Source: a virus (taxonomy: Duplodnaviria > Caudoviricetes). From it: DNA of 64,000 bases. Position numbers and translations under genes: made by a program. Location of the stretch: positions 1-64,000 of IMG/VR virus record IMGVR_UViG_3300014019_000011. One strand, written 5' to 3'. The notes beneath the pieces are model-generated. The model did not search any database, had not been told where the DNA came from, and worked only from the letters and a program-made list of their open reading frames with translations. Numbering within the stretch: position 1 is the stretch's first letter; the number at the start of each line of letters is the position of its first letter. This document shows positions 1 through 64,000 of the stretch, piece by piece.

Positions 1-207
1 ATGAGCGACATCACTGACACCGAGTGGCAGCTCCTCGTACACTACTACGGTGATCTGGCTTACGAGGAGCCCCACAACCATCAACGGTTTCTTGACGCGA
101 TCTATGCGCAACATGGTAGCGTCAACGCGCTGGTCGACAAGGCTATGGAAATCATGGGCCGTGTCCCCGACGCGCCGCCCGATCCCGGTGACGAGATGCC
201 TGAATGA
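1..207 (+). CDS. Hypothetical protein (68 aa)
   Basis: ORF starting at base 1, followed immediately by a terminator hairpin. Confidence 0.5.
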   Translation: MSDITDTEWQLLVHYYGDLAYEEPHNHQRFLDAIYAQHGSVNALVDKAMEIMGRVPDAPPDPGDEMPE

Positions 208-209
208 AG

Positions 210-235
210 AAGCCCGCCAGATCGGCGGGCTTTTC
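210..235. terminator. Intrinsic terminator between convergent genes
   Basis: AAGCCCGCC-agatc-GGCGGGCTT followed by TTC. Confidence 0.75.
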
Positions 236-236
236 G

Positions 237-806
237 TTATCCTAGTTTGAACCGGTTCTCGATGGCGCGTCTGAGGACGGCCTCGTCTCTCCAGCGCCGA
301 TGATCGAATGACGGACGCGGAGAACGGTCGTTCGCTGGAACAGGGCTATGCACGCCGACAACCGGCACGCCGTCGATCTGATGGCGCTTGCCGTCTAGGA
401 ACTTCTTCACTTGACCAGGCGAGGCTTTGCCCAACGCATGCAGTTCGTCGTCGCTCATCGACAGCAGGAGCGCCCGAGCTTCCGCCGGCACGGCGGATAT
501 GTCCATGTCGGCACGGTCGTCCTTCCTGGACTTACAGAACTTCCTGACCGTTTCGATACCCGACGGATCGAAGACATGAACGGATGCGGCGGCCTTCTCC
601 CGCGCCTTCTTCATGACCTCGCCGACGTCGGCTCTAGCCATCGTAGGCTCGTAGTGCGGCAGCGGCGTGCCACCGCCGAAAAGCACGCGGAACGGCCAAC
701 TGATCAGGTCGTCGGCGACCTTGCCGATCGTCGGCAGGCTGGACCAGAAATCTTTGCCCATTGTCGCAATCGCCCGCCACGCCGCAGCTATTATTCTTCC
801 TATCAT
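237..806 (-). CDS. Hypothetical protein (189 aa), separately transcribed cargo
   Basis: ATG at 806 with strong AGGAGGGG RBS; separated from the lysis genes by a terminator. Confidence 0.7.
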   Translation of the reverse strand: MIGRIIAAAWRAIATMGKDFWSSLPTIGKVADDLISWPFRVLFGGGTPLPHYEPTMARADVGEVMKKAREKAAASVHVFDPSGIETVRKFCKSRKDDRADMDISAVPAEARALLLSMSDDELHALGKASPGQVKKFLDGKRHQIDGVPVVGVHSPVPANDRSPRPSFDHRRWRDEAVLRRAIENRFKLG

Positions 807-862
807 GATGTTCCCCTCCTGTGGTGAGTGAGGAAATCGTCTCCGACGATCACGCAAGCAAC

Positions 863-889
863 AAAAAAAGGCGGAGCCGAAGCCCCGCC
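863..889 (-). terminator. Terminator ending the late/lysis operon
   Basis: Minus strand GGCGGGGC-TTCG-GCTCCGCC followed by T7. Confidence 0.8.
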
Positions 890-992
890 AAGTCATGCCA
901 AGAAAGGAAGATCATGTGTCTGAGGGACAACCACAGGATCAGTATTGATGGTGTCGCCGTCCCATGAAACGCACAATACCGCCGACGAAAAA

Positions 993-1193
993 TCACGGCT
1001 TCCAGCACCCGTTACGCTCGCCCCATTGGTTATGGGTCACGACATCCCGCTTCGTCTCCGTCGACCAGGTCGCGACCTCGGCCTTCGTCGGACGGATCGG
1101 CTGCCATCCGGCGCAAATGCCGCCGCTAGTCGCGCACCCAGCGAGAAAGCTCGCGATCAAGAGCGGCATCGTCCATCTTGCGAATGTTGTCAT
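993..1193 (-). CDS. o-spanin (Rz1-like lipoprotein)
   Basis: Lipobox LAGC, small, overlaps the 3' end of the i-spanin in another frame. Confidence 0.75.
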   Translation of the reverse strand: MTTFARWTMPLLIASFLAGCATSGGICAGWQPIRPTKAEVATWSTETKRDVVTHNQWGERNGCWKP

Positions 1194-1365
1194 TGAGGCG
1201 CTCCTTGTCCCTCAGGGCGTTCAGGTCGTCGGCGACACGCTCGGCCTCGGCGGCGGCTTTTCCCGAGGCGTAGACGCGCCAGTAGGCAGCGGCCACGAGA
1301 GCGGCGACCGCGCTCCATTTCAGCAGGGTCTTGCCGATGGTCGTGGTGAGGAACCAGGTCATCAT
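1126..1365 (-). CDS. i-spanin (Rz-like)
   Basis: Start MMTWFL at 1365 overlapping the holin stop; N-terminal TM then coiled coil. Confidence 0.7.
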   Translation of the reverse strand: MMTWFLTTTIGKTLLKWSAVAALVAAAYWRVYASGKAAAEAERVADDLNALRDKERLNDNIRKMDDAALDRELSRWVRD

Positions 1366-1559
1366 GGGCGGCGGTCCTTTCGGATGCGCAGGTCGCCCGC
1401 GCGGTGGCGGTCGTAGGCGAACCAGCCGAGGTTGATCAGCACGACGGCGGCGCTGGCGAGGGTTTCGATATCGTCGGGCGACAGGCTGGTCTTGGCGAGG
1501 ACCATGCCCCCGACGAGCGTGATGGCATGGCGGATGAAGCCGAGTATGGCTGGATTCAT
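1362..1559 (-). CDS. Small two-TM holin-like protein
   Basis: 65 aa, two hydrophobic segments, basic C-tail, between lysin and spanins. Confidence 0.65.
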   Translation of the reverse strand: MNPAILGFIRHAITLVGGMVLAKTSLSPDDIETLASAAVVLINLGWFAYDRHRAGDLRIRKDRRP

Positions 1560-2365
1560 GGCGTGGCTCCTGCGGCGACGGCGGCATAGGCTTCCGCCCG
1601 GTCGCGGTTGATCCGGGATTTGCGGATGAGATGGATGGTGAGGACGACGAGACCGACGGCGACGACGGACAGGATCACGACGGTCGCGGTGTCGAGATCG
1701 GTGATCGTGGCGGCGCTGGTCGTGCTGGTGCCGGAGGCGACAGCGGAAGCACCTGCGGCGCTGTTCTGGGACTTCGAGGTGTTCGTGGCGACCGTGGCCT
1801 CGGCCTCCAGATGGGCCGTGACACCGCGAGCGGATGTCGTGCGGGTCTCAAGCGACATCTTCACGGCATTGGCTTCGACACCCGCGATCCGACGGCTCCA
1901 TCCCTTGCCGAAGGTCGTCCAGGTCTTGAGGCTCTGGACGAACGAAAGGCGGCGGAAACAGATGTCCTTGATGGTTTTGACCGGATCGGCGGACTTGGTT
2001 TTTGCCAGCGTCTGCGGGCCGACCTGACCGTCGGCGGAGGCTCCGACGGATAGCTGGAGCCATTTGGCACCCCGAGACACGCCGGAATTCACGGCAGCGT
2101 CGAGCGTGGCGTAATCGACCCCGGCAGGAAGGTCGTCGTAGCGGACCTTGTCGGCGTACTGGGTGCGATAGATGACATCGACCTCGGTCGACGTGATCTG
2201 CTTGACGGAGCGCGCTGGATATCCGTTCCTCTTGCGGAACGCGTCATAGACGGCCTGCGTCACGCCGAAGTTGGTGGCTCCGCCCGGGTCGAGCTTGTGA
2301 TTGACATATCCGCCTTCGTCACGGCGGATGTGGACCATGGCGTTCGTGTATGTAGATGCGGCCAT
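1556..2365 (-). CDS. Endolysin, glycoside hydrolase family 108 with peptidoglycan-binding domain and C-terminal TM segment
   Basis: EGGYVNHKLDPGGATNFGVT catalytic motif; FGKGWSRR motif; hydrophobic C-terminus. Confidence 0.9.
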   Translation of the reverse strand: MAASTYTNAMVHIRRDEGGYVNHKLDPGGATNFGVTQAVYDAFRKRNGYPARSVKQITSTEVDVIYRTQYADKVRYDDLPAGVDYATLDAAVNSGVSRGAKWLQLSVGASADGQVGPQTLAKTKSADPVKTIKDICFRRLSFVQSLKTWTTFGKGWSRRIAGVEANAVKMSLETRTTSARGVTAHLEAEATVATNTSKSQNSAAGASAVASGTSTTSAATITDLDTATVVILSVVAVGLVVLTIHLIRKSRINRDRAEAYAAVAAGATP

Positions 2366-2423
2366 CGCGGACAATTCCCATTGAATTCAGGAATTGTCCG
2401 GCGACCGGCTGCGAGTGACTAAT

Positions 2424-2807
2424 TCAGTCCTTTTCAGGCCTCCACTTCCAGCCGTCAGGAGTGGTCGTGTTGTAGAAGGTCACGTCGGTCGCGTTCCATC
2501 CAGCAATGTGGGCCTTCACACGGTCGGCGACCGCTTCAGGGTCGATGTCCTCGTATGGGAAGTCTTCGACCTCGACTTCACCGCTCTCCACGTTGTCGAG
2601 GTTATGCTCGAACCACCACGCAACTTCGTTCTCGATACCGTCCTGAAGGCGGTCGTCGACGGTTTCCCAAATATGCAAGGATAGCTCATGCAGGAAATCG
2701 TGGGCGGCCAGAGACACGAGGTCCTTGCCGTCGACCCTCGGATGCTCTTCCAGGGTCGGGCGGGGTTGCTTGCGGGGCTTGGGCGCTTTCGCGGTCTTGG
2801 CGGTCAT
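2424..2807 (-). CDS. Hypothetical protein, basic N-terminus and acidic body
   Basis: ORF in operon orientation with GGAG RBS. Confidence 0.65.
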   Translation of the reverse strand: MTAKTAKAPKPRKQPRPTLEEHPRVDGKDLVSLAAHDFLHELSLHIWETVDDRLQDGIENEVAWWFEHNLDNVESGEVEVEDFPYEDIDPEAVADRVKAHIAGWNATDVTFYNTTTPDGWKWRPEKD

Positions 2808-2899
2808 TTGAACTCCTTACTGAATGCCGTACTGAATGCCGATTACCCCCAGACATAGAGTTGTGGAACGCGCGGTTTCAAGCTTTCCGAAAAATAAAG

Positions 2900-4720
2900 T
2901 CAGGCTCTCCATTTTCCCTTTGAAATCAGAATCATCTGGTAGCTGCCGTTGGCATATTCGACCCCGATCCCATGCGCCCGGTTGTGCGGCCCGACAGCGT
3001 GATCGCCAGCGTCTCCGATATAACCGGACATGGCGAGACGACGGCGGCGCATGACCGTATGACCGTGGGCTATCGATAGATGGAAACCGAGGTTGACGAA
3101 GTTCGTCGCCGCTCCCGAAGAGCCGTTGGTGCCGCGGTCGCCGTGGCAATGGTAGTAGTAGCGGAAGAAACGAAGCGGATCGGCGAACCGGGAGGTCTCG
3201 AACTTCACCGTCGGATTGAAGAGCCGCAGCGCGTAGGCCAGAGCGCTGAAATCGGTGTCTCCTGCGCGGATGGCCTGAAGCTGGGCAAGGTTGACCTGAA
3301 GGAATGTCTCGGCATTCAGGAGGTCACGCTTCCAGTCGGTTTCCAGCAGGAACCGGTCGAAATGGCGGTCGTGATTGCTGTCGATCAGCCAGGTGCGGCG
3401 GCGCTTCGACCCCATCTTCTCGATGAGATCGGCAGTGAGCTTCAGTTCCTCGGCGACATTGTCGTTCCCCGAGATGCGCTTGCGAAGCTGGTGGACGGGG
3501 TTCTTCCGGTTATGCGGCGACACCGAGCCAGCGTCGAAGACATCGTGCAGGACCTGCTCCGACGGATCGAGAGCGTCCATCAGGGCTACACCGCCCTTCG
3601 GCTTGCTGCCGATGCCCCAGATCGCCGACAGGCATGCCTCGTTGGCGAGACGGGCATGGATGCACCCGGCGTTCACGACCGGCCGCTTCAGGCAGCGTTC
3701 TTCCTGAAAGACCTTGCGAGGCCGCACGATACCGTCGGATACCACGACATCCACATCCCACAGCTCGCCCGTCAGGGGATCGAGTTCGAGGTTGCGGATG
3801 TGGATATCGCCGTCGAGATCGCATTCGACGACGACGGCACCGATGACATGGTTTTCGATGGCGACCATGCCCGCCTTGGAATGGGAATAGTTGGGCACCG
3901 TGATCGCGCCGGAACACTGTGCGATGCTCTGCTCGCCCTCGATGCGGCCCAGCGTGATCATATCTTGTCGCATCGACGCAAAGACATGGTTCCTACCGCC
4001 GCAATAGGCACCGATGCCGTCGAGCGGGTTCTCGTAGGTCGGCTTCATGGGAAATGCGCCGTCGATGACCACGCCGCCGAGATCGATCCTGTCGGTGCTG
4101 ACGTAGCGTTCGGTGAGCGCCGACCAGGGGGCGATTTCGTCGACCTTTGAGCCGCCCGACGGCGGCTTCGTCTCCATGCCCATGAGGTGGATGGAATACC
4201 CGCCCCATCCGGCATAGGCGACCATCGACATGAGCGCGGGGCCGTGGACAGGCGTATGGCTCTGCTGCGTCGATATCACGACACCCCACTTCTTAGGGCG
4301 GGGCTTAGGCGCGTCGACACCGATGAGGAGGTCTTCGTAGGCTTTAGGCCCGGTCCATTCGGGCGGCCAGACGATGCCTGGATCGTGGATGACCTTGACG
4401 GTGCGGGGATTGCCCTTGCGGTCGGTCTCCTCGATCCGCTGCGGCGGATTGCATTCCCGATCCCACCCGCGCCAGTTCGTTAGGTCGGTCGCCTCGGAGC
4501 GCCTGAAGGAGACTTCGGTCGGCACGATGTCCGGGAAATCGGCGGGTTGCGGTTCGGAAATGACCGGCTGTTCCGGTCGGCGAAGGTGTTCGAGTGCCGA
4601 TCTGGCCTCCCGCTCGGTCCATCCGAGCTTCTTCGCCAGAGCGCGCCTCCCGAGGTCGTGATGACCGAGTTCGGCGACGATGGCAGCGCGTTCCGCTGCC
4701 GTGGATATGGATGCTTGCAT
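2900..4720 (-). CDS. T5 A1-like metallophosphoesterase-fold nuclease with N-terminal HTH
   Basis: Motifs GCIH, HDVFD, SNHD, HGDRGTNGSSG, AHGH in A1-family order; 606 aa. Confidence 0.7.
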   Translation of the reverse strand: MQASISTAAERAAIVAELGHHDLGRRALAKKLGWTEREARSALEHLRRPEQPVISEPQPADFPDIVPTEVSFRRSEATDLTNWRGWDRECNPPQRIEETDRKGNPRTVKVIHDPGIVWPPEWTGPKAYEDLLIGVDAPKPRPKKWGVVISTQQSHTPVHGPALMSMVAYAGWGGYSIHLMGMETKPPSGGSKVDEIAPWSALTERYVSTDRIDLGGVVIDGAFPMKPTYENPLDGIGAYCGGRNHVFASMRQDMITLGRIEGEQSIAQCSGAITVPNYSHSKAGMVAIENHVIGAVVVECDLDGDIHIRNLELDPLTGELWDVDVVVSDGIVRPRKVFQEERCLKRPVVNAGCIHARLANEACLSAIWGIGSKPKGGVALMDALDPSEQVLHDVFDAGSVSPHNRKNPVHQLRKRISGNDNVAEELKLTADLIEKMGSKRRRTWLIDSNHDRHFDRFLLETDWKRDLLNAETFLQVNLAQLQAIRAGDTDFSALAYALRLFNPTVKFETSRFADPLRFFRYYYHCHGDRGTNGSSGAATNFVNLGFHLSIAHGHTVMRRRRLAMSGYIGDAGDHAVGPHNRAHGIGVEYANGSYQMILISKGKWRA

Positions 4721-4806
4721 GCGTGTCCCCTCAGACAGTTGTTTTCAAAGGGACATTTTGCTGACATCCATGCGATTGCAAATTTTGCAAGTTTCGCCGG
4801 CGGAAA

Positions 4807-5064
4807 TCACCGCGTGAAGAAATCCTGAAAGCCCAGCCACATCAAGGCCATCATGCCCGTTGCGGCGGTCGTGAATATTGCAAGCACCGCCTTCATGGAG
4901 ATTTTCTCGGCTGCCTCGCGCTGGCGACGGACATATCGCATGTCGTCGGTGAAGCTAGTCACGCTGTCGATATCCGTCGGATCGACACGCATCAGGGCAA
5001 AGACTTCTTTGACCGCCTCTTTCGCGGCGGCTGTGGCGATCTGGCGGATTTCGGTATCGGTCAT
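4807..5064 (-). CDS. Small membrane protein (coiled coil plus C-terminal TM)
   Basis: 85 aa; architecture common near phage lysis cassettes. Confidence 0.65.
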   Translation of the reverse strand: MTDTEIRQIATAAAKEAVKEVFALMRVDPTDIDSVTSFTDDMRYVRRQREAAEKISMKAVLAIFTTAATGMMALMWLGFQDFFTR

Positions 5065-5134
5065 GCTTGGGGTCCAAATGCTGAATACTGTTTACAAGTG
5101 AGCCTGACGGCGGTGCGTAGGACAACCGTCAGGT

Positions 5135-6574
5135 CTATTCGAGGGCGGCGATCCTGGTTTCGTGGTCGGCCAGCGTCGACTGGATGCTGGAAAGCGTGCC
5201 GGCGATCTTGTTGAGAGCAGCCTGAAGACTCGCATGGTCGAAGAACGGGTCCATGAAGCCGAGATCGAGCTTTACCTTGTCGGCGGCGAGATTGCTGGCG
5301 GCAATCGGCGCGACCGTGTCGGCGATCTGGTTGAGAGCGGCCTGAATATCGGTGCCGAGGAAGTACGGGTCCATATAGCCGGGATCAAGGGCGACATTCG
5401 CCGCCGGGATGTTCTCGATATCGATTGAGGACACGTCTTCCGCAAGCTTGTTGAGCGCTCCCGCAAGGCTCGTGCTGGTGAAATAGTCGTCCATAATGTC
5501 GAGATCGAGTTTCACCAGCAGAGCGGGGAATTCGGTGATCGTCTCGTCGATACTCTTGAGACTGTATCCGATGGATACGAGAGCTTCCTGCACATCGTCG
5601 CCGCTGACGCTCCATGCGCCGCCCGGATATGCGATATCCGCCGCCGTCAGGGAACCGCCGCCACTACCCGGTTCGATGGCATCGATCTCTCCCTTCAGCT
5701 CGGCCAGGACCGCCTGCACGTCCGTACCGGTGATTCCGCTGATGGCTGTGACCGCGATGTCGGAGGCATCGGGAGACCCGCCGCCGCCCGGAATGTCGGA
5801 AATCAGGTCCCTGAGTTCCTCGAGCGCATCCTGCACGTTCGAGGAGGTCATGCCCCAGATCGATTCAACGTCGATGTCCAGAGCGTCCGGCGTACCGATA
5901 CCGTCGATCCTCGTGTCGAGCTGACCAAGCGCGCCCTGAACGTCCGTGGCCGTGATGGAACCGACCGGTTCCACGGCGATGTCCGCGGCATCGGCCGAGA
6001 TGTCGTCCGTTCTGGCCGCCAGTTCGTTCAGGGCAGCGTCGACGGAGGTGCCGAGGAGACCGGACGCGGTGTTGTCGAACTGGACGTTCTCGGCCGTCAG
6101 CTCGTCGCCGAGCTTGACCGCGAGTTCCTCCAGCGCCTCCTGCATGGTCATCGCGTTCAGCCCGGTGTCGCCCGGATCGAAGGCGATCGATGTCGCGGCG
6201 TTCGAGCCGAGGAGCGCCCAGTAGCCGGACATGAGGTCCGTGTGGAAGTCGTCCGAGTCGTGGGGAACACGACACAGGTAGGTGCCGCCCTCGTGGGTGA
6301 CGATGTGCCGGGTCGTGTAGTCGACCCCGGTCAGCCACTCGCCGACATCCGTCAGCATGGACGGAAACGGCACCTGGCCGATGGTCTCGCCCTCGTCGTC
6401 GAGGAACCGGAGGAACTGCCCCGTGTCGTCGTCGATCAGGTTGATGGCGGCGACCGAAAGAACACCTTCGTAGGCCTCGTTGAGAGCGTCTTCGATGACG
6501 GTCCAGTTGTCATCGACCTCTTCCTTGCTGAGGGGACGGTCGACGGTCGAGTATTTGGTCAATGCTATCGTCAT
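5135..6574 (-). CDS. Tail fibre-like protein with CBM5/12-like module and about 9 repeats
   Basis: GEW..GVDY..RHIVTHEGGTYLC motif; repeated A.DI....G....DVQ.AL.EL; ends HETRIAALE. Confidence 0.7.
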   Translation of the reverse strand: MTIALTKYSTVDRPLSKEEVDDNWTVIEDALNEAYEGVLSVAAINLIDDDTGQFLRFLDDEGETIGQVPFPSMLTDVGEWLTGVDYTTRHIVTHEGGTYLCRVPHDSDDFHTDLMSGYWALLGSNAATSIAFDPGDTGLNAMTMQEALEELAVKLGDELTAENVQFDNTASGLLGTSVDAALNELAARTDDISADAADIAVEPVGSITATDVQGALGQLDTRIDGIGTPDALDIDVESIWGMTSSNVQDALEELRDLISDIPGGGGSPDASDIAVTAISGITGTDVQAVLAELKGEIDAIEPGSGGGSLTAADIAYPGGAWSVSGDDVQEALVSIGYSLKSIDETITEFPALLVKLDLDIMDDYFTSTSLAGALNKLAEDVSSIDIENIPAANVALDPGYMDPYFLGTDIQAALNQIADTVAPIAASNLAADKVKLDLGFMDPFFDHASLQAALNKIAGTLSSIQSTLADHETRIAALE

Positions 6575-7323
6575 GGTGTTTCTTCTCCTTCTCCGCCGTC
6601 GCCCGTGTCGCCGCCGTCATCGTCTCCGCCTGTGTCACCACCGCCTTCATCAGGCGGCGGATCGCCGATGATGACCGGGCCTCCGCCCGTGCCGCCCCCC
6701 GGGGTGCCACCTGTGCCGCCGCCGGGATTGTTTGGATCGGGGGGCTCGGGGTCGGCCTCGTATTCAAGGTCCTGCTTCGTCGGATAGCCGGGGTCTTTCC
6801 ACGGCTGGCGCTCCGACGACCAGAGAAAGCCGAACTCCCAGACCGTCATGTAGGATTCGGGCAGGTCGATTTCGGGCGGCACGCCACCCGGATAATACCA
6901 GGCACCAGAGTTCGGATCGCCGCCGATCTGCCCGAGCATCTGGGGCTTGCCGCCTTTGCCCGAGCGCTCCGCATCGTCGACGTTCTCTTCCATGGCCGCC
7001 ATGCCAGCGAACAGTTTTCCGTTCGCTCGAGGGTGTCGAAAGTTGACACGCCTCGACTCCGTCTTCAGCGCGTTGAGAAGATCGCGAACCCTGGTCGGAC
7101 TGCCCTTGATGAGGCTTTCCATCTGGCGCGCCTTCGGCGCCTTCTTGTTCTTGTCATACTTGTGAGGGCCGCCGCCGACCGCCGTAAGCCATGTGGCCAT
7201 CTCGTCCCGATGGATATTGGACATCGGGATAGGGTCGGGCTTCGGAGGCTTCGGAGGTTTCCTCTTCGGAACCTTCTTCTTGTCCTCAAGCGCCGTAGTT
7301 CCCGTGTACTTCTTCACGACCAT
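6571..7323 (-). CDS. Tail-associated hypothetical protein, Lys/Pro-rich N-terminus and Gly/Asp/Pro-rich C-terminus
   Basis: Stop overlaps the fibre gene start (ATGA); lies in the tail tip module. Confidence 0.65.
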   Translation of the reverse strand: MVVKKYTGTTALEDKKKVPKRKPPKPPKPDPIPMSNIHRDEMATWLTAVGGGPHKYDKNKKAPKARQMESLIKGSPTRVRDLLNALKTESRRVNFRHPRANGKLFAGMAAMEENVDDAERSGKGGKPQMLGQIGGDPNSGAWYYPGGVPPEIDLPESYMTVWEFGFLWSSERQPWKDPGYPTKQDLEYEADPEPPDPNNPGGGTGGTPGGGTGGGPVIIGDPPPDEGGGDTGGDDDGGDTGDGGEGEETP

Positions 7324-7327
7324 GGCA

Positions 7328-9304
7328 TCAGCCTCCGAAAGCCAGATCGATGTCCTTGCGTGCGGTCACCGTCGTGCCGGTGATTTTCACCTTGCGCTCG
7401 ATGATGTCCGTGTTGGAAAGGGATCGCATCCGGATGTTGTAGGTTGTGGGGATCGCCGCGACGGCCTCCAGGGCGTTGCCGTACACGAGCTGGGTCCGTG
7501 CGGCAGCGCGGAGCTGGTCGCCGATGGTGTTCGTCCAGTTCACGGCGACGCAGGCGTAGCCGGGGTATTTGAGCCACTCGACCTTGACCGGCGTGGACAC
7601 CTTCTCGCCGCCGACCGTGTATTGCATGTCGCCGACCGTGTAGCCGACCCCGTCGTCATCGGCCCACGAATAGCCCGTCTCGAAAGCCTCGCTGTAGGCC
7701 GTGCCGCCTTCGGGCAGCGTGTCGACGTTGCCGTTAGCGACGGAAACGCCGATGGTGACCTCGACATATCGCTCGCCCGTGTCGCCGGACCAGACCTTGG
7801 AATACGAGATGACCTTGCCGCGCACCCAGCCGCCGGCCGCGTCGAAGAAGTAGTGTTCGATGCGGCAGCCGTCGCGCAGGCTGATGTCGTGGAGGTCTTC
7901 CCATCTACCGCGGAAGGTCACGGTCAGGGCGCGAAGACGATGGCGAAGGAAGGCGCGCACGCGCAGAAGGCCGTGTTCGGCGATCTGACGACCACGGTCG
8001 GTTCCGAAGAAGGTCGCGGCGGACTTGTTCTTGAGCGCCACGTTCTTCGTCGTCTGGACCCACCGCTTCATGAACGGTTTGATCCGGCTCTCGTCATAGC
8101 GGGCATAGTCGTCGAGGACGGTCTGGAACTGGTCCGTCGACGTATGGTCCTGCTGACAGAGCCACGCACGGTTTCCGCGAAGCACCCTGTCGCCGACATG
8201 GTATTCCTTCTCCTCCTCCCATTGCGGGGTCGAGGTGTCCTCGGTCAAGGAGTTCAACCCGATGTCGTCGAGTTCCTCTTCCTTCCACCCGAAGGCGTTC
8301 ACGTCCTGAACGTCGGCGGAGGCCGTGATTGCCTGAATTTCGCGGCGCGGCTGGCTGTAGCTGTACCGCATCGGGAAAGAGGTCGCCTTGTAGCGGTAGA
8401 GCGCGAGAGGCTGAACACCGTAGCGGGTGCGGACGTAGCTCTTCCAATAGGGCTGCCCGGTTCCGTCGAAACCCTGACGGATTTGGTGCAGAACGATCTG
8501 GTAGTTGCCGTTGAAATACTTCGTCTGCGTGAGCGTCGGCTCTTTCTCTTCCTGCTCCACGTCGCCGACGCTCCAGCCGGACTGGTCGATCTCGCCCTTC
8601 TGCCCGATCGAGGACACGTCCGTCAGAGTCAGGCGGCCGAGTTCCCCGCCGCCGAAATTGACGCGACTGGCGATATCGACCTCGCCCTCGGCGCGCTGGG
8701 TCCACTCGGCGACGAAGTTCATGGTGCATTTGCGAACCGGCGGCTGGCCGAGCGATGGCACCATGGTGTCACGGACATAGTGCGGGCCGAGATCGACCAG
8801 CCGGTCGTAATTGATGATGTCCGAGAGCGTGATCTCATGCGTCACGGGATCGATATGGAAGACTTCGGACCGGGCTTCCAGCACGACGGCGGGATCGGTG
8901 ATTTCCTGAGGAAGGCCGGAAATGAGGTCGTCGACATACGGACGGGTCGCCAGAGTGCGCGCGAAAGCGAGGAGCAGCTCCTCGAAATCGTCAGGCTGGG
9001 CGAGGAATTCGAGGGTGATCAGCGCCTCGGCGAGGTTCGCGGGCATGCTGTTCGCCACGCCGCGGAAGATCAGCCGAGGTGTCTCGCCTTCGTCGGCCCA
9101 GCTTACGAGCATGTACGGATCGCGACCGGGCGCTAGGATGCCGATACCCGGATTCTTGCAGGTGATCGTCAGGCGAGCGACCCCGCCTTCCTCGTGATCG
9201 AGCTTGTAACTGGTGGCGATCAGCTCGGTGCGGGCATGCAGGACGGGGTCGAAAACCGTGTCGATGGCCGGAACCCAGGCGTTGTAGATGCGTGATGCCA
9301 TCAA
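7328..9304 (-). CDS. Tail tip/hub protein with CBM5/12-like insertion
   Basis: Position two genes after the tape measure; PQWEEEKEYHVGDRV...WLCQQDHTS motif. Confidence 0.65.
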   Translation of the reverse strand: MMASRIYNAWVPAIDTVFDPVLHARTELIATSYKLDHEEGGVARLTITCKNPGIGILAPGRDPYMLVSWADEGETPRLIFRGVANSMPANLAEALITLEFLAQPDDFEELLLAFARTLATRPYVDDLISGLPQEITDPAVVLEARSEVFHIDPVTHEITLSDIINYDRLVDLGPHYVRDTMVPSLGQPPVRKCTMNFVAEWTQRAEGEVDIASRVNFGGGELGRLTLTDVSSIGQKGEIDQSGWSVGDVEQEEKEPTLTQTKYFNGNYQIVLHQIRQGFDGTGQPYWKSYVRTRYGVQPLALYRYKATSFPMRYSYSQPRREIQAITASADVQDVNAFGWKEEELDDIGLNSLTEDTSTPQWEEEKEYHVGDRVLRGNRAWLCQQDHTSTDQFQTVLDDYARYDESRIKPFMKRWVQTTKNVALKNKSAATFFGTDRGRQIAEHGLLRVRAFLRHRLRALTVTFRGRWEDLHDISLRDGCRIEHYFFDAAGGWVRGKVISYSKVWSGDTGERYVEVTIGVSVANGNVDTLPEGGTAYSEAFETGYSWADDDGVGYTVGDMQYTVGGEKVSTPVKVEWLKYPGYACVAVNWTNTIGDQLRAAARTQLVYGNALEAVAAIPTTYNIRMRSLSNTDIIERKVKITGTTVTARKDIDLAFGG

Positions 9305-9829
9305 TCACTTCTCCACCAGACCGACAGTCCAGTTCACCTTTCCCGACCATTCCCCGCGATCCCGGGGCTTGTTGATAAGGAAAGCCTTCACCTTCGGCCT
9401 GAATTCGACAAATCCCGATTTCGACTGGCCCATGAGGCTGACGACTTTGGGCGACGGCCATGACCACGCCGCCGGCGGCACGAGGGTCTTGTCGTCGAGA
9501 TAGACGGCCATGTCCTCGTCCGACCAGGCCGCACGGGGCAGCGCGACGGATGTCTGGCCCGCCGCGAAAGGGACCTGCCAGAAGTCGATGAGCGTGACTT
9601 CGACTTCCGTGAGCAACGGCACATGCATCAGGGGCGGCGCGGTCCAGTCCCCCGAGCAGGTATAAGTGATGAGGAGCTTGTCCTCTCCGGGGATGGTGAT
9701 GACGAAGCCGTCGCCGTTGGCATCGCGCTGGAAAGTGCCGTGTTCCTCCCATTCGAGGCTTTCGGATATGTTCCGGCCGGAACCCGGCAGGAACTTCGCG
9801 ACGGAGAGGTCGAGCTTGGTGTTGTTCAT
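9305..9829 (-). CDS. Distal tail (Dit-like) protein
   Basis: 174 aa directly after the tape measure gene; positional call. Confidence 0.55.
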   Translation of the reverse strand: MNNTKLDLSVAKFLPGSGRNISESLEWEEHGTFQRDANGDGFVITIPGEDKLLITYTCSGDWTAPPLMHVPLLTEVEVTLIDFWQVPFAAGQTSVALPRAAWSDEDMAVYLDDKTLVPPAAWSWPSPKVVSLMGQSKSGFVEFRPKVKAFLINKPRDRGEWSGKVNWTVGLVEK

Positions 9830-9833
9830 GATG

Positions 9834-12800
9834 TCACCTCTGCCATGAAGGTCCGGTTGTCGGCTGTGACCGCGAGAAGGCGCCGAGACGCTCGGCGACG
9901 TTCGACTCCGGAGACACCATGTAGATCGTGTCGCCGTTCTGGAGATTGACGTTTACCGGAGTCTGCATGGCGGGGGCCGCGGCGGCCGGTAGGGTGAGAG
10001 ACGAGGACTGGGGCGACGAAATGCTGGAAACCTCGATCATTTTGGCGAGGTATGACTTGTCGAGATCAGTGCCGCTGGTCGCGACATACTTCTCGATTGC
10101 GGTATTTCCCGCACCGAGTTGCGCGCGCCACGTTCCCCAGGCCTTCGGGTCCTTCTTGAACATGGCTTGCTCCTCGAGCAGCTCGCCCTGGGCAGTACCT
10201 GCGGCGATGGCAACGTCGAAGAGAGCATTAACTCCGATGACAATGTCAGAGACACCTTTGATGAAGTCCGAGGCCATGTAAGCCAGACCCATGACCACCT
10301 TGCTCAGTAGTGGCGATATTTTCTCCAGCAGGGAAAGCAAAGAATGGAGCGCTTTCATACCGACATCGCTAATACTGGAGAAAAGCAACCCCCAGTCCAG
10401 GTTCTTCAATGTACTGGAGATATCGTCGATAGCCTCCCTGAGCCTTCCGAAGAACGCGCTAAGCTCGGGGTATTTCTCGTGGAAGTCAGCGACCATGTCC
10501 GATGTGAAGGACTTCACGCTCTTCAGCGCTTCGCCGAACGTCTGCTCCATCCATGTCGCCGTGGTCGGGAACGTCTGCTTGAACTTTGCCCACGCCGCTT
10601 CGAACAGCTTCCCGATATCGTCCCAGTATGCGATCACCAGGCCGATGCCGATGGCTAGCAGCAACGGCCAACCGATGATGCCCGCCACGGCACCGAGAAC
10701 CGTTCTGACGATCGGCATCAGCGTGTTCTTCAGGATGTTGGCGACGAAGGTGACCGCCGTCGAGGCGACACGGGCCATGCCGACGAACAGGGCCGAAATA
10801 CCGAGGAGCTGACCGACGAGGAACGTCAGCGCGACTTCGAGCGGTCCGGACATGCCGAACTTCTCGGCGAGCTTCTCGAGCAGAGGCGTGGCAAACTTGT
10901 AGCCCGTCTCGATGGCGGTCCAGACGCGCTTCAGCGCCCTGATGATGACGGCGGTCGCATAGACGAAGGTGACGGCCCACCTGGTCTGGATGCCGTCGCC
11001 GAAGCCCTTCTTGAAGACGTTCTCGCGGTCGACCCAGAGCGCCCAGAAGTCCTTGGTCACCTGGATCAGGTAATCGAAGGTCTTCACGAGGCCGCCGGTG
11101 ATCGCATCCTGGTTAGAAAGCGCCCAGGTGTTGATAGCCTCGAGAACCGGTAGCAGCGTCGGCATGATCTCGGCGGCGAGCTTGTAGGAAAGCCCGATGA
11201 TGATCTGCCACATGTCGTAGACGGAGGCCCACAGCTTCTCGAAGGAAGCGACTTGCGCATCGGTCAGGACAACTCCGAGGTCGAAGGCGCGCTGGGCCTG
11301 CTTGTCGATGCCCGCCGCGCCGTCCTGAAGCATCGGCAGAAGCTTGGCGAGGTCCTGGCCGCCGAGATTCGTCAGGAACTCGATCCTGATGTTGTCGTTC
11401 GGCATCTGCTTCAGGACATCGGCGATGTGGCGCAAGATCACGTACTGAGACGAGAAGTCCTTGCCCGTCGAATCCATGAACGGAATCCGGTACTGCCTGA
11501 AGAGGTTGGCGGCGACCGCCGCATCCGGCTTGCGCTCCTTGATGTCCATCATGCGCTGCCGCAAGGCGGCCGCGCCGGACAGGTAGTCGTCGAAGTTGAT
11601 ACCGCTGGAACCGGCGACATACTTCATCGCCGTGAAGGCATCGAGCGACTGCCCGACGGACTTCGCGGCGTTCTGGAGCTGTTGGGCGTTCCACGAGGCG
11701 ATGATGCCGATGGCGGAGATACCGCCGAGGACGGCAGCGCCACCGAGGGCGGCGAGACCCGCGCCGAGAACGCCGAGGATACCGCCGATACCAGCACGCA
11801 GGGCCGTGTTGCCGATGGCGAATTCGAGCTGCTTCAACGCGCCGCCGAACCTGGACACGTCACGAGCGGCATCGCTGAACAGGCGGCCCATGCCGCGGGC
11901 GGCACGACCCATGCGGGGAGCGCCATGACGGAAAGCACCGCCAGCGGTGTTCACGCCGCGCATCGCCTGACGAAGGGCATCCACGTCACCGGTCAGAGCC
12001 TGAATGCGGTCGCGGTCCTGTTGGGCCGCGGCGGCGAAGGCGGCGCGCTCGGTCGCCATAGTGGAGGCGAAGGCCGCGCGCTCGGATGCGATATTGCGAG
12101 CATGTGCGGCGCGCTCGGATGCCAGACGGGCGCGGTTGCCCGCCTGCTCGCCGAGAAGCGCCCGGCTTGCGGCAGCGCGCTCCGAAGCCATCGTCGAATG
12201 GAATGCGGCACGCTCGCGACCGATGAGCGCGGCATGGTTCGCGCGCTCGTTGGCGAGGTCGGTGGTGAAACGCGCCCGTTCCCTGCCGATCTGCGCATGC
12301 ATGCGCGTCCGCTCTGTGCCCAATTGGCGAAGATAGTCGGCGCGGTCGCGACGGAGCTGATCCTGATGAGCGACGTTGAGGCGGGAAATTTCCGCCTGAT
12401 GCTGACTATGAAGACGGCCGATTTCGGCGGCGTGGTTCTGCCGGGCGCGCGATAGCTCGTCCCGATGCGACTGGCGCTGTCGAGACATCTGATCGTTGAA
12501 GCCCTGCCGCTCGGCGTTCAGCCTGGCGACCTGAGCGTCGAAATCGCGCTGCAGGCGCTTGCGGTTGTCTTCGGTTTCCTGACGGAACTTCTCGCGGGAA
12601 CGCTTGATCTCGTCGTCCAGACGGGCACGTTCCCGCGCCATGTAATCACGATAGTCCTGGTCACGCTTGGCATCCCGCGATGCCTGCTCGGCCCGGCGGT
12701 TCTGCGCGTCCTGGATACGCTTCTCGCGCTCTTCTTCCCGCTTGGCGCGGGCTTCCTCGGCGGCATGGCGCTTCGCCTCGGACTCCGGTGACGACGGATC

Positions 12801-13427
12801 GCGGGCGGAGGCCCTCTCGGTGCGCTGACGCTCGCGCTCGGCACGGTCCTTCTCTGCCTGGTCGGCCGCTTCCATGCGGTCGCCAAGACCCTTGAAGAAC
12901 TCGTCGTTCTCGGTGCGGAGACGCTCGGAGGCGGCAAGGATACGGTCGAGATCGGCATCGGGGACGATATCGCCGAACAGGCCGTTGCGACGACCGTCAC
13001 CGACGAGTTCGTCGAGGGCGCGCGTGGTCTCGCGCACGGTCAGGAGATCGCGGTCTCCCGTCGTGCCGAGAATACGGACACCATCGCCGCGGGTCATGGC
13101 CGCAACGTCGTCGAGCGCTTCGAGGGCGCGGCGCATCTTGGAGGCGCGGCGATCGATGTCGTTGGCTAGATCGAGAGCGGCCTTCTCGTGGACGGACGGA
13201 GTCCTGTCCTTGTCGATCTTGATTTTGGCCCGGATGTCGCGGGAAATGCGCTCGAGGGACTTCAGCTCGCGCTCGAGGCGCTTGACCTCGCGGGTGGCCT
13301 TTTCGGCCTCCTTGTCGACCTTGTCGAAGCCCTTTTTCGCGGAATCGCCGACCTTGTCGAAAAGGTCGATGAGTTCCTTGCCGCCCAGAACTTCCAGGCG
13401 GGCGCGCAGCGTGTTGTTGATCGCCAT
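9834..13427 (-). CDS. Tape measure protein
   Basis: 1197 aa, helical, Ala/Arg-rich, central hydrophobic segments, follows the tail chaperones. Confidence 0.9.
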   Translation of the reverse strand: MAINNTLRARLEVLGGKELIDLFDKVGDSAKKGFDKVDKEAEKATREVKRLERELKSLERISRDIRAKIKIDKDRTPSVHEKAALDLANDIDRRASKMRRALEALDDVAAMTRGDGVRILGTTGDRDLLTVRETTRALDELVGDGRRNGLFGDIVPDADLDRILAASERLRTENDEFFKGLGDRMEAADQAEKDRAERERQRTERASARDPSSPESEAKRHAAEEARAKREEEREKRIQDAQNRRAEQASRDAKRDQDYRDYMARERARLDDEIKRSREKFRQETEDNRKRLQRDFDAQVARLNAERQGFNDQMSRQRQSHRDELSRARQNHAAEIGRLHSQHQAEISRLNVAHQDQLRRDRADYLRQLGTERTRMHAQIGRERARFTTDLANERANHAALIGRERAAFHSTMASERAAASRALLGEQAGNRARLASERAAHARNIASERAAFASTMATERAAFAAAAQQDRDRIQALTGDVDALRQAMRGVNTAGGAFRHGAPRMGRAARGMGRLFSDAARDVSRFGGALKQLEFAIGNTALRAGIGGILGVLGAGLAALGGAAVLGGISAIGIIASWNAQQLQNAAKSVGQSLDAFTAMKYVAGSSGINFDDYLSGAAALRQRMMDIKERKPDAAVAANLFRQYRIPFMDSTGKDFSSQYVILRHIADVLKQMPNDNIRIEFLTNLGGQDLAKLLPMLQDGAAGIDKQAQRAFDLGVVLTDAQVASFEKLWASVYDMWQIIIGLSYKLAAEIMPTLLPVLEAINTWALSNQDAITGGLVKTFDYLIQVTKDFWALWVDRENVFKKGFGDGIQTRWAVTFVYATAVIIRALKRVWTAIETGYKFATPLLEKLAEKFGMSGPLEVALTFLVGQLLGISALFVGMARVASTAVTFVANILKNTLMPIVRTVLGAVAGIIGWPLLLAIGIGLVIAYWDDIGKLFEAAWAKFKQTFPTTATWMEQTFGEALKSVKSFTSDMVADFHEKYPELSAFFGRLREAIDDISSTLKNLDWGLLFSSISDVGMKALHSLLSLLEKISPLLSKVVMGLAYMASDFIKGVSDIVIGVNALFDVAIAAGTAQGELLEEQAMFKKDPKAWGTWRAQLGAGNTAIEKYVATSGTDLDKSYLAKMIEVSSISSPQSSSLTLPAAAAPAMQTPVNVNLQNGDTIYMVSPESNVAERLGAFSRSQPTTGPSWQR

Positions 13428-13430
13428 GTA

Positions 13431-14084
13431 TCAGCCCTTGAAGTGCGTGCGGAATTTCGTGGGGAGGAGCTTGAAGGCCTCGGCGGCGCGGCGCTCGAGC
13501 GAGACGCGCTTCTTCTGCCGGGTCCATGGGCGAAGGTTGAACAGGAAGATCGTTTCCTCGCCTTCCTTGGCGGCGAGATAGGTCTCTTCGAACTCACCCT
13601 CCTGGACCTGAACCGGGAAGAGCTGGCCGAACATTCTGCGGGCCTTGTCGGTCTGGGAAAGACGACGGCTATGGCCGCGACCTTGCCCGACCTCGTGAAG
13701 ACCGCGCTTCTCGGCCTCCTTGGTCGGGATGGCGAGAAAGCCCGAGCGCGCTGGACGGATGATGCCGCCGTCCTCGAAGATATGCGCCCACGAGGGGTTT
13801 GCCTGAACGGTCGCCGCCGGCGAATACGAGAACCTGCCCGGTTGCTTCTTCGCGTCGGGATAGTCGTAGGTGCGGAACGAGTTCTCGAACCGCGCCTTGC
13901 CGCCCCGATGATTGCGGAAGTTCCGGCGCACGTCGGCGCGCACCGCCTCCTTGGCGATGGCGGAGACATCGCGCATGGCAGCGGTCACGGCCCTGCCGAT
14001 CGGATGCTTCAGCTCGTCGAAATACTCTTCGGGATCGACGAGCGTCTTGAAGTCGAGATTGAACTTGAGGTCCTTTTTCGCCAT
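13431..14084 (-). CDS. Minor tail/neck component (tail completion-like)
   Basis: Basic 217-aa ORF coupled to the tape measure start; A...IFEDGGII...GFLAIPT motif. Confidence 0.55.
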   Translation of the reverse strand: MAKKDLKFNLDFKTLVDPEEYFDELKHPIGRAVTAAMRDVSAIAKEAVRADVRRNFRNHRGGKARFENSFRTYDYPDAKKQPGRFSYSPAATVQANPSWAHIFEDGGIIRPARSGFLAIPTKEAEKRGLHEVGQGRGHSRRLSQTDKARRMFGQLFPVQVQEGEFEETYLAAKEGEETIFLFNLRPWTRQKKRVSLERRAAEAFKLLPTKFRTHFKG

Positions 14085-14091
14085 GGGGACC

Positions 14092-14358
14092 TCACTTCGT
14101 CATCCGCTTGATGTAGTCCTCGAAGCCCTTCTTGTCGGCATGCTCGGCGACGCGGCAGGCGGTCGCGAGGGCCGCGAAGTACTCCTCGGATGCCCAGTGA
14201 TCGAACTGCTCGAAGGCACTGAGCTGGCGCGGTGTCATGGCCCAGCACTCGGCAAGGCCGTATTTCGGTGCGAGTTTCGCGATTACGCGGCCAAGCCAGT
14301 GTTCGAGCTTGTTGCGCTGTCGCCCTGCACCGTGAGACCCAGCGCCGTCAGAAAATCC
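14092..14358 (-). other. -1 frame extension of the tail assembly chaperone (gpGT-like)
   Basis: G GAT TTT at 14358-14352; -1 frame open to TGA at 14094-14092 and encodes WAMTPRQL. Confidence 0.65.
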
Positions 14359-14744
14359 CCGAGGCCCTCCGGGAACGTGAGGTCATAGGCGTTTTTCAGG
14401 AAAAGCAGTTGGGTCGAGACCGGAAGATCGCGGACGACGGCCTCGGCCTTGATGATGTCGGCGGCTTCCTTGCGGGGCAGCCTGGAGGCCCAGACGATGG
14501 CCGACGGCATGACACCGTAGCTGAGCGTGTCGAGGATCGTGCTGTCCGCGCCGGTGATCATGGCCTGAAAGGACTTGCCCTCGTCGGCGGCGGATTTGAA
14601 CGCCTCGGCGACCGCGCCGATTTCCTCGCGGTAGGCGGAAAGCAGGTCGGCAATGGCCTCGGCGGACCAGCCGTAGACCTTGATCTTGTCGTCGCCGACA
14701 GGGATTTCGCGGGACTGCGGGGAGATTTCGAGAAGTGAACTCAT
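14283..14744 (-). CDS. Tail assembly chaperone (gpG-like)
   Basis: 153 aa between tail tube and tape measure genes. Confidence 0.8.
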   Translation of the reverse strand: MSSLLEISPQSREIPVGDDKIKVYGWSAEAIADLLSAYREEIGAVAEAFKSAADEGKSFQAMITGADSTILDTLSYGVMPSAIVWASRLPRKEAADIIKAEAVVRDLPVSTQLLFLKNAYDLTFPEGLGDFLTALGLTVQGDSATSSNTGLAA

Positions 14745-14842
14745 CTTGGGTTCCTAACTGAGATATGGATGGCTGAGAGGTATCCGGAAACGAAAAGCGC
14801 CCCCGGAGGAGCGCCTTTCGAGATCAGGGATGGTGGTGAGGA

Positions 14843-15622
14843 TCAGGCCGCGAGGGTCTGCTCGACACCGAAGGCGAATTCCTCGGCATCGCCGAAGGCC
14901 AGAGCCTTGACCGCGTCGGCAAGGCATTCGCCCTCGATCTCGATGCCCGACCTTTCGTTGCCGATGTATCCGCGACCGCTGGACGGCGTGAGGCGGACCT
15001 TCCAGAGGTTGATGATGACCTTGTTGCCGAGCTTGTTGTTGCCGACGAGCATGATCTCGGCTTCGATGTCCGAGTTTCCGCCGATACCGGTCTTCAACCG
15101 GTTCGAGGTCGCGGCGATGGCAGCCTGGTCGAAGGTGATGTGCAGCGGCGTATCGAGAAGCGGCTGGATGACACCGGTCTTCAGGTCGATGGTGTAATCC
15201 GAACCGAGAACCAGCGCGTCCTCGGGTTCGTCGAGGGCATCGGCCTTCACGACCACGTTCGAGATGTCGAAGGCGCCGATCAGATAGGCTTGGCCAGCCT
15301 TGGCGGCAGAAATTGTGACCGTCTGCGCCGTCTGCGCCGTCTGGGTCATAACTCCCATGGAACCCATCACGCCGAGGGCGCGGTTGCGGTTCGTGTGCTG
15401 CATGAGCGTCATGGAGCACTTGACGGCGATGTCCGTCACCTGGCTGTCGGCGGTACGGGCAACGCCGAACCGGTTGTCCTTGCGCTCGTCGCGCTCGACT
15501 TCGACGGAAATCTCGAAGGCATCGGTGTCGCCGAGTTCCTCGAAATAGTCGTTGCCCTTGAACTTCGCGAAGAGGAAGCCCTTCGGGATGACGTAGTTGC
15601 CCTGGATGGGGTTGATATTCAT
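14843..15622 (-). CDS. Major tail tube protein
   Basis: 259 aa, beta-rich, followed by a hairpin and the chaperone gene. Confidence 0.8.
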   Translation of the reverse strand: MNINPIQGNYVIPKGFLFAKFKGNDYFEELGDTDAFEISVEVERDERKDNRFGVARTADSQVTDIAVKCSMTLMQHTNRNRALGVMGSMGVMTQTAQTAQTVTISAAKAGQAYLIGAFDISNVVVKADALDEPEDALVLGSDYTIDLKTGVIQPLLDTPLHITFDQAAIAATSNRLKTGIGGNSDIEAEIMLVGNNKLGNKVIINLWKVRLTPSSGRGYIGNERSGIEIEGECLADAVKALAFGDAEEFAFGVEQTLAA

Positions 15623-15646
15623 GGATAGCTCCTTGTTGTCAGTGGA

Positions 15647-16102
15647 TTAGGGCACGTAGGTGAACGGCAGGCTCACCTCGAGCATGAAGACCCCGATGGC
15701 CGGGGAAGTGGCTTGTGCCGGGGTCGGAAAGAACGCGCCGTCGATCCCGATGCCGCCGTCGTGCTGGATCAGGGCCAGCAGGAACTGCTCGTCGTGGAAG
15801 AGCGCGTCCGTGACCTTCTTGAACAGGGCGTTGATCTTCTGGCCGACGGTGTCGGACGAGCCTTCGACATAGCCCCAGATCGTCGGCGTGAGGGTCATCT
15901 CGAAGACAGGACGACGACCGGCCGCGACCGCGTTCTTCCTGTCCGTCTCGCCGACAAGATCGCCGTCATGGAGGACGATGGCCGTGGCCGTGTCGTCGTC
16001 GATGCGGTGCGTCCGGTTCCGTTCGCAGAGCGCGATATCGGGAATGCGTTGCAGGGCCGCGAAGAGCGCGGACAGGATGTCTTCTCTAGCGTCGTCGCTC
16101 AT
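15647..16102 (-). CDS. Tail terminator/completion protein
   Basis: MSDDAREDILSAL N-terminus typical of gpU-like proteins; synteny. Confidence 0.7.
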   Translation of the reverse strand: MSDDAREDILSALFAALQRIPDIALCERNRTHRIDDDTATAIVLHDGDLVGETDRKNAVAAGRRPVFEMTLTPTIWGYVEGSSDTVGQKINALFKKVTDALFHDEQFLLALIQHDGGIGIDGAFFPTPAQATSPAIGVFMLEVSLPFTYVP

Positions 16103-16446
16103 GGCCGGATTTCCTCAAGCTGTAGCTGCCACTCGCCGATGCCGTTGGCACCCTTCTGCTTGGCCGACTTGATGCGATAGCCGGTCGTTTCGCCGTTGAT
16201 GACGATGGTGCCGCCCGACGGCTTGTCGGGGCATTGCGAATGCCTGACGAAGACGTTGGCATCCTCGGCGTTGGTGCCGGGAACGAGGACCGTCTGCCTG
16301 CCGCGGGCGGCGGTGACGTTGACCCCGTCGCGGTGGTCGAGGATCAGGCACGGGATGACCGCGCCGGATTTCGTGGTGATGACGGCGGGAACGCCGAAGG
16401 TGACCTCGTAGGTCAGGTCGAGGAGCAGCGCCTGGTTGTCGATCAT
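16099..16446 (-). CDS. Head-tail joining protein (head closure)
   Basis: Start MIDNQ at 16446; FGVPAVI... fold pattern; synteny. Confidence 0.7.
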   Translation of the reverse strand: MIDNQALLLDLTYEVTFGVPAVITTKSGAVIPCLILDHRDGVNVTAARGRQTVLVPGTNAEDANVFVRHSQCPDKPSGGTIVINGETTGYRIKSAKQKGANGIGEWQLQLEEIRP

Positions 16447-16453
16447 GGTGAGC

Positions 16454-16828
16454 CTAAAGTTCGGTCGCCGCGATCCAGAAGGCATCGACGGCGGATTCGG
16501 ACATGCCGAGGGCTGCCGCGAAGACACCGACGAGTGGATGCGTCCGCTCGAATGTCGTGGCACCCATCAGGAACATGCGAGCGGGAAACTGGTCGTCCGA
16601 CGGCAGACCGACGACGATGGCCTCGATGGCAGCGGGAAACGCACCGGTCGCGACAGCGGCGACGGCTTCCGACTCGGTGATGTAGTTGGCGACGGCGAGC
16701 TGCTGGTAGAACTGGCGCTTGCTGATGTCGGCGAGAACGACGAGTGGATCGTGGTCAGGAACGAATTCCTCAACTTCCTTGATCGTACCGGTTTCGATAT
16801 TGACTTTGCGGACAAGTATGGTCGGCAT
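16454..16828 (-). CDS. Fibre assembly chaperone-like protein
   Basis: ISKRQF.QQL...FERTHPLV...DAFW; clearly homologous to 48668-49093 next to the podovirus fibre. Confidence 0.65.
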   Translation of the reverse strand: MPTILVRKVNIETGTIKEVEEFVPDHDPLVVLADISKRQFYQQLAVANYITESEAVAAVATGAFPAAIEAIVVGLPSDDQFPARMFLMGATTFERTHPLVGVFAAALGMSESAVDAFWIAATEL

Positions 16829-17418
16829 TAGGTCCTCCAACTCAGCTGGGCCGTACCCGCATCAAAGGAGCCGAGAGCGATATTCAGGCGAACGCCGGTG
16901 ATCCCTTCTCCGACGGCGGGAGTCTGAAATCCCGAGAGGAAGATACCTTCCAACGGGTTATGGGTGATCACCGCGCCGTCCCACTCTGCCGGACTCAAGC
17001 GCGACAAGTCGATGCGGCTAGACACGAAGTCGACCTGAGCCATAGATATTGAAACCGGACATCGCGTATTGTTGGATGCAAAGGAACTCGAAGCACCTCC
17101 GGACAAAATCGAGCCTCTCAATCTCGAGACGTAGTATCGGTAACCGGCGTTGATTAACCCTCCCGATGAATTGAAAACCTGAATGCTTATTCCGATATCG
17201 CCAGAATAGTTCCCGGAGGCGCGGTTGATCTTGATTGACACCTCGTTCGCGTAGGTGGGTACGCCGAGAAGATCGACGGCGTTCATGCCTGACAAGGAAA
17301 CAACAGGTCCATAGACCCAGCCCGTCTTACCCGGTTGATCGTACTCGGTGATCGCGGCTGTGATGAGCTTTTCGACATCCTTCGCCGAAAGACCTGGTGG
17401 CGATGATGGAAGCATCAT
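16828..17418 (-). CDS. Short fibre/receptor-binding-like protein in the head module
   Basis: C-terminal ITGVRL...GSFDAGTAQL resembles fibre head domains; lower GC than neighbours. Confidence 0.5.
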   Translation of the reverse strand: MMLPSSPPGLSAKDVEKLITAAITEYDQPGKTGWVYGPVVSLSGMNAVDLLGVPTYANEVSIKINRASGNYSGDIGISIQVFNSSGGLINAGYRYYVSRLRGSILSGGASSSFASNNTRCPVSISMAQVDFVSSRIDLSRLSPAEWDGAVITHNPLEGIFLSGFQTPAVGEGITGVRLNIALGSFDAGTAQLSWRT

Positions 17419-17421
17419 GGG

Positions 17422-17748
17422 TCAGAACTCCCAGATTTCGACGGAAACGGTCCCTGCGTTGGCTAGGGTCATCTCGACATCGCGGAAATCGAGCGTGCCG
17501 GACGGCCACATCATGCCAACCGGAAGCCGCCAGATGCTGGACTTGTCTGCGGTCGGAAGGAGCAGGACATCGGTGGCATCGGAAGACGTGAACAGGAACC
17601 AGGCCATAGGGCTGCCGTCCTGAAGGATGTGCGTGAGAGCGCCGTCGACGAAGTCCGCATCCGTGTATTTCGTGTAGAACACCGGAAACGGTGCGACCCC
17701 GAGGCCTTGGTCATTGTGGTCTTCGGGGGTTCTCAATCGCCTGATCAT
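17422..17748 (-). CDS. Small virion protein (possible spike base)
   Basis: 108 aa, beta-rich, co-transcribed with the fibre-like gene. Confidence 0.5.
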   Translation of the reverse strand: MIRRLRTPEDHNDQGLGVAPFPVFYTKYTDADFVDGALTHILQDGSPMAWFLFTSSDATDVLLLPTADKSSIWRLPVGMMWPSGTLDFRDVEMTLANAGTVSVEIWEF

Positions 17749-17886
17749 CGCGATCTCCTATGTTCGCCAGTCTCATTGGGTGATGTCCGAAGGACTGGCA
17801 TGGAAATGGTCGGCGCAGCGGCGGACCTGGTGTTGACGCGCCCGCGTTCCTATTCCCATATGAACCGTCACAAGGCTGGGGGTGTC

Positions 17887-18744
17887 ATGACAAGCAAAGT
17901 GTTCAGACCGATGCGATACTGGGCCTTTGAACTTGGCGCCGGTCTGGCGGCCCTTGTCTGCTTCTATCTGGCTATCGCCTTTGCGTTTGGCTTCGAAAGT
18001 CTCGACAAGGAGATGCTTGGGTCGAAGGAAATCATGCGATGGTTCATGGTCGCCACGCTACCCGTATTGGGATCAGTGGGGGCCTTCGTATGGATCGGTG
18101 CCCGTCTGGACTTTCCGCGGGTGGAGGTGACCGACGGGGCCGTGCTGTTCGTAAACGTCTTCGGAATTCGCAAGGACATCCGTCTGGCAGAGTACGGTCC
18201 GGCGTACGTCCACAAGGATAAGCGGCACAAGATCGACTACATCACCTTTTTCAAAGCCGAGAAGGAAGCCGCGCTCAGGCAAACCGGTGAATTCGCACGG
18301 CCGACGGATTCGACTGCGGACCTCAACCTGCCGCTTTCCTTCCTCGTCGGAGGAAAACAGTCCCCGCTGGCTGAAGAGATAGCGGAAGCCATCAACGCTG
18401 CGCGCGAAAACACGCCCGAGCATGAGACCGTTTCCGATGAAGTGGCCGACCGCATGTTGCGGGACCATCGACGGAAGAAGCGGCTATACATGTGGATCAT
18501 GCCGCCGCTTATCATCGGCCTGCTCGTGCTGGAGACGATGGCTGACAAGAAACCTTCGACGATCTTCATCGTCGGCGCGGTCGTCATGGCGGTCACGAAG
18601 TTCTTTCTGGACTACATGGAGGACTCGCCGAACGTCTGGGTACAGCGCATCCGGGTTGCAATCGCAATGGCCATCTACGCGATCATCGCCATCATGGTCG
18701 CAATGCTGATCTGGTGGCTACTCGCATGGCTAGGGTGGAGATAG
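17887..18744 (+). CDS. Membrane protein moron (2 TM + soluble PH-like domain + 3 TM)
   Basis: Opposite strand within the late operon; ATG at 17887 with GGGG RBS. Confidence 0.75.
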   Translation: MTSKVFRPMRYWAFELGAGLAALVCFYLAIAFAFGFESLDKEMLGSKEIMRWFMVATLPVLGSVGAFVWIGARLDFPRVEVTDGAVLFVNVFGIRKDIRLAEYGPAYVHKDKRHKIDYITFFKAEKEAALRQTGEFARPTDSTADLNLPLSFLVGGKQSPLAEEIAEAINAARENTPEHETVSDEVADRMLRDHRRKKRLYMWIMPPLIIGLLVLETMADKKPSTIFIVGAVVMAVTKFFLDYMEDSPNVWVQRIRVAIAMAIYAIIAIMVAMLIWWLLAWLGWR

Positions 18745-18807
18745 CGGTCGCCGATGACTGTTCGCCAGCGGGGATCGCTCCCCGCTGCTGTTGTCGAGAT
18801 GGATGGA

Positions 18808-19152
18808 TCAGGGACCTGACGGAGCAGGAACCGGGAATACGTCCGTGCCGTTCAGGCGGACATCGACCGTGCCGGTTCCGACACCGACAATGACACCGAT
18901 CTTGTAGAGGCCAGTGTCCTCGGCATCGGTGACTTCGCCCTCGTCGGCATCGAAATAGGCTGCCTTGAAGAGGTCGCCTTCGCCCGGGAGCGAATAGACA
19001 CCCTTCGGGTACAGCTCGTTCTTCTCGCCTTCGAGCGTGGTCTTGATGGCGATGCCGAAGAGGTTCTCGATGACATAGCCCTTGCCGGACTCGAAGCCGC
19101 CGGCGGGCGTGACCACGGTGATGGCGTTGCCCTCTGCTACGAATGTTCTCAT
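18808..19152 (-). CDS. DUF2190-family capsid decoration/cement protein
   Basis: MRTFVAEGNAITV...GVY.LP...GT.TVDVRLN pattern; follows the capsid gene. Confidence 0.8.
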   Translation of the reverse strand: MRTFVAEGNAITVVTPAGGFESGKGYVIENLFGIAIKTTLEGEKNELYPKGVYSLPGEGDLFKAAYFDADEGEVTDAEDTGLYKIGVIVGVGTGTVDVRLNGTDVFPVPAPSGP

Positions 19153-19196
19153 GGATGGGTTCTCCTAAGTGGGAATGGTTGGTGTGCTGCGGGCAG

Positions 19197-19224
19197 CAAA
19201 AAGGGAGCCGAAGCTCCCTGTTTT
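19197..19224. terminator. Terminator downstream of the capsid gene
   Basis: AAAAAGGGAGC-CGAA-GCTCCCTGTTTT. Confidence 0.7.
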
Positions 19225-19244
19225 GCCGGGTCTGCCGAGGTCCC

Positions 19245-21245
19245 TTAGGACTTGCGGACCTTGTAGATGCCCTTGTCGCCGATAACGCCGAAGCCGAAGT
19301 CGTGGACGACCCGAAGCTCGGCTCCGAGCGTGGACCAGCCCTCCTTCGTGGAGACCTGCGGGCCGCTGTTGCCGGACAGGTAACCGTAGGTGATGACCGG
19401 AGCGTCGGCCTTGTCCGTCGCGGCGTACCAGGCGTTGTGGGTGTCGAGGTTGGCCTCGACGACAACGCGGAACTTGCCCGAGAACGGGTTCACGTCACCG
19501 AGGGCGGTCGCAAGAAGCGAGGTCGCCAGCTTTTCGACATCCGTCTCGAGGGTCGGATCGACGAACAGCGTCTTCAGGGTGAAGTTGAGCGGAATGCCCT
19601 CGGACTTGTGGGCGCGGAGCGCGGCACGGATGAGCGAGAGAACCGCGACATCCGGAGACGCAACGGCGGAGGCATGCAGGTTGCCGTGGTCGGCGTGGAA
19701 CACCGCCTTGTTGTCGTACTGCATCTTCGGGTTGGCGAGGATGTAGTCCCAGACGGCCTTGTTCTCCTGCGCGGCGACACGACGGCCCAGCTTGCCGAAG
19801 TGCTGCTGCAGCCAGCCGATGCTGTCGTTGATGAACAGTTCGCGGGTGAACGGGATGATGACCGCCTTCGTGTTGATGCGGCTCTTCTCGAGGCGACCGT
19901 CTCCGATCGTCGCGCGCTTGATCTCGCCACCTTCACCGAGTTCCTGAAGCGGCGGGAACTCCGTACCGCGCAGGTGCTCGTGATCGCGGAAGTCGACATA
20001 GTCGGACTGGCTCGCGATCTCCTTGTAGGTCGTCGGAGCAGCCGCATAGTCGGCATCCATGACGCGGTGCATAGCGTTCCCGAGGGCGACAGGCAGGTCG
20101 GACGTGCTCATGAAAGCGCGTTCGGCGAGCTTGATCTTGTTGAAGATCGGGCGTTCACCACGGGCGACGAGGATTTCCTGGAAGCCCTCCATCATGCCGC
20201 GACCCATGAACTCGAGAGCCTTGCCCTCGGGTTTCACGCGATCCGAGACCTTGGCCGCGAGCGCGTCGACGTAGGCGCGGACAAGCACCTCGGGGTCATC
20301 GTAGGAATGGCCTACGATGGCGGTGGTCTGCGTGTTCGTCGGCGTTGCGGCGGCGCGTGCGGCCAGCGCTTCGAGGATGGCGGAGCCAGCCTCCTGGACC
20401 GAACGGCCCTGAAGGACGAGAGCCTCGGTAAAGGTCGCGTCCATGGCGTGGCGGGTGCAGAGGTTGCGGATTTCGCTGGAACGCTGGCGTTCAGCCTCGA
20501 TCGCGGCCTGAATGGCAGCGGTCGGATCGACCGGCGCGACAGGCGCAGGCGTGGGGGTGACGGCGGCCCTGGTCTCGATCGGAGCCGGAACAACGGCTTC
20601 GGGAGTGGTCGTCGCAGCAGGTGCCGGATTGGCAGCAGTGGTCATGGATGGTTCTCCTGTTGTGTTTCTGGTGAGGGTGAGTTCGCAAGGGTAAGCGTCG
20701 GCATCCCCCTCCGAGCGGACTGTCGCGCCCGCATCCCGTGGGATCGGGGTGAACGAGATTTCCCAAGGCTCCCAGTCGATGGCGCGGAAGGTCGGGGTTT
20801 TGTCCGCCGCGCTGGCGGCGGTGATCTGGGTCATCTTGTGGACGCGATATCCGACGGAGACGGTCCTGATGATGCCCTGACGGAGCTTGTTGACGATGGC
20901 ATCGGCCTCGGGCGTGCCGGTCTCCATCTTGAAGCGGACATAGGCCTTACCGCCCTCGATCCAGTCCTTGACGGCGATGCCGACGGTGTTGCGGACCGTG
21001 GGAACATGGTCGAGCAGGATCGGCACGATGCCCGCGTCCAGGCGATCACGCCGGATATGGCCTGGGTCGATGGAGAGTTCCTCGTTGTACGGCCCGATTT
21101 CCCAGTCGACACGGCGGGTCGCCGCACCGGTGGAATAGACGCATTCGAAGAAGACCTCCGCACCGTCAGCGCCGCCGTCGTCCACTCTGTGGATCAGGGC
21201 TTCGCGGAAGAAGGCGCCGAAATGCTGGATCGTGGGTTTCGTCAT
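19245..21245 (-). CDS. Prohead protease-major capsid fusion protein
   Basis: N-terminal protease (PILLDH, VSVGY, WEPWEISF), Ala/Pro/Thr linker, C-terminal capsid (STSDLP, DFR...L). Confidence 0.9.
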   Translation of the reverse strand: MTKPTIQHFGAFFREALIHRVDDGGADGAEVFFECVYSTGAATRRVDWEIGPYNEELSIDPGHIRRDRLDAGIVPILLDHVPTVRNTVGIAVKDWIEGGKAYVRFKMETGTPEADAIVNKLRQGIIRTVSVGYRVHKMTQITAASAADKTPTFRAIDWEPWEISFTPIPRDAGATVRSEGDADAYPCELTLTRNTTGEPSMTTAANPAPAATTTPEAVVPAPIETRAAVTPTPAPVAPVDPTAAIQAAIEAERQRSSEIRNLCTRHAMDATFTEALVLQGRSVQEAGSAILEALAARAAATPTNTQTTAIVGHSYDDPEVLVRAYVDALAAKVSDRVKPEGKALEFMGRGMMEGFQEILVARGERPIFNKIKLAERAFMSTSDLPVALGNAMHRVMDADYAAAPTTYKEIASQSDYVDFRDHEHLRGTEFPPLQELGEGGEIKRATIGDGRLEKSRINTKAVIIPFTRELFINDSIGWLQQHFGKLGRRVAAQENKAVWDYILANPKMQYDNKAVFHADHGNLHASAVASPDVAVLSLIRAALRAHKSEGIPLNFTLKTLFVDPTLETDVEKLATSLLATALGDVNPFSGKFRVVVEANLDTHNAWYAATDKADAPVITYGYLSGNSGPQVSTKEGWSTLGAELRVVHDFGFGVIGDKGIYKVRKS

Positions 21246-22819
21246 GCTGCTTCTTTCTTCTCGTCGTCTTCGTCGCCGTCGGCATCGTCCTCGTCAGCCT
21301 TGGGCTTCTCCGTCGTGTCCGACGGAGGTTTGCCGAGCTGGGCCATCGCCTTCTTGAAGGGGTGTTCGATCCCGAGGACGTTCTCGAAGAGGTCGAAGTC
21401 GGCGAGCAGGTTCTCCGCATGCCGCTGCGGGTTTTTGCCGCGACGGTTCAGCAGTTCGCTCCAGGTGGCGAGACCGTTGCCGAGTTCGAGGATTTCGGCA
21501 TCGCCGTCCTTCTTCGGGTCGACGAAATCCGACGGTGCGGGCGTGCAGACGGCGAGGAACTTGTCGGTCGGCCAGAGCGTGGCGAGCCGTCCAGCTTCGA
21601 CGAACCATTCGCAGACAGGCTGCTGGCCCATCTGTTCGTAGGTCCACTGCTTCTTTGTCTTCGACCGGTTGAATTCGAGGTTTCCGGCACGGAGGGACGA
21701 ATAGTTCGCACCGGTCAGGTCGGAATAGACCTGGTGATAGGTGAGACCCGATCCGATGGAGATCATGCGGATGAAGGTCTGCAACAGCGCCCCATGCCCC
21801 GTCGAACTGCCTGGATCGAAAGCCTTCGCATCCTCGCCGGGCTTCAGCCGACGGATAAGACCGGGTTCGATCTCCTCAAGGCCGTCGTCGGCATGGCCTG
21901 CCGTGCTGCCGGGCGGAGCCTGATAGCCTGCGGTCTGGTGGATCAGCACCGTGAAGCAGGCTTCGACCTTCGCCTTCATCTTGAGGGCGGACAGGTAATC
22001 GCCAAGGTCACGGAGATGTTCGAGGACCGCATGCAGCACGGTCACGCCCCGGATGTTGTTGCGGGTTTTCGTGAAGACGTGCGCGATCTGGTCAGCAGGA
22101 ATACGCTGACTCTGCATGTTGTAGCGCGTCAGCCGTGGGCTTTCGCCCGGGTGTTCAGGGAACATCCAGTAGGCAACACGCACATCCGGGAACCGCTTGT
22201 CGAACTCGATGCCCATGACGATGGGATTGCCGTTGTCGGCGTTCGTGCCGTTTTTCGCGGTGTCGAGGAACTCGGGTTCCAGCACCTTGATCTGGAGCGG
22301 AACCTTGAGCTTGCCGGACACGCGGAGCGGATGGTCGGCAGGCACGATCATTCGACGGATGAAGACCTCGCCCTTCTCTTTCCAAATCCACGTCGCGTTT
22401 GCCTGAATGCCGTACCCGTTGTTCATCCCTTCGGCATCGCACAGCGTCGACTCGAACCATTCCTCGAACAGCTTGTTCTGACGTTTGACCACGGTCTTCG
22501 ACACGCCGTCCGTCGGCATGAACTCGACCTTCATGCCGTCGCCGATGATATGCATCGTCCAGAGGTCGATGATGCGCAAGGCCAGCGGGTTGTCGCGGAC
22601 TTCCTGCGTGGCGGCGGCGCGAAGGCGGACCATGCGGCTTGCCAGCATGGCGTTCTCGCCGATATTGGTCGGGTTCCAGTCGTCGCGGGACCTATGCGGC
22701 GTGGCGGCGGAATACCGATGCTGCACCTGGTTCATCGCGTCGATGCCGATGCGCGCCTGGATACGGCGCATTCCCGCCGTCGGCGAGACAAAGGTGACGA
22801 GCCTGTCGATGAGGTTCAT
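21242..22819 (-). CDS. Portal protein, lambda family
   Basis: RYSAA N-terminal motif, ANYSSLRAG, DFVDPKKD motifs. Confidence 0.92.
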   Translation of the reverse strand: MNLIDRLVTFVSPTAGMRRIQARIGIDAMNQVQHRYSAATPHRSRDDWNPTNIGENAMLASRMVRLRAAATQEVRDNPLALRIIDLWTMHIIGDGMKVEFMPTDGVSKTVVKRQNKLFEEWFESTLCDAEGMNNGYGIQANATWIWKEKGEVFIRRMIVPADHPLRVSGKLKVPLQIKVLEPEFLDTAKNGTNADNGNPIVMGIEFDKRFPDVRVAYWMFPEHPGESPRLTRYNMQSQRIPADQIAHVFTKTRNNIRGVTVLHAVLEHLRDLGDYLSALKMKAKVEACFTVLIHQTAGYQAPPGSTAGHADDGLEEIEPGLIRRLKPGEDAKAFDPGSSTGHGALLQTFIRMISIGSGLTYHQVYSDLTGANYSSLRAGNLEFNRSKTKKQWTYEQMGQQPVCEWFVEAGRLATLWPTDKFLAVCTPAPSDFVDPKKDGDAEILELGNGLATWSELLNRRGKNPQRHAENLLADFDLFENVLGIEHPFKKAMAQLGKPPSDTTEKPKADEDDADGDEDDEKKEAA

Positions 22820-23040
22820 CGGCTGCCTCCTCTGCTGAAACTCGTTTTGACGTTCGGGTTCGGCGCGCGCCCCGAAAGCATGGAGTTCAACCAGTCACGG
22901 CGCAGGATCAGCCCCTGAAACTCATCGAAAGTCGCCTGACGACCGCCTTCGCCGTTCTGCTTCAGACCGGAGGCGATCACCTTGTCGAGAGAGGCAACAT
23001 ATGCCGTGATCTGTGCGCGTTCCGCTTCGGTCATGGGCAT
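22816..23040 (-). CDS. Head-to-tail adapter (gpW-like)
   Basis: 74 aa between terminase and portal. Confidence 0.75.
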   Translation of the reverse strand: MPMTEAERAQITAYVASLDKVIASGLKQNGEGGRQATFDEFQGLILRRDWLNSMLSGRAPNPNVKTSFSRGGSR

Positions 23041-23043
23041 TTC

Positions 23044-25149
23044 CTATCGACGACCATGAAGCCAGCTCTCCCGACGGCGCGGGGCGGACTGGCCGGTCGT
23101 TCTCTGGACTGTTTCGGTTTCGGGTTCCGGATCGGGATCGCGACGGATGTCGGCGACCTGTTCCTCGCGCGGTTGTAGGAAGATCGGCTGTTCGGGTTCG
23201 ACCGGTTCGACGAATTCGGGATGGCCGAACTGCGCCTCAAGGGCGGCCCATTCGGCTTCGGTCCACTTCTCGGCACCGCGGGCGATTGCCATGGCCTTGT
23301 TGTAGGTCCAGCAGTCGAGGAACTCGTTGTCCCCCGTCTTCACCCATTCGGCGTTCTCTTCGTGCCAGAACTCGGCGACCAGCTCCTTGACGGTGCCTTC
23401 GTCGAGCCACATCGGAATATGCACGTATCCGAGGGGATACGGCAGACCGTCGGCAGGCTTGTCCAGAGCGAGGAGACCGTAAAGCTCCTGCTTCAGCATA
23501 TGGCCGCCGATCATGAAGACGCGGATTTCCGAGGTCTTCGCCTTGGAACCCTGACCGTTCTTCAGCTCCATGGTCGTGGATGCCGAGATGGCGGGAGCGG
23601 CGAAGTTCTGCGATCCGCGGATCGGCACGAACCTGTCCAGCCCCATCTTGCGGCACCAGTTGTAGGCATGCCGGGTGGCATAGCCCACGTCGCAGGCGAC
23701 CTTTTCGAGCGACATCATGCTCTCGCCGTTCTCGTGCGGCCATTTGCGGCGCACGAACTCGGTGAGCTCGTCCCAGACCTTCGGCTCGAAGGGCGATCCC
23801 ATGAACTCCTGGTGCTCGACGAGCCATGTTGAGCCACCGCGACCGTGTGCGATGACGAAGCACTCCAGACGACCGCCGTTGGCACCCTGCACGTCGACGG
23901 CTGCGGTAAGGAAACAGCCGCCGTATGGGACCGTTCCGCGTTTCCAGTCGTCGCGCCGTTCCGACAGGCGTTTCCAGTCGGGCTGTGCGCCCGCGACCTT
24001 CCAGGTCTCGCCGAGCGTGGTGTTGACGAAGGTCTTGAACTTCGACGGGGTCTTGTAGGACTCCAGGAACTTCTCGACCAGGTTCGGCCACTTGGCGTTC
24101 GGCTGGAGCGAATACAAGGCGTTGATGTGGAACCCGGCATGACCGGTCCGCTCGTAAACCTCGGGAAACTCGGCCTTCCAATAGCCGTTCTCCAGCATCC
24201 AGAGCTTCTTGGTCTCCGGAATGCGGCAACCGTCGACGCACTGGTACCAGAACTCGGTCGGCTCCTTGAACGGTGCCCACCGTAGGCCGGGTTCGTCATT
24301 CTTGCCCTTGCCCCAAACGAGGCGCTGATGCTTCCCGCAGGTCGGGCACGGAACCCAGTAATGCCGCTGGTCGGATGCTGCGAACCGCTTGGCGATCTTC
24401 GAGATCGCTTCCTCGGTCGGGGTCGATCCGGCGATATCCTTCGGGTCGTAGGCCTGCGCCAGACGCTCGGCGATCAGGTTCATCTGGTCGCCTTCGACAC
24501 CCGCCGTAACAGGCCAGCCGTCGATTTCGTCCGAGATGACAACGTCGGCATCGTGGTCACGGAACCCGCCAGGCGAGTTCGCGCCGATGCCCTTGAGGGA
24601 GCCGCCCGGGAAGTACTTCTCGGTGACGGTGTCCTGCGCCGTGCTGTTCGAGAAGAGACCGAGTTCCTTCATGATCGGCCACTTGAAGGCGGCCGCCACA
24701 TGCTCCTTCATGAACTTCTTGGTATCGTCGATGGTCGGACGAGCCATCAGCAGGTTGCCGGGATCGTGCGCCCGACGGTAGCCAAGGAAAGCCAGCAGAA
24801 TCTGCGTGTAGCCGACGCGGGTCGGCTTCATGAACGAGGCCTTGCGGGTCCTCGGATCGCCCAGTGTGTCGAGGATTTCGACCTGGAACGGCCACGGCCT
24901 GTATCGGCTGCCGTTCTTCAGGTAGGCATGCTCGGCGGCCCACTGCGAAACCCGAAGGCGTTCGGGCGGCTTGATCACCGAGAACGCGCGACGAAGGTCG
25001 GCGGCGATCTTCGGGCATTCGACGAACAGGGTGTCGAGGCTACTCGTCGCCTTCTTCGTCGATTTCGATGTCGTTCGGGTCGACTTCCTTGCCGATGCTT
25101 TCGACCGGCGTGGACGCGAGTTCGTCGAGAGCGTCGTGGATGAGGACAT
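23044..25149 (-). CDS. Terminase large subunit, lambda gpA family
   Basis: KPTRVGYT Walker A variant, ISDEID Walker B, CPTC..C zinc motif, NEFLDC; ATG 25149 has a GGGAG RBS. Confidence 0.93.
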   Translation of the reverse strand: MSSSTTLSTNSRPRRSKASARKSTRTTSKSTKKATSSLDTLFVECPKIAADLRRAFSVIKPPERLRVSQWAAEHAYLKNGSRYRPWPFQVEILDTLGDPRTRKASFMKPTRVGYTQILLAFLGYRRAHDPGNLLMARPTIDDTKKFMKEHVAAAFKWPIMKELGLFSNSTAQDTVTEKYFPGGSLKGIGANSPGGFRDHDADVVISDEIDGWPVTAGVEGDQMNLIAERLAQAYDPKDIAGSTPTEEAISKIAKRFAASDQRHYWVPCPTCGKHQRLVWGKGKNDEPGLRWAPFKEPTEFWYQCVDGCRIPETKKLWMLENGYWKAEFPEVYERTGHAGFHINALYSLQPNAKWPNLVEKFLESYKTPSKFKTFVNTTLGETWKVAGAQPDWKRLSERRDDWKRGTVPYGGCFLTAAVDVQGANGGRLECFVIAHGRGGSTWLVEHQEFMGSPFEPKVWDELTEFVRRKWPHENGESMMSLEKVACDVGYATRHAYNWCRKMGLDRFVPIRGSQNFAAPAISASTTMELKNGQGSKAKTSEIRVFMIGGHMLKQELYGLLALDKPADGLPYPLGYVHIPMWLDEGTVKELVAEFWHEENAEWVKTGDNEFLDCWTYNKAMAIARGAEKWTEAEWAALEAQFGHPEFVEPVEPEQPIFLQPREEQVADIRRDPDPEPETETVQRTTGQSAPRRRESWLHGRR

Positions 25150-25618
25150 CGATATGCTCCCGGATCGCGATCTCGTCATCCATCACCGACAGCGTGCCTG
25201 CCTGAGCCTTCGGTATCCTCATCAGCACGGTCTTGACGCGGGAGAATGCCTTGGAGACGGCGATGCGGAGATCGTTGCGCTCTACGAGTTCGCCCAGCAC
25301 CTTGCGGCGCTTGATCTTCGCGAGGGCGATCTGCTCCCGACGGAGCCGCGCAAGCTGGATATCGGGATCGTCGCTCTCGTCGACCTCTTCGGTTTCCTTG
25401 GAGCGCCCCGCTGCCTGGTCACGGAGATGACGGATGTAGGCGACGCGGCAGGTGTCGAGGTCGTCGGAGGTCAAAGCCCTGCTGTCGACGTTCGGCGGAA
25501 AGACACCCTTGCCGAACAGCTCGCGAATGCTCCGTTCGGAGAGGTCGAGGTGCCGTCCGAGAGCGGACTGCGTGAGTTTCTTGGGTTTCGGAGCGTTTGG
25601 AGCCGATTTCGGTGCCAT
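25040..25618 (-). CDS. Terminase small subunit (Nu1-like)
   Basis: N-terminal wHTH (LTQSALGRHLDLSERSIREL), coiled coil, upstream of terL. Confidence 0.85.
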   Translation of the reverse strand: MAPKSAPNAPKPKKLTQSALGRHLDLSERSIRELFGKGVFPPNVDSRALTSDDLDTCRVAYIRHLRDQAAGRSKETEEVDESDDPDIQLARLRREQIALAKIKRRKVLGELVERNDLRIAVSKAFSRVKTVLMRIPKAQAGTLSVMDDEIAIREHIDVLIHDALDELASTPVESIGKEVDPNDIEIDEEGDE

Positions 25619-26088
25619 TTGACGCTCCAGACGCGATTCTCGGGGGGTGTTTCCGAACTCTCAGAGGTCGAAAACCGCCCACTAGGGCCGGGTTTCAGGC
25701 CGCCGGAACGCTCAGAAAGGCCGTCATCGTCGTCGCGACGCGGCGGCGGAGCCCCCTATGCGAAAAAATTCTGAATCAGTGGAAGCCCGCGCCAAAGCCC
25801 ACCGTGGGGCGATTTGCCGTCGGGAAGGACCCATTGTGTTGACAAGTGTTTGATATGCTCTGTTTGTCAGCAGATTTGAGTTTCGGAAGCTCTGAGAAGA
25901 GCTTCGAAAACGGGGCTAGGATGGCCGTCAGATGGGGTCTAGCGCTTTCTGTGACCCTGGATAGCTGGCCGACGAACATGGGAAACGCGGGGAACGACAA
26001 ACCACGACGTCGGCCCTGACCGTGAGGTCAGAAACACGAAACCCGGCGCTCTGGTGAGGCCGGGTCGCAACTTTTGCTGTTATCAAAA

Positions 26089-26117
26089 ACTATCCATTCC
26101 TGGCTCCCGATTGTCAA
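26089..26117 (-). promoter_or_regulatory. Candidate late promoter upstream of terS
   Basis: TTGACA (26117-26112), 17-nt spacer, GATAGT (26094-26089). Confidence 0.45.
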
Positions 26118-26181
26118 ATCGACCGTTTTCGCCGGCGGAAACGCATGCATGCAACACGCCGGTCCGGGTCTCCCGGGCATG

Positions 26182-26206
26182 AAAAAGCCCCCGACATCGG
26201 GGGCTT
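26182..26206 (-). terminator. Intrinsic terminator
   Basis: AAAAAGCCCCCG-acat-CGGGGGCTT. Confidence 0.75.
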
Positions 26207-26233
26207 CGTTCGACTGGCTTGCAGAAGGCGCCG

Positions 26234-26674
26234 TTATTCGCCGGCGGAAAGCCGCGCTTCCAGACCTCGGATCGACCGCTCGACGACGGGGACGACAGGG
26301 TCCGAAGTCGGGCCTCGGCCCTCGGCGACCAGCTCGGCCCGCCGGCGGGCCACGTATGCCTTGAGATATGCGACTTCCTTGCGCAGCTCTTCAGGCGTTT
26401 CGTTGAAGCCTGCTTTGCGCTCTGCCTCGACCTTTGCGGCCTGCTCCATGACATGGTCAGGAATGTCCACAGTGCGGTCCTGGCAGGCATAGAAGATGTG
26501 CTTGCCATCGGCATACTCGCCGAATGCGATGTGTGCTTCACGGCGCGCCTGGAAGCATGCTTCCAGGGTGCGATGCTCGGACTGCACCGCCGTCTGCGTG
26601 CATGCAGGCGACGTGTGATCCATCGTCGGGCAGAAAAGCATGAAGAAGGTGAATGCGGGAATAGTGACTGACAT
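26234..26674 (-). CDS. Hypothetical protein, hydrophobic N-terminus, four Cys
   Basis: ATG 26674 after GGAGA RBS; bracketed by terminators. Confidence 0.65.
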   Translation of the reverse strand: MSVTIPAFTFFMLFCPTMDHTSPACTQTAVQSEHRTLEACFQARREAHIAFGEYADGKHIFYACQDRTVDIPDHVMEQAAKVEAERKAGFNETPEELRKEVAYLKAYVARRRAELVAEGRGPTSDPVVPVVERSIRGLEARLSAGE

Positions 26675-26868
26675 GAGCTGTTCTCCTGTTGTTGCGCCGG
26701 GTTTCAGTCGGCTGTCGGGACGTTTCCCTGACACTTCTATTGTGCTCTGTCTCAACGGTTGAGACAACGGCCGACAAGAGGAAAAACGCGCATACTCAGA
26801 TAGTTGTAGTGATTTCATAATGCTTTAGTGCATCTGTAAACAAACTTTTCGACATGCATGCAAACAGC

Positions 26869-26892
26869 AAAAAGCCCCCGATCTGGGGGCTT
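26869..26892 (-). terminator. Intrinsic terminator
   Basis: AAAAAGCCCCC-gatct-GGGGGCTT. Confidence 0.75.
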
Positions 26893-26915
26893 CTCGTTTG
26901 CGCCGGTGGGAGCGG

Positions 26916-27200
26916 TCAGGCCACTTTCCGTGGCTTTAGCTCGTATCCGGCACGGCCGGCGATATCCGTGAGCTTGTCAAAAACCGCCTTCTCGAGCGGC
27001 CGCAAGATCGCTTGCGACACCTGGCGGGATTTCGTCGACGGCTTCCGATAGGTCAAAATCGTTGTCGGAGAGACCCCAGCTATCGCCGCAGCCGCGTTGT
27101 AGTCGAGGTTGCCGATCTCCAGGAGCAGCACGAGCTGCTCCTGGGAGGTCATCGGCCGACCGTCCGGGTGACGGTAGAAGGTTGACCGGTCGACTGTCAT
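26916..27200 (-). CDS. HTH (XRE-like) DNA-binding protein
   Basis: DYNAAAAIAGVSPTTILTYR helix-turn-helix pattern. Confidence 0.6.
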   Translation of the reverse strand: MTVDRSTFYRHPDGRPMTSQEQLVLLLEIGNLDYNAAAAIAGVSPTTILTYRKPSTKSRQVSQAILRPLEKAVFDKLTDIAGRAGYELKPRKVA

Positions 27201-27559
27201 GCGGCCTCCTCGGCGGCGAGGCGCTGCCTGTCTTCTTCCTCGTCGTCGAACCAGTTCTCGTAATGCTCGAGCTTCCGGTTCAGCTTCTCGGAGACAACCG
27301 AAGACACGGTGTCCAGCTCGACACCGAGCAGGTCAGCGGCTCGGCCGATGAGAGCCAAAGCTCTCGGCGACCAGGACGACATGACTACCGTTTCAGCCTG
27401 GCCGCGGGCGCTTACTAAGAGGTCGAGAGCCGTCGGCGCGTAGGCGAAGTCAACCCATTCGAACCCTCGGCCGCGGTCGACGTCAAGGTAGAAGTTGACC
27501 GCATTTGTGACCGAGGAGGCACGAGACACTTCGACGTTTATACGTTGCTGAATCGTCAT
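27197..27559 (-). CDS. Hypothetical protein
   Basis: ATG 27559 with AAGGA RBS, overlaps both neighbours by 4 nt. Confidence 0.65.
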   Translation of the reverse strand: MTIQQRINVEVSRASSVTNAVNFYLDVDRGRGFEWVDFAYAPTALDLLVSARGQAETVVMSSWSPRALALIGRAADLLGVELDTVSSVVSEKLNRKLEHYENWFDDEEEDRQRLAAEEAA

Positions 27560-28467
27560 GCCACGTTCCTTTCCGCTTTCAGCACGGCAAGCGCGGCGCC
27601 GAGCTTGTCGTAGACAACCTCGGCGATATCGCCCAGCACGCCGCACTTCGCGTCGGTGCTGACCTCTTCGTACCGCCGCCAGTCGCCGAGCCCATCGGCG
27701 ACAGCGTCTCGATAGCCGCTGTTCGCGTCGAGGTGGCGGCCCTCGCGGACCAGGTCCAGGTCGGGGTCGAGCCATTCTAACGTGCTGTGCACGACCGTGC
27801 CGTCGACAGCGATGTCGAAGGCGATGTGCCTGCCGTCCTCGTCGTCAACTAACTTGGCGTTGACGATGGAGATGCGCTCGGTGAGCGGGGTGAACGACCG
27901 GCGGAACTCGTACTCATCGCCGTCGTCAACGAAATCCCAATCGCTCCGCAGAAGCGCTTCGGTGACCTCGAGAGCCAAGTCATCGACATCGCCGCCGAGG
28001 ACAGCCAGGCGATGACGCTGCTCCCGGAGTTCACCGAGGAGAAGCTGGAGCTTATCAGCCGTCGTATCCGCGGCCTTCGCCGCTTCACTGAGCATGTAGA
28101 AAGCGCTGTCGCGCATCGCCGACGCGTTCGTGCTGAGAACGTTGCCGAGGTGCGTCTCTTCGCCGGTGTCGTCGTTCACTTCGTACACACCGAGAACGCG
28201 GGTAGCGCCGTCATCGCGGACATAGCTCGGGCTGAAGCTCGGATTGAAGCCGACATACTTCACATCGTACGTGTCGTTGTCGTCGAGGAAGTCGTGAATA
28301 GCCCTAGCGACGACAGCCGAGAGGTTTTCGCTCCAGTCGGCGTATTCCTGCCCTTTAGCGAACGAGCGGTGAAGTTCTGCCGTCGTGAACGGCTTGCCTT
28401 CGGTCGTCAGCTTCAGCGAGAAGCTCGGGTTTTCGACGTGAACGGTACTATCTTTAAGCTGAAACAT
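27556..28467 (-). CDS. Hypothetical acidic protein (~303 aa)
   Basis: ATG 28467 after AAGGA; phage-like codon use. Confidence 0.7.
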   Translation of the reverse strand: MFQLKDSTVHVENPSFSLKLTTEGKPFTTAELHRSFAKGQEYADWSENLSAVVARAIHDFLDDNDTYDVKYVGFNPSFSPSYVRDDGATRVLGVYEVNDDTGEETHLGNVLSTNASAMRDSAFYMLSEAAKAADTTADKLQLLLGELREQRHRLAVLGGDVDDLALEVTEALLRSDWDFVDDGDEYEFRRSFTPLTERISIVNAKLVDDEDGRHIAFDIAVDGTVVHSTLEWLDPDLDLVREGRHLDANSGYRDAVADGLGDWRRYEEVSTDAKCGVLGDIAEVVYDKLGAALAVLKAERNVA

Positions 28468-28584
28468 TTTTGATCCTTTCATCTGTTTCTGCTGCTCTTC
28501 GCCGGGTTTCGACGGCGGGGTAGTTCGAGCGTTGGCTACCGCGACCGGGTTTCCCCGGTTTCGGCCCTTGCCAAGGGGCCATCT

Positions 28585-29343
28585 TCAGGCGGCTCTCAGA
28601 GCGTTCCGGACGGCGCTCACCGACCGCTTAACGAAGCTCTGCGACACGCCTCCTTTCTCGCTCCAGACCCAGCCGCCGCGGTTGATCGCCGGGTTCGCGA
28701 ACGCTGCGGCGATGGCGGCTTTCGCTGTCAGCTTGTTGCCCGCGAGGATTTCGTAGTCTCGGGCGGCGTGGAGAACGTCGATAAACGCGAGCTGTATGTC
28801 GGCGACGGCATCGAGAGCTGTGCAACGGAGCAGGTTGTGCAGTTCGTCGAGCGAGCCGAAGTACCAGGCGAGAGCCTGTCGCGGCGACTTGGCGTACGAG
28901 GTCGGCGTCTTCTTGAGCGATATCGGGCTGTCCGGGTTCACGAAGTGCTCGCTTGCTCGAACGACCTGTTTTCCGGCGCGCATCCAACCGCCGCGGTTGA
29001 CTATCGGACTGTCGAACGAGAAGTCGATAATCGGTTCCGGGTTGAACCGGCGGCCGCATTCGAGTTCGTAGTTCATCGCCGTCAGGCGCATGAGCAGCAT
29101 CGATGTCTGGATGCTGCGGAGCGCATTCTCGTCGGTGCGAGCCAGGGCTACGACGAGAGCGTCATGCCCCTCTTCAAAAACGCTGAGCATGTGCTCGGCG
29201 ACTGCCGACAACTGCGCCTTCGCCTTCGGCGGGAACTTCACGACGACGAGGTTCGACTGGTCGACGACCGGACGCTCGTACTTAGCCAGCGAGACGGGCT
29301 TCGACAGGGAGATCGGGGTGTTTTGGTTTACGTACTGAGCCAT
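28585..29343 (-). CDS. Hypothetical protein with internal duplication
   Basis: ATG 29343; two YE...G...F..P..NRGGW units. Confidence 0.7.
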   Translation of the reverse strand: MAQYVNQNTPISLSKPVSLAKYERPVVDQSNLVVVKFPPKAKAQLSAVAEHMLSVFEEGHDALVVALARTDENALRSIQTSMLLMRLTAMNYELECGRRFNPEPIIDFSFDSPIVNRGGWMRAGKQVVRASEHFVNPDSPISLKKTPTSYAKSPRQALAWYFGSLDELHNLLRCTALDAVADIQLAFIDVLHAARDYEILAGNKLTAKAAIAAAFANPAINRGGWVWSEKGGVSQSFVKRSVSAVRNALRAA

Positions 29344-29685
29344 CTTAATAATCCTTGTTTTAGAGTTACACCGGGGTTTCAGACCGGTGATGAGCTTCGT
29401 TCTGTGTTGCTCATGTAACAAAGGTGAGGCGTAACAAGCATTGAGACAAGCCCCTAAAAGCAAAAAAATGCATGTCCTCAAAATTTCATACTTTGAAGGC
29501 TCCAGATCATTAAAATTGTAAACAAACTTTTTTCTGATAGACGGCGGATTTATTCAAGAACTCAGGAACTCTACTGCCAAACGGCGTCTTGAATTACGCC
29601 GACATGAGTTCTTGAATTTCCGGATATCGCCGACGGCGGAGAGTAGTACTCGCGTGCGCACGCACGAGAAGACGTCTCGAATTCA

Positions 29686-30470
29686 CAAGAGTCACAATGC
29701 CTGGGACTCTTGAAGGGCTGCACCTCTTCCGGCGTGCCGGCCGGCGCGCTAATGTGAAGTCAGACGCGGTTGCGACGGCGCATCAGGGCCGTCAACAAAG
29801 TTGCCGTTCTCAAAGTCTGTGACCCCGCGTCAGACGCGTCAACAGTTTTTGCCAAGCCCGTTTGCAAAAACGAAAACGCCCGCGGCGGCCCCGAACGCAA
29901 AACCGCCATCCGTCGGCGCGTTCCAAAATCGCCCAACCCTCGCGGATCGTTCTCCCCCAGTCGCCAAGCCCTTCCAAATCCCAGGGCGCATGTCGCCAAA
30001 AATCCCCCAGAAAAACCGAAAACGCACATTTTAAATTCAGGCGATTTTCGAGTGTTCTGCAGAACAGCAGCTCCCCGAAATCCGACGTCTAAAATGTTCC
30101 GGCCGGAACGATCAGGCATCGCAAGCGAACCGCAAAGCCCTGAGAATGCGCAAGAGTAACAACCGTTGGGACTCTTGAAGGGGTCTGGCTATTGGAGGGT
30201 GCCGACTGGCAGGCTAGTATCGAAGTCACAGGAAGTTGCGACGGCGCACCATGGCCGCCAACCCCATCGCCAAGCCCATCGCAAAACGAAAACCACCGCG
30301 ACGGCGCTGAGCGTTCCCCCCGCCATCTGGCGGCTCGTTCCAAAATCCCAACAGCTCCGACGGCGCGTTCCCCTTCGCGGAACGCCTTCCCAAATCCGAG
30401 GGGGCATGTCGTCAAAACCCCCAAATCCAACTCCGAAAACGCACATTATTATTTCTGCGCGATTTTCGTT
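29686..30470. repeat. Degenerate tandem duplication of a ~320-370 bp non-coding unit
   Basis: Units start at 29686 and 30151; shared blocks GGGACTCTTGAAGGG, GTTGCGACGGCGCA, GCCAAGCCC, CAAAACGAAAAC, GTTCCAAAATC, GCATGTCG, CCGAAAACGCACATT, GCGATTTTCG. Confidence 0.85.
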
Positions 30471-30691
30471 TTTCATGAAAAACAGAACTCAACCGGCATG
30501 CACCGCCGACGAGGTCGAGACCGATCGACGACGGCATGGATGTAGGCGCCGACGATGACCAGGCATTCTGCCGGTTTCGCGCGGCACGATCCTGTCGACG
30601 GAAATTCAAGAACTCGCCGACATGGGCCTCGAAATCCCAAGACCCCCCTCCGGGTATCGATCCCCCCGGGTATACCCCCGCATTCTGGGGG

Positions 30692-31120
30692 CTATGCTTT
30701 CGGCAACCGGTCTTTCCACGCCTCGAGATCGCGGGTGGATTTCTCGCCTGCCAACTCATGCTCGGCATATCTGGCGAGGATGCGGAACATCACGCTGCCG
30801 TCGTCAGGGATGATCTTGGGCAGGCCGTCGACGCTGTGGTTGATCTCCAGATATCGAACCTCGATCGGATCACCGCCAGGCGTGGTCGGTGCCAGGTGGT
30901 CGATGTGGAGACGGACATCGAGCTTGCTGACGAACTGGTGCATGTTGTCGACGATGCATGACAGCGAGCTGATGCCGTTCGTGGAGTCGTAATAGGTGCG
31001 CGGCGGCGACGGAACGTCGTTGCGGATCATATCTTGATATCGCGACAGGATTTCCAAGACCCCCCTCCGGGTATCGTTTGAGGGATACCCGGGGGTGTTG
31101 TTCGGGAGGTCAGTTCTCAT
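30692..31120 (-). CDS. Hypothetical protein
   Basis: ATG 31120 with GAGGA RBS overlapping the upstream gene. Confidence 0.6.
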   Translation of the reverse strand: MRTDLPNNTPGYPSNDTRRGVLEILSRYQDMIRNDVPSPPRTYYDSTNGISSLSCIVDNMHQFVSKLDVRLHIDHLAPTTPGGDPIEVRYLEINHSVDGLPKIIPDDGSVMFRILARYAEHELAGEKSTRDLEAWKDRLPKA

Positions 31121-31667
31121 CGGCACGTTCCTCCCAATTCCGCTCCCAGCTTTCCCATGCGTCCGTTTTGGTTCGCTCCTCATTCACTCCAAGCTCCGCA
31201 ATGAGCATGTCGTGGAGGACCTTGGTAATCGGAAGCCGAGGTGCGTCGCCCCAGTCCCTTAGAACCTGCAGGAAGCACTCGCCAGGCCGATCGATGACCA
31301 TAAGGTCCCCATATTCGCCTGTATCGAGGATATGCCGCTTCTCCTGCTTCCGTTTCTCCAGCTCGATGGCGCGAAGGCGTTCCTCTTCGGCATGCTGCCG
31401 GTCACGCTCGGCTCGCTGGCGCATGCGTTCGACTATCAGGTTGGTCTGGTCGTCGATGGCATCGTTGAACTGCTGCCGGAACGCGGACCACTCCTCGTCG
31501 GTGATATCGAACCTCTGCCGCCACATGGCTGTGTCGTACTGCGAGATATCCAGGCAGAAGCCCGTACCTGACAGCAGGGCCGAGCCTTGCGCGGGGAACA
31601 GGAACCGACGGCCTTCGAAGACAAAGCTGAGGGTATCGCCGATTTCGATGTTGCTGAATGTCCTCAT
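31110..31667 (-). CDS. Hypothetical protein with coiled coil
   Basis: Part of a tightly overlapping leftward operon. Confidence 0.65.
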   Translation of the reverse strand: MRTFSNIEIGDTLSFVFEGRRFLFPAQGSALLSGTGFCLDISQYDTAMWRQRFDITDEEWSAFRQQFNDAIDDQTNLIVERMRQRAERDRQHAEEERLRAIELEKRKQEKRHILDTGEYGDLMVIDRPGECFLQVLRDWGDAPRLPITKVLHDMLIAELGVNEERTKTDAWESWERNWEERADEN

Positions 31668-32053
31668 GCCGCCTCGCTTTCTGTCCTGTTCTCGGCCTTC
31701 GTCACCTTCTCGCCCTTGATGACCCGTTTCACGATCTCGCAGAGGATATCCTCGCGCCGGACACGGTACTCATTGCCGTTGACGGTATAGACCTCGTGGC
31801 CGCGCAGGAACGATTTGAGTCCGAGGCGGATGGCCTCGAAATCGGCAAGGGAATGGTTCTCCTTGAGGCACAACGCCTTGATGTCGGCTTCGTCGACGGC
31901 GGTGTTGAAAACAAAGGCTTCCAGATACGGACAGGAAGGCTTGATCGGCAGGGAGAATACACGGTGCCCGAAGGTGAAGCCGACCCGCATGTTCACGTAG
32001 TCGATGGTCATGTTTTCAGGCTGCCGGTTGGCGGTGATCTGGGTGTCTGTCAT
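31664..32053 (-). CDS. Hypothetical protein
   Basis: ATG 32053 overlaps the upstream stop. Confidence 0.6.
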   Translation of the reverse strand: MTDTQITANRQPENMTIDYVNMRVGFTFGHRVFSLPIKPSCPYLEAFVFNTAVDEADIKALCLKENHSLADFEAIRLGLKSFLRGHEVYTVNGNEYRVRREDILCEIVKRVIKGEKVTKAENRTESEAA

Positions 32054-32280
32054 TTCTCTCTCCTGACCCACACGTCGCATTTCTTCGTCACCAGGATCAT
32101 CGTGCTGGAGAACCGGGGGATCGAACGCTCGGACGCGCAGGCCCATTCGTTTCGGCTGAGGGTGAAGGTGTCGCCATCGACAAGACGGCGGGTTTCGGGA
32201 ACCGGCATGCCCATGACCAGCCATGAGATGAATCCGACGGCGATGATGAAGGCAGCCCATGCCCATTCGGATTTCGTCAT
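32050..32280 (-). CDS. Small membrane protein
   Basis: N-terminal TM; 4-nt overlaps on both sides. Confidence 0.6.
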   Translation of the reverse strand: MTKSEWAWAAFIIAVGFISWLVMGMPVPETRRLVDGDTFTLSRNEWACASERSIPRFSSTMILVTKKCDVWVRREK

Positions 32281-32534
32281 GGCGCGGTCCTCCTGTCCCT
32301 CCTGTCGACGTAGTCGATGATCTGCTCGTTCATGCGAGTCTGTCTCAGCATGCAGTCACGCAGGAAGTTGACGTGATGGATGACCGTCTTCATCTGCTTG
32401 CGGAGAATGTCGGTCTCGGCGCGCAGGGTCTTCAGCTCGTCCTCGCGGGCGCGCTGCTTGGCGGCGTTGGCTTTCCCGAGTTCGAGACGGAGGCCGGTTA
32501 GATTGACGGTGCTCATGCCGATCTCCATGACCAA
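32277..32534 (-). CDS. Small coiled-coil protein
   Basis: Operon continuity. Confidence 0.55.
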   Translation of the reverse strand: MVMEIGMSTVNLTGLRLELGKANAAKQRAREDELKTLRAETDILRKQMKTVIHHVNFLRDCMLRQTRMNEQIIDYVDRRDRRTAP

Positions 32535-33118
32535 GCCGGGAGCTTCCCGCCTGTTGGCTTCATGTCATCCCATCCGGCCCTGAATGGGCATTCGGCTCCG
32601 TTGATGCCAGGGATGAAACCGACGGCTCCCCATGTCTCAACGCGCTCGACGATCATGAAGGTGCCTCCAAAGACGGAGGTCGCCACGATCAAGACGATGT
32701 CTCCTTCCTCGATCGTGAACGGTGCGGTTGCGGTTTGGATGGAGCTCATGCCCCCCAGCGGCTCGTCCTCGGGATCGCGCTGCTTGGCGGCATTGTCGAA
32801 GGCACGCTCCGCCCATTCCCTAATGTGCAAAAGCAGAGCGGCAGGTTCGAAGCACCCACAAGCACTCAGCCGTTTCTCGAGACCAACAACCTCGTTGATA
32901 CTCAAGAGATTGACAGTGTACTCCGTGACTACAGGATCGAATGGGTAGGCATTCATATATCCATTCTCGATACCGATATGAATCATCAGGATGCCAGGTC
33001 CGACGTTGATACCTGCGAAGGCGACTGGGCCGAGACGGTCGACTTCTTCACAGTCAACGAAGCGAAGAGAATGATCGTCCACATGTTTCCAGGCGCTAAG
33101 CCTCGTTGTCTTGCTCAT
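32513..33118 (-). CDS. Hypothetical protein with C-terminal SH3/KOW-like domain
   Basis: EGDIVLI...GGTFMIVERVETWGAVGF motif; AT-richer N-terminal half. Confidence 0.6.
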   Translation of the reverse strand: MSKTTRLSAWKHVDDHSLRFVDCEEVDRLGPVAFAGINVGPGILMIHIGIENGYMNAYPFDPVVTEYTVNLLSINEVVGLEKRLSACGCFEPAALLLHIREWAERAFDNAAKQRDPEDEPLGGMSSIQTATAPFTIEEGDIVLIVATSVFGGTFMIVERVETWGAVGFIPGINGAECPFRAGWDDMKPTGGKLPAWSWRSA

Positions 33119-33834
33119 ACCGACACCCTCCTGTTCAGGACCTCGGAAAGAGCGTCCACGGTTTTCTGGAATTCCGACTTCGGCTTCAGGTCGAGCCTGC
33201 GACCGTCGGCGTTGAGCTGGGCCAGCGCCTTCTGGAACCGGTCTTCCGACAGGGCGACGAGAGCGGCGCGGCCATGGCGCTCGACCAGGTCGACATCCGT
33301 CAGCTTGACGGAGCCACGACCGAAGGGGCCGGGCTTGGTTCCCTTGCGGCCATCGTGCAGGGCCTTGCGGCGCATGGCGCGGCTGCCGTGCAGGTGGGCG
33401 TTCTCGGAGACGAGATCGAGTCCTACGAGGACGTGGGCGGCGTTACGCTTGCGGGCAAGGTTGTGCTGGCGCAGGTGCTTGCCCGAGCGCTTCAGCTTGG
33501 TCTGGCTGACATTGTCCAGGTAGTTGGCGAGGAAATTCCGACTCCACTCGTCCTGGTCGGTTAGCTCGAATTCCGGCAGGTCGAGATCGTCGCCATCGCC
33601 GATATCCTCCCTGACGGCCCTGATGGTGCCGAGCGTTTTCCCTGAGGCATCGGGATCGATGTCGAACCGTGCGTTGATCTCGGCCATGGCATCGTGCATC
33701 GCACTTGCGATGTCGAGATCGTCGTCATCGTCGGCGAGCTTCAACCATTCGCCGCTACCCGAGCCGTCAGGGCTAAAGGTGACGGAATACATCCCGTCTT
33801 CGAGCGTCTCGAGCGTCTTGATATCACTGTTCAT
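33115..33834 (-). CDS. Hypothetical protein, acidic N-half and basic C-half
   Basis: Operon continuity with GGGGA RBS. Confidence 0.65.
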   Translation of the reverse strand: MNSDIKTLETLEDGMYSVTFSPDGSGSGEWLKLADDDDDLDIASAMHDAMAEINARFDIDPDASGKTLGTIRAVREDIGDGDDLDLPEFELTDQDEWSRNFLANYLDNVSQTKLKRSGKHLRQHNLARKRNAAHVLVGLDLVSENAHLHGSRAMRRKALHDGRKGTKPGPFGRGSVKLTDVDLVERHGRAALVALSEDRFQKALAQLNADGRRLDLKPKSEFQKTVDALSEVLNRRVSV

Positions 33835-34438
33835 GCTGTTCCCCTGTTTTGTCTTTTCGGATTGCCCGGTTCCGGAGGGCGGCCCGCTTCGGCATTTCGA
33901 AGGTCGGGGTCTCGGGATCGGGAATTGGTTCGTCGGCGGCCGGTGCTTCCCAGACGGCGATCCGGGCGTGCTCGCGAGGCGGACGTTCGTAGTGGCGGTA
34001 GCCCCGCAGGCTCGCGAAGACGTCCAGCCCCTCGTCGACGATATCGGCGCAGCGCGAGCGGCGGAGATGGACCTGGGCGGCTATCTGGCGAAGACTGGTG
34101 CCGAGCGCGAACAGCTCGACGATATGGCTCTCGAGGCCGATGTTCTGGCAGCCCTTGCGCCAGTAGTTCAGGAACCAGCGGACTTCGATGTTCCTCGGGG
34201 TCGTCGGGATATAGTCGCGGTCGCCGGTTGCGCCGCCGCCCATGCCGATGCGAACCATATCGAGCGAAGGCGCCGACAATCCGTCCTCGAGCGCGGCGCG
34301 GATTTCGAGAGCCGCCCGGAGACGGTGCGGAAGCATGTTGGAAGTCAGGAGGGGATCGGGCGACAGGTATCGGCGTGTCTCGGGAGTTCCCCGATCACGT
34401 TTTTCGACAGTCCTGATCTGTTTCTTCTTTTTCGCCAA
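33824..34438 (-). CDS. Sigma-region-4/Q-like HTH regulator (putative late activator or antiterminator)
   Basis: TTG start; LRAALEIR and GTSLRQIAAQVHL HTH; upstream of the late genes. Confidence 0.55.
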   Translation of the reverse strand: MAKKKKQIRTVEKRDRGTPETRRYLSPDPLLTSNMLPHRLRAALEIRAALEDGLSAPSLDMVRIGMGGGATGDRDYIPTTPRNIEVRWFLNYWRKGCQNIGLESHIVELFALGTSLRQIAAQVHLRRSRCADIVDEGLDVFASLRGYRHYERPPREHARIAVWEAPAADEPIPDPETPTFEMPKRAALRNRAIRKDKTGEQHEQ

Positions 34439-34685
34439 CGTCGTTCCCCAACGAGTTCGTTAGGGAAAGTCTTCGGCCGCCGGCGGAAAGCGACAAGCGG
34501 ATGCGGAAATTATTTCTGCATCGGAGTGCGGACATGGAAAAGGGCGCGTTCTATATTTGAAACCCCGCGCCCTTCCCAGGAAGAATACGTCTCAGCTCAG
34601 TCGTATTCGATAAACAATATGGCTACGGCCGGCGAAAGTGTCAATGCAAGACCCCGACAGTGGTGAAGCCGTCGGGGTCTTGAAT

Positions 34686-35243
34686 TCAGTCAACATCGTC
34701 GGCGAAGAAGGAGAGTTTACGAGGCTGGCGACCGAACCAGTTTTCAGCCGTCTGCTGGGCGACAAGGTCATCGAGGTACTGCTCGAGACCTTCGCCGACG
34801 CGCTTCGATGCCCAGACAGCGAGACGGAGGACATAGCGGGCGACAGCGCGAAGCTCTGCGTCCTCCTCGGGCGTGGAGAGGTCCACGTCGAGATAGACGC
34901 ACTGCTTCGGATCGATACCGACAGCTTCGATGACCTGGTGGCGTGCGAGTTCGACGCGAGCTTTTGCCGTCAGCTTTCCGTCGCGCTCGATCAGCGCAAG
35001 CGTGAAGTTGCGGGCGAGATAGGCCTTCTGCGCGCGGGGGCCTTTCTGCCAGTTCGTGATGCCGTACACCATGTAGTTACGGACCGTGTCGGGGTCGCGC
35101 GTCCAGACCCCGGCCCAGTCCATGCGCCAGACCCCGAACTTCTCTTCACCCGGGTGCCAGCCATCGGGTTTGGGCTTGGGCTTCACTTTGGGAGGATTGG
35201 GATCGCGATAAGGGCGATCAACTTTGGCAGAGTACGTAACCAT
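34686..35243 (-). CDS. Hypothetical protein
   Basis: ATG with AAGGA RBS. Confidence 0.65.
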   Translation of the reverse strand: MVTYSAKVDRPYRDPNPPKVKPKPKPDGWHPGEEKFGVWRMDWAGVWTRDPDTVRNYMVYGITNWQKGPRAQKAYLARNFTLALIERDGKLTAKARVELARHQVIEAVGIDPKQCVYLDVDLSTPEEDAELRAVARYVLRLAVWASKRVGEGLEQYLDDLVAQQTAENWFGRQPRKLSFFADDVD

Positions 35244-35473
35244 TTCTGGTTCCTTTCGCTGTCGGAGAACGGGCCGACACCCGACAGACCCGGGCTTGGG
35301 CCTGAACTGGAAAAAACGATTGGGTACTCTGGCATTCTAGGGTTTGCTGTTCGTCGCGTGTTGCCACGCGCCGCCATCGCGATGACCGGTCTACCGGTTC
35401 CGAATGAAGCAATCCCTTACGAAATCGTTAAAATGCGACCGACACGAAAAACCCCGCTCGAGGCGGGGCTTCG

Positions 35474-35734
35474 TTACCGGATGACGGCAGGCCTGCACGT
35501 CGCGTCGGCGACATCGAGCCGCCACTGTGCTTCGTCGTGCTTGATCCAGGCATCCACCGTTCCGTAAACCGGAAGCACCCGATGCATGCCGCCGCCGCCG
35601 AGGGCGGGGAGATAACACGGTGTCTCCCAGTCGATGTGGAGCCTGTCGTCGACCTCGGAAGCCTCAAGGAGAGCGAGGTCCTCGGCGATATCGTCCCAGT
35701 CGAGGATGGGGTCGTCGTAAACCTCAATCGCCAT
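35474..35734 (-). CDS. Small acidic protein
   Basis: ATG 35734 after GGGAGG; followed by hairpin 35447-35471. Confidence 0.6.
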   Translation of the reverse strand: MAIEVYDDPILDWDDIAEDLALLEASEVDDRLHIDWETPCYLPALGGGGMHRVLPVYGTVDAWIKHDEAQWRLDVADATCRPAVIR

Positions 35735-35993
35735 CGTAAACCTCCCAGCCGAATTCATCGACCGTGATCTCCCGGGCGGCGGCTACTGCCTTGCGACGGC
35801 GGCGGACGGTCTCGCGCTGCCAGGGGTTCTTCAGCACCTGACGGTCGAAGGAGATGATCTCCGCTCGTTGCGGCCGGTGAGCCAGGTAGGTCTCCAGACC
35901 CTTGAGATACGGTTCCATGACGGCGCGTTCGGCAGCGTCCATGTCAGGGAGGCATTTGGCGAGGCACCTCGCGTTGATTTCCATGATATCCAT
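35724..35993 (-). CDS. Hypothetical protein
   Basis: GAGGGG RBS; overlaps the next gene. Confidence 0.6.
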   Translation of the reverse strand: MDIMEINARCLAKCLPDMDAAERAVMEPYLKGLETYLAHRPQRAEIISFDRQVLKNPWQRETVRRRRKAVAAAREITVDEFGWEVYDGD

Positions 35994-36076
35994 TTTCGTT
36001 CCCCTCTATCCGCCTTGATGGCGGTTACCTGATATTGTGGTGTGGTTTCCGCCGGCGCAAATCGCCGGCCGGAATG

Positions 36077-36586
36077 TCAGCGCGGTCCTTGCCGCCCCGG
36101 ATTGTCGTTCGATGGCCGATGACGAAGTCCTTCGGTCGCAAGCTCGACGAGATCGTCAAGGGCGGCGGCTTCCGATAGGATGGTCGGATCGCCATCGGCG
36201 TTCGTGTCATGGGTCCAGCCCTGGCCGACGCGGACAGACCAGATCAGCCAGTCGACGACATGCAGCACGTCGTCGCCGTGCCATCTCATCCACAAGCGTG
36301 AGCGCTGCTCCCACTTCCTGCGGAGGACGGCATCCTCGCCGCCGCCCATGTTCGGCCATCCGTCGGTGCGGTACCAAGCGGGGTCGTCGCTGGCATCGTA
36401 CGGATCGCGAATGAAATCGGCATCGACCCCATCTTGCGCTATCCACCATTCGACGAAGAGCCGAGCGAGGCCGGGTTCGACCAGGTGGCGGATATCCCGC
36501 TGGATGGAAGCGGGAATATCGATCTCGTGGATGAGCGCCTGGACGGCCGATCCGAATTCCGGGTGTGACTGTGCTGACTTGCTCAT
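36077..36586 (-). CDS. Hypothetical Trp-rich protein (resembles N-terminal part of rhizobial PcfJ-domain proteins)
   Basis: HVVDWL...GW....DGDP motif; ATGA-coupled to the AbiEii gene. Confidence 0.55.
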   Translation of the reverse strand: MSKSAQSHPEFGSAVQALIHEIDIPASIQRDIRHLVEPGLARLFVEWWIAQDGVDADFIRDPYDASDDPAWYRTDGWPNMGGGEDAVLRRKWEQRSRLWMRWHGDDVLHVVDWLIWSVRVGQGWTHDTNADGDPTILSEAAALDDLVELATEGLRHRPSNDNPGRQGPR

Positions 36587-37491
36587 GCCGACATCCTCGC
36601 GTTCGAGGGCTCGCGCTGTACGACGAACGGACGGCAACGCAGGTTCATCTCGTCCTGAACCTCGCCCCAGAGATACGCGACATCGGTCCATGCGCTGAAG
36701 ATCGACAGATCGGTTTTTCCCGCCGCCCGGTGCTTTTCCCATGACGCTTCGAGACGGCTGATCGCCGGCCACTGGATCGTCTCCGGAAGCGTGTCGATGT
36801 CGATGCCGCGATGCTCGCAGACCCGGATCATCTCGCGGGCAACGGCGGCGCAGTCAACGCCATCCCACAGGTCTTCGTTGATGACGTCGGCCAGGTGCCG
36901 GACGCGGAAGTCGTTCTCGGACTGGAGCGCGACGGCGAGCAACTTCTCGGCGGCGGCGGCTTCGAGAGGCTGCACGGCGATGGTGAGCGGTGGTAGCACG
37001 TCGATCAGAGACGGTATTTCGGCGACCTCGATCGCGCGAGACAGCGCCTGCGGGCCGCGAGCGACGGTCATGTCGATGTTCGTGTTGGCGCGCACGCCGC
37101 CGACGGTGCCGCGGATTATCCACCGCTGAACCGGTTCGCCGTATCCGACGTCTATTTCCTTCGGCATGCCGGAGAAGGTCAGAATGCGGATGCCCTCGCG
37201 CTCGAGGAGCGGGGCGATCCGACGGATGCCGTTCGCGAACTCGTGCGGCAGATAGTGACGTATGGTCACTATGTCGGCATCCTGCGTCTCGCGGACCCGC
37301 TGGTCGAACAGCTCGCCGCCCTTCAGCAGGATCGGCGCTGGCCCCATTCCTTCCGGCCAGTAGCGAAGCACGCCTTCGGCGAGGATACGGCCCGCCGCCA
37401 TGTCGATATCGAGATCGTGGTCTTTGACCACCTTCTTCAGCTTCGTGCCGACGCTCTCGAATACTCCTGAAACTCTTCCTATTCTTGCCAT
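36583..37491 (-). CDS. AbiEii-family nucleotidyltransferase (type IV TA toxin/Abi-like)
   Basis: LLKGG, RETQDADI, AEKL and R.RHL.D motifs of the DNA-pol-beta-like AbiEii family. Confidence 0.85.
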   Translation of the reverse strand: MARIGRVSGVFESVGTKLKKVVKDHDLDIDMAAGRILAEGVLRYWPEGMGPAPILLKGGELFDQRVRETQDADIVTIRHYLPHEFANGIRRIAPLLEREGIRILTFSGMPKEIDVGYGEPVQRWIIRGTVGGVRANTNIDMTVARGPQALSRAIEVAEIPSLIDVLPPLTIAVQPLEAAAAEKLLAVALQSENDFRVRHLADVINEDLWDGVDCAAVAREMIRVCEHRGIDIDTLPETIQWPAISRLEASWEKHRAAGKTDLSIFSAWTDVAYLWGEVQDEMNLRCRPFVVQREPSNARMSA

Positions 37492-37688
37492 GTCGATCCC
37501 CTCAGATGTTCTTGTTGGCTGAGGAGATCGTGGCAACCGGCGATGCAAGAGACAAAAGTAACGCCGTGATTTTCGGCCGTTCCGATTCCCAAAAAGGGAG
37601 TAATGGGGGGAAAACGAGGTAACCGCCTTTCAGAAAACCGTCTAGGATGCCCGTAGGACACCGAAAACGACTTCGCCTATACCAAGGG

Positions 37689-38027
37689 TCATGGTTTTTT
37701 CGACGGTATGCCTGTGTATCGTCTGCGCTTGAAGAGCCGCTGTTGGAGAGCGGAATAGCACTTCTCCGCGTTCAGGCCCCGAACCTCCACCAGGTGAGCG
37801 AGGGCGGCCGCCAGTATGCGGTCGAACACCTTCGTCTCCGCCTCCGACACAGGACGGCCGTTCTTCGCCGCCCGGACATTCCGCTTGGTCGCCGCCTGGA
37901 TCGCCGCCGACAGCGCCTCGTCGACTATATGCGGCTGCATCGGTTTCCCCTCGGCCCGCCGGTTAGCCCTCGTGTTGTTCGACAGCTCCCGCCGCCGCGC
38001 CGTCGTCTTGTAAAACCCCTGTGCCAT
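37689..38027 (-). CDS. Small basic helical protein
   Basis: ATG 38027 after GGGGA; upstream of AbiEii. Confidence 0.6.
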   Translation of the reverse strand: MAQGFYKTTARRRELSNNTRANRRAEGKPMQPHIVDEALSAAIQAATKRNVRAAKNGRPVSEAETKVFDRILAAALAHLVEVRGLNAEKCYSALQQRLFKRRRYTGIPSKKP

Positions 38028-38217
38028 CGGCCATCCCCTGTAACGCCGTGAATACACGATGTAACGCCGTGACGATGCAAGTGACCAACGCCGACGGCGG
38101 AACCGGTCAGGTCATGACGGCCAATAATGTAGACGATATGAGACGCAACGGAGGATAATGTCGCATCTGCAAGACATTGTGTAAGCCGTTGAAATCGGCT
38201 CGTTTAAGTAGACTCGC

Positions 38218-38580
38218 CTAGTTTCCCGCCGCTCTACTGAAAAACCTCGGCTTCAGTTTCCGGGCAAGACCCTCTGGTGCATCCTGATCGTGGCTGAAGA
38301 CCTCGGCCAGAACCTGACGGATCGTGTCGGCTCCATCGCCATCGGTCGCAAGGATGTGGAGGGCTGCGTCGCAGAGCGCGTCCCGAACGTGCTGTCGGTT
38401 CACCGGTACGATGCCGCTCGCCAGATCGGCCTCCACCTTCGCCCGGGTCTTCGTCACGGCGGCACCGTGATACTTCAGCCGCCGCCCGGACGGTAGCTGA
38501 CGGATCGGGGTCGGACGGTGGGCTTCGTCGATCATTTCGGCGAGGAGCTGGATTTCGTAGTCTGCCATGTCGAGGTCCAA
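38218..38580 (-). CDS. Hypothetical protein
   Basis: ORF divergent from rep; start uncertain (38568 or 38580). Confidence 0.5.
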   Translation of the reverse strand: MDLDMADYEIQLLAEMIDEAHRPTPIRQLPSGRRLKYHGAAVTKTRAKVEADLASGIVPVNRQHVRDALCDAALHILATDGDGADTIRQVLAEVFSHDQDAPEGLARKLKPRFFSRAAGN

Positions 38581-38764
38581 CGGGAATGGTCAGATCATGA
38601 TAGCCGGCGGCGACCGGCGCAAGGGAGGCACCACGGTTCGGCGCAGGGTCTCTACGGTCTCGGTTCTTGCTCGGCGGTTCTCCACGCTCGGAGCCAAACC
38701 CAAAACAAGCGAAGCGCCCCGATAAAACAAAAACAACCCAGTGCGACGCTGATGTTCTGCTCCT

Positions 38765-38807
38765 CGCGTACGCACGTACGCGCGCGCGTGCACACGCGCA
38801 CACACAT
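38765..38807. repeat. 43-nt perfect pyrimidine-purine alternating tract
   Basis: CGCGTACGCACGTACGCGCGCGCGTGCACACGCGCACACACAT. Confidence 0.9.
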
Positions 38808-38819
38808 TTAGAATTACCT

Positions 38820-39125
38820 CCGAATCCGCGATTCTTTTTTGAGGAAAGGGCTTATGTCGAGCGGATTTGTAAACAGTTTAAAAACCCATAAACCCCGGAT
38901 TTCATTCCCGTCAACAAACTTTGAAAACCCATAAACCCCGGATTTTCAGCTTAACACCCCATGTTTTGTATTCGGCGGTTATTATCTCTTAATATCCACC
39001 GTGCTTTCTGGTTGTGGAGATTTAAGAAACCCGCGTCATCTCTTGATTATTCATTAACACCCCTAGCTGTATTAGGTGTGTGGATGTTAATAATATCCTA
39101 TTGCTTCAAGTATTATGGATTTTAA
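38820..39125. promoter_or_regulatory. Putative plasmid-type replication origin
   Basis: AT-rich; 22-bp direct repeat at 38881 and 38924; TTAACACCCC at 38951 and 39054; three 2-mismatch DnaA-like boxes; directly upstream of rep. Confidence 0.7.
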
Positions 39126-39184
39126 ACTTGCATGAGGCTCCGCCGGCAGCAATTCTATTTGTAGAAACCAGATAGAGGGGCACC

Positions 39185-40783
39185 ATGCTTACGCAACCAA
39201 ATCCATTCCGGCCATCGACGAGAGGAGACCTTTCGGCAGCCCTCAAGAAGCGGAAATCGCTGTCGGTCATCGGACCGCAGTCACCGCGCCCGCCCGAGAT
39301 GCTTTCGGGCATTTCCGTCGTCAGAGGCGCTGAACATCTGACCTCGTCTGATCTGGCCCTGCATGATCTCCTCATTTCGAGGGCATACGAGAGCGACCCG
39401 ACCATGTCGGCGAGTTCCTACGAAATCCCGCTTGGTGAATGCCTGCGCTTCATGTGGTCCGATGCCCGGGAGGAGGATGTGACCGCGTCGATGCGGAGAA
39501 TGGAGCAGGTCAGGCTTTCGTTCGATGGCGAGGAAGGCCGCACGTTCAAGGAGGTGCCGATGTTGACCTCGTGGGCGGCCGTCAGGGGCGAAGACGTCGA
39601 CATGGGGTATCAGTTCCCCGATCCGATCCGCTACCTGCTGCGCAACATGCCGAGCTACGGATACATCGAACTGGCCGCCATTGGTCAGGGCCGCATGCGC
39701 TCCAAATATTCGCAGATGCTCTACAAGCGCCTGGCGCACGAGGTCAGCCTTCGTCGGTGGCAATCCGGTGCAGATAACAGCTTCACGCTGGAATTCACGC
39801 CTGCTGAACTCGCCGATCTCGTTGGCTTCTCCACGACCAACAAATCGCTGTTCTCGAAGCTTCAGGAAAGGGTGATCTCTCGATTCAACGCTGACTTCCT
39901 TGGCGTTCAGAAGTTCGATTTGAGGATTACCTACGACGGACGGCCGGAACCGGCGCGAGGTCAGGGTGTAAGCACCTCGCTGATACAGCTTCACGTCAAG
40001 GTGCATCCCGACACCCATCATTCGGTTCACTGCGACGACAGGCGGCTGAAGCCCAGCGCTGATCGTATCGGCAGGCCGGATATTGCCCGATACCGCTTGA
40101 ACTCCGTGTTCTGGCTACAGGTCGCGAAGAAGTTCAAGCTTCTGCATCTGACGCACGAATCAGCATACTGGGCATGGAGCGTGGCTCTCAACGAGGCCAT
40201 TGAGGGCGCGCCTTTGACTTCCGGTTACCAACGCCGATACCGCGGGGAAAACCTTCTTGGGGCCATCGACGCGAACGGTGTCGAGGCCGCCGCCTGGCGC
40301 TTCTTCGGCGAGGAACACGATCTAGGGGCGGACCTCTGCAACTCCACGCACGTTATGAAGCATCTCGGGGCAGCCGACAGAAACCGCCTGAAGAGGCTGT
40401 CCGCCAAGACGAAGGGAAAGGCCAAAGCAAAGCCTTCCGCCACCGTCATGTCTCCGGACGTGGTCGACCCGGTCGAACCGGTGATTGTTTCGGCGCGCCC
40501 GACATTCGAAACATGCACACACGTTGACATCGAGATCGACCACGCCGTCAGCGCTGCCGATCTCGACGACTATGTCCACGCTACCATCAGTCGGGAGACC
40601 TGGAACGGAAACCGAAAGGTCCGGCTCCGCGCATACTACCGGGTGCCCGGAACGACGGTCAGACAGCACTTCGGCTTCTGGATCAGTCCCGCCGACGAGA
40701 GTGAACTGCTCTCTGCCCTCAGGAGGCTCGACAAATGGATGACGGACACCCCCACCTACAGAATTGAAGACAAGGACGCGTGA
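39185..40783 (+). CDS. Replication initiator, Rep_3/RepB-like tandem wHTH with C-terminal extension
   Basis: DLALHDLLI, YQFPDPIR.LL, YGYIEL...MRSKYSQMLYKRL pattern typical of Rep_3 initiators. Confidence 0.75.
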   Translation: MLTQPNPFRPSTRGDLSAALKKRKSLSVIGPQSPRPPEMLSGISVVRGAEHLTSSDLALHDLLISRAYESDPTMSASSYEIPLGECLRFMWSDAREEDVTASMRRMEQVRLSFDGEEGRTFKEVPMLTSWAAVRGEDVDMGYQFPDPIRYLLRNMPSYGYIELAAIGQGRMRSKYSQMLYKRLAHEVSLRRWQSGADNSFTLEFTPAELADLVGFSTTNKSLFSKLQERVISRFNADFLGVQKFDLRITYDGRPEPARGQGVSTSLIQLHVKVHPDTHHSVHCDDRRLKPSADRIGRPDIARYRLNSVFWLQVAKKFKLLHLTHESAYWAWSVALNEAIEGAPLTSGYQRRYRGENLLGAIDANGVEAAAWRFFGEEHDLGADLCNSTHVMKHLGAADRNRLKRLSAKTKGKAKAKPSATVMSPDVVDPVEPVIVSARPTFETCTHVDIEIDHAVSAADLDDYVHATISRETWNGNRKVRLRAYYRVPGTTVRQHFGFWISPADESELLSALRRLDKWMTDTPTYRIEDKDA

Positions 40784-40784
40784 C

Positions 40785-41807
40785 ATGACGACGAGACTCC
40801 CAGCCGACCATTACCGCAGCCTGCACGAGAAGTCGCACGCCGCCATCCTCGTGACCGTAGAACAATCGCTATCGCGCGAGGACGGCCTCGCCGTCGTGGA
40901 GGCCGTCGAAGCCTATCTCGAGGCCACCGGCGATGTAGATGACATGCGTCCGCTCTGGATCAAATTCGAAGACTTCGAAACGGTTCGTGCGCATTCCCTG
41001 ATGCCCTTTTTCTCGCCTGCCGACAGGACGTTTCTAGGAGAGCTGATCAAGGCCATTCCTGCCGCCGACAAGTTCAATCTGGTAACAGAGTTCGATTTCG
41101 AGGCGCGTCAGTACCCCAAGCGCAAGGCAGCCGTTCCGGAGGTCGCCAAGATGCCGACAAGGAGGTCTGCATCCACAGGTGAGGAATACCTGAACGAATG
41201 GCCGCTGAAGCTGCGTTTTCTCGCTACCGAAGAGGCCAGGCGCGAGGCGCACAAGCTCGGAAGCATCTACGAGCGCTGGCCTTTTGTAAACTTCACCGCC
41301 GCCGACCTGAAGGAGACTTCCGACCGACGGGTGCGGGATTTCGAGGAGCTATATCCCTTGCTCGCGCGGGCGGACCGCCTGATGTCCAACAAGATTACCC
41401 GGGTGATTTCGGCCCTCGGCAGGCATCCGCATGCACCTGTGTGGGAGCGCAAGCGGTTCTGGGGGACCGTAAAACTCGGAGGGGTCATGCAATGGGAGAC
41501 CTTTGCGGACGATCTCCTCGCCGAAATCGAGGCAGGACGGACTGACCGGTTCCGCCTGCTTGATCGCCATGAAGAAGAACCGGAGACCGCTGCGGAGAAG
41601 ATCATCCTGCGTGATGTCGCCAGAACCGGTGGCAAGGCTAACCGCGCCCGCCCGCTTTGTCCGCCGTCGGTGCCAGATCAACTTTGGAACCGTGTTCCCG
41701 ATGACCGGAAGCAGGAGGCCATCGAATACGCGGCCCGAAAGCTGATCCGCGGCATTCACCCGGAAGACGCTTTCGAGGAATTCGTGTCTTCGATCGCACT
41801 CCGTTAA
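40785..41807 (+). CDS. Hypothetical protein co-transcribed with rep
   Basis: ATG 2 nt after the rep stop. Confidence 0.7.
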   Translation: MTTRLPADHYRSLHEKSHAAILVTVEQSLSREDGLAVVEAVEAYLEATGDVDDMRPLWIKFEDFETVRAHSLMPFFSPADRTFLGELIKAIPAADKFNLVTEFDFEARQYPKRKAAVPEVAKMPTRRSASTGEEYLNEWPLKLRFLATEEARREAHKLGSIYERWPFVNFTAADLKETSDRRVRDFEELYPLLARADRLMSNKITRVISALGRHPHAPVWERKRFWGTVKLGGVMQWETFADDLLAEIEAGRTDRFRLLDRHEEEPETAAEKIILRDVARTGGKANRARPLCPPSVPDQLWNRVPDDRKQEAIEYAARKLIRGIHPEDAFEEFVSSIALR

Positions 41808-41981
41808 CCGGAACAACGAAATCCCGCTTGCCGCGTTGACGTCTTCGATCTTACGCGGCATGGTTGCGCCGAAACGGAGATACGCCGAGATGACGAAGAC
41901 CCTGCGAATAGCCGCCTGAACACGAGGATCGCCACCAACCGGTTGGCGAGAAGTTCAGTGCCGTTTGCAGGAGTAGCCGTC

Positions 41982-43976
41982 ATGGCCAGCAAGTCCAAGC
42001 TCAAGTTCGAGCGCGAAATCACCCGTCTTCACGTCGAGAAGTTTTTCGAAGGCCTCGGTCCCGAACCGAAGGGCGTTCACCTCGTCATCATCCCGAACAA
42101 CGGATCGCTGACTCACTGGTATCGCGTCGCCGAGGAATATGTCCGCGATGTCAAGAATAGCCTCGGCGACGGCATGAAGACGGGGTCGAAGGGGACTGTA
42201 GAGGACCTGATTGTCGAAGACGCCGAATTTCGCTTCACCGCCGACAACGGTCCTTCGTCCTTTGCTGTCGATGTCCAGCTCCTTGGCGCGAGCGGCATTG
42301 ACGACCGCTACGAACTCGACACCTGTAGCGTTCTGCTCTCCGGAGAAGGGAACGAAAACCTCGAACATCCCTCGCTGGTGCTCGTCGACAGCCGCACGGT
42401 AGTAGAACTGGACCTCAATCTGATCGTTCAGGCTGCGGCTACCTGCGGCCGCCCCATTACCCGCGTTGAGGCGTGGCGACTGTCGCGCATGCCGCACCGT
42501 CGGCGCAACGTCGCATTCCATTCTCCGCGCCCGATCAGCAAGAGCCACGCACTCCAGGCTAAAGCCGCGACGCTCGAACGCGAGAAGCAGGAAGCCGAGC
42601 GTCTGGAGCGTGAAAAGGCCGAGACCACGAAGCGCCGTCCGGCTGACGTGCGCACGGTTCCGCATGACGTGCCGTATCTCGAAGACATGCATGGCTATGG
42701 CCCCGCTGCCGAATGGGGGCATGAACTCGCCGCGGACATGGAGGACTGGCGCCGCGGCAACATTCGCTGGAACGATGTCGACAACGGTGTCCTTCTGAGC
42801 GGCCCTCCGGGTTGCGGCAAGACGACCTTCGCGAAGTCGCTCGCTCGCTCGCTTGACGCGCATTTCGTCGCTGGCAGCTACAGCTCATGGCTCGGGACCG
42901 GCGACGGCCATCAGGGCAATCTTCTGCTGGCAATGCGGGCGGCGTTCGCGGAGGCCATGAAGCATGCGCCGAGCGTCCTTTTGATCGATGAAATCGACAA
43001 CTTCGTTGCCCGTGGCTCAATCGGCAACGGACGCTCGGATGAGTGGAACCGCGGCGTGGTCAATGGCCTCTTGGAGTGCCTGGACGGCGCTGTCGAGCGC
43101 GAGGGCGTGGTCGTCGTAGGCGCGACCAATGATCCGTCGGGCATCGACACGGCGCTCCGCCGTCCGGGTCGCCTCGACCGCCACATCGAAATCCCGCTTC
43201 CCGATGCCAAGGCGCGTTCCGCGATCCTGCGTCAGCACCTCGACGCTAACATTGACGTGACTTGCCTCGACCGTGAGACGGAAGGCATGTCGGGTGCAGA
43301 CCTCGAACGTGTGGCTCGCGACGCACGCCGCCGCGCACGCCGTGAGCGTGTCGATGTCGGTATCCACCATGTCCGCGCTTCGCTTCCGGTTCGCCAGAGC
43401 CGAACGCCCGCATATCGCCGTCATATCGCCGTCCACGAAATCGGCCACGCGGTCGTCGCTGTCGCAACCGGCAGCCGTGTGCGCGAGGTTTTTGTGGAAC
43501 CCGACTTCGTCGCGGACCAGCCGAGCCACATCGCTGGCGCGGCGGTGGTCAGCATGCGCGAGGGTATCCAGGACTACCAGTGGCATATGGACCGCGTCGC
43601 GCACTGCCTCGGCGGTCTGGCCGCGGAGAAAATGATCTATGGCAGCCACAGCGACAGCGTCTCCGTCGATCTGGTCAATGCGACGAATGCCGCGCGCAAC
43701 GCCCTTGCGAGCTACGGCATGGGCGGCTCGCTGTACTCCCACGGTGTCGCGGGTATGACTGACCTCGCTCGTGCGCAGGATTTCGATCCGGGTCTGCGTC
43801 AAAGCATCGACGGCATCCTGCACGATCAGGCAGCGCGTGCGCGCGCCATTCTCGAGGAACACCGCGAGGCGGTTGCGGAACTCGTCGAGATGCTCCTGCA
43901 GCATCACCGCCTGGACGGTGCGGTCGTGCATGAAGTCGTCGCACGCCCGCGCCGTCAGTTGGCCCTTGCGATCTAA
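41982..43976 (+). CDS. Soluble FtsH-like AAA+ ATPase with M41 metalloprotease domain
   Basis: GPPGCGKT, LLIDEID, ATN...D.ALRRPGRLDR, HEIGH, GGLAAE, SVDLVNAT; no TM; AGGAG RBS. Confidence 0.9.
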   Translation: MASKSKLKFEREITRLHVEKFFEGLGPEPKGVHLVIIPNNGSLTHWYRVAEEYVRDVKNSLGDGMKTGSKGTVEDLIVEDAEFRFTADNGPSSFAVDVQLLGASGIDDRYELDTCSVLLSGEGNENLEHPSLVLVDSRTVVELDLNLIVQAAATCGRPITRVEAWRLSRMPHRRRNVAFHSPRPISKSHALQAKAATLEREKQEAERLEREKAETTKRRPADVRTVPHDVPYLEDMHGYGPAAEWGHELAADMEDWRRGNIRWNDVDNGVLLSGPPGCGKTTFAKSLARSLDAHFVAGSYSSWLGTGDGHQGNLLLAMRAAFAEAMKHAPSVLLIDEIDNFVARGSIGNGRSDEWNRGVVNGLLECLDGAVEREGVVVVGATNDPSGIDTALRRPGRLDRHIEIPLPDAKARSAILRQHLDANIDVTCLDRETEGMSGADLERVARDARRRARRERVDVGIHHVRASLPVRQSRTPAYRRHIAVHEIGHAVVAVATGSRVREVFVEPDFVADQPSHIAGAAVVSMREGIQDYQWHMDRVAHCLGGLAAEKMIYGSHSDSVSVDLVNATNAARNALASYGMGGSLYSHGVAGMTDLARAQDFDPGLRQSIDGILHDQAARARAILEEHREAVAELVEMLLQHHRLDGAVVHEVVARPRRQLALAI

Positions 43977-43987
43977 GGGAGGGTCAG

Positions 43988-44524
43988 ATGTTCGTGAAAA
44001 AGTTCTACGTCAGCGACACCCACTTCGGCCACGCTCTCATGCTGACGTCGGGAGACCGGCCGTTCCGCTCAACGGACGAGATGGACGAAGCAATGATCCA
44101 CCGCTGGAACACCGCTGTCGGCGATAATGACATTGTGTATCACCTCGGTGACTTCTCCATGGCTCTCGGCATCGAGGATCGCGTTCGCGGGATTTTCCAC
44201 CGGTTGCGCGGGCGCAAGTACCTGATCCTCGGAAACCACGACTACCGCAAGCCGAATGTCGTCCACCCGACGCTGGCGGGGCTGGAATGGGCCGCGCCGC
44301 CGACCCCGGCGCTGGAAACGACCGACGAGGGCCATCGCGTCTTTCTGAGCCACTACGCTCATCGTGTATGGCCGGGATCGCATAAAGGTTCGTTCCACTT
44401 TTTCGGTCATTCTCACGGTGCGCTACCACCTCTAGGTCGCAGTCGCGATGTGGGCGTGGATTGCCGTGACGTGGCCTTCAATCCGAAGACATTCGCGGAG
44501 CTGACGAAAGGGATGAGGAAATGA
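43988..44524 (+). CDS. Calcineurin-like metallophosphoesterase
   Basis: SDTHFGH, HLGDF, GNHD, SHY, FFGHSH. Confidence 0.9.
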   Translation: MFVKKFYVSDTHFGHALMLTSGDRPFRSTDEMDEAMIHRWNTAVGDNDIVYHLGDFSMALGIEDRVRGIFHRLRGRKYLILGNHDYRKPNVVHPTLAGLEWAAPPTPALETTDEGHRVFLSHYAHRVWPGSHKGSFHFFGHSHGALPPLGRSRDVGVDCRDVAFNPKTFAELTKGMRK

Positions 44525-44808
44525 CCGGCGAAGAACTGAACAACATCTACGGCAATATCATCATGCCGGATGCGACGGTCGCGGTGCCTGCTCAGTGGAT
44601 GCCTGCCGTCCACGAGGCCTTGCAGGCGCTGCATGACCTTCCGGGCAGCGTGCGTGCATTCCTCATCGTCACGGGTTTCGGCGAAGAGAACGGCCATCTG
44701 GTCGTCGAGATGGTCGCGTCGACGCAATACATTTCCGCCGACGGCATGGCCGCGATCGCATCGATCGTGGAGAGGGCGCAGGCCGCCGTCCTCGCGCGGA
44801 GGCACTGA
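44521..44808 (+). CDS. Hypothetical protein (possible truncated paralog of the next gene's N-domain)
   Basis: W.P.V..AL...V...GEE.G.L pattern. Confidence 0.6.
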   Translation: MTGEELNNIYGNIIMPDATVAVPAQWMPAVHEALQALHDLPGSVRAFLIVTGFGEENGHLVVEMVASTQYISADGMAAIASIVERAQAAVLARRH

Positions 44809-45419
44809 TGCGCTTGGAATACGATCTCGAAATCCGAGACCTGTCGTGCGGCATTGTTCGCGATGGCCTCGGGATGGATATCGGCGACGGTTGGCGTGAG
44901 ATTGCGGTTGATGCCATCGGTCGCCTGGCGGAGGTGTCGCACGGTCGCCTCCGGGTGGACAGGGTCGGCGAGAAGTGGGGTATGCTCAACATCCGACCTC
45001 TTGCTCGGGGTCTCGGCGACGATACGATCCGCGCGATCTTTGAGATCACGTCGACGGCCAGATCGCGGTCGTCCGATGTCTGCGAACTCTGCGGCCGTTT
45101 CGGCGAAATCCGCCGTGCCGGTTGGCACCGGGTTCGTTGCGACGATTGCGAGAACGAGCATGTTCGCCGTCGGCAGTTTGAGAGCGGAAATCACAAGGAT
45201 ATCGACGAGGCGGTCGGGTACTACGTCCGCGTATGCTTGGAACACGGACGATTGTTTCCGGTCGCCAACATCGTCATGCAGGCGTGGCCCGATGACACCG
45301 ACCGACGGTTCTTCCTCGACGAGGTCAACGATGTCGTCGGCTGGTGGCGTGCTGGCATGCAGCACCGCCATCTCGACGAAAACCTTCGCGAGGAGTTCCG
45401 AAGCCTCCGCTTTCGATAG
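44808..45419 (+). CDS. Conserved phage hypothetical with zinc ribbon
   Basis: GDGW...EKWG.L...CELCG...GW...CDDC. Confidence 0.7.
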   Translation: MRLEYDLEIRDLSCGIVRDGLGMDIGDGWREIAVDAIGRLAEVSHGRLRVDRVGEKWGMLNIRPLARGLGDDTIRAIFEITSTARSRSSDVCELCGRFGEIRRAGWHRVRCDDCENEHVRRRQFESGNHKDIDEAVGYYVRVCLEHGRLFPVANIVMQAWPDDTDRRFFLDEVNDVVGWWRAGMQHRHLDENLREEFRSLRFR

Positions 45420-45539
45420 CGGTCGTTACTGAATCTAAGAAATAGGAACAACCGACAGAAATCTCGCCGGCGAATTAGCGCCGGCGGAAAACCGAACACA
45501 TCATCGTTGTCAGAACCATAACAAAAGGGGGATGGCACG

Positions 45540-46085
45540 ATGGGAACGACAGCAACAAAGAGATGGACCGCCGACGAGGACATGACGATCCTGTCGATGT
45601 GGGAGGAAGGGGCCAACATCCTCGACATCGCCCGCTCGGTCGGCAAGAGCTATGGTGCCGTACAGACGCGCATCCACCGCAAGGGCTGCGGCAAGCAGGT
45701 CGGTTCCAACACGATCAAGCGCCAGCGCTGGACGGTCGAGGAGAACGACCAGATCGTCGCCATGCGCCGTCTGGGCAAGCCGTATCATGAGATCGCCAGC
45801 GCGCTAGGCCGGACGGAGGTCGCGCTCATGTCGCAGGCGATGCGCCTCGGCATCACGACCGATCCGAAGACGGCTCTGCCGACCAAGACCCTGCCCAGGG
45901 ACTCCAAGCCTTCCAAGGGCAATATCTCGCGATACGACCGCCAGGGGCGTGAGAACTCACGGCAGGCGGGCCAGAAGGCGATCAGACCATGCATCACGTG
46001 CAAGGAGCCCTTCATGTCGGAATGGATCGGCAACCGCATGTGCCAGCCTTGCAAGAACCGGACGGAGGAATACGGGGACGGTTGA
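45540..46085 (+). CDS. Regulator with two Myb/GcrA-like HTH domains and a C-terminal zinc finger
   Basis: RWT.DED/RWT.EEN repeats with IA..LGR...A; CITC...F.SEW.GNRMC..CK. Confidence 0.75.
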   Translation: MGTTATKRWTADEDMTILSMWEEGANILDIARSVGKSYGAVQTRIHRKGCGKQVGSNTIKRQRWTVEENDQIVAMRRLGKPYHEIASALGRTEVALMSQAMRLGITTDPKTALPTKTLPRDSKPSKGNISRYDRQGRENSRQAGQKAIRPCITCKEPFMSEWIGNRMCQPCKNRTEEYGDG

Positions 46086-46153
46086 AGCCGAATCCAGACC
46101 TCGAAATCGGGGTCTTGAATTCCCTGTGGATGGGCAGCAAACTTGAAACTAGC

Positions 46154-46193
46154 TGACCCCAGACTGACCCTGACCCGAAAAATAGCTGGGTCA
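46154..46193. repeat. TGACCC x3 plus one inverted copy near the att core (candidate integrase arm sites)
   Basis: 46154, 46165, 46171 direct; GGGTCA at 46188. Confidence 0.5.
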
Positions 46194-46248
46194 GGATGGC
46201 GATGGCACCGCCAAGGTGTTGATTTTGCTGATGTCTGTCTTGGGTTTT

Positions 46249-46296
46249 TGGTGAGCGCGCAGGGATTCGAACCCTGGACCTACTGATTAAAAGTCA
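46249..46296 (-). pseudogene. 3' half of tRNA-Lys(UUU): att core duplication
   Basis: Minus strand TGACTTTTAATCAGTAGGTCCAGGGTTCGAATCCCTGCGCGCTCACCA: anticodon loop, T-arm, CCA; no D-arm or 5' acceptor strand upstream. Confidence 0.88.
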
Positions 46297-46499
46297 TCAT
46301 TGGTTATCACGAAAACATAAGCTTACGTTATGTGTCTCGTGCGACTTTCTCTCATTGATGTTGATCCGCGCGATTTCTTGCCTCTGCGCTTGACTCGTCT
46401 CGACGCGAGAACATAATAAGAACGAAGAACGGCGAATGCGGCCGCCATCCTACAACGAAAACAGCTTGCCTGCTGTGGCCTTCACAGGAGAACGACGAC

Positions 46500-46682
46500 A
46501 TGCGCCCGCTCGAGAAACAACCCACCCTCCGCGAAGAAGCCGCCGAGATCCTGGCTCTCCATGACGGCAACGCGCTGGAAGCCCTGCGCACGCTGATCGC
46601 CGAGCGTGACGCGATCGAGGAACGCCTGGCAATAGCTACGCTCGTGATGGGCCGCGGCTTCACGCGCGGCTGGCGGCCATGA
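46500..46682 (+). CDS. Small helical hypothetical protein
   Basis: AGGAG RBS; 60 aa. Confidence 0.65.
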   Translation: MRPLEKQPTLREEAAEILALHDGNALEALRTLIAERDAIEERLAIATLVMGRGFTRGWRP

Positions 46683-46697
46683 GGCGTTCGGCACGTC

Positions 46698-47000
46698 ATG
46701 GCCTACCGCCACCTGCCGGATCTCACTCCAGGGACCGTGCTCGACTCTTCCATGCTGTCGGGAACGAATGTCTATGTGAACTCGCGGCAGCACTCCGTCA
46801 CGCTGCAGGACATCCCGGAATGGTATGGCATCGGCGCGCGCTGCTCGCGCTGCAAGCATGCATCCATGCTTGATCGCTGGGAACTGGCCTACCGCTACGG
46901 GAAGAAACGGGTCGTCATGACGCTCGAGCCCAAGCTCCGCTGCACGCGGTGCAACAACCGCGAAGCGAATGACTTCGTGCTGGCGAAGCTGCGCCGCTAG
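46698..47000 (+). CDS. Zinc-ribbon protein
   Basis: RCSRC...LRCTRC. Confidence 0.7.
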   Translation: MAYRHLPDLTPGTVLDSSMLSGTNVYVNSRQHSVTLQDIPEWYGIGARCSRCKHASMLDRWELAYRYGKKRVVMTLEPKLRCTRCNNREANDFVLAKLRR

Positions 47001-47315
47001 TCAGGTCGGGCGGCCGAGGCGCTGAAGAACGGCGAGCATGACCGCATCGGAGATCCACATCGCACTGACCCCGATCAGGAAGCCGACCGCGCCGAAGGTG
47101 GCGAGCGGATCGTCGGGCAGCGGCACGGCGACGGATCGAAGCAGGTGGACGCCCGTAGCGGTCAGATAGCCGGCCGCAAGCGCCCCGCAGAAAGGCGAGA
47201 CGATGCGCTCGCGCAGGGAATGGCGCGTCGAGGAAAGCGCCCGCAGCAATCCGCCCGCCCCGCCCGCGGCGAGGTAAAGCGGGTTCAATCCCAGCGCCTC
47301 GAGGAAGTCCTTCAT
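47001..47315 (-). CDS. Holin-like membrane protein
   Basis: ATG 47315; three hydrophobic segments; end of the lysis cassette. Confidence 0.7.
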   Translation of the reverse strand: MKDFLEALGLNPLYLAAGGAGGLLRALSSTRHSLRERIVSPFCGALAAGYLTATGVHLLRSVAVPLPDDPLATFGAVGFLIGVSAMWISDAVMLAVLQRLGRPT

Positions 47316-47845
47316 TCCTTGCTCCTCAGCGCCGCCGCGCCGCGCAGCACCGTGTTGCCGCCCATGTAGAGCCCGACGAAGGTCAGGAAGACCTGGAAGA
47401 AGTCCGGCCAGCCGATCACCAGGGTGATGCCCTGCCGCGCGCCCAGTGCCGCCAGCAGCGTGTTGAGCAGCGGCACGATTGCCGCATACCAGGCCACAAG
47501 GCCGAGCATCAGCCACATGCCAGCCGGCCGCCAGAGCCAGCCGAACGGCGTTTCCTTCTTCATCTCCTCGATCATCAGCCGGTTCGCTTCCCGCTGCTGG
47601 GCGTTCCAGGCGGTGACGAGCTCGGGCGTTTCCGCCTCGACGGCCGCTACGGCCTGTTCGAGCTGAGGGGCCGGAACCGCCTGAAGCTCGCCGGCAGGTA
47701 CGCCGGCCTTCTCGGCGATCGCATCGATGACGACGCTGCCGAGCTCGCCGGCCGTGCCGCCGACATGCTTCTCGAGGATCGACTTGACGATCGGCGCGCC
47801 GACCTTCGCGGCCGCGCCCAGGAGGATGGAGACGATCGGGCTCAT
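47312..47845 (-). CDS. 3TM holin family protein
   Basis: WLWRPA motif, two C-terminal TMs, LYMGG ending. Confidence 0.75.
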   Translation of the reverse strand: MSPIVSILLGAAAKVGAPIVKSILEKHVGGTAGELGSVVIDAIAEKAGVPAGELQAVPAPQLEQAVAAVEAETPELVTAWNAQQREANRLMIEEMKKETPFGWLWRPAGMWLMLGLVAWYAAIVPLLNTLLAALGARQGITLVIGWPDFFQVFLTFVGLYMGGNTVLRGAAALRSKE

Positions 47846-48594
47846 GCTGCAGCTCCCGCATAGGCCTGCGCACGCGCGTCGTGTGCCCGTTTCTTCACAT
47901 AAAGGATCAAAGCAACAACGATCGCGATCGCCGCGATGCCGCCGAGCACCCAGAGCGCCGCCGCATCCATGCCGCCAGCGTCGACCGCCGCACCGCCGCC
48001 GGCTGTTGCTCCGGCGCCCCCTGTCGTCTTTGCCGTGGCGTCAGCCGTCTTCGCCGCCTTATTCGCCGCCTCGGCCTCGGCGGCGGCATCGGCGCGGATC
48101 CGCGCGTCCGACACCCCCATGAAGGCGAGTGCCATGGCAACGCCTTTCACCTCGATATCGGCAACCCGCCGGCCCCAGCCTTTCCCGAAGGTCTTCCAGA
48201 TCTTCAGCGCCTGCATGAAGGACAGACGCGCCCGGCAGATTTTCCGGACCGTCACCGAATGATCGCTCGAACCAACCGAAGCCTTGAGCCACTTGATGCC
48301 CCGGCTGACACCGGAATTGACGGCAGCGTCGTAGGTGGCGAGGTCGACACCGGGCACCAGGTGATATTTCTCCACCGTCGGGTTCCAGTAGTCCTCGCGG
48401 TAGATCGTCAGCACCTCTGCATCCGTGATCGTCTTGACGTTACGGCTCGGCTTGCCGCGCCTCTTCAGCCACTCAGTGAATTTCGCTTGGGTGACGCCCT
48501 TCATGGTCGCACCGCCGGGATCATCCTTATGGTTGCTATACAGCCCTTCGTGCCCGGCGGTGATCGCGTGGCAGATGGAAAAGCGGTCTGGCAT
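47842..48594 (-). CDS. Endolysin, GH108 with C-terminal TM
   Basis: HEGLYSNHKDDPGGATMKGVT; FGKGWGRRV. Confidence 0.9.
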   Translation of the reverse strand: MPDRFSICHAITAGHEGLYSNHKDDPGGATMKGVTQAKFTEWLKRRGKPSRNVKTITDAEVLTIYREDYWNPTVEKYHLVPGVDLATYDAAVNSGVSRGIKWLKASVGSSDHSVTVRKICRARLSFMQALKIWKTFGKGWGRRVADIEVKGVAMALAFMGVSDARIRADAAAEAEAANKAAKTADATAKTTGGAGATAGGGAAVDAGGMDAAALWVLGGIAAIAIVVALILYVKKRAHDARAQAYAGAAA

Positions 48595-48667
48595 GAAAAC
48601 GGCTCTGGCCTGGTTGAAGTGGAGCCGAGTGTAAGAGGCCGTGGATGTGGTCAAATGCGCTGGGAGA

Positions 48668-49093
48668 TTACAGCGCGTGGCAGAGACGCCAGAAGTCGTC
48701 CACCTCAGCTTCCGTCATGGACTGCGCCATGGCGAAGATCAGCACGAGCGGATGCGAGCGGAAGAATGATCCCGCCCCGAGGAGAAGCATCGTAGCCTCG
48801 AAGGCGGCTTCCTCGTCTGTCATTCCATCGACGATAGCCTGAATGGCGGAAGGAAGGGCCGAGCCTTGGATGAAAGCAATCGCTTCCTGCTTCGTGATCA
48901 ACCCGGCGACCGCAAGGCCCTGGCAGAACTGCCTGCGGGAGATTTCGTCCGGTACGGGAACGACGATCGGCCCAGGCGGCAACATCGGGATTTCGATGGT
49001 GCCCTCCGGCCATCCATTCATGATCTCGTCCGAAGGCTCTGAGATCGTGACCCATTCGTTACCGGCCGGATCGCGCCATCTTTTCTCGGTCAT
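48668..49093 (-). CDS. Tail fibre assembly chaperone
   Basis: Directly downstream of the fibre; ISRRQF...RSHPLV...DDFW. Confidence 0.7.
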   Translation of the reverse strand: MTEKRWRDPAGNEWVTISEPSDEIMNGWPEGTIEIPMLPPGPIVVPVPDEISRRQFCQGLAVAGLITKQEAIAFIQGSALPSAIQAIVDGMTDEEAAFEATMLLLGAGSFFRSHPLVLIFAMAQSMTEAEVDDFWRLCHAL

Positions 49094-50475
49094 GCTCGCA
49101 TCTCCATAACTGTCCACGTCCCCGAGCCAATACGGTAGTACCATCCAGGCGGCACTACTGTGAAAACGGTAAAGTCGTTGGCGCCAAACTGGACGGGGCT
49201 GGTCATGCCTGAATTGTTGGCAAGTTCAATGATTGCCCCGTTAGCCGTTCGGTTCCCGTTCAACGGAAGAAACTTGCCTGTCGTGTTCTGATAAACTGTA
49301 CTCGGAGTGCGGGTTACGACCTGCCACGTCCCCCAGCTCCAGAGAGGTGCAGCATCCTGCTCGCTGACCGGCGGCCCGTTTGTGCCGGAAGCCCGGACAA
49401 GGCGTCCGAGGAGCCGTTTACGGTCGTAGTTGGCTGGCATCGTTGGAGCAGTGCTGGATAGCGAGAACAGTGCATCGGTGACGAGCGTATCCGACCGCTG
49501 GATGAGCCAGATGTAGTAGGTGTTGTTACCAAGCGTTCCTGTGTCCAAGCCGCCTTGGTTCGTGCCTACGACCCATGCCGCATCAATCCGCTTTGTGAAG
49601 GATGAGGTGAGCTGCATCAGGTAGAATGGAGATGCGTCGGACGCCGCTGCGCCTAGCGCTATGTCAATGTCGTTCGCTGCGTCGGAAGCATTCGTCGTCA
49701 GCGCGAGGCCAAAGCTGTAGCCTTGGAGTTGCGGGCCGGAAAGCGGCGTTCCGAACACTGATGCCTGAAAAGTCGTTGTTCCCGTCTTGAAAATTTCCGC
49801 TTTCTGGCCCGGCTGGAGGATGAGCGTCGTCCCGCCATTGATAGTATCCGTCGAAGCGGGATCGATCGTCACGTTGCCGGTGGAATCGTTCCATACCTCA
49901 ATGCGCCAGTTCGTGCGCAGGTTGGCCGTTACGTCGAGCGAGAGCGTCGCGGCAGCCGTGAAGCGGATCGAGGCGAGATAGTCGGCATCGAGCGCAGTGT
50001 AATTCGCCGACTTCGCAACAATCGTCGGATAGATCGTCACCGGCGGAAGGCTGTTCACGTCAGCGAAGAAGGCCGTTCCGTCGCAATAGACGATGGCCGA
50101 CTCTCCTTGCTTCAGGACGAGCGTGGCGTCTCCGTTGATCGTCTCGGCCGCATCTGGGTCAATCGTCACGTCCCCGCCCACGGCCATGACGGCGCAATGC
50201 CAGTCCACGCCGAGTGTGGCCGCCGCGGTCAGCGACAGGGTAGCGGCAGCAGTGAAGCGGAGAGTTGCATTGTTGTCGTTCGCAACCGCCGTGTATGCGC
50301 CGGACTTCGAGGCCAGCACGACGCCGTTGTCGAGATCCCGCCGAAGGATCGCCATGATCGTGCGGAAGGCATTGTCGAAGTTGGACACGGCATTTGTTCC
50401 GAGAATGCCGATACCTCCGATATCGCTGTTGTCGCCGGCTGTCGTGGAGAAGTCCAGAAAGGTGTTCTTTGCCAT
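49090..50475 (-). CDS. Tail fibre protein
   Basis: N-terminal anchor (AGDN...FDNAFRTIMA), two ~95-aa tandem domains, DIDIALG module, short C-terminal head. Confidence 0.8.
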   Translation of the reverse strand: MAKNTFLDFSTTAGDNSDIGGIGILGTNAVSNFDNAFRTIMAILRRDLDNGVVLASKSGAYTAVANDNNATLRFTAAATLSLTAAATLGVDWHCAVMAVGGDVTIDPDAAETINGDATLVLKQGESAIVYCDGTAFFADVNSLPPVTIYPTIVAKSANYTALDADYLASIRFTAAATLSLDVTANLRTNWRIEVWNDSTGNVTIDPASTDTINGGTTLILQPGQKAEIFKTGTTTFQASVFGTPLSGPQLQGYSFGLALTTNASDAANDIDIALGAAASDASPFYLMQLTSSFTKRIDAAWVVGTNQGGLDTGTLGNNTYYIWLIQRSDTLVTDALFSLSSTAPTMPANYDRKRLLGRLVRASGTNGPPVSEQDAAPLWSWGTWQVVTRTPSTVYQNTTGKFLPLNGNRTANGAIIELANNSGMTSPVQFGANDFTVFTVVPPGWYYRIGSGTWTVMEMRA

Positions 50476-50484
50476 GGGTGCCTC

Positions 50485-52644
50485 TTAATAAAGCCCGACG
50501 CTGCCCTTCGAGACAGCAGAGCGGTATTGGCCAGAAGACTGCGCGACCGAGCGGCCGTAGTCGGTCTGCTTGCCGTCGCCGTAGACCGGCCCCTTCGGCG
50601 CAGCCGGGAAGCCGTTGGCTGTCGTCACGGTGTTCATAAGCTGGTTGCCGAGATAGCCGCCGAGGAGCGCGCCGAGCGGGCCGGCGACCAGGCCGCCGAG
50701 AATGCCACCGCCAAGCGGTCCGATGCCGTTCTTGAATGCAGAGGCGAGTTGCGCCTTGCGGTTCACACCCTGCGCGGCGGTCCTCATTTGCTGATCGGCA
50801 ACCATGCCGTATTCGTCGGGAGACAGGAGCCCGACTTGCCGCGTGGTGCGGCGCGTGGTCGTCTGCGGGCTCGATATCGTCTTTGCCGTTGCGGGCCCTT
50901 CGACCATGGCAGCCGTTTCGACAGGCGAGGCCAGAAGTCCAGGGGTGATGGTCTGGACTTTGACCGGTGCCACGCCGAACTGATTGGCTGCCGTCAGCGC
51001 CGGGTTCGGACCAACGATACCAGTATATTCGGTCTCGTTGAGCGGCGCGGAGATATCGCGCAGCGGGGACGATACCGCGCTCACCGGCACTGTGCTCGTC
51101 AGGGTCGGGGAAACGCCCGTGAGACTAACCGCCGCTTTGACATTCGAAGGGTAGGATTCAGGCGTGGCAACAGCGGGCGTCAAACGGCTGGTCTTGGGGC
51201 TCACAGACGAACTGCGCTCAACAGCCTGCGAGAAACCGCTGTCGAGAGGGCTGGAAACGGTCTGCGCACCGGCAAGCACGCCCTTGGCCGCATCGCGACG
51301 AGCAAGGGCGTCCTGCCGCTGCCTGTCGCTCAGCGCAAGCGTGGCGGGGGCACGGGCCGCATTATCCGCCGTGAGCGCAGATCGAAGCCCATCCCGGCCC
51401 TGAGCTACCTCGGCATTGTCCATCATGCGCGACTGAACGCCTGTGTTCACGCCGGCTCCCGATAGGTTGAGGCTCGGCGTTTGGCGCATCGTGTCCGCTA
51501 GAAGGCCGTAGCCGCGCTTTTGCTGGTCGAGGGATGCGGCGCCAGCGTCGGGCAACGAACGGCGCTCCACCGCCATTGGAGCGGCAGAATTCCACGCTTC
51601 CGGCCGCGCCTCTGGGGTCGGTACGCGCGCGGACGTGTCGAAGCCGACCACGCTGCGGGGGTCAACCTTCCGCCCCTCTTGGTCAATCGTCTCGAAATGC
51701 AAATGAGGACCTGCCGAACGGCCGGTGTTTCCCACTACCCCGACGGGCGTCCCGCGGGCGACTTCATCGCCGATGGCGACGTTGCCAATCTCTGCCAGAT
51801 GCCCATAGCGAGTTCGCATGCCGTCGGGATGGGTAATCTCGACCATGTTCCCATAGCCTTGCCTTGGGCCGGCGTAGCTCACCACCCCACCGGCGGCAGC
51901 CTCAACGGGATATCCAGAAGCACCAGGCCCGAGCGACATATCCAACCCGGCGTGAAAGCTCGATCCAACTCCAAACGGCGTTCGCGGCGCAGCACGGTTA
52001 CCGTACTCGCTGGTGATGCGGTCGCCCAAGGCGCCGAACGGTGAACCGTACCCTTCGCGGGCGCTTGACAAGAGGCCGCCAGAAGCCGCCGCACCGGCGA
52101 TCTCACCTTCCCGCGACAGCGCCCCGGCGAGGGCTTGCTGTGGTGTCGCCGAATATCCTCCGGAGAGGCTGTCGAACGGAGACGAGCCGACAGCGGCCCG
52201 TGCCTCGGGCGCATAGCTTGCAAGCGTGACAGAGCCAGAAGGCTCAACGTATCCCTGCGCGGTGCGGATCGCCCGGTTCTGCGGGTCCGAAAAATAGTGA
52301 TGCCCGGCCGTCGTCGTTTCGGCTTCCAGGCCACCCGGCAGGTTCCCCGCAGCGCGCGGCGTGGCATAGTACGTCGCATTGTGGATCGGCCCGCTTTCCT
52401 GCACTTCACGCAACGCGCGTTCCGCTAGGGCGCGGTATTTCTCGACGCCAGCAGGAAATGCCCTGCCATAGGCGTTGAACTGCGACTGGACGCGCACCAC
52501 GTCTTTCAGCGGTACGCCGGTCTGAACCGCCCGATTGTGGATGACGGATGCGATTGCCTTCATATCCTGAAAGCGCTCGGCGGGCGTCTTGCCTCCGGCT
52601 TCTGCCATGATCGTGTCGACAACGCTTGTGACTTTCGCCATCAA
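50485..52644 (-). CDS. Virion peptidoglycan hydrolase: SleB-like N-domain plus M23 endopeptidase
   Basis: MAEA...ASVIHNR...QFNAY...ATYY; HAGLD...YGHL...GPHLHFE. Confidence 0.82.
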   Translation of the reverse strand: MMAKVTSVVDTIMAEAGGKTPAERFQDMKAIASVIHNRAVQTGVPLKDVVRVQSQFNAYGRAFPAGVEKYRALAERALREVQESGPIHNATYYATPRAAGNLPGGLEAETTTAGHHYFSDPQNRAIRTAQGYVEPSGSVTLASYAPEARAAVGSSPFDSLSGGYSATPQQALAGALSREGEIAGAAASGGLLSSAREGYGSPFGALGDRITSEYGNRAAPRTPFGVGSSFHAGLDMSLGPGASGYPVEAAAGGVVSYAGPRQGYGNMVEITHPDGMRTRYGHLAEIGNVAIGDEVARGTPVGVVGNTGRSAGPHLHFETIDQEGRKVDPRSVVGFDTSARVPTPEARPEAWNSAAPMAVERRSLPDAGAASLDQQKRGYGLLADTMRQTPSLNLSGAGVNTGVQSRMMDNAEVAQGRDGLRSALTADNAARAPATLALSDRQRQDALARRDAAKGVLAGAQTVSSPLDSGFSQAVERSSSVSPKTSRLTPAVATPESYPSNVKAAVSLTGVSPTLTSTVPVSAVSSPLRDISAPLNETEYTGIVGPNPALTAANQFGVAPVKVQTITPGLLASPVETAAMVEGPATAKTISSPQTTTRRTTRQVGLLSPDEYGMVADQQMRTAAQGVNRKAQLASAFKNGIGPLGGGILGGLVAGPLGALLGGYLGNQLMNTVTTANGFPAAPKGPVYGDGKQTDYGRSVAQSSGQYRSAVSKGSVGLY

Positions 52645-52721
52645 GGCCTCCAGGAGAAATCGGCTTGAAATTGGAAAGGGCGGGTGTAGGCTTTTTCGCC
52701 TATCGCCCGAAGGACCGAACG

Positions 52722-53054
52722 ATGAAGCTCACCGTCCTATCTTTGCTTGCCGCTGCGCTGGGTCTCGCACCTTCAGCTTGGGCAAAGGACATGTATTATC
52801 CGACCTATGGCGGCCCCGATGGAGCAATCGTCGAGTTCAAGAAGGGCGGCTTTTACATCACGCAATTCGATGAAAATGGCGACTACACGTATGATTGCGA
52901 GAAGATCAGCAGCCTGAGCCCTTCCATGCATTGGGCGCAGTGCAAGGGCGGCGAAAAATTCCTGTTCACGCTCGATCCGAAACACCCAGAGACGATGAAG
53001 ATCGGCGATATCGTTTACACTGCCTGCGGAAAGACCGGCGAGAAGTGCAATTGA
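52722..53054 (+). CDS. Secreted Cys-containing moron protein
   Basis: Signal peptide MKLTVLSLLAAALGLAPSAWA; opposite strand. Confidence 0.7.
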   Translation: MKLTVLSLLAAALGLAPSAWAKDMYYPTYGGPDGAIVEFKKGGFYITQFDENGDYTYDCEKISSLSPSMHWAQCKGGEKFLFTLDPKHPETMKIGDIVYTACGKTGEKCN

Positions 53055-53070
53055 CCGACTTCTTTCCTCA

Positions 53071-53325
53071 ATGGCTTCGTGTATGGTGCGCGGGATGAGC
53101 GAGCGCCCAAACAAGAAGCGAGACGACTGGATCACCCGAGCGCAGGCGCGCGACAAGTGGTTCCCTCTCTCTATGCTGGCTGTCGCCATCGGCGTGTACA
53201 TCGCCCGTGAAGGCTCCTTGTTAAAATATAGTCACGGGCTGATCGACAGCATTTTCGGCATTCTCATTTTGGCATTCATCGCCTGGTGCCTCTGGCCCTC
53301 CAGCAAGGATGACCAGGAAGAGTGA
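53071..53325 (+). CDS. Two-TM membrane moron protein
   Basis: Two hydrophobic helices; opposite strand; start may be 53095. Confidence 0.6.
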   Translation: MASCMVRGMSERPNKKRDDWITRAQARDKWFPLSMLAVAIGVYIAREGSLLKYSHGLIDSIFGILILAFIAWCLWPSSKDDQEE

Positions 53326-55389
53326 TCACTCAGCCGCAACCGCCATCGGCGCGGTGACGGCGAGCGCCCTCGACAGGAACGACGTGAGCGCCTGCCGCTT
53401 CTGCTCCGCAGAAAGCTTGAGCTGGTCTAGACGCTGAAGTTCCCGAACGATCTGCATCTTGCTCGTCGACGAGCTCGCCATCAGTCGCTTTGCCACTTCA
53501 TCGGCCACGTCGGGCGTCATTCCGCCGAGCATCCGCAGTCGAGATCCGATGAAGCTCAACGTCGCATTGACCGGGCCGCCGGTCGCGAGGTTCTTCACCG
53601 TGTCGAGACCTTCCTTGAGGCCGCCGGCTTCAGCCATGTCGATGCCCTGCCGGACGGTCGTGCTGTTCCCCGTCACCGCCTGATAGGTGGCGCGCTTGCG
53701 AGCCTCGTCGAAGATGGTCTTGCGGAACTCGGCGAACTTCTCCGGGCTTTCGAAGAGCGTTTGCAGGTTCTTCATCTGCGCCGGGCGCGAGAAGACGCGC
53801 AGGATGGCGTTGTTCGTCACGCCGGCCTGGTCGATCTGGTTGCGCAAGGTTTCCGCGGCGCCGATCCGCGCGCTCGCCTTCTGCGCCGGCCCCATGTTCG
53901 CCACTTCCCGCTTTAGCGCTTCCGGCGACATGCGGAACACCTCGCGGCCGGTTTCCAGCGCCTTGTCCAGTTCGGCCTTTCCAGCCCACGCGCTGCGCGC
54001 CGCCGCATAGTCCGGGTTCAGCCTGTCCACTTCGGACAGCATGCGGTTCTTCAGGCCGACGAGGATGCGGCCCTCGTTCGTCACCTTCTTGGTGATGCTG
54101 TCGGTCTCGCGCTCGATCATGTCGTCCATGGCGCGCTTGATATAGTCCCACCCGCGCGTATCCGGCACGCGGCGCACCACGTTTCCGTTCTGGGTGACGT
54201 TCACGAACATCTGCTTGAACGGCACCTGTTCATTCCCGGCCAGCGTCTCGGCGTGGCGCAGCGCGGTCTTTCCGGCCGGCGTCTCAAGGATATCCTCAAG
54301 CGTCCTGGTGAAGTGCACCGGCTTGGAATACGCCTGCCGATAGAGAGGACCTGCTGCCTTCTCCGCTGCGTCCGCAATCGCATCTTTGGCAGCCAGATAG
54401 CCATCCGGGTCCGCGAACGTCTGCGAGATAGCCGACTTCAGCCGATCCCCCTGCCCGAACTGGCGAAGCGTCACCTGCGCCTGAACGCGGCCCCGAGCCT
54501 TACCCGGGATGTTGGTGGCCGTCCTCAACAGGTCTCGCGTGGATTCACCGCCGACATCGGCAAGCGTCAGGTTGTTGCCGTTCGCCATGCGCTGGCCGGC
54601 CTGATCGATGGGCATGCGCGACGTGACGCGCTCGGCAACCTTCTCGGCGGCGTAGCGGGCGGGATTGACGCGGGCCTTCACCGCATCGACGAATGGCTTT
54701 GCCACGGCGCGGCCGACCTCCGTTACGACCGGAACCGCAGCGCCACCGGCCGCCCCCATCAGGATGCCTTGCCCGACGTCGGTATCATTGCCGGCTGCCG
54801 AGAGACCGCCGTATCCAGCGCCCTCGATGCCGAGGAGGCCGGCACGAGCCGCAAGGCCCTTCGCGCCGGTCATCGCGCCCGTGCCGAAGCGGCCGGCGAG
54901 CGTCAGGCCCTTGCTTGCCGCTGCCATCGGGGCTGCAAGCGCTCCGCCAATTTCAGCGACGGTTCCCACTGCCCCCGCACGATCACGCGCGTCCTGCGTC
55001 GAGCCCTTCATTTTCGCCAGTTCTTTGTCGTATCCCTCGCCGGTGACGGCGGAGCGAAGAGCGGCGGCGCCCTTGTTGCCGTAGCCCATGGTGATGCCGT
55101 TGGCGGCGAGGTCGACAAGATCGCCAGCCGCGACAATCGGCTTCTTCCACTCCGGAAGGCGGTCGAAACGGGCCTGTGCAAGGCTGTCGATAGAGGCATC
55201 GCCGAACTTGTTCGACAAGCGGGAGAGCTCGTCGCGCGTGTCCTTCGACACCTGGCTTTCCGGCGCTTCGGTGATACCGAGCTGGCTGGCGATCTCCTCG
55301 ACCGTGGCGTTCTGCTGTTCCGGCGAAAGCTTGAGGAAGCTCTCGTCGACCTGCACGCGCTTGCCGTTGATGTTGAGTGTAGGCATCAT
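53326..55389 (-). CDS. DNA ejection protein (P22 gp16 position)
   Basis: Large Ala-rich helical protein, last of three ejection genes. Confidence 0.7.
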   Translation of the reverse strand: MMPTLNINGKRVQVDESFLKLSPEQQNATVEEIASQLGITEAPESQVSKDTRDELSRLSNKFGDASIDSLAQARFDRLPEWKKPIVAAGDLVDLAANGITMGYGNKGAAALRSAVTGEGYDKELAKMKGSTQDARDRAGAVGTVAEIGGALAAPMAAASKGLTLAGRFGTGAMTGAKGLAARAGLLGIEGAGYGGLSAAGNDTDVGQGILMGAAGGAAVPVVTEVGRAVAKPFVDAVKARVNPARYAAEKVAERVTSRMPIDQAGQRMANGNNLTLADVGGESTRDLLRTATNIPGKARGRVQAQVTLRQFGQGDRLKSAISQTFADPDGYLAAKDAIADAAEKAAGPLYRQAYSKPVHFTRTLEDILETPAGKTALRHAETLAGNEQVPFKQMFVNVTQNGNVVRRVPDTRGWDYIKRAMDDMIERETDSITKKVTNEGRILVGLKNRMLSEVDRLNPDYAAARSAWAGKAELDKALETGREVFRMSPEALKREVANMGPAQKASARIGAAETLRNQIDQAGVTNNAILRVFSRPAQMKNLQTLFESPEKFAEFRKTIFDEARKRATYQAVTGNSTTVRQGIDMAEAGGLKEGLDTVKNLATGGPVNATLSFIGSRLRMLGGMTPDVADEVAKRLMASSSTSKMQIVRELQRLDQLKLSAEQKRQALTSFLSRALAVTAPMAVAAE

Positions 55390-56438
55390 TCAACCTCCCA
55401 CTGGATACCGGACGAGGTGCGGGCACCGCTGGAACCGGAGGTGTCACCGCCGCCGACGGGATTCCCTCCGCCTGCAGCTCGCTTCCGCGCAGTCTCAAGC
55501 GCGCGCTGTACAACGCCGCGCAGTTCGTTCAGCGCGGAACGGTAATCCTGCTCGTTCTGCGCAGTATTGAGGCGCGCCATGGCTGCCGTCGCCTTCGCGC
55601 CCTCGACTTCGGTGATCTGTCCGGCGCCGCGCAGCTTGTCGAACGCCTGCAAGAACGACTGACCGCCAATCTGGTCCATTTTCGACTGCACACGGGCGGC
55701 ACTGCTGGAGAAGTTCGGCCGCCAGCTATCGACCGCGCCGACCATGCTGTCGAGGTAGGGGTCCTTGTCCAGGCTGTCTATCGCCGTCAGAAGTTCGCGG
55801 GCGTTGTCTTCAATCGAGGGAAGCGCATCACGCGCTTCGGATAGCGCCTTGCCCTGCCCCTTCTGGGTCTCCGCCCCGGATAGATCCTTCGGAATCTGCC
55901 CGACCGGCTGGCGCGTGATCGGGTCGAGCAGCACGAAATGCGTGCCGGCGTCCATCTTGATCGGCTCCTTCGACAGCGTGACGCCGGAAGGAAGCGGCGT
56001 CTGCTTCGACGTTCCGCTCTTGCTGAGCTGAAGAATGACCGGATTTCCATTGGCATCAACGCCGTACTGCGGATTGAGGCCGTACTCGGCATCACCGCCG
56101 CCCGCGCCGGCCGGAGGAGCAACCCACTCGCCCGTCTGCGTGTTGTAGATGTTCTTCCCGACGGCCATGAAGTTGTTGCGCGGCTTGGCTGCCTCAAGCT
56201 TCTGCTGATAGGCCAGCTTCCACGCATCGCCGGCCGTGAGAGCGCCCGACTGGACGGCCTGCGCCAGTTCCGGGTTCGTCTTCTGGAGCCACGCTACCGT
56301 CTTATTGGCATTCATCGCATTGGAGAGGCCCTGCGCGCCAAGGGCGGCCTGCTCCGTCCCTGTCTTGCCGGAGAGCAGCCCAAGGCCAAGCTGAGTGAGG
56401 CCGGTGCTATTGTTGCGAAGGAAGTCCATCGGTGCCAT
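55386..56438 (-). CDS. DNA ejection protein (gp20 position)
   Basis: LRGAGQITEVEGAKA motif; synteny. Confidence 0.7.
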   Translation of the reverse strand: MAPMDFLRNNSTGLTQLGLGLLSGKTGTEQAALGAQGLSNAMNANKTVAWLQKTNPELAQAVQSGALTAGDAWKLAYQQKLEAAKPRNNFMAVGKNIYNTQTGEWVAPPAGAGGGDAEYGLNPQYGVDANGNPVILQLSKSGTSKQTPLPSGVTLSKEPIKMDAGTHFVLLDPITRQPVGQIPKDLSGAETQKGQGKALSEARDALPSIEDNARELLTAIDSLDKDPYLDSMVGAVDSWRPNFSSSAARVQSKMDQIGGQSFLQAFDKLRGAGQITEVEGAKATAAMARLNTAQNEQDYRSALNELRGVVQRALETARKRAAGGGNPVGGGDTSGSSGARTSSGIQWEVE

Positions 56439-56450
56439 GAGCGCCGCTCC

Positions 56451-57305
56451 TTAGAAAAGACCGCCGAGAAGGCCAAGGCCGGTGGTGCCGTAGCCGAGCG
56501 CCGTCAGGAACGGGTTCTGGCCTGGCTGCGTCTGTGTCGTCGTCCCGCCAAGCTGGCCGGCGCCCGAGGCGATGGCGTTGAGCTTGCTGATCTGGTTCCA
56601 CGGCGCGTTGTTCGTGTCGTTGAAGATGCGAAGCTCGTCGTTCTTCATACGGGTCGCCAGATCCTCATCCATTGCCCCGAGCTGCATCAGGTCCGTCGCC
56701 GGCAGCTTCAGGCCTTCATAGGCCGAACCGAGGTTCTGGAAGCCGCTGTTGCCCATGTTGAACAGACTGGTGTTCGCCGCATCGCGCCGGTTCTGCCAAT
56801 CGCTATATTCCTGGCCGACCATGCGGGACGTAAGGTCTCCGATGGTGCTGCCGAGCGTATCCTGGTGGATGCCCGAGCCATATCGACCAGCGCCGCCAGC
56901 GTTCAGGTTGACGGCATCGCGCGCCGAATCCTGCGCCTGCCTCAAGACCTGCTGGAATGCCGGATTGGCGTTGATATCGAAGCTCGAATTGGCGATAGCC
57001 CGCGTGTTATTCACGGCATCCATTTGCGGCGCGGTGAAGCCGCCGTTGTTGATCACGTCCTGGAACTGCCCGGAGATCCCGGCGCCACTCGAATTCGCGT
57101 TCGCCGCGTTCGAGATCATGCCCATGGCATTCTGTGTGTTCTGGCTCCACGGCGTAACCGTCGATCCGGTATACACCGACTTCGCGCCGGTCGGGTCCGC
57201 CTTAAATGCGTCCTCCGCCGCCTTCAGCCCGGTCTTGAGCGCGGGTTGCGCAGCAGCCCAAGGGGCATTGCTCGCCGTCGTCGTGGTCTTGCTGCTGCCG
57301 CTCAT
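56451..57305 (-). CDS. DNA ejection protein (gp7 position)
   Basis: MSGSSKTTT start, Gln/Asn/Gly-rich, hydrophobic C-terminus. Confidence 0.7.
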   Translation of the reverse strand: MSGSSKTTTTASNAPWAAAQPALKTGLKAAEDAFKADPTGAKSVYTGSTVTPWSQNTQNAMGMISNAANANSSGAGISGQFQDVINNGGFTAPQMDAVNNTRAIANSSFDINANPAFQQVLRQAQDSARDAVNLNAGGAGRYGSGIHQDTLGSTIGDLTSRMVGQEYSDWQNRRDAANTSLFNMGNSGFQNLGSAYEGLKLPATDLMQLGAMDEDLATRMKNDELRIFNDTNNAPWNQISKLNAIASGAGQLGGTTTQTQPGQNPFLTALGYGTTGLGLLGGLF

Positions 57306-57712
57306 ATCTGAACCTCGTATGTCGCGCGAAGTTTTCGCGGCTTCCAATGCTTGATCACTTCCGACCATCCTTCCCGGCCGTCGTAGACGAAGCGCTTCGC
57401 TCCGCCTTCCCGCATCACCTTCACCACGGCGCCGGGGAAATCCTTCAGCCATCCGTCCATGTCGTTCCCGCCGAGGATGAGGCAGCGGAGAACGGTCCCG
57501 TTGCTCCACTTCTGAAACTGGAGGATCGCGCCCATGACCGGCTCCTGGCCGTCCATGGCGCACATCAGGAAGGCTTGCCCGGATCGGCACATCTGCCAGA
57601 GATCGGCCACCGAGAGATCATCGCCGAAGCGGTCGATTGCCTCCTGAAACCTCGGGGCAAGCCGAGGCCAGAGGGCGTCCACCTCAGCCGTGTTCGCAAG
57701 GCCGATCATCAT
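57302..57712 (-). CDS. GNAT-like head assembly protein (gp14 position)
   Basis: GR.GW motif; synteny. Confidence 0.6.
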   Translation of the reverse strand: MMIGLANTAEVDALWPRLAPRFQEAIDRFGDDLSVADLWQMCRSGQAFLMCAMDGQEPVMGAILQFQKWSNGTVLRCLILGGNDMDGWLKDFPGAVVKVMREGGAKRFVYDGREGWSEVIKHWKPRKLRATYEVQI

Positions 57713-58059
57713 CGGGATAACGCAAAGTTCATGATGTAGACGAGCGTCACAGTGACGCCGGTATTGCCGACGGCCCGGATTTCATCGCCTGCGACAAGGC
57801 GCAGAGGCAGGTTGTCGAGAACGACGCTCTTCTTCGTCTCTACCGGCCCCTGCCAGACAAGATGCTCGACAGCGTTCGCGGCATCGTACCAGCGCAGTTG
57901 ACAAGTCACCGTGCCGGCGTTGTCGTTGCAGAAGGCCACCGAGGCGAGCGTCTGGCTATCGTTCGAGGCAGTATCGCCGATCTTGGTAACGCCTGTCCCG
58001 GCAAGGGCCTGTGATACCGGAACCTGCACATTGCCGTTGTAAAAGCCCGTGACGCTCAT
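57709..58059 (-). CDS. Small virion protein (gp26 position)
   Basis: 116 aa, beta-rich; synteny only. Confidence 0.55.
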   Translation of the reverse strand: MSVTGFYNGNVQVPVSQALAGTGVTKIGDTASNDSQTLASVAFCNDNAGTVTCQLRWYDAANAVEHLVWQGPVETKKSVVLDNLPLRLVAGDEIRAVGNTGVTVTLVYIMNFALSR

Positions 58060-59507
58060 TGCTGCCCCGACTGTTGCGCGTTGACATCGACCGAACTGAC
58101 GACGCTCCAGTCGGCGCCGGCAGGGATTTCAAGCCGCATCTTGTGAAGACGACCGTCTGAACGGAAAGGCACCAGTCCAGCCCGATTGATCAAGTTGGCC
58201 GAGGACCACGAGATATCGGCACCGTGAAAGCGGCGCGTTCCGTCCTTCAGGGTGAAGGTGAGGCAATCCGTATTGACGCGGGCGCTGTTGACGAATGAAG
58301 CAGCCATGCCGTCGATCTCGACGTCTGCCGTGTCGATGGTCGCGGCGAGATTATCACCGGAGAAATAGGCTAGCCGGTTGTCGGGCGTGAACGTTGCGAA
58401 GGTCGGCCGGCCGCCCGAGAAGAGACGACTGTCGAAGGGTTCCGTCACCTCGTTGATGGAGGCGTAAAGCGTGTCGAGACCGTCCCACGACAGATCGGGC
58501 GTGGCGAGCGCCATCATCTCGCCGACGTTAAGGTCTGTCGTGCACCAACGATCAAGTTGCCAATCATAGCCAAGCCGGCGATAGCTGCCGTCAGCAAGGC
58601 GGAACTTCCACCAGACGATCTTTTCGAACGGATCGGCCGCGCCCTGGACGTCTGAAAGATATGCCGTATCGACGTTTTTCAGAAACCACCTGTCCACACG
58701 CTCGGCACCGATGGGCCGACGCTCGGCACCACCAAAGAAGCCGTCTTCAGACAGGTAGAAGAATAGACCGGGGCCGATAGAGACGATGGACCGCGGCGCA
58801 ACCGTGCCCTGCTTCGGGTTGATGACCGTCCGAGTGAAGGTGAAGCCAGACGACAGGGCGAACGGAAAGAACTGCATGCCGGCGCGCTGGATGACGTTGA
58901 AGCCGCCTTGCTCGCCGAAGCCGCCCATGACCTCGTCGCCTTCGGGAAGCTCCTGGTAGTCCGCGCCTTCCTTCTTCGGTCGCCACTCTTCGATGTTGTT
59001 GATGCCCGACCAGCGCACGGTCTTTTGACCGACAGATCCTTCAAGATATCCGAGGACGAGGAAGTCGCCGGCAACCCACGAATATTTCGCGCGCGGCGGG
59101 TCTCCAGCCAGATCGGCGAACTCGCCGCCCAAGTTGATATCGTAGACCTGTATCGGGTCAGCGATATTGTGCGCCACGAGCTGATCGCCAAACCGGGTAA
59201 ACGTCCAGGAATCCTGCAACGGAAGGCGATATGGCGCGCTCGGGCCGCTGATGTCGGTCCAGGTGTAATCGGTCGTGTTGAAGAGGTAGAGGCCCGTCGC
59301 CGTGCCGGCAATGATGCTGTAGCTGCCGGATGCGGTGCGAACGTAGACGCCTCCGCGGCACTCGCCGGGAAGAGGTTCCGAAACGACGGACAGTCCCGGA
59401 ATCGGTGCCCAACCATTGGCCACGGGCTGCGCATTGACGACGTTCGCGCTCACCCTGGCGTCATACGGGCTCTTATCGGGCTCAAAGGGGCCGAAGGGGA
59501 TGATCAT
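58056..59507 (-). CDS. Tail hub/packaged DNA stabilization protein (gp10-like)
   Basis: ATG 59507; beta-propeller-like composition; follows the adaptor. Confidence 0.75.
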   Translation of the reverse strand: MIIPFGPFEPDKSPYDARVSANVVNAQPVANGWAPIPGLSVVSEPLPGECRGGVYVRTASGSYSIIAGTATGLYLFNTTDYTWTDISGPSAPYRLPLQDSWTFTRFGDQLVAHNIADPIQVYDINLGGEFADLAGDPPRAKYSWVAGDFLVLGYLEGSVGQKTVRWSGINNIEEWRPKKEGADYQELPEGDEVMGGFGEQGGFNVIQRAGMQFFPFALSSGFTFTRTVINPKQGTVAPRSIVSIGPGLFFYLSEDGFFGGAERRPIGAERVDRWFLKNVDTAYLSDVQGAADPFEKIVWWKFRLADGSYRRLGYDWQLDRWCTTDLNVGEMMALATPDLSWDGLDTLYASINEVTEPFDSRLFSGGRPTFATFTPDNRLAYFSGDNLAATIDTADVEIDGMAASFVNSARVNTDCLTFTLKDGTRRFHGADISWSSANLINRAGLVPFRSDGRLHKMRLEIPAGADWSVVSSVDVNAQQSGQQ

Positions 59508-60136
59508 AGATCGCTCCTGCACCTGCGGCCGAGCAGCGTCAGCATCGGATCGACGGTGAGCATGCCGCGCTTCTTCTCGGCTTCTTCGTTCTGCACCTCG
59601 GCGAGGAATTCATCCCACATCGACTTGAAGCCGACGGCCAGCCCCGCGTTCTGGATGTAGACGCTGCCCCAATAGATCGATGCGGCCAGATAGAGATCGG
59701 GATGGTTTTTCAGGAACGCATTCGACGGCGCCGCATTGGAAAGCGCCAATCGGCCCTTGAAGATGAACCGGAACGAGTAAGCATCGGCGCAGGGGCGCTC
59801 GAATTGAATGGTATTGCCTTCGATGGCCCAGAAGGCGGGAACGTCGGCCTGGTCGGTCGTCGGGAATGTCCCGAGCACCAACGGCGTCATCGAGCGTTCC
59901 GTCTTGTCGGCCGTCACCCAGAGAGCATCCGGCTCGGTCATGTTGAGCACGGAAATGTCGATGGCTGGGCTTCCGGCCGTGCCCGTGAGCGTGGCCGTCG
60001 TCGAAACAGGTTCCAGAAGGCGATTGAGCCTCGATTCCGCCAACTGGATGAAGGTCGTCGCCTTCCCCTGCACGTCGTTGCGCGCCATCCAGTCGGTGAT
60101 TTCGGTTTGCAGCTCGGCATAATTCGAGATCGCCAT
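59504..60136 (-). CDS. Head-to-tail adaptor protein
   Basis: NYAELQTEITDWMAR...FIQLAESRLNR...HPDLYL. Confidence 0.8.
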   Translation of the reverse strand: MAISNYAELQTEITDWMARNDVQGKATTFIQLAESRLNRLLEPVSTTATLTGTAGSPAIDISVLNMTEPDALWVTADKTERSMTPLVLGTFPTTDQADVPAFWAIEGNTIQFERPCADAYSFRFIFKGRLALSNAAPSNAFLKNHPDLYLAASIYWGSVYIQNAGLAVGFKSMWDEFLAEVQNEEAEKKRGMLTVDPMLTLLGRRCRSDL

Positions 60137-60160
60137 GCGCCTGCCCTCGTTCTTTCCAGC

Positions 60161-60200
60161 AAACGGCCCCGCCCGAGATTTCTCCCGGGCGGAGCGGTTT
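60161..60200 (-). terminator. Hairpin downstream of the coat gene
   Basis: AAAC..CCGCCCG-loop-CGGGCGG..GTTT. Confidence 0.5.
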
Positions 60201-60210
60201 CAGACCTGGC

Positions 60211-61407
60211 TCAGTTGAAGTGCAGACGAGCAGCCCACTCGGGCCGCAGCGTCTTGTAGCCGTACAGGACGTCGATACGGCACGGCAGGTTGTCGTTGTT
60301 GATATCGTACTGGCGCACGATACGCATGGAGATGCCGTCCATGACCTCGCGGCGGGCGAAGTCGACGCCGTTCGGCATCACAAGGTCGGCCGTGGCGAAG
60401 GTGAAGGCGTCTTCCTGATAGACAAGCGACGTGGTGTCCTGCCCGGAGGCCGTGCCGGCAATGGTGACGGCCTTGCCGGAACCTGCGCCGTTGATCACGA
60501 CGTTCTGCTTCGGGTCCGTGTTCGACGAGATCGGCGTCGGCGAGACGGTGATATTGCCCGCGCCGCCCGCATAGTCGGCGGTGATGACGAACTGCTGCGG
60601 AACGCCGTTATCAACCTTCGTTTCCGGATGAACGCTGTTCACGCCTGCGATGGTGATCACGTCGCCCTTGTTCAGCGAGCCCGTGCCGGCCGTCACGGCG
60701 ATAGTGGCGGAGCCGGACGTGATGCCGGTGGAGGTATTGACGACATACGCAGCATCGCCCGCGCCGCGGGTATGCCCCGGCCAGAGCGTGTTTTCCATGA
60801 AGTCGAAGCCACCGGCCCGGCCCATGTAGCCCTCCTTGTACTGCTTGGAGAGCTGCGCCTGGTCGTTGAACAGCGTCTTCGTGTCCTTGACCATATCCGC
60901 CATGTCCTTCGAGTTCAGGTTGGCGGAGCGGTCGTTGAGCGGCGCAAGGCCACGCTGGATGAGGACACGGGCGTCAAGCACGCTGTTGTAGGTCAGGGTG
61001 TTGCCCGACGACCAGATGCTGTTCGCCACATCCTTGTACATGCTCATCGCATCGTACTCGATGTTGGCCGCCAGCACCGACATGGCCGGGTCCAGGATGC
61101 GCTTGGAGAAGTCATCCAGCGACAGGGTCAGGTCAGCCGACGAGAAGTTCGTGTCGACGCCCTTCTGGGTGATGACCTTGAGATCCTGGCTTTCTTCCTG
61201 CGTGTCCTGCGTGGCCAGCGTCTTGCCGGTGCGGACCTTGTAGCGGTTCGGCATGCGGATTTTCAGCGTGTCGCCGATCTTCGCGCCGGACTTGGCGAAG
61301 CTGTCGTCGTACTGGCGATTGATCGAGCCGACGAAATTGAGCTTCTGGTGGAGGATGCGCAGCGCCTCGCGGGTCACTGCGGTCGGGGTGAGAATGACGT
61401 TTGCCAT
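60211..61407 (-). CDS. Major capsid protein, P22 coat family
   Basis: MANVILTP..TREAL..L, KIGDTL.IR.P, RIDVLYG. Confidence 0.92.
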   Translation of the reverse strand: MANVILTPTAVTREALRILHQKLNFVGSINRQYDDSFAKSGAKIGDTLKIRMPNRYKVRTGKTLATQDTQEESQDLKVITQKGVDTNFSSADLTLSLDDFSKRILDPAMSVLAANIEYDAMSMYKDVANSIWSSGNTLTYNSVLDARVLIQRGLAPLNDRSANLNSKDMADMVKDTKTLFNDQAQLSKQYKEGYMGRAGGFDFMENTLWPGHTRGAGDAAYVVNTSTGITSGSATIAVTAGTGSLNKGDVITIAGVNSVHPETKVDNGVPQQFVITADYAGGAGNITVSPTPISSNTDPKQNVVINGAGSGKAVTIAGTASGQDTTSLVYQEDAFTFATADLVMPNGVDFARREVMDGISMRIVRQYDINNDNLPCRIDVLYGYKTLRPEWAARLHFN

Positions 61408-61450
61408 TTCGATATGCTCCTTGGCCTTCGGCCTTCAGGGATGGGGGCGA

Positions 61451-62347
61451 TCAGCCCCGACGCACCTGCGCATTCCGGCGCTTCAGCCATTCCTCTTGGG
61501 AAAGACGGTCATCGAGACCCGCGGGCGGGTTTGTTCGTGCCGTGACTTTCGAGAGGGGCTGCGCCGGACTGACGGGCTGCTTCGGTTTCGGCTGCTGGTT
61601 CTGCTTGGCGAGGGCCTGCTGTCCGATGTGGGCAAGATACAGAGTGCGATACACCTGCGGGGTGTACTGGTTGCGGAGATCCTCGACGCTGAAGCCGAGT
61701 TCCTTGGTAGCAAATTCCGTGATCTTGTTGTCCAGTTCGGGCGTCCAGCCCTTCAGTTCGCGTTCCGCAAAAGCCCGTGTTTCCCGAAGGCGCGCCTCAA
61801 CGGCTTGCGTGGCCTTTTCGGACAGGTCGGCTTGCGTCTTGTCGAGGTATTGAGCGACCTGACCGCGCTGCTGCTGGAGCTGCTGAAACTGCCGCCAATG
61901 CGTCATCGCCGCAACGGGGTCTTCATTCTCCAACTGGTTCCAGTTGACGCCCTCGTACTGCTTGAGAGCGCCGTCGATGTTGAGTATTGCCGCGCGGGCC
62001 TGCAAGACCTCCTGCGAAACGTCATAGGCCGCATTGATTTCGGCCTGCCTGGCCTCGACAGCGCGCCGCTGTTCCGCAACTTCCTGCGTTTTCCGCGTGT
62101 AATCGGCATTGCGAAGGAGGGCGTCCTTCAGTTCCTGCGGGAGACGATGGACTTTGCCTTCGTACTCGACGTCCACAAGGTCGTCATCGCCGGCAATGTC
62201 GCCTTCGTCGCCATCGCCCTCTACGTTTTCGAGGTCGTCAGCCTGATTTTCCGTACCAAGATCGTCATCGGTCCCGGTGGTGGGCTGCTGCTCGTCGGCT
62301 GCAGGAATTGCCTGTTCTTCGGCAACAGCATTCAGTTCCTCGTTCAT
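61451..62347 (-). CDS. Scaffolding protein
   Basis: Acidic N-terminus, DYTRKTQ, C-terminal EEWLKRRN. Confidence 0.85.
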   Translation of the reverse strand: MNEELNAVAEEQAIPAADEQQPTTGTDDDLGTENQADDLENVEGDGDEGDIAGDDDLVDVEYEGKVHRLPQELKDALLRNADYTRKTQEVAEQRRAVEARQAEINAAYDVSQEVLQARAAILNIDGALKQYEGVNWNQLENEDPVAAMTHWRQFQQLQQQRGQVAQYLDKTQADLSEKATQAVEARLRETRAFAERELKGWTPELDNKITEFATKELGFSVEDLRNQYTPQVYRTLYLAHIGQQALAKQNQQPKPKQPVSPAQPLSKVTARTNPPAGLDDRLSQEEWLKRRNAQVRRG

Positions 62348-62406
62348 AGAGGTTCACTCCATCTCTGGCTGGTGAAAGAAAGCGCCTCTGCCCTCGGCGC
62401 GCGGGA

Positions 62407-64000
62407 TTACTGCCCTACGGGCATCAACTGCACCGGAGCGGTGCGGGAGGCTTCAAGGACGAGCTTTGCCCTGTCCACCTGCTGATCGCCTTCGACCTGC
62501 ATGCGCTTGGTCTCGGCGTTGAACGTGTCGACAGACTTGTCGCCCTTGAGGGACTGATTTTCCGCCGAAAGCTGCTGCACCTGCTGTTGAAGCTGCTGGA
62601 GCTGCTTCTGGATTTCCGGCGGTATGCTGTCCTTCCCGGCCGGGTTCATCGCTTCCAGTCGGCGCGCAATCTCGTCGGCACCCGGCCAGTCGAGGTTCTT
62701 GGCGAGCAGATCGCCCATGACCGGAGCGGCCTGCGGGAACGAACGGATAAGCTCCATCATCTGGGATGCGGCCTCTTCACGGCGGGAGGTGAAGCTCGGG
62801 CCGGCCGTAACGGTGAGGTCGTACTTGCCGGCGGTCAGGTCATAGATTGCCGCGAGTGTCTGGCCGTTCTCGCCCGTCTCCGGCTGACCATCCGGGCCCA
62901 CGATGGGTTGCGGTTCTTCCGTGTTGATCTTGACCGACTTCGGGGTTCCGTCCTCGCCCATGACGCGGATGATGCGCTCGCCCGTATAGACCTTCGGAAT
63001 GAGGTCAATCAGGATGCGGCCGGTGTGGCGGATCGCACGGGACAGATTGTCGATGAAATGGAACGTCGCAACGTCCCCTTCCTTCTGCCTCGCAAGGATC
63101 GCCCGACCGCTGGTCTCGTTCGAACGTGCGCCGAGGGAGGCGTCATACATGCCGACGATGGACTTCATGTCGTCGGACGCGTTCAAGGCCTCCTGAAGGG
63201 CACCGGCAGCGGGGCCAACGTCCAGCGGCTGGCGCTGCGGCGCGTCATCGTCATACTCCAGATAGGAATGGTTCTGCGTGTTCGCCGTCGCCCACCGGGC
63301 CGCATCGCTCTTGAACGTTCCCTTCTTGCCGATCCACGGCGCCCGCGGCGTAAGCGCCACAAGCTCGGTGCTCGTCGTGCGCCAGTAATTGAACATGCGC
63401 TGGGCGTCTTTGGCGCTGTGGATCAGGCTGCGGAAGTAGCGGCGGCCCTCCAGAATTATTTCATCGCCATAGACCGGGACAATCGGAATGTAGCGGCCGG
63501 GCCACTCGTTCACCTCCAGAATGTCGGCGCCGGACATGATGATCTGCGTCACCTTGTGGGATTTGGTCTTGCGGCTGCCCACCTCTTCCAAGATGCCTGC
63601 TTCAATCAGCGCTTGAAGCTCGGCATCGTTCTCGAAGTCCTCGCGGTCGTAGATGTGACCGTTGGAGACCTTCACGATTTCCCGCTCGGTCTCTTCGCGC
63701 TTCCACCATTCCGCGACCATGACCGTGTCGTCGGTCTTCCACTCGCCAGCATTGCGCCATGCATCGCTGTCGAAGTCCGTATCCACCGCATCGCCGTCGG
63801 CGTTCTTCTTGCTTCCGTATTTGCGCTTGAAATCGTCCGTGCGCACCGGCTCGACAACGAATGCCACGTTCCAGTCGGCGCTATCGGCTGACATGCTGTC
63901 AGGATCACCGTAGATCGAGAACTGGTTGGCAACCCGATCAATGGTCAGATCCATTTCGAAGCTGTCGTCGTAGGCGTAGTCGAGGCCAACACGCCAGTAA
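62407..64000 (-). CDS. Portal protein, P22-like (5' end beyond window)
   Basis: Frame open to the window edge; IPIVP.YG, KDAQRM.NY, SNETSG.AI.ARQ. Confidence 0.92.
   Translation of the reverse strand, partial: YWRVGLDYAYDDSFEMDLTIDRVANQFSIYGDPDSMSADSADWNVAFVVEPVRTDDFKRKYGSKKNADGDAVDTDFDSDAWRNAGEWKTDDTVMVAEWWKREETEREIVKVSNGHIYDREDFENDAELQALIEAGILEEVGSRKTKSHKVTQIIMSGADILEVNEWPGRYIPIVPVYGDEIILEGRRYFRSLIHSAKDAQRMFNYWRTTSTELVALTPRAPWIGKKGTFKSDAARWATANTQNHSYLEYDDDAPQRQPLDVGPAAGALQEALNASDDMKSIVGMYDASLGARSNETSGRAILARQKEGDVATFHFIDNLSRAIRHTGRILIDLIPKVYTGERIIRVMGEDGTPKSVKINTEEPQPIVGPDGQPETGENGQTLAAIYDLTAGKYDLTVTAGPSFTSRREEAASQMMELIRSFPQAAPVMGDLLAKNLDWPGADEIARRLEAMNPAGKDSIPPEIQKQLQQLQQQVQQLSAENQSLKGDKSVDTFNAETKRMQVEGDQQVDRAKLVLEASRTAPVQLMPVGQ

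Follow-up and report, generated by a model that had tools for sequence, protein, structure and literature searches.

Positions 1-46248 of the window, the 64,000-nt stretch of viral DNA analysed here, are the larger part of a ~50.9-kb prophage (element A) that is chromosomally integrated at a tRNA-Lys(UUU) gene. The initial annotation had seen in this region a plasmid-replicating phage. Our analysis indicates that it is, very probably, an ordinary temperate siphovirus prophage with its own integrase, unusual only in that the phage's own replication initiator is a protein of the Rep_3 fold, invariably accompanied by a soluble FtsH-like protease. A false phage-plasmid candidate is thereby removed, and its misleading appearance is accounted for: when IMG/VR delimited the provirus, the arm with the integrase was lost and two tandem prophages were merged into a single 81-kb record. 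The understanding of temperate phages in general is unchanged, but the element offers a concrete example, open to testing, of an integrating phage served by an initiator of plasmid type.

Boundaries, integrase and gene content of element A

The record is an IMG/VR provirus excised from a 287-kb contig, which carries the window's own Rep protein; the two contigs bearing element A measure 175 and 287 kb. Its left arm extends 4.6 kb beyond base 1 and was read not in the window's own contig but in L006, a contig from another assembly, positions 10001-20207 of which are identical to window 1-10207 (0 mismatches over the 10,207-bp overlap). It was suggested earlier that an integrase and a second tRNA-Lys core might lie to the left of base 1, and L006 contains both. 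At the right end, the junction at a tRNA att site proposed in the initial annotation is borne out by the 3' 48 nt of tRNA-Lys(UUU) at 46249-46296 on the minus strand, with 100% identity to the Sinorhizobium tRNA-Lys (full-length tRNA-Lys(ttt) reference, L015:3005-3080). The second half-copy, at L006:5360-5410, is a direct repeat of window 46243-46293 (48/51), such that direct repeats of the tRNA 3' segment are present at both ends of the element. Beyond the left copy are the host genes for DsbD, ADH and an ABC transporter, while adjoining it on the other side, 2.7-4.4 kb left of base 1, is a 542-aa tyrosine integrase (P0029). The latter matches the phrog_1 integrase family over residues 43-488 (E 1.3e-14), gives only a faint Arm-DNA-bind_3 match in Pfam, and has boxes readable by eye as TGQR, HDSRR and H..Y (R, HxxR and Y). 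It is from the second tRNA half, the host genes and this integrase that element A is therefore recognised as an integrated prophage. Candidate arm-type repeats with the sequence CTGACCC accompany the att sites: a cluster beside the right att (Table 1) has its counterpart at L006:5555-5630, between the left att and the integrase. The window-wide count of this motif is at chance level, and only its clustering beside both att copies is striking.

In the record, element A is followed by a second, unrelated prophage (element B), the two being in tandem at one tRNA-Lys gene. Element B has its own integrase (80207-81415), which is the only PF00589 integrase in the 81-kb record by six-frame search, and a CI-like repressor with HTH_3 and S24 domains at ~74.9-75.6 kb. 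Six-frame profile searches of the whole record placed HTH_3 and Peptidase_S24 in element B and recovered no CI/S24 repressor in element A, where no lysogeny repressor was identified. The same six-frame searches gave no match to ParB_N and no ParA over the cut-off, the sole CbiA hit being a 17-bit P-loop match in element B; the ORFs scanned in element A likewise gave no partition-gene match. Hence, the earlier observation that CI/S24 repressors, ParA/ParB and integrases are missing from these 46 kb holds, as does that for O/P and primase, neither of which is recognisable. A conventional int-cI-replication module just outside the window had been named as one finding that would overturn the plasmid interpretation: the integrase is indeed there, whereas neither a cI gene nor a second replication module was found in the left arm.

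In light of the direct repeats of the tRNA half, the host flanks and the provirus class of the record, neither a separate extrachromosomal replicon nor the plasmid lifestyle initially proposed is supported. It could still be argued that the element is normally a plasmid that was only accidentally joined to the chromosome here, given that it unites virion genes with a plasmid-type initiator and has no integrase inside the window. We regard this as extremely improbable: a dedicated integrase lies at the left att, each arm carries candidate arm-type repeats, direct repeats of the tRNA half form precise boundaries, the order of the integrase after the Rep operon is kept in five relatives, and there are no par genes.

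The virion genes conform to the initial reading of an intact siphovirus late operon, with PHROG matches for TerS, TerL, portal, head, tail and tape-measure proteins alongside a holin and an endolysin. TerL is at most 37% identical to that of any phage record, and a search for a DNA match recovered none. In the early region, no ORF other than AbiEii matches a Pfam or PHROG family. This region also includes a 1.2-kb non-coding island at 29.5-30.7 kb.

Table 1. Features of element A and the adjoining element B (window coordinates).
Feature	Position	Strand	Evidence or remark
Last of six small left-arm genes	1..207	+	L006 gene table; no Pfam/PHROG match
Lysis cassette	237..2365	-	Pfam Glyco_hydro_108, Phage_holin_10
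189-aa protein	237-806	-	Lysis cassette
i-spanin-like 79-aa protein	1126-1365	-	N-terminal TM segment and coiled coil in translation
Holin	1362-1559	-	Phage_holin_10
GH108 endolysin	1556-2365	-	Glyco_hydro_108
DNA transfer protein, T5 A1-like	2900..4720	-	phrog_1745, E 3e-90
Tail module	5135..15622	-	phrog_807, E 1e-30; tape-measure PHROGs, E 1e-19; phrog_14469
Distal tail and fibre genes	5135-9829	-	Tail module
Tape measure	9834-13427	-	Tape-measure PHROGs, E 1e-19
Major tail protein	14843-15622	-	Tail module
Head and packaging genes	19245..25618	-	phrog_57, phrog_15, phrog_21, phrog_4523
Protease/major-head fusion	19245-21245	-	PHROG match
Portal	21242-22819	-	PHROG match
TerL	23044-25179	-	phrog_15, E 3e-189
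TerS	25040-25618	-	PHROG match
Leftward early region, nearly all ORFans	26916..38580	-	AbiEii sole Pfam/PHROG match
AbiEii	36583-37548	-	E 6e-7
Conserved 120-aa gene, divergent from rep	38218-38580	-	Same position in relatives
AT-rich control/origin region, two 26-nt direct repeats	38801..39184	.	41% GC against ~61%; lowest in element
Long Rep_3-fold (WH1-WH2) initiator, 532 aa, with extra helical and C-terminal alpha/beta domains	39185..40783	+	Pfam, Foldseek, VIA-align
347-aa partner gene, start overlaps rep end	40764..41807	+	After Rep in all relatives examined; no family match
Soluble FtsH-like AAA+ zinc protease, novel ~270-aa N-terminal region	41943..43976	+	AAA, E 5e-30; Peptidase_M41, E 1e-15; FtsH_fam, E 9e-55
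Rest of rightward operon	43988..46085	+	phrog_547, E 2e-40; phrog_323, E 4e-14; HTH_38, E 1e-6
Phosphoesterase	43988-44524	+	Start of the above
95-aa and 203-aa proteins	within 43988..46085	+	Rightward operon
HTH_38/GcrA-like regulator	45540-46085	+	HTH_38, E 1e-6
Four CTGACCC candidate arm-type repeats (three direct, one inverted)	46153..46194	.	Sequence; beside right att
Right att of element A = left att of element B	46243..46296	-	tRNA-Lys(UUU) 3' 48 nt at 46249-46296
Element B, second unrelated prophage in tandem	46297..64000 (to 81415 in record)	-	Endolysin, major head, portal, TerL, primase/helicase

The Rep_3-fold initiator and its putative origin

The product of the gene at 39185-40783, initially described as a Rep_3-like initiator, scores 25.6 bits against Pfam Rep3_N (cut-off 22.4; 23.6 bits in the six-frame search). 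In its structural model (pLDDT 71), residues ~40-280 match RepE, Pi, RctB and pPS10 RepA with two aligners. Foldseek recovered RepE, Pi and RctB (E 2e-5), the first two with probability 1.0, and VIA-align of residues 40-280 gave Z 8.8 over 197 aligned residues for RepE and Z 8.4 over 211 for Pi. On the strength of this predicted fold, we take Rep to be a genuine Rep_3-fold initiator with tandem WH1-WH2 domains. Neither Rep nor its 347-aa partner matches a PHROG family, and Rep has no match in phage records. A profile of its family retrieved 165 clusters, with proteins mostly of 480-680 aa, among 1.84 billion representative proteins, thereby defining a family of long Rep_3-fold initiators that is small and unstudied.

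The origin with repeats that had been proposed beside the divergent early genes corresponds to an AT-rich region with two 26-nt repeats at 38877-38902 and 38920-38945. They are 43 bp apart and absent elsewhere in the window, with 0 expected by chance; 38801-39184 yielded neither a tandem array of iterons nor a DnaA box. A comparison with the close relative L008 throws further light on this region. The flanks of the two phages are 87-95% identical, whereas the intergenic region is unalignable; identity is only 42-68% over Rep residues 1-440 but 95-100% over residues 441-532. In L008, the matching place holds a distinct 17-nt repeat pair, with a spacing of 42-43 bp in the two phages, such that the repeat sequence co-varies with the N-terminal part of Rep. 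From these alignments, the origin and Rep residues 1-440 are seen to be exchanged as one specificity cassette between close relatives. Such a swap between otherwise near-identical phages is the pattern expected of a replication specificity determinant, and offers a ready-made natural experiment through which origin specificity could be mapped.

We propose that Rep binds the two repeats upstream of its gene and melts the AT-rich region in which they lie, with residues 1-440 setting origin specificity. Rep would then recruit the host replisome, because no helicase, primase or polymerase was recognised in element A. The C-terminal domain would contact the 347-aa partner, as lambda O does with P. 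Complex prediction for Rep 300-532 and the partner gave a weak score of 0.34, against 0.00 for the best of 3 controls, with the runs agreeing in at least 32% of contacts and a partner pLDDT of at least 70. Of 80 solved complexes, 58 passed the mark applied, as did 2 of 110 mismatched pairs; a pass at a score of 0.60 or less was seen for only 7 of the solved complexes and for both of these mismatches.

The Rep operon and its relatives

The operon comprises a small divergent gene, the long Rep, its partner and a soluble FtsH-like protease, and is conserved and mildly new. The protease is intact, with Walker A, Walker B and HEIGH motifs all present. However, it has no TM segment and its 186 bits are far under the FtsH equivalog cut-off of 600; it is FtsH-like and not FtsH. 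It might act on the initiator, or on a regulator, by remodelling or degrading it. Although the protease and an HTH protein do both lie in the rightward operon, as initially noted, a lysogeny switch built from them is speculation. It is also unlikely, in our estimate, that integrative phages of alphaproteobacteria have, in this operon, an undescribed and self-contained module controlling both replication and lysogeny, wherein the protease acting on the initiator replaces a CI-type switch and which might allow plasmid persistence if integration fails. That Rep heads an operon diverging from the lytic one is, alongside the missing repressor, a point that we count against the prophage account. The reading of the left arm from another assembly, the two long repeats in place of a classical iteron array, the lack of a DnaA box and the occurrence of the module on a Shinella plasmid (below) weigh in the same direction.

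Relatives of Rep occur on contigs that range in size from 70 kb to 1.3 Mb, or in sequences classed as provirus, and every copy or relative examined is embedded either in a larger contig or in a repABC plasmid of 130 kb. Six relatives have an integrase beside the Rep operon; the order of Rep operon followed directly by integrase is common to L011, L013, L014, L017 and L021, and is the same as in element A when circularised through its att sites (Rep operon, att, integrase). In the relatives examined, the long Rep_3-fold initiators sit in integrated elements, linked to the partner gene and the FtsH-like AAA+ protease. The same Rep module is also found on the Shinella plasmid p3 (130 kb), which has its own repABC replicon and no annotated virion genes; therefore, the module can live on plasmids.

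These contexts bear on two further explanations. Certain elements have been noted to switch between an integrated and a plasmid form (PMC7969092; the 'oscillating' elements of Pfeifer et al., 2021), and element A, like these or P4, might integrate at tRNA-Lys and also persist as a Rep_3-driven plasmid, with the integrated copy being one of its states. A genuine iteron-initiator fold, a Rep gene heading an operon divergent from the lytic genes with no CI-type repressor found, an AbiEii toxin that could serve as an addiction gene and the presence of the module on p3 are all compatible with this. Yet partition systems, which are expected in large low-copy phage-plasmids (PMC7969092), are missing, p3 has a repABC replicon of its own, and the copies and relatives examined are embedded in larger molecules, with an integrase by the Rep operon in six of them; we accordingly hold a dual lifestyle to be distinctly unlikely. 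Conversely, the Rep-partner-FtsH-like operon could have been captured as a fragment of a plasmid, or could be an accessory cassette for defence or regulation, with element A being defective or replicating via an unrecognised ORFan system. The want of PHROG families for Rep and its partner, the p3 copy, the many early-region ORFans and the non-coding island could be cited in its favour. This we consider very improbable, as the operon keeps its position by the early genes and integrase in all relatives examined, even distant ones, phages that are otherwise nearly identical have exchanged the origin-plus-Rep cassette, and element A has no other replication gene.

Comparison with known systems

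Among known elements, prophages of about 50 kb at tRNA-Lys have been listed for Sinorhizobium/Rhizobiaceae (PMC5537653). Element A resembles these tRNA-integrating siphoviruses in its size (~51 kb), host group, tRNA-Lys target, tyrosine integrase and head, tail and lysis genes. It differs from them in the target tRNA, which is tRNA-Lys(UUU) here and tRNA-Lys(CTT) there, in having neither a Cro/CI-type HTH repressor nor an HTH-type replication protein, and in its divergent TerL.

In lambda, the O initiator works with P, the N-terminal part of O is exchanged jointly with the origin, and the host replisome is used. Element A parallels this arrangement in the overlap of the partner gene's start with the end of the initiator gene, in the joint exchange of the N-terminal part and origin, with the C-terminal domain conserved along with the partner, and in its probable dependence on the host replisome. 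In contrast to lambda, the initiator has the Rep_3 WH1-WH2 fold and not Phage_rep_O, the repeats are upstream of the initiator gene rather than within it, and the partner shows no similarity to P or any known helicase loader. The fold, the Rep3_N match over the cut-off and the AT-rich upstream direct repeats are instead shared with RepE (F), Pi (R6K), RepA (pPS10) and domains 2-3 of RctB; unlike these iteron initiators, Rep has ~250 extra C-terminal residues, and its setting in an integrated phage provides just two repeats and neither a DnaA box nor par genes.

With the phage-plasmids (P1, N15, SSU5 and the Rhizobiaceae pLM21S1/RhEph10), element A has in common the union of virion genes with a plasmid-type initiator, but it is integrated, with an integrase and att sites and no partition system, and its Rep is without a match in phage records. 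The replication of the Vibrio PLE after excision depends on a plasmid-like RepA/iteron initiator. The PLE is described as a chromosomally integrated element capable of excision and replication (PMC7145576), and to that extent element A would be like it. However, the PLE is a satellite without virion genes, with an initiator of another family, whereas element A is a complete phage.

Two prophages at a tRNA-Lys gene

On its sequence, the first element of the record (element A: window 1-46248 and about 4.6 kb further left) appears to be a prophage of ~50.9 kb with att repeats at both ends and its own integrase. This assignment is made because of a second tRNA-Lys half-copy, the host genes beyond this left copy and the adjoining integrase. 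ARAGORN called no tRNA anywhere in the record; positions 46249-46296 are identical to the 3' 48 nt of the Sinorhizobium tRNA-Lys(UUU) on the minus strand, with the CCA end toward the left and the truncated end toward the right. A 175-kb contig of the assembly GCA_032067245.1 also encodes the 68-aa protein of positions 1-204, and a locus from that assembly (L006), which agrees with the window at every one of their 10,207 shared bases, adds 10 kb leftward. It holds, 4.6 kb left of base 1, the second half-copy in the same orientation (L006:5360-5410, matching window 46243-46293 at 48 of 51 positions), to the left of which are host genes for DsbD, a membrane transporter, a flavin monooxygenase, an alcohol dehydrogenase and an ABC transporter.

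Directly to the right of this half-copy is a 542-aa ORF (P0029) that matches PHROG 1 (integrase; E 1.3e-14, residues 43-488) and, faintly, Arm-DNA-bind_3, with nothing in precomputed Pfam. The TGQR, HDSRR and H...Y boxes of tyrosine recombinases are readable in it, and it has no detectable similarity to the integrases of the second element or of the relatives, nor homologues in the four species genomes that carry a Rep. The heptamer CTGACCC occurs in 4-5 copies clustered between the left att and P0029, and in four copies packed into 42 bp on the inner side of the right att; we read the two clusters as the putative two arms of one attP. The integrase arm also contains, ~1.1-2.0 kb left of base 1 (L006:7967-8857), two divergent genes of 173 aa (-) and 75 aa (+) separated by a ~140-bp gap, neither with a Pfam or PHROG match, whose layout resembles a repressor/Cro or excisionase pair. 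The initial annotation had directed attention to the sequence left of base 1, and it is there, as read from L006, that P0029 and the second half-copy were found. Of the conventional int-cI-replication module just outside the window that it had set against its own reading, the left arm supplies the integrase; neither a cI nor a second replication module was found in this arm.

To the right of 46296 are genes for an endolysin, internal virion proteins, a major head protein, portal, TerL, a primase/helicase and a CI-like HTH_3+S24 protein. These constitute element B, a second, complete prophage unrelated to element A and in tandem with it at the same tRNA-Lys. As integration at a tRNA gene is usually arranged, the intact tRNA-Lys would be expected immediately past 81415.

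IMG/VR classes the 81,415-bp record, of which the window is bases 1-64000, as a provirus, and CheckV puts its completeness at an estimated 89%. The record's first base is that of an ORF start codon and its last that of a stop codon, and we infer that it was cut along gene boundaries out of a larger contig; the Rep protein of the window itself is recorded on a 287-kb contig. The 89% figure is not meaningful because the record merges elements A and B and omits the integrase arm of A. What is recorded as one 81-kb "provirus" therefore comprises two prophages in tandem, without the integrase arm of the first. A single 81-kb prophage was rejected in view of the mid-record tRNA half-site, the two complete unrelated structural gene sets and the two integrases.

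Gene content of element A

PHROG searches recovered, on the minus strand, the full late operon of a siphovirus, followed by a holin, a GH108 endolysin and an i-spanin-like protein, so that the intact late operon initially described is borne out from the terminase to the lysis genes. Element A has no close cultured relative, since its TerL is at most 37% identical to that of any phage record. A megablast search with the element in phage and plasmid records returned nothing except the tRNA core and one 45-bp match, and exact-protein look-ups gave no record for the 219-aa product of window:237-896, the 494-aa Rep call, the element B integrase or P0026.

Principal features of elements A and B
Feature	Coordinates	Strand	Basis
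Terminase small subunit (A)	25040-25618	-	PHROG
Terminase large subunit (A)	23044-25179	-	phrog_15, E 3e-189
Portal; protease/major-head fusion (A)		-	PHROG
Major tail protein with Ig-like domain; tape measure, 1197 aa (A)		-	PHROG
DNA transfer protein, T5-A1-like (A)		-	PHROG
Rep (A)	39185-40783	+	Pfam Rep3_N
347-aa partner (A)	40764-41807
FtsH-like protease (A)	41943-43976
Primase/helicase (B)	71706-73409
CI-like HTH_3+S24 repressor (B)	~74.9-75.6 kb
Integrase, last gene of the record (B)	80207-81415

Amid the head-tail genes but on the opposite strand is a 371-aa gene (17629-18744, +), which belongs to no PHROG family and could be a moron or serve lysogenic conversion. The early ORFs belong to no Pfam or PHROG family, with the sole exception of an AbiEii nucleotidyltransferase (E 6e-7). 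The latter is followed by a conserved overlapping gene of ~230-340 aa, not recognisable as an AbiEi antitoxin (36077-37548, -, for the pair); the pair is retained in four relatives (L008, L011, L014 and L017) and in the Shinella plasmid p3. Inside the early operon, 1.2 kb (29482-30691; 56% GC) shows no convincing ORF and no Pfam match, and just upstream of it 300-bp windows fall as low as 42-44% GC. It aligns to the close-relative contig L008 at only 70-76% identity, partly cross-wise between two internal units, a pattern that would fit a diverged internal duplication. A second origin, an RNA and a regulatory region are candidates for this stretch.

The replication module

Rep (532 aa) scores above the Pfam Rep3_N cut-off (25.6 against 22.4 bits), and in a structure model built from 23 family members (pLDDT 71) residues ~40-280 match RepE, Pi, domains 2-3 of RctB and pPS10 RepA (Foldseek E 2e-5), with VIA-align agreeing on the fold (Z 8.8 and 8.4). 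Profile and both aligners therefore uphold the Rep_3 assignment of the initial annotation, whose account of virion genes, a Rep_3-like initiator and the lack of cI, integrase and phage replisome within 46 kb proved accurate in PHROG, Pfam and six-frame searches. Across the whole record, six-frame family searches placed HTH_3, Peptidase_S24 and the sole PF00589 integrase beyond 74 kb; they found no ParB, and no ParA passed the cut-off. Rep has no match among phage records, and its family profile found nothing among PDB sequences. For residues 300-532 neither fold search listed a structural match, the lists being filled by the winged-helix part.

The region upstream of rep (38801-39184) has the lowest GC of the element (41%) and contains a 26-nt repeat that is present twice, at a 43-bp spacing, and nowhere else in the window; neither an iteron array beyond these two repeats nor a DnaA box was found in it. 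In L008, the flanking DNA is 87-95% identical to the window on both sides, the intergenic region is unalignable and the repeat pair is instead of 17 nt at a 42-bp spacing. Comparison of Rep with its L008 counterpart (L008:10001-11593) revealed an abrupt recombination boundary near residue 440: residues 1-440 are 42-68% identical and residues 441-532 are 95-100% identical. In distant family members too, the profile match often ends near 420-440. The unalignable origin, the divergent residues 1-440 and the distinct repeat pairs thus indicate that the origin and the DNA-binding part travel as a specificity cassette, as in lambdoid O/ori regions, where the two move jointly.

The boundary likewise marks the C-terminal α/β domain as a separate, partner-linked module: this constant domain is kept together with the 347-aa gene next downstream, which begins before rep has ended. 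Pfam, PHROG, NCBIfam, PDB-profile and Atlas searches gave no lead on the partner, which has only 4 database homologues. A complex prediction for Rep 300-532 and the partner scored 0.34 (best control 0.00), with at least 32% contact agreement between runs and a partner pLDDT of at least 70. Of 80 solved complexes, 58 reach the mark for such predictions, and of 110 mismatched pairs 2 do; at scores of 0.60 or below, both of these mismatches and only 7 of the 80 solved complexes reach it. The model hints that the C-terminal part of Rep may contact the partner.

Element A must use host replication enzymes, because no helicase, primase or polymerase was found in it. Rep and its partner might accordingly divide labour as lambda O and P do, with an initiator of plasmid type. 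In the FtsH-like protein the Walker A, Walker B and HEIGH motifs are intact and no membrane segment is seen; this conserved soluble protease may act on the initiator or on a regulator, either remodelling or degrading it, as the Clp and DnaK systems of the host do with P1 RepA, F RepE and lambda O. No lysogeny repressor was found in element A, where the only candidates are the conserved 120-aa helical protein and an HTH_38/GcrA-like protein; for the former, encoded divergently, the model is unusable (pLDDT 52.6) and Atlas returns unnamed clusters only.

Relatives of the Rep operon and lifestyle

The Rep family is a small one, with 28 matches in a 5.8-billion-protein set and 165 clusters, mostly of 480-680 aa, among 1.84 billion representatives (E ≤ 1e-3). 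Close relatives keep a block of a ~120-aa gene (minus), Rep, partner, FtsH-like AAA protease and phosphoesterase; distant members keep the core of a small divergent gene, Rep, a partner and an AAA protease. L008 (a Logan contig of 50,398 bp) has the gene order of the window and ends inside the tRNA-Lys core. In five further relatives (L011, L013, L014, L017 and L021) a tyrosine integrase follows within a few kb of the operon, which is the order that results when element A is closed into a circle at its att sites. The four species genomes have the rep gene deep inside contigs of 0.2-1.3 Mb, and the sole IMG/VR relative is likewise classed as a provirus. Just one copy lies on a plasmid, a 130-kb repABC replicon of Shinella zoogloeoides (p3, NZ_CP093531.1), where the surrounding region is rich in IS elements, duplicated in part and annotated with no virion genes. 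The plasmid has a ~14-kb inverted duplication (L004:25385-39133 and L003:3276-17014) that comprises early genes of phage type (AbiEii, methyltransferase, metallophosphoesterase, WGR) as well as IS66 elements; one of the two duplicated stretches adjoins the Rep-partner-FtsH-like module. No small independent replicon was seen among the relatives' stretches examined.

The proposal that element A is a phage-plasmid is not borne out, as the searches revealed no partition system and the element lies integrated and carries an integrase. Some elements are known to alternate between integrated and plasmid states (Pfeifer et al., PMC7969092); such a dual lifestyle strikes us as improbable for element A. 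The attP-junction pattern had 0 matches in viral and metagenome contigs, but so did the right arm alone, so that this blank carries no weight; no sequencing run contained over 0.12 of the words sampled, and no RNA run was listed among those with matches. We classify element A as a temperate siphovirus that is integrated and whose replication module is unusual.

A phage-plasmid of Sinorhizobium, pLM21S1, has been described before. Large phage-plasmids are expected to have partition systems and do not need an integrase (Pfeifer et al., PMC7969092), whereas element A, which lies integrated, has an integrase and no recognised partition system. Conversely, it is alike in its ~50-kb size and tRNA-Lys site to the previously catalogued Sinorhizobium prophages of ~50 kb at tRNA-Lys (PMC5537653).
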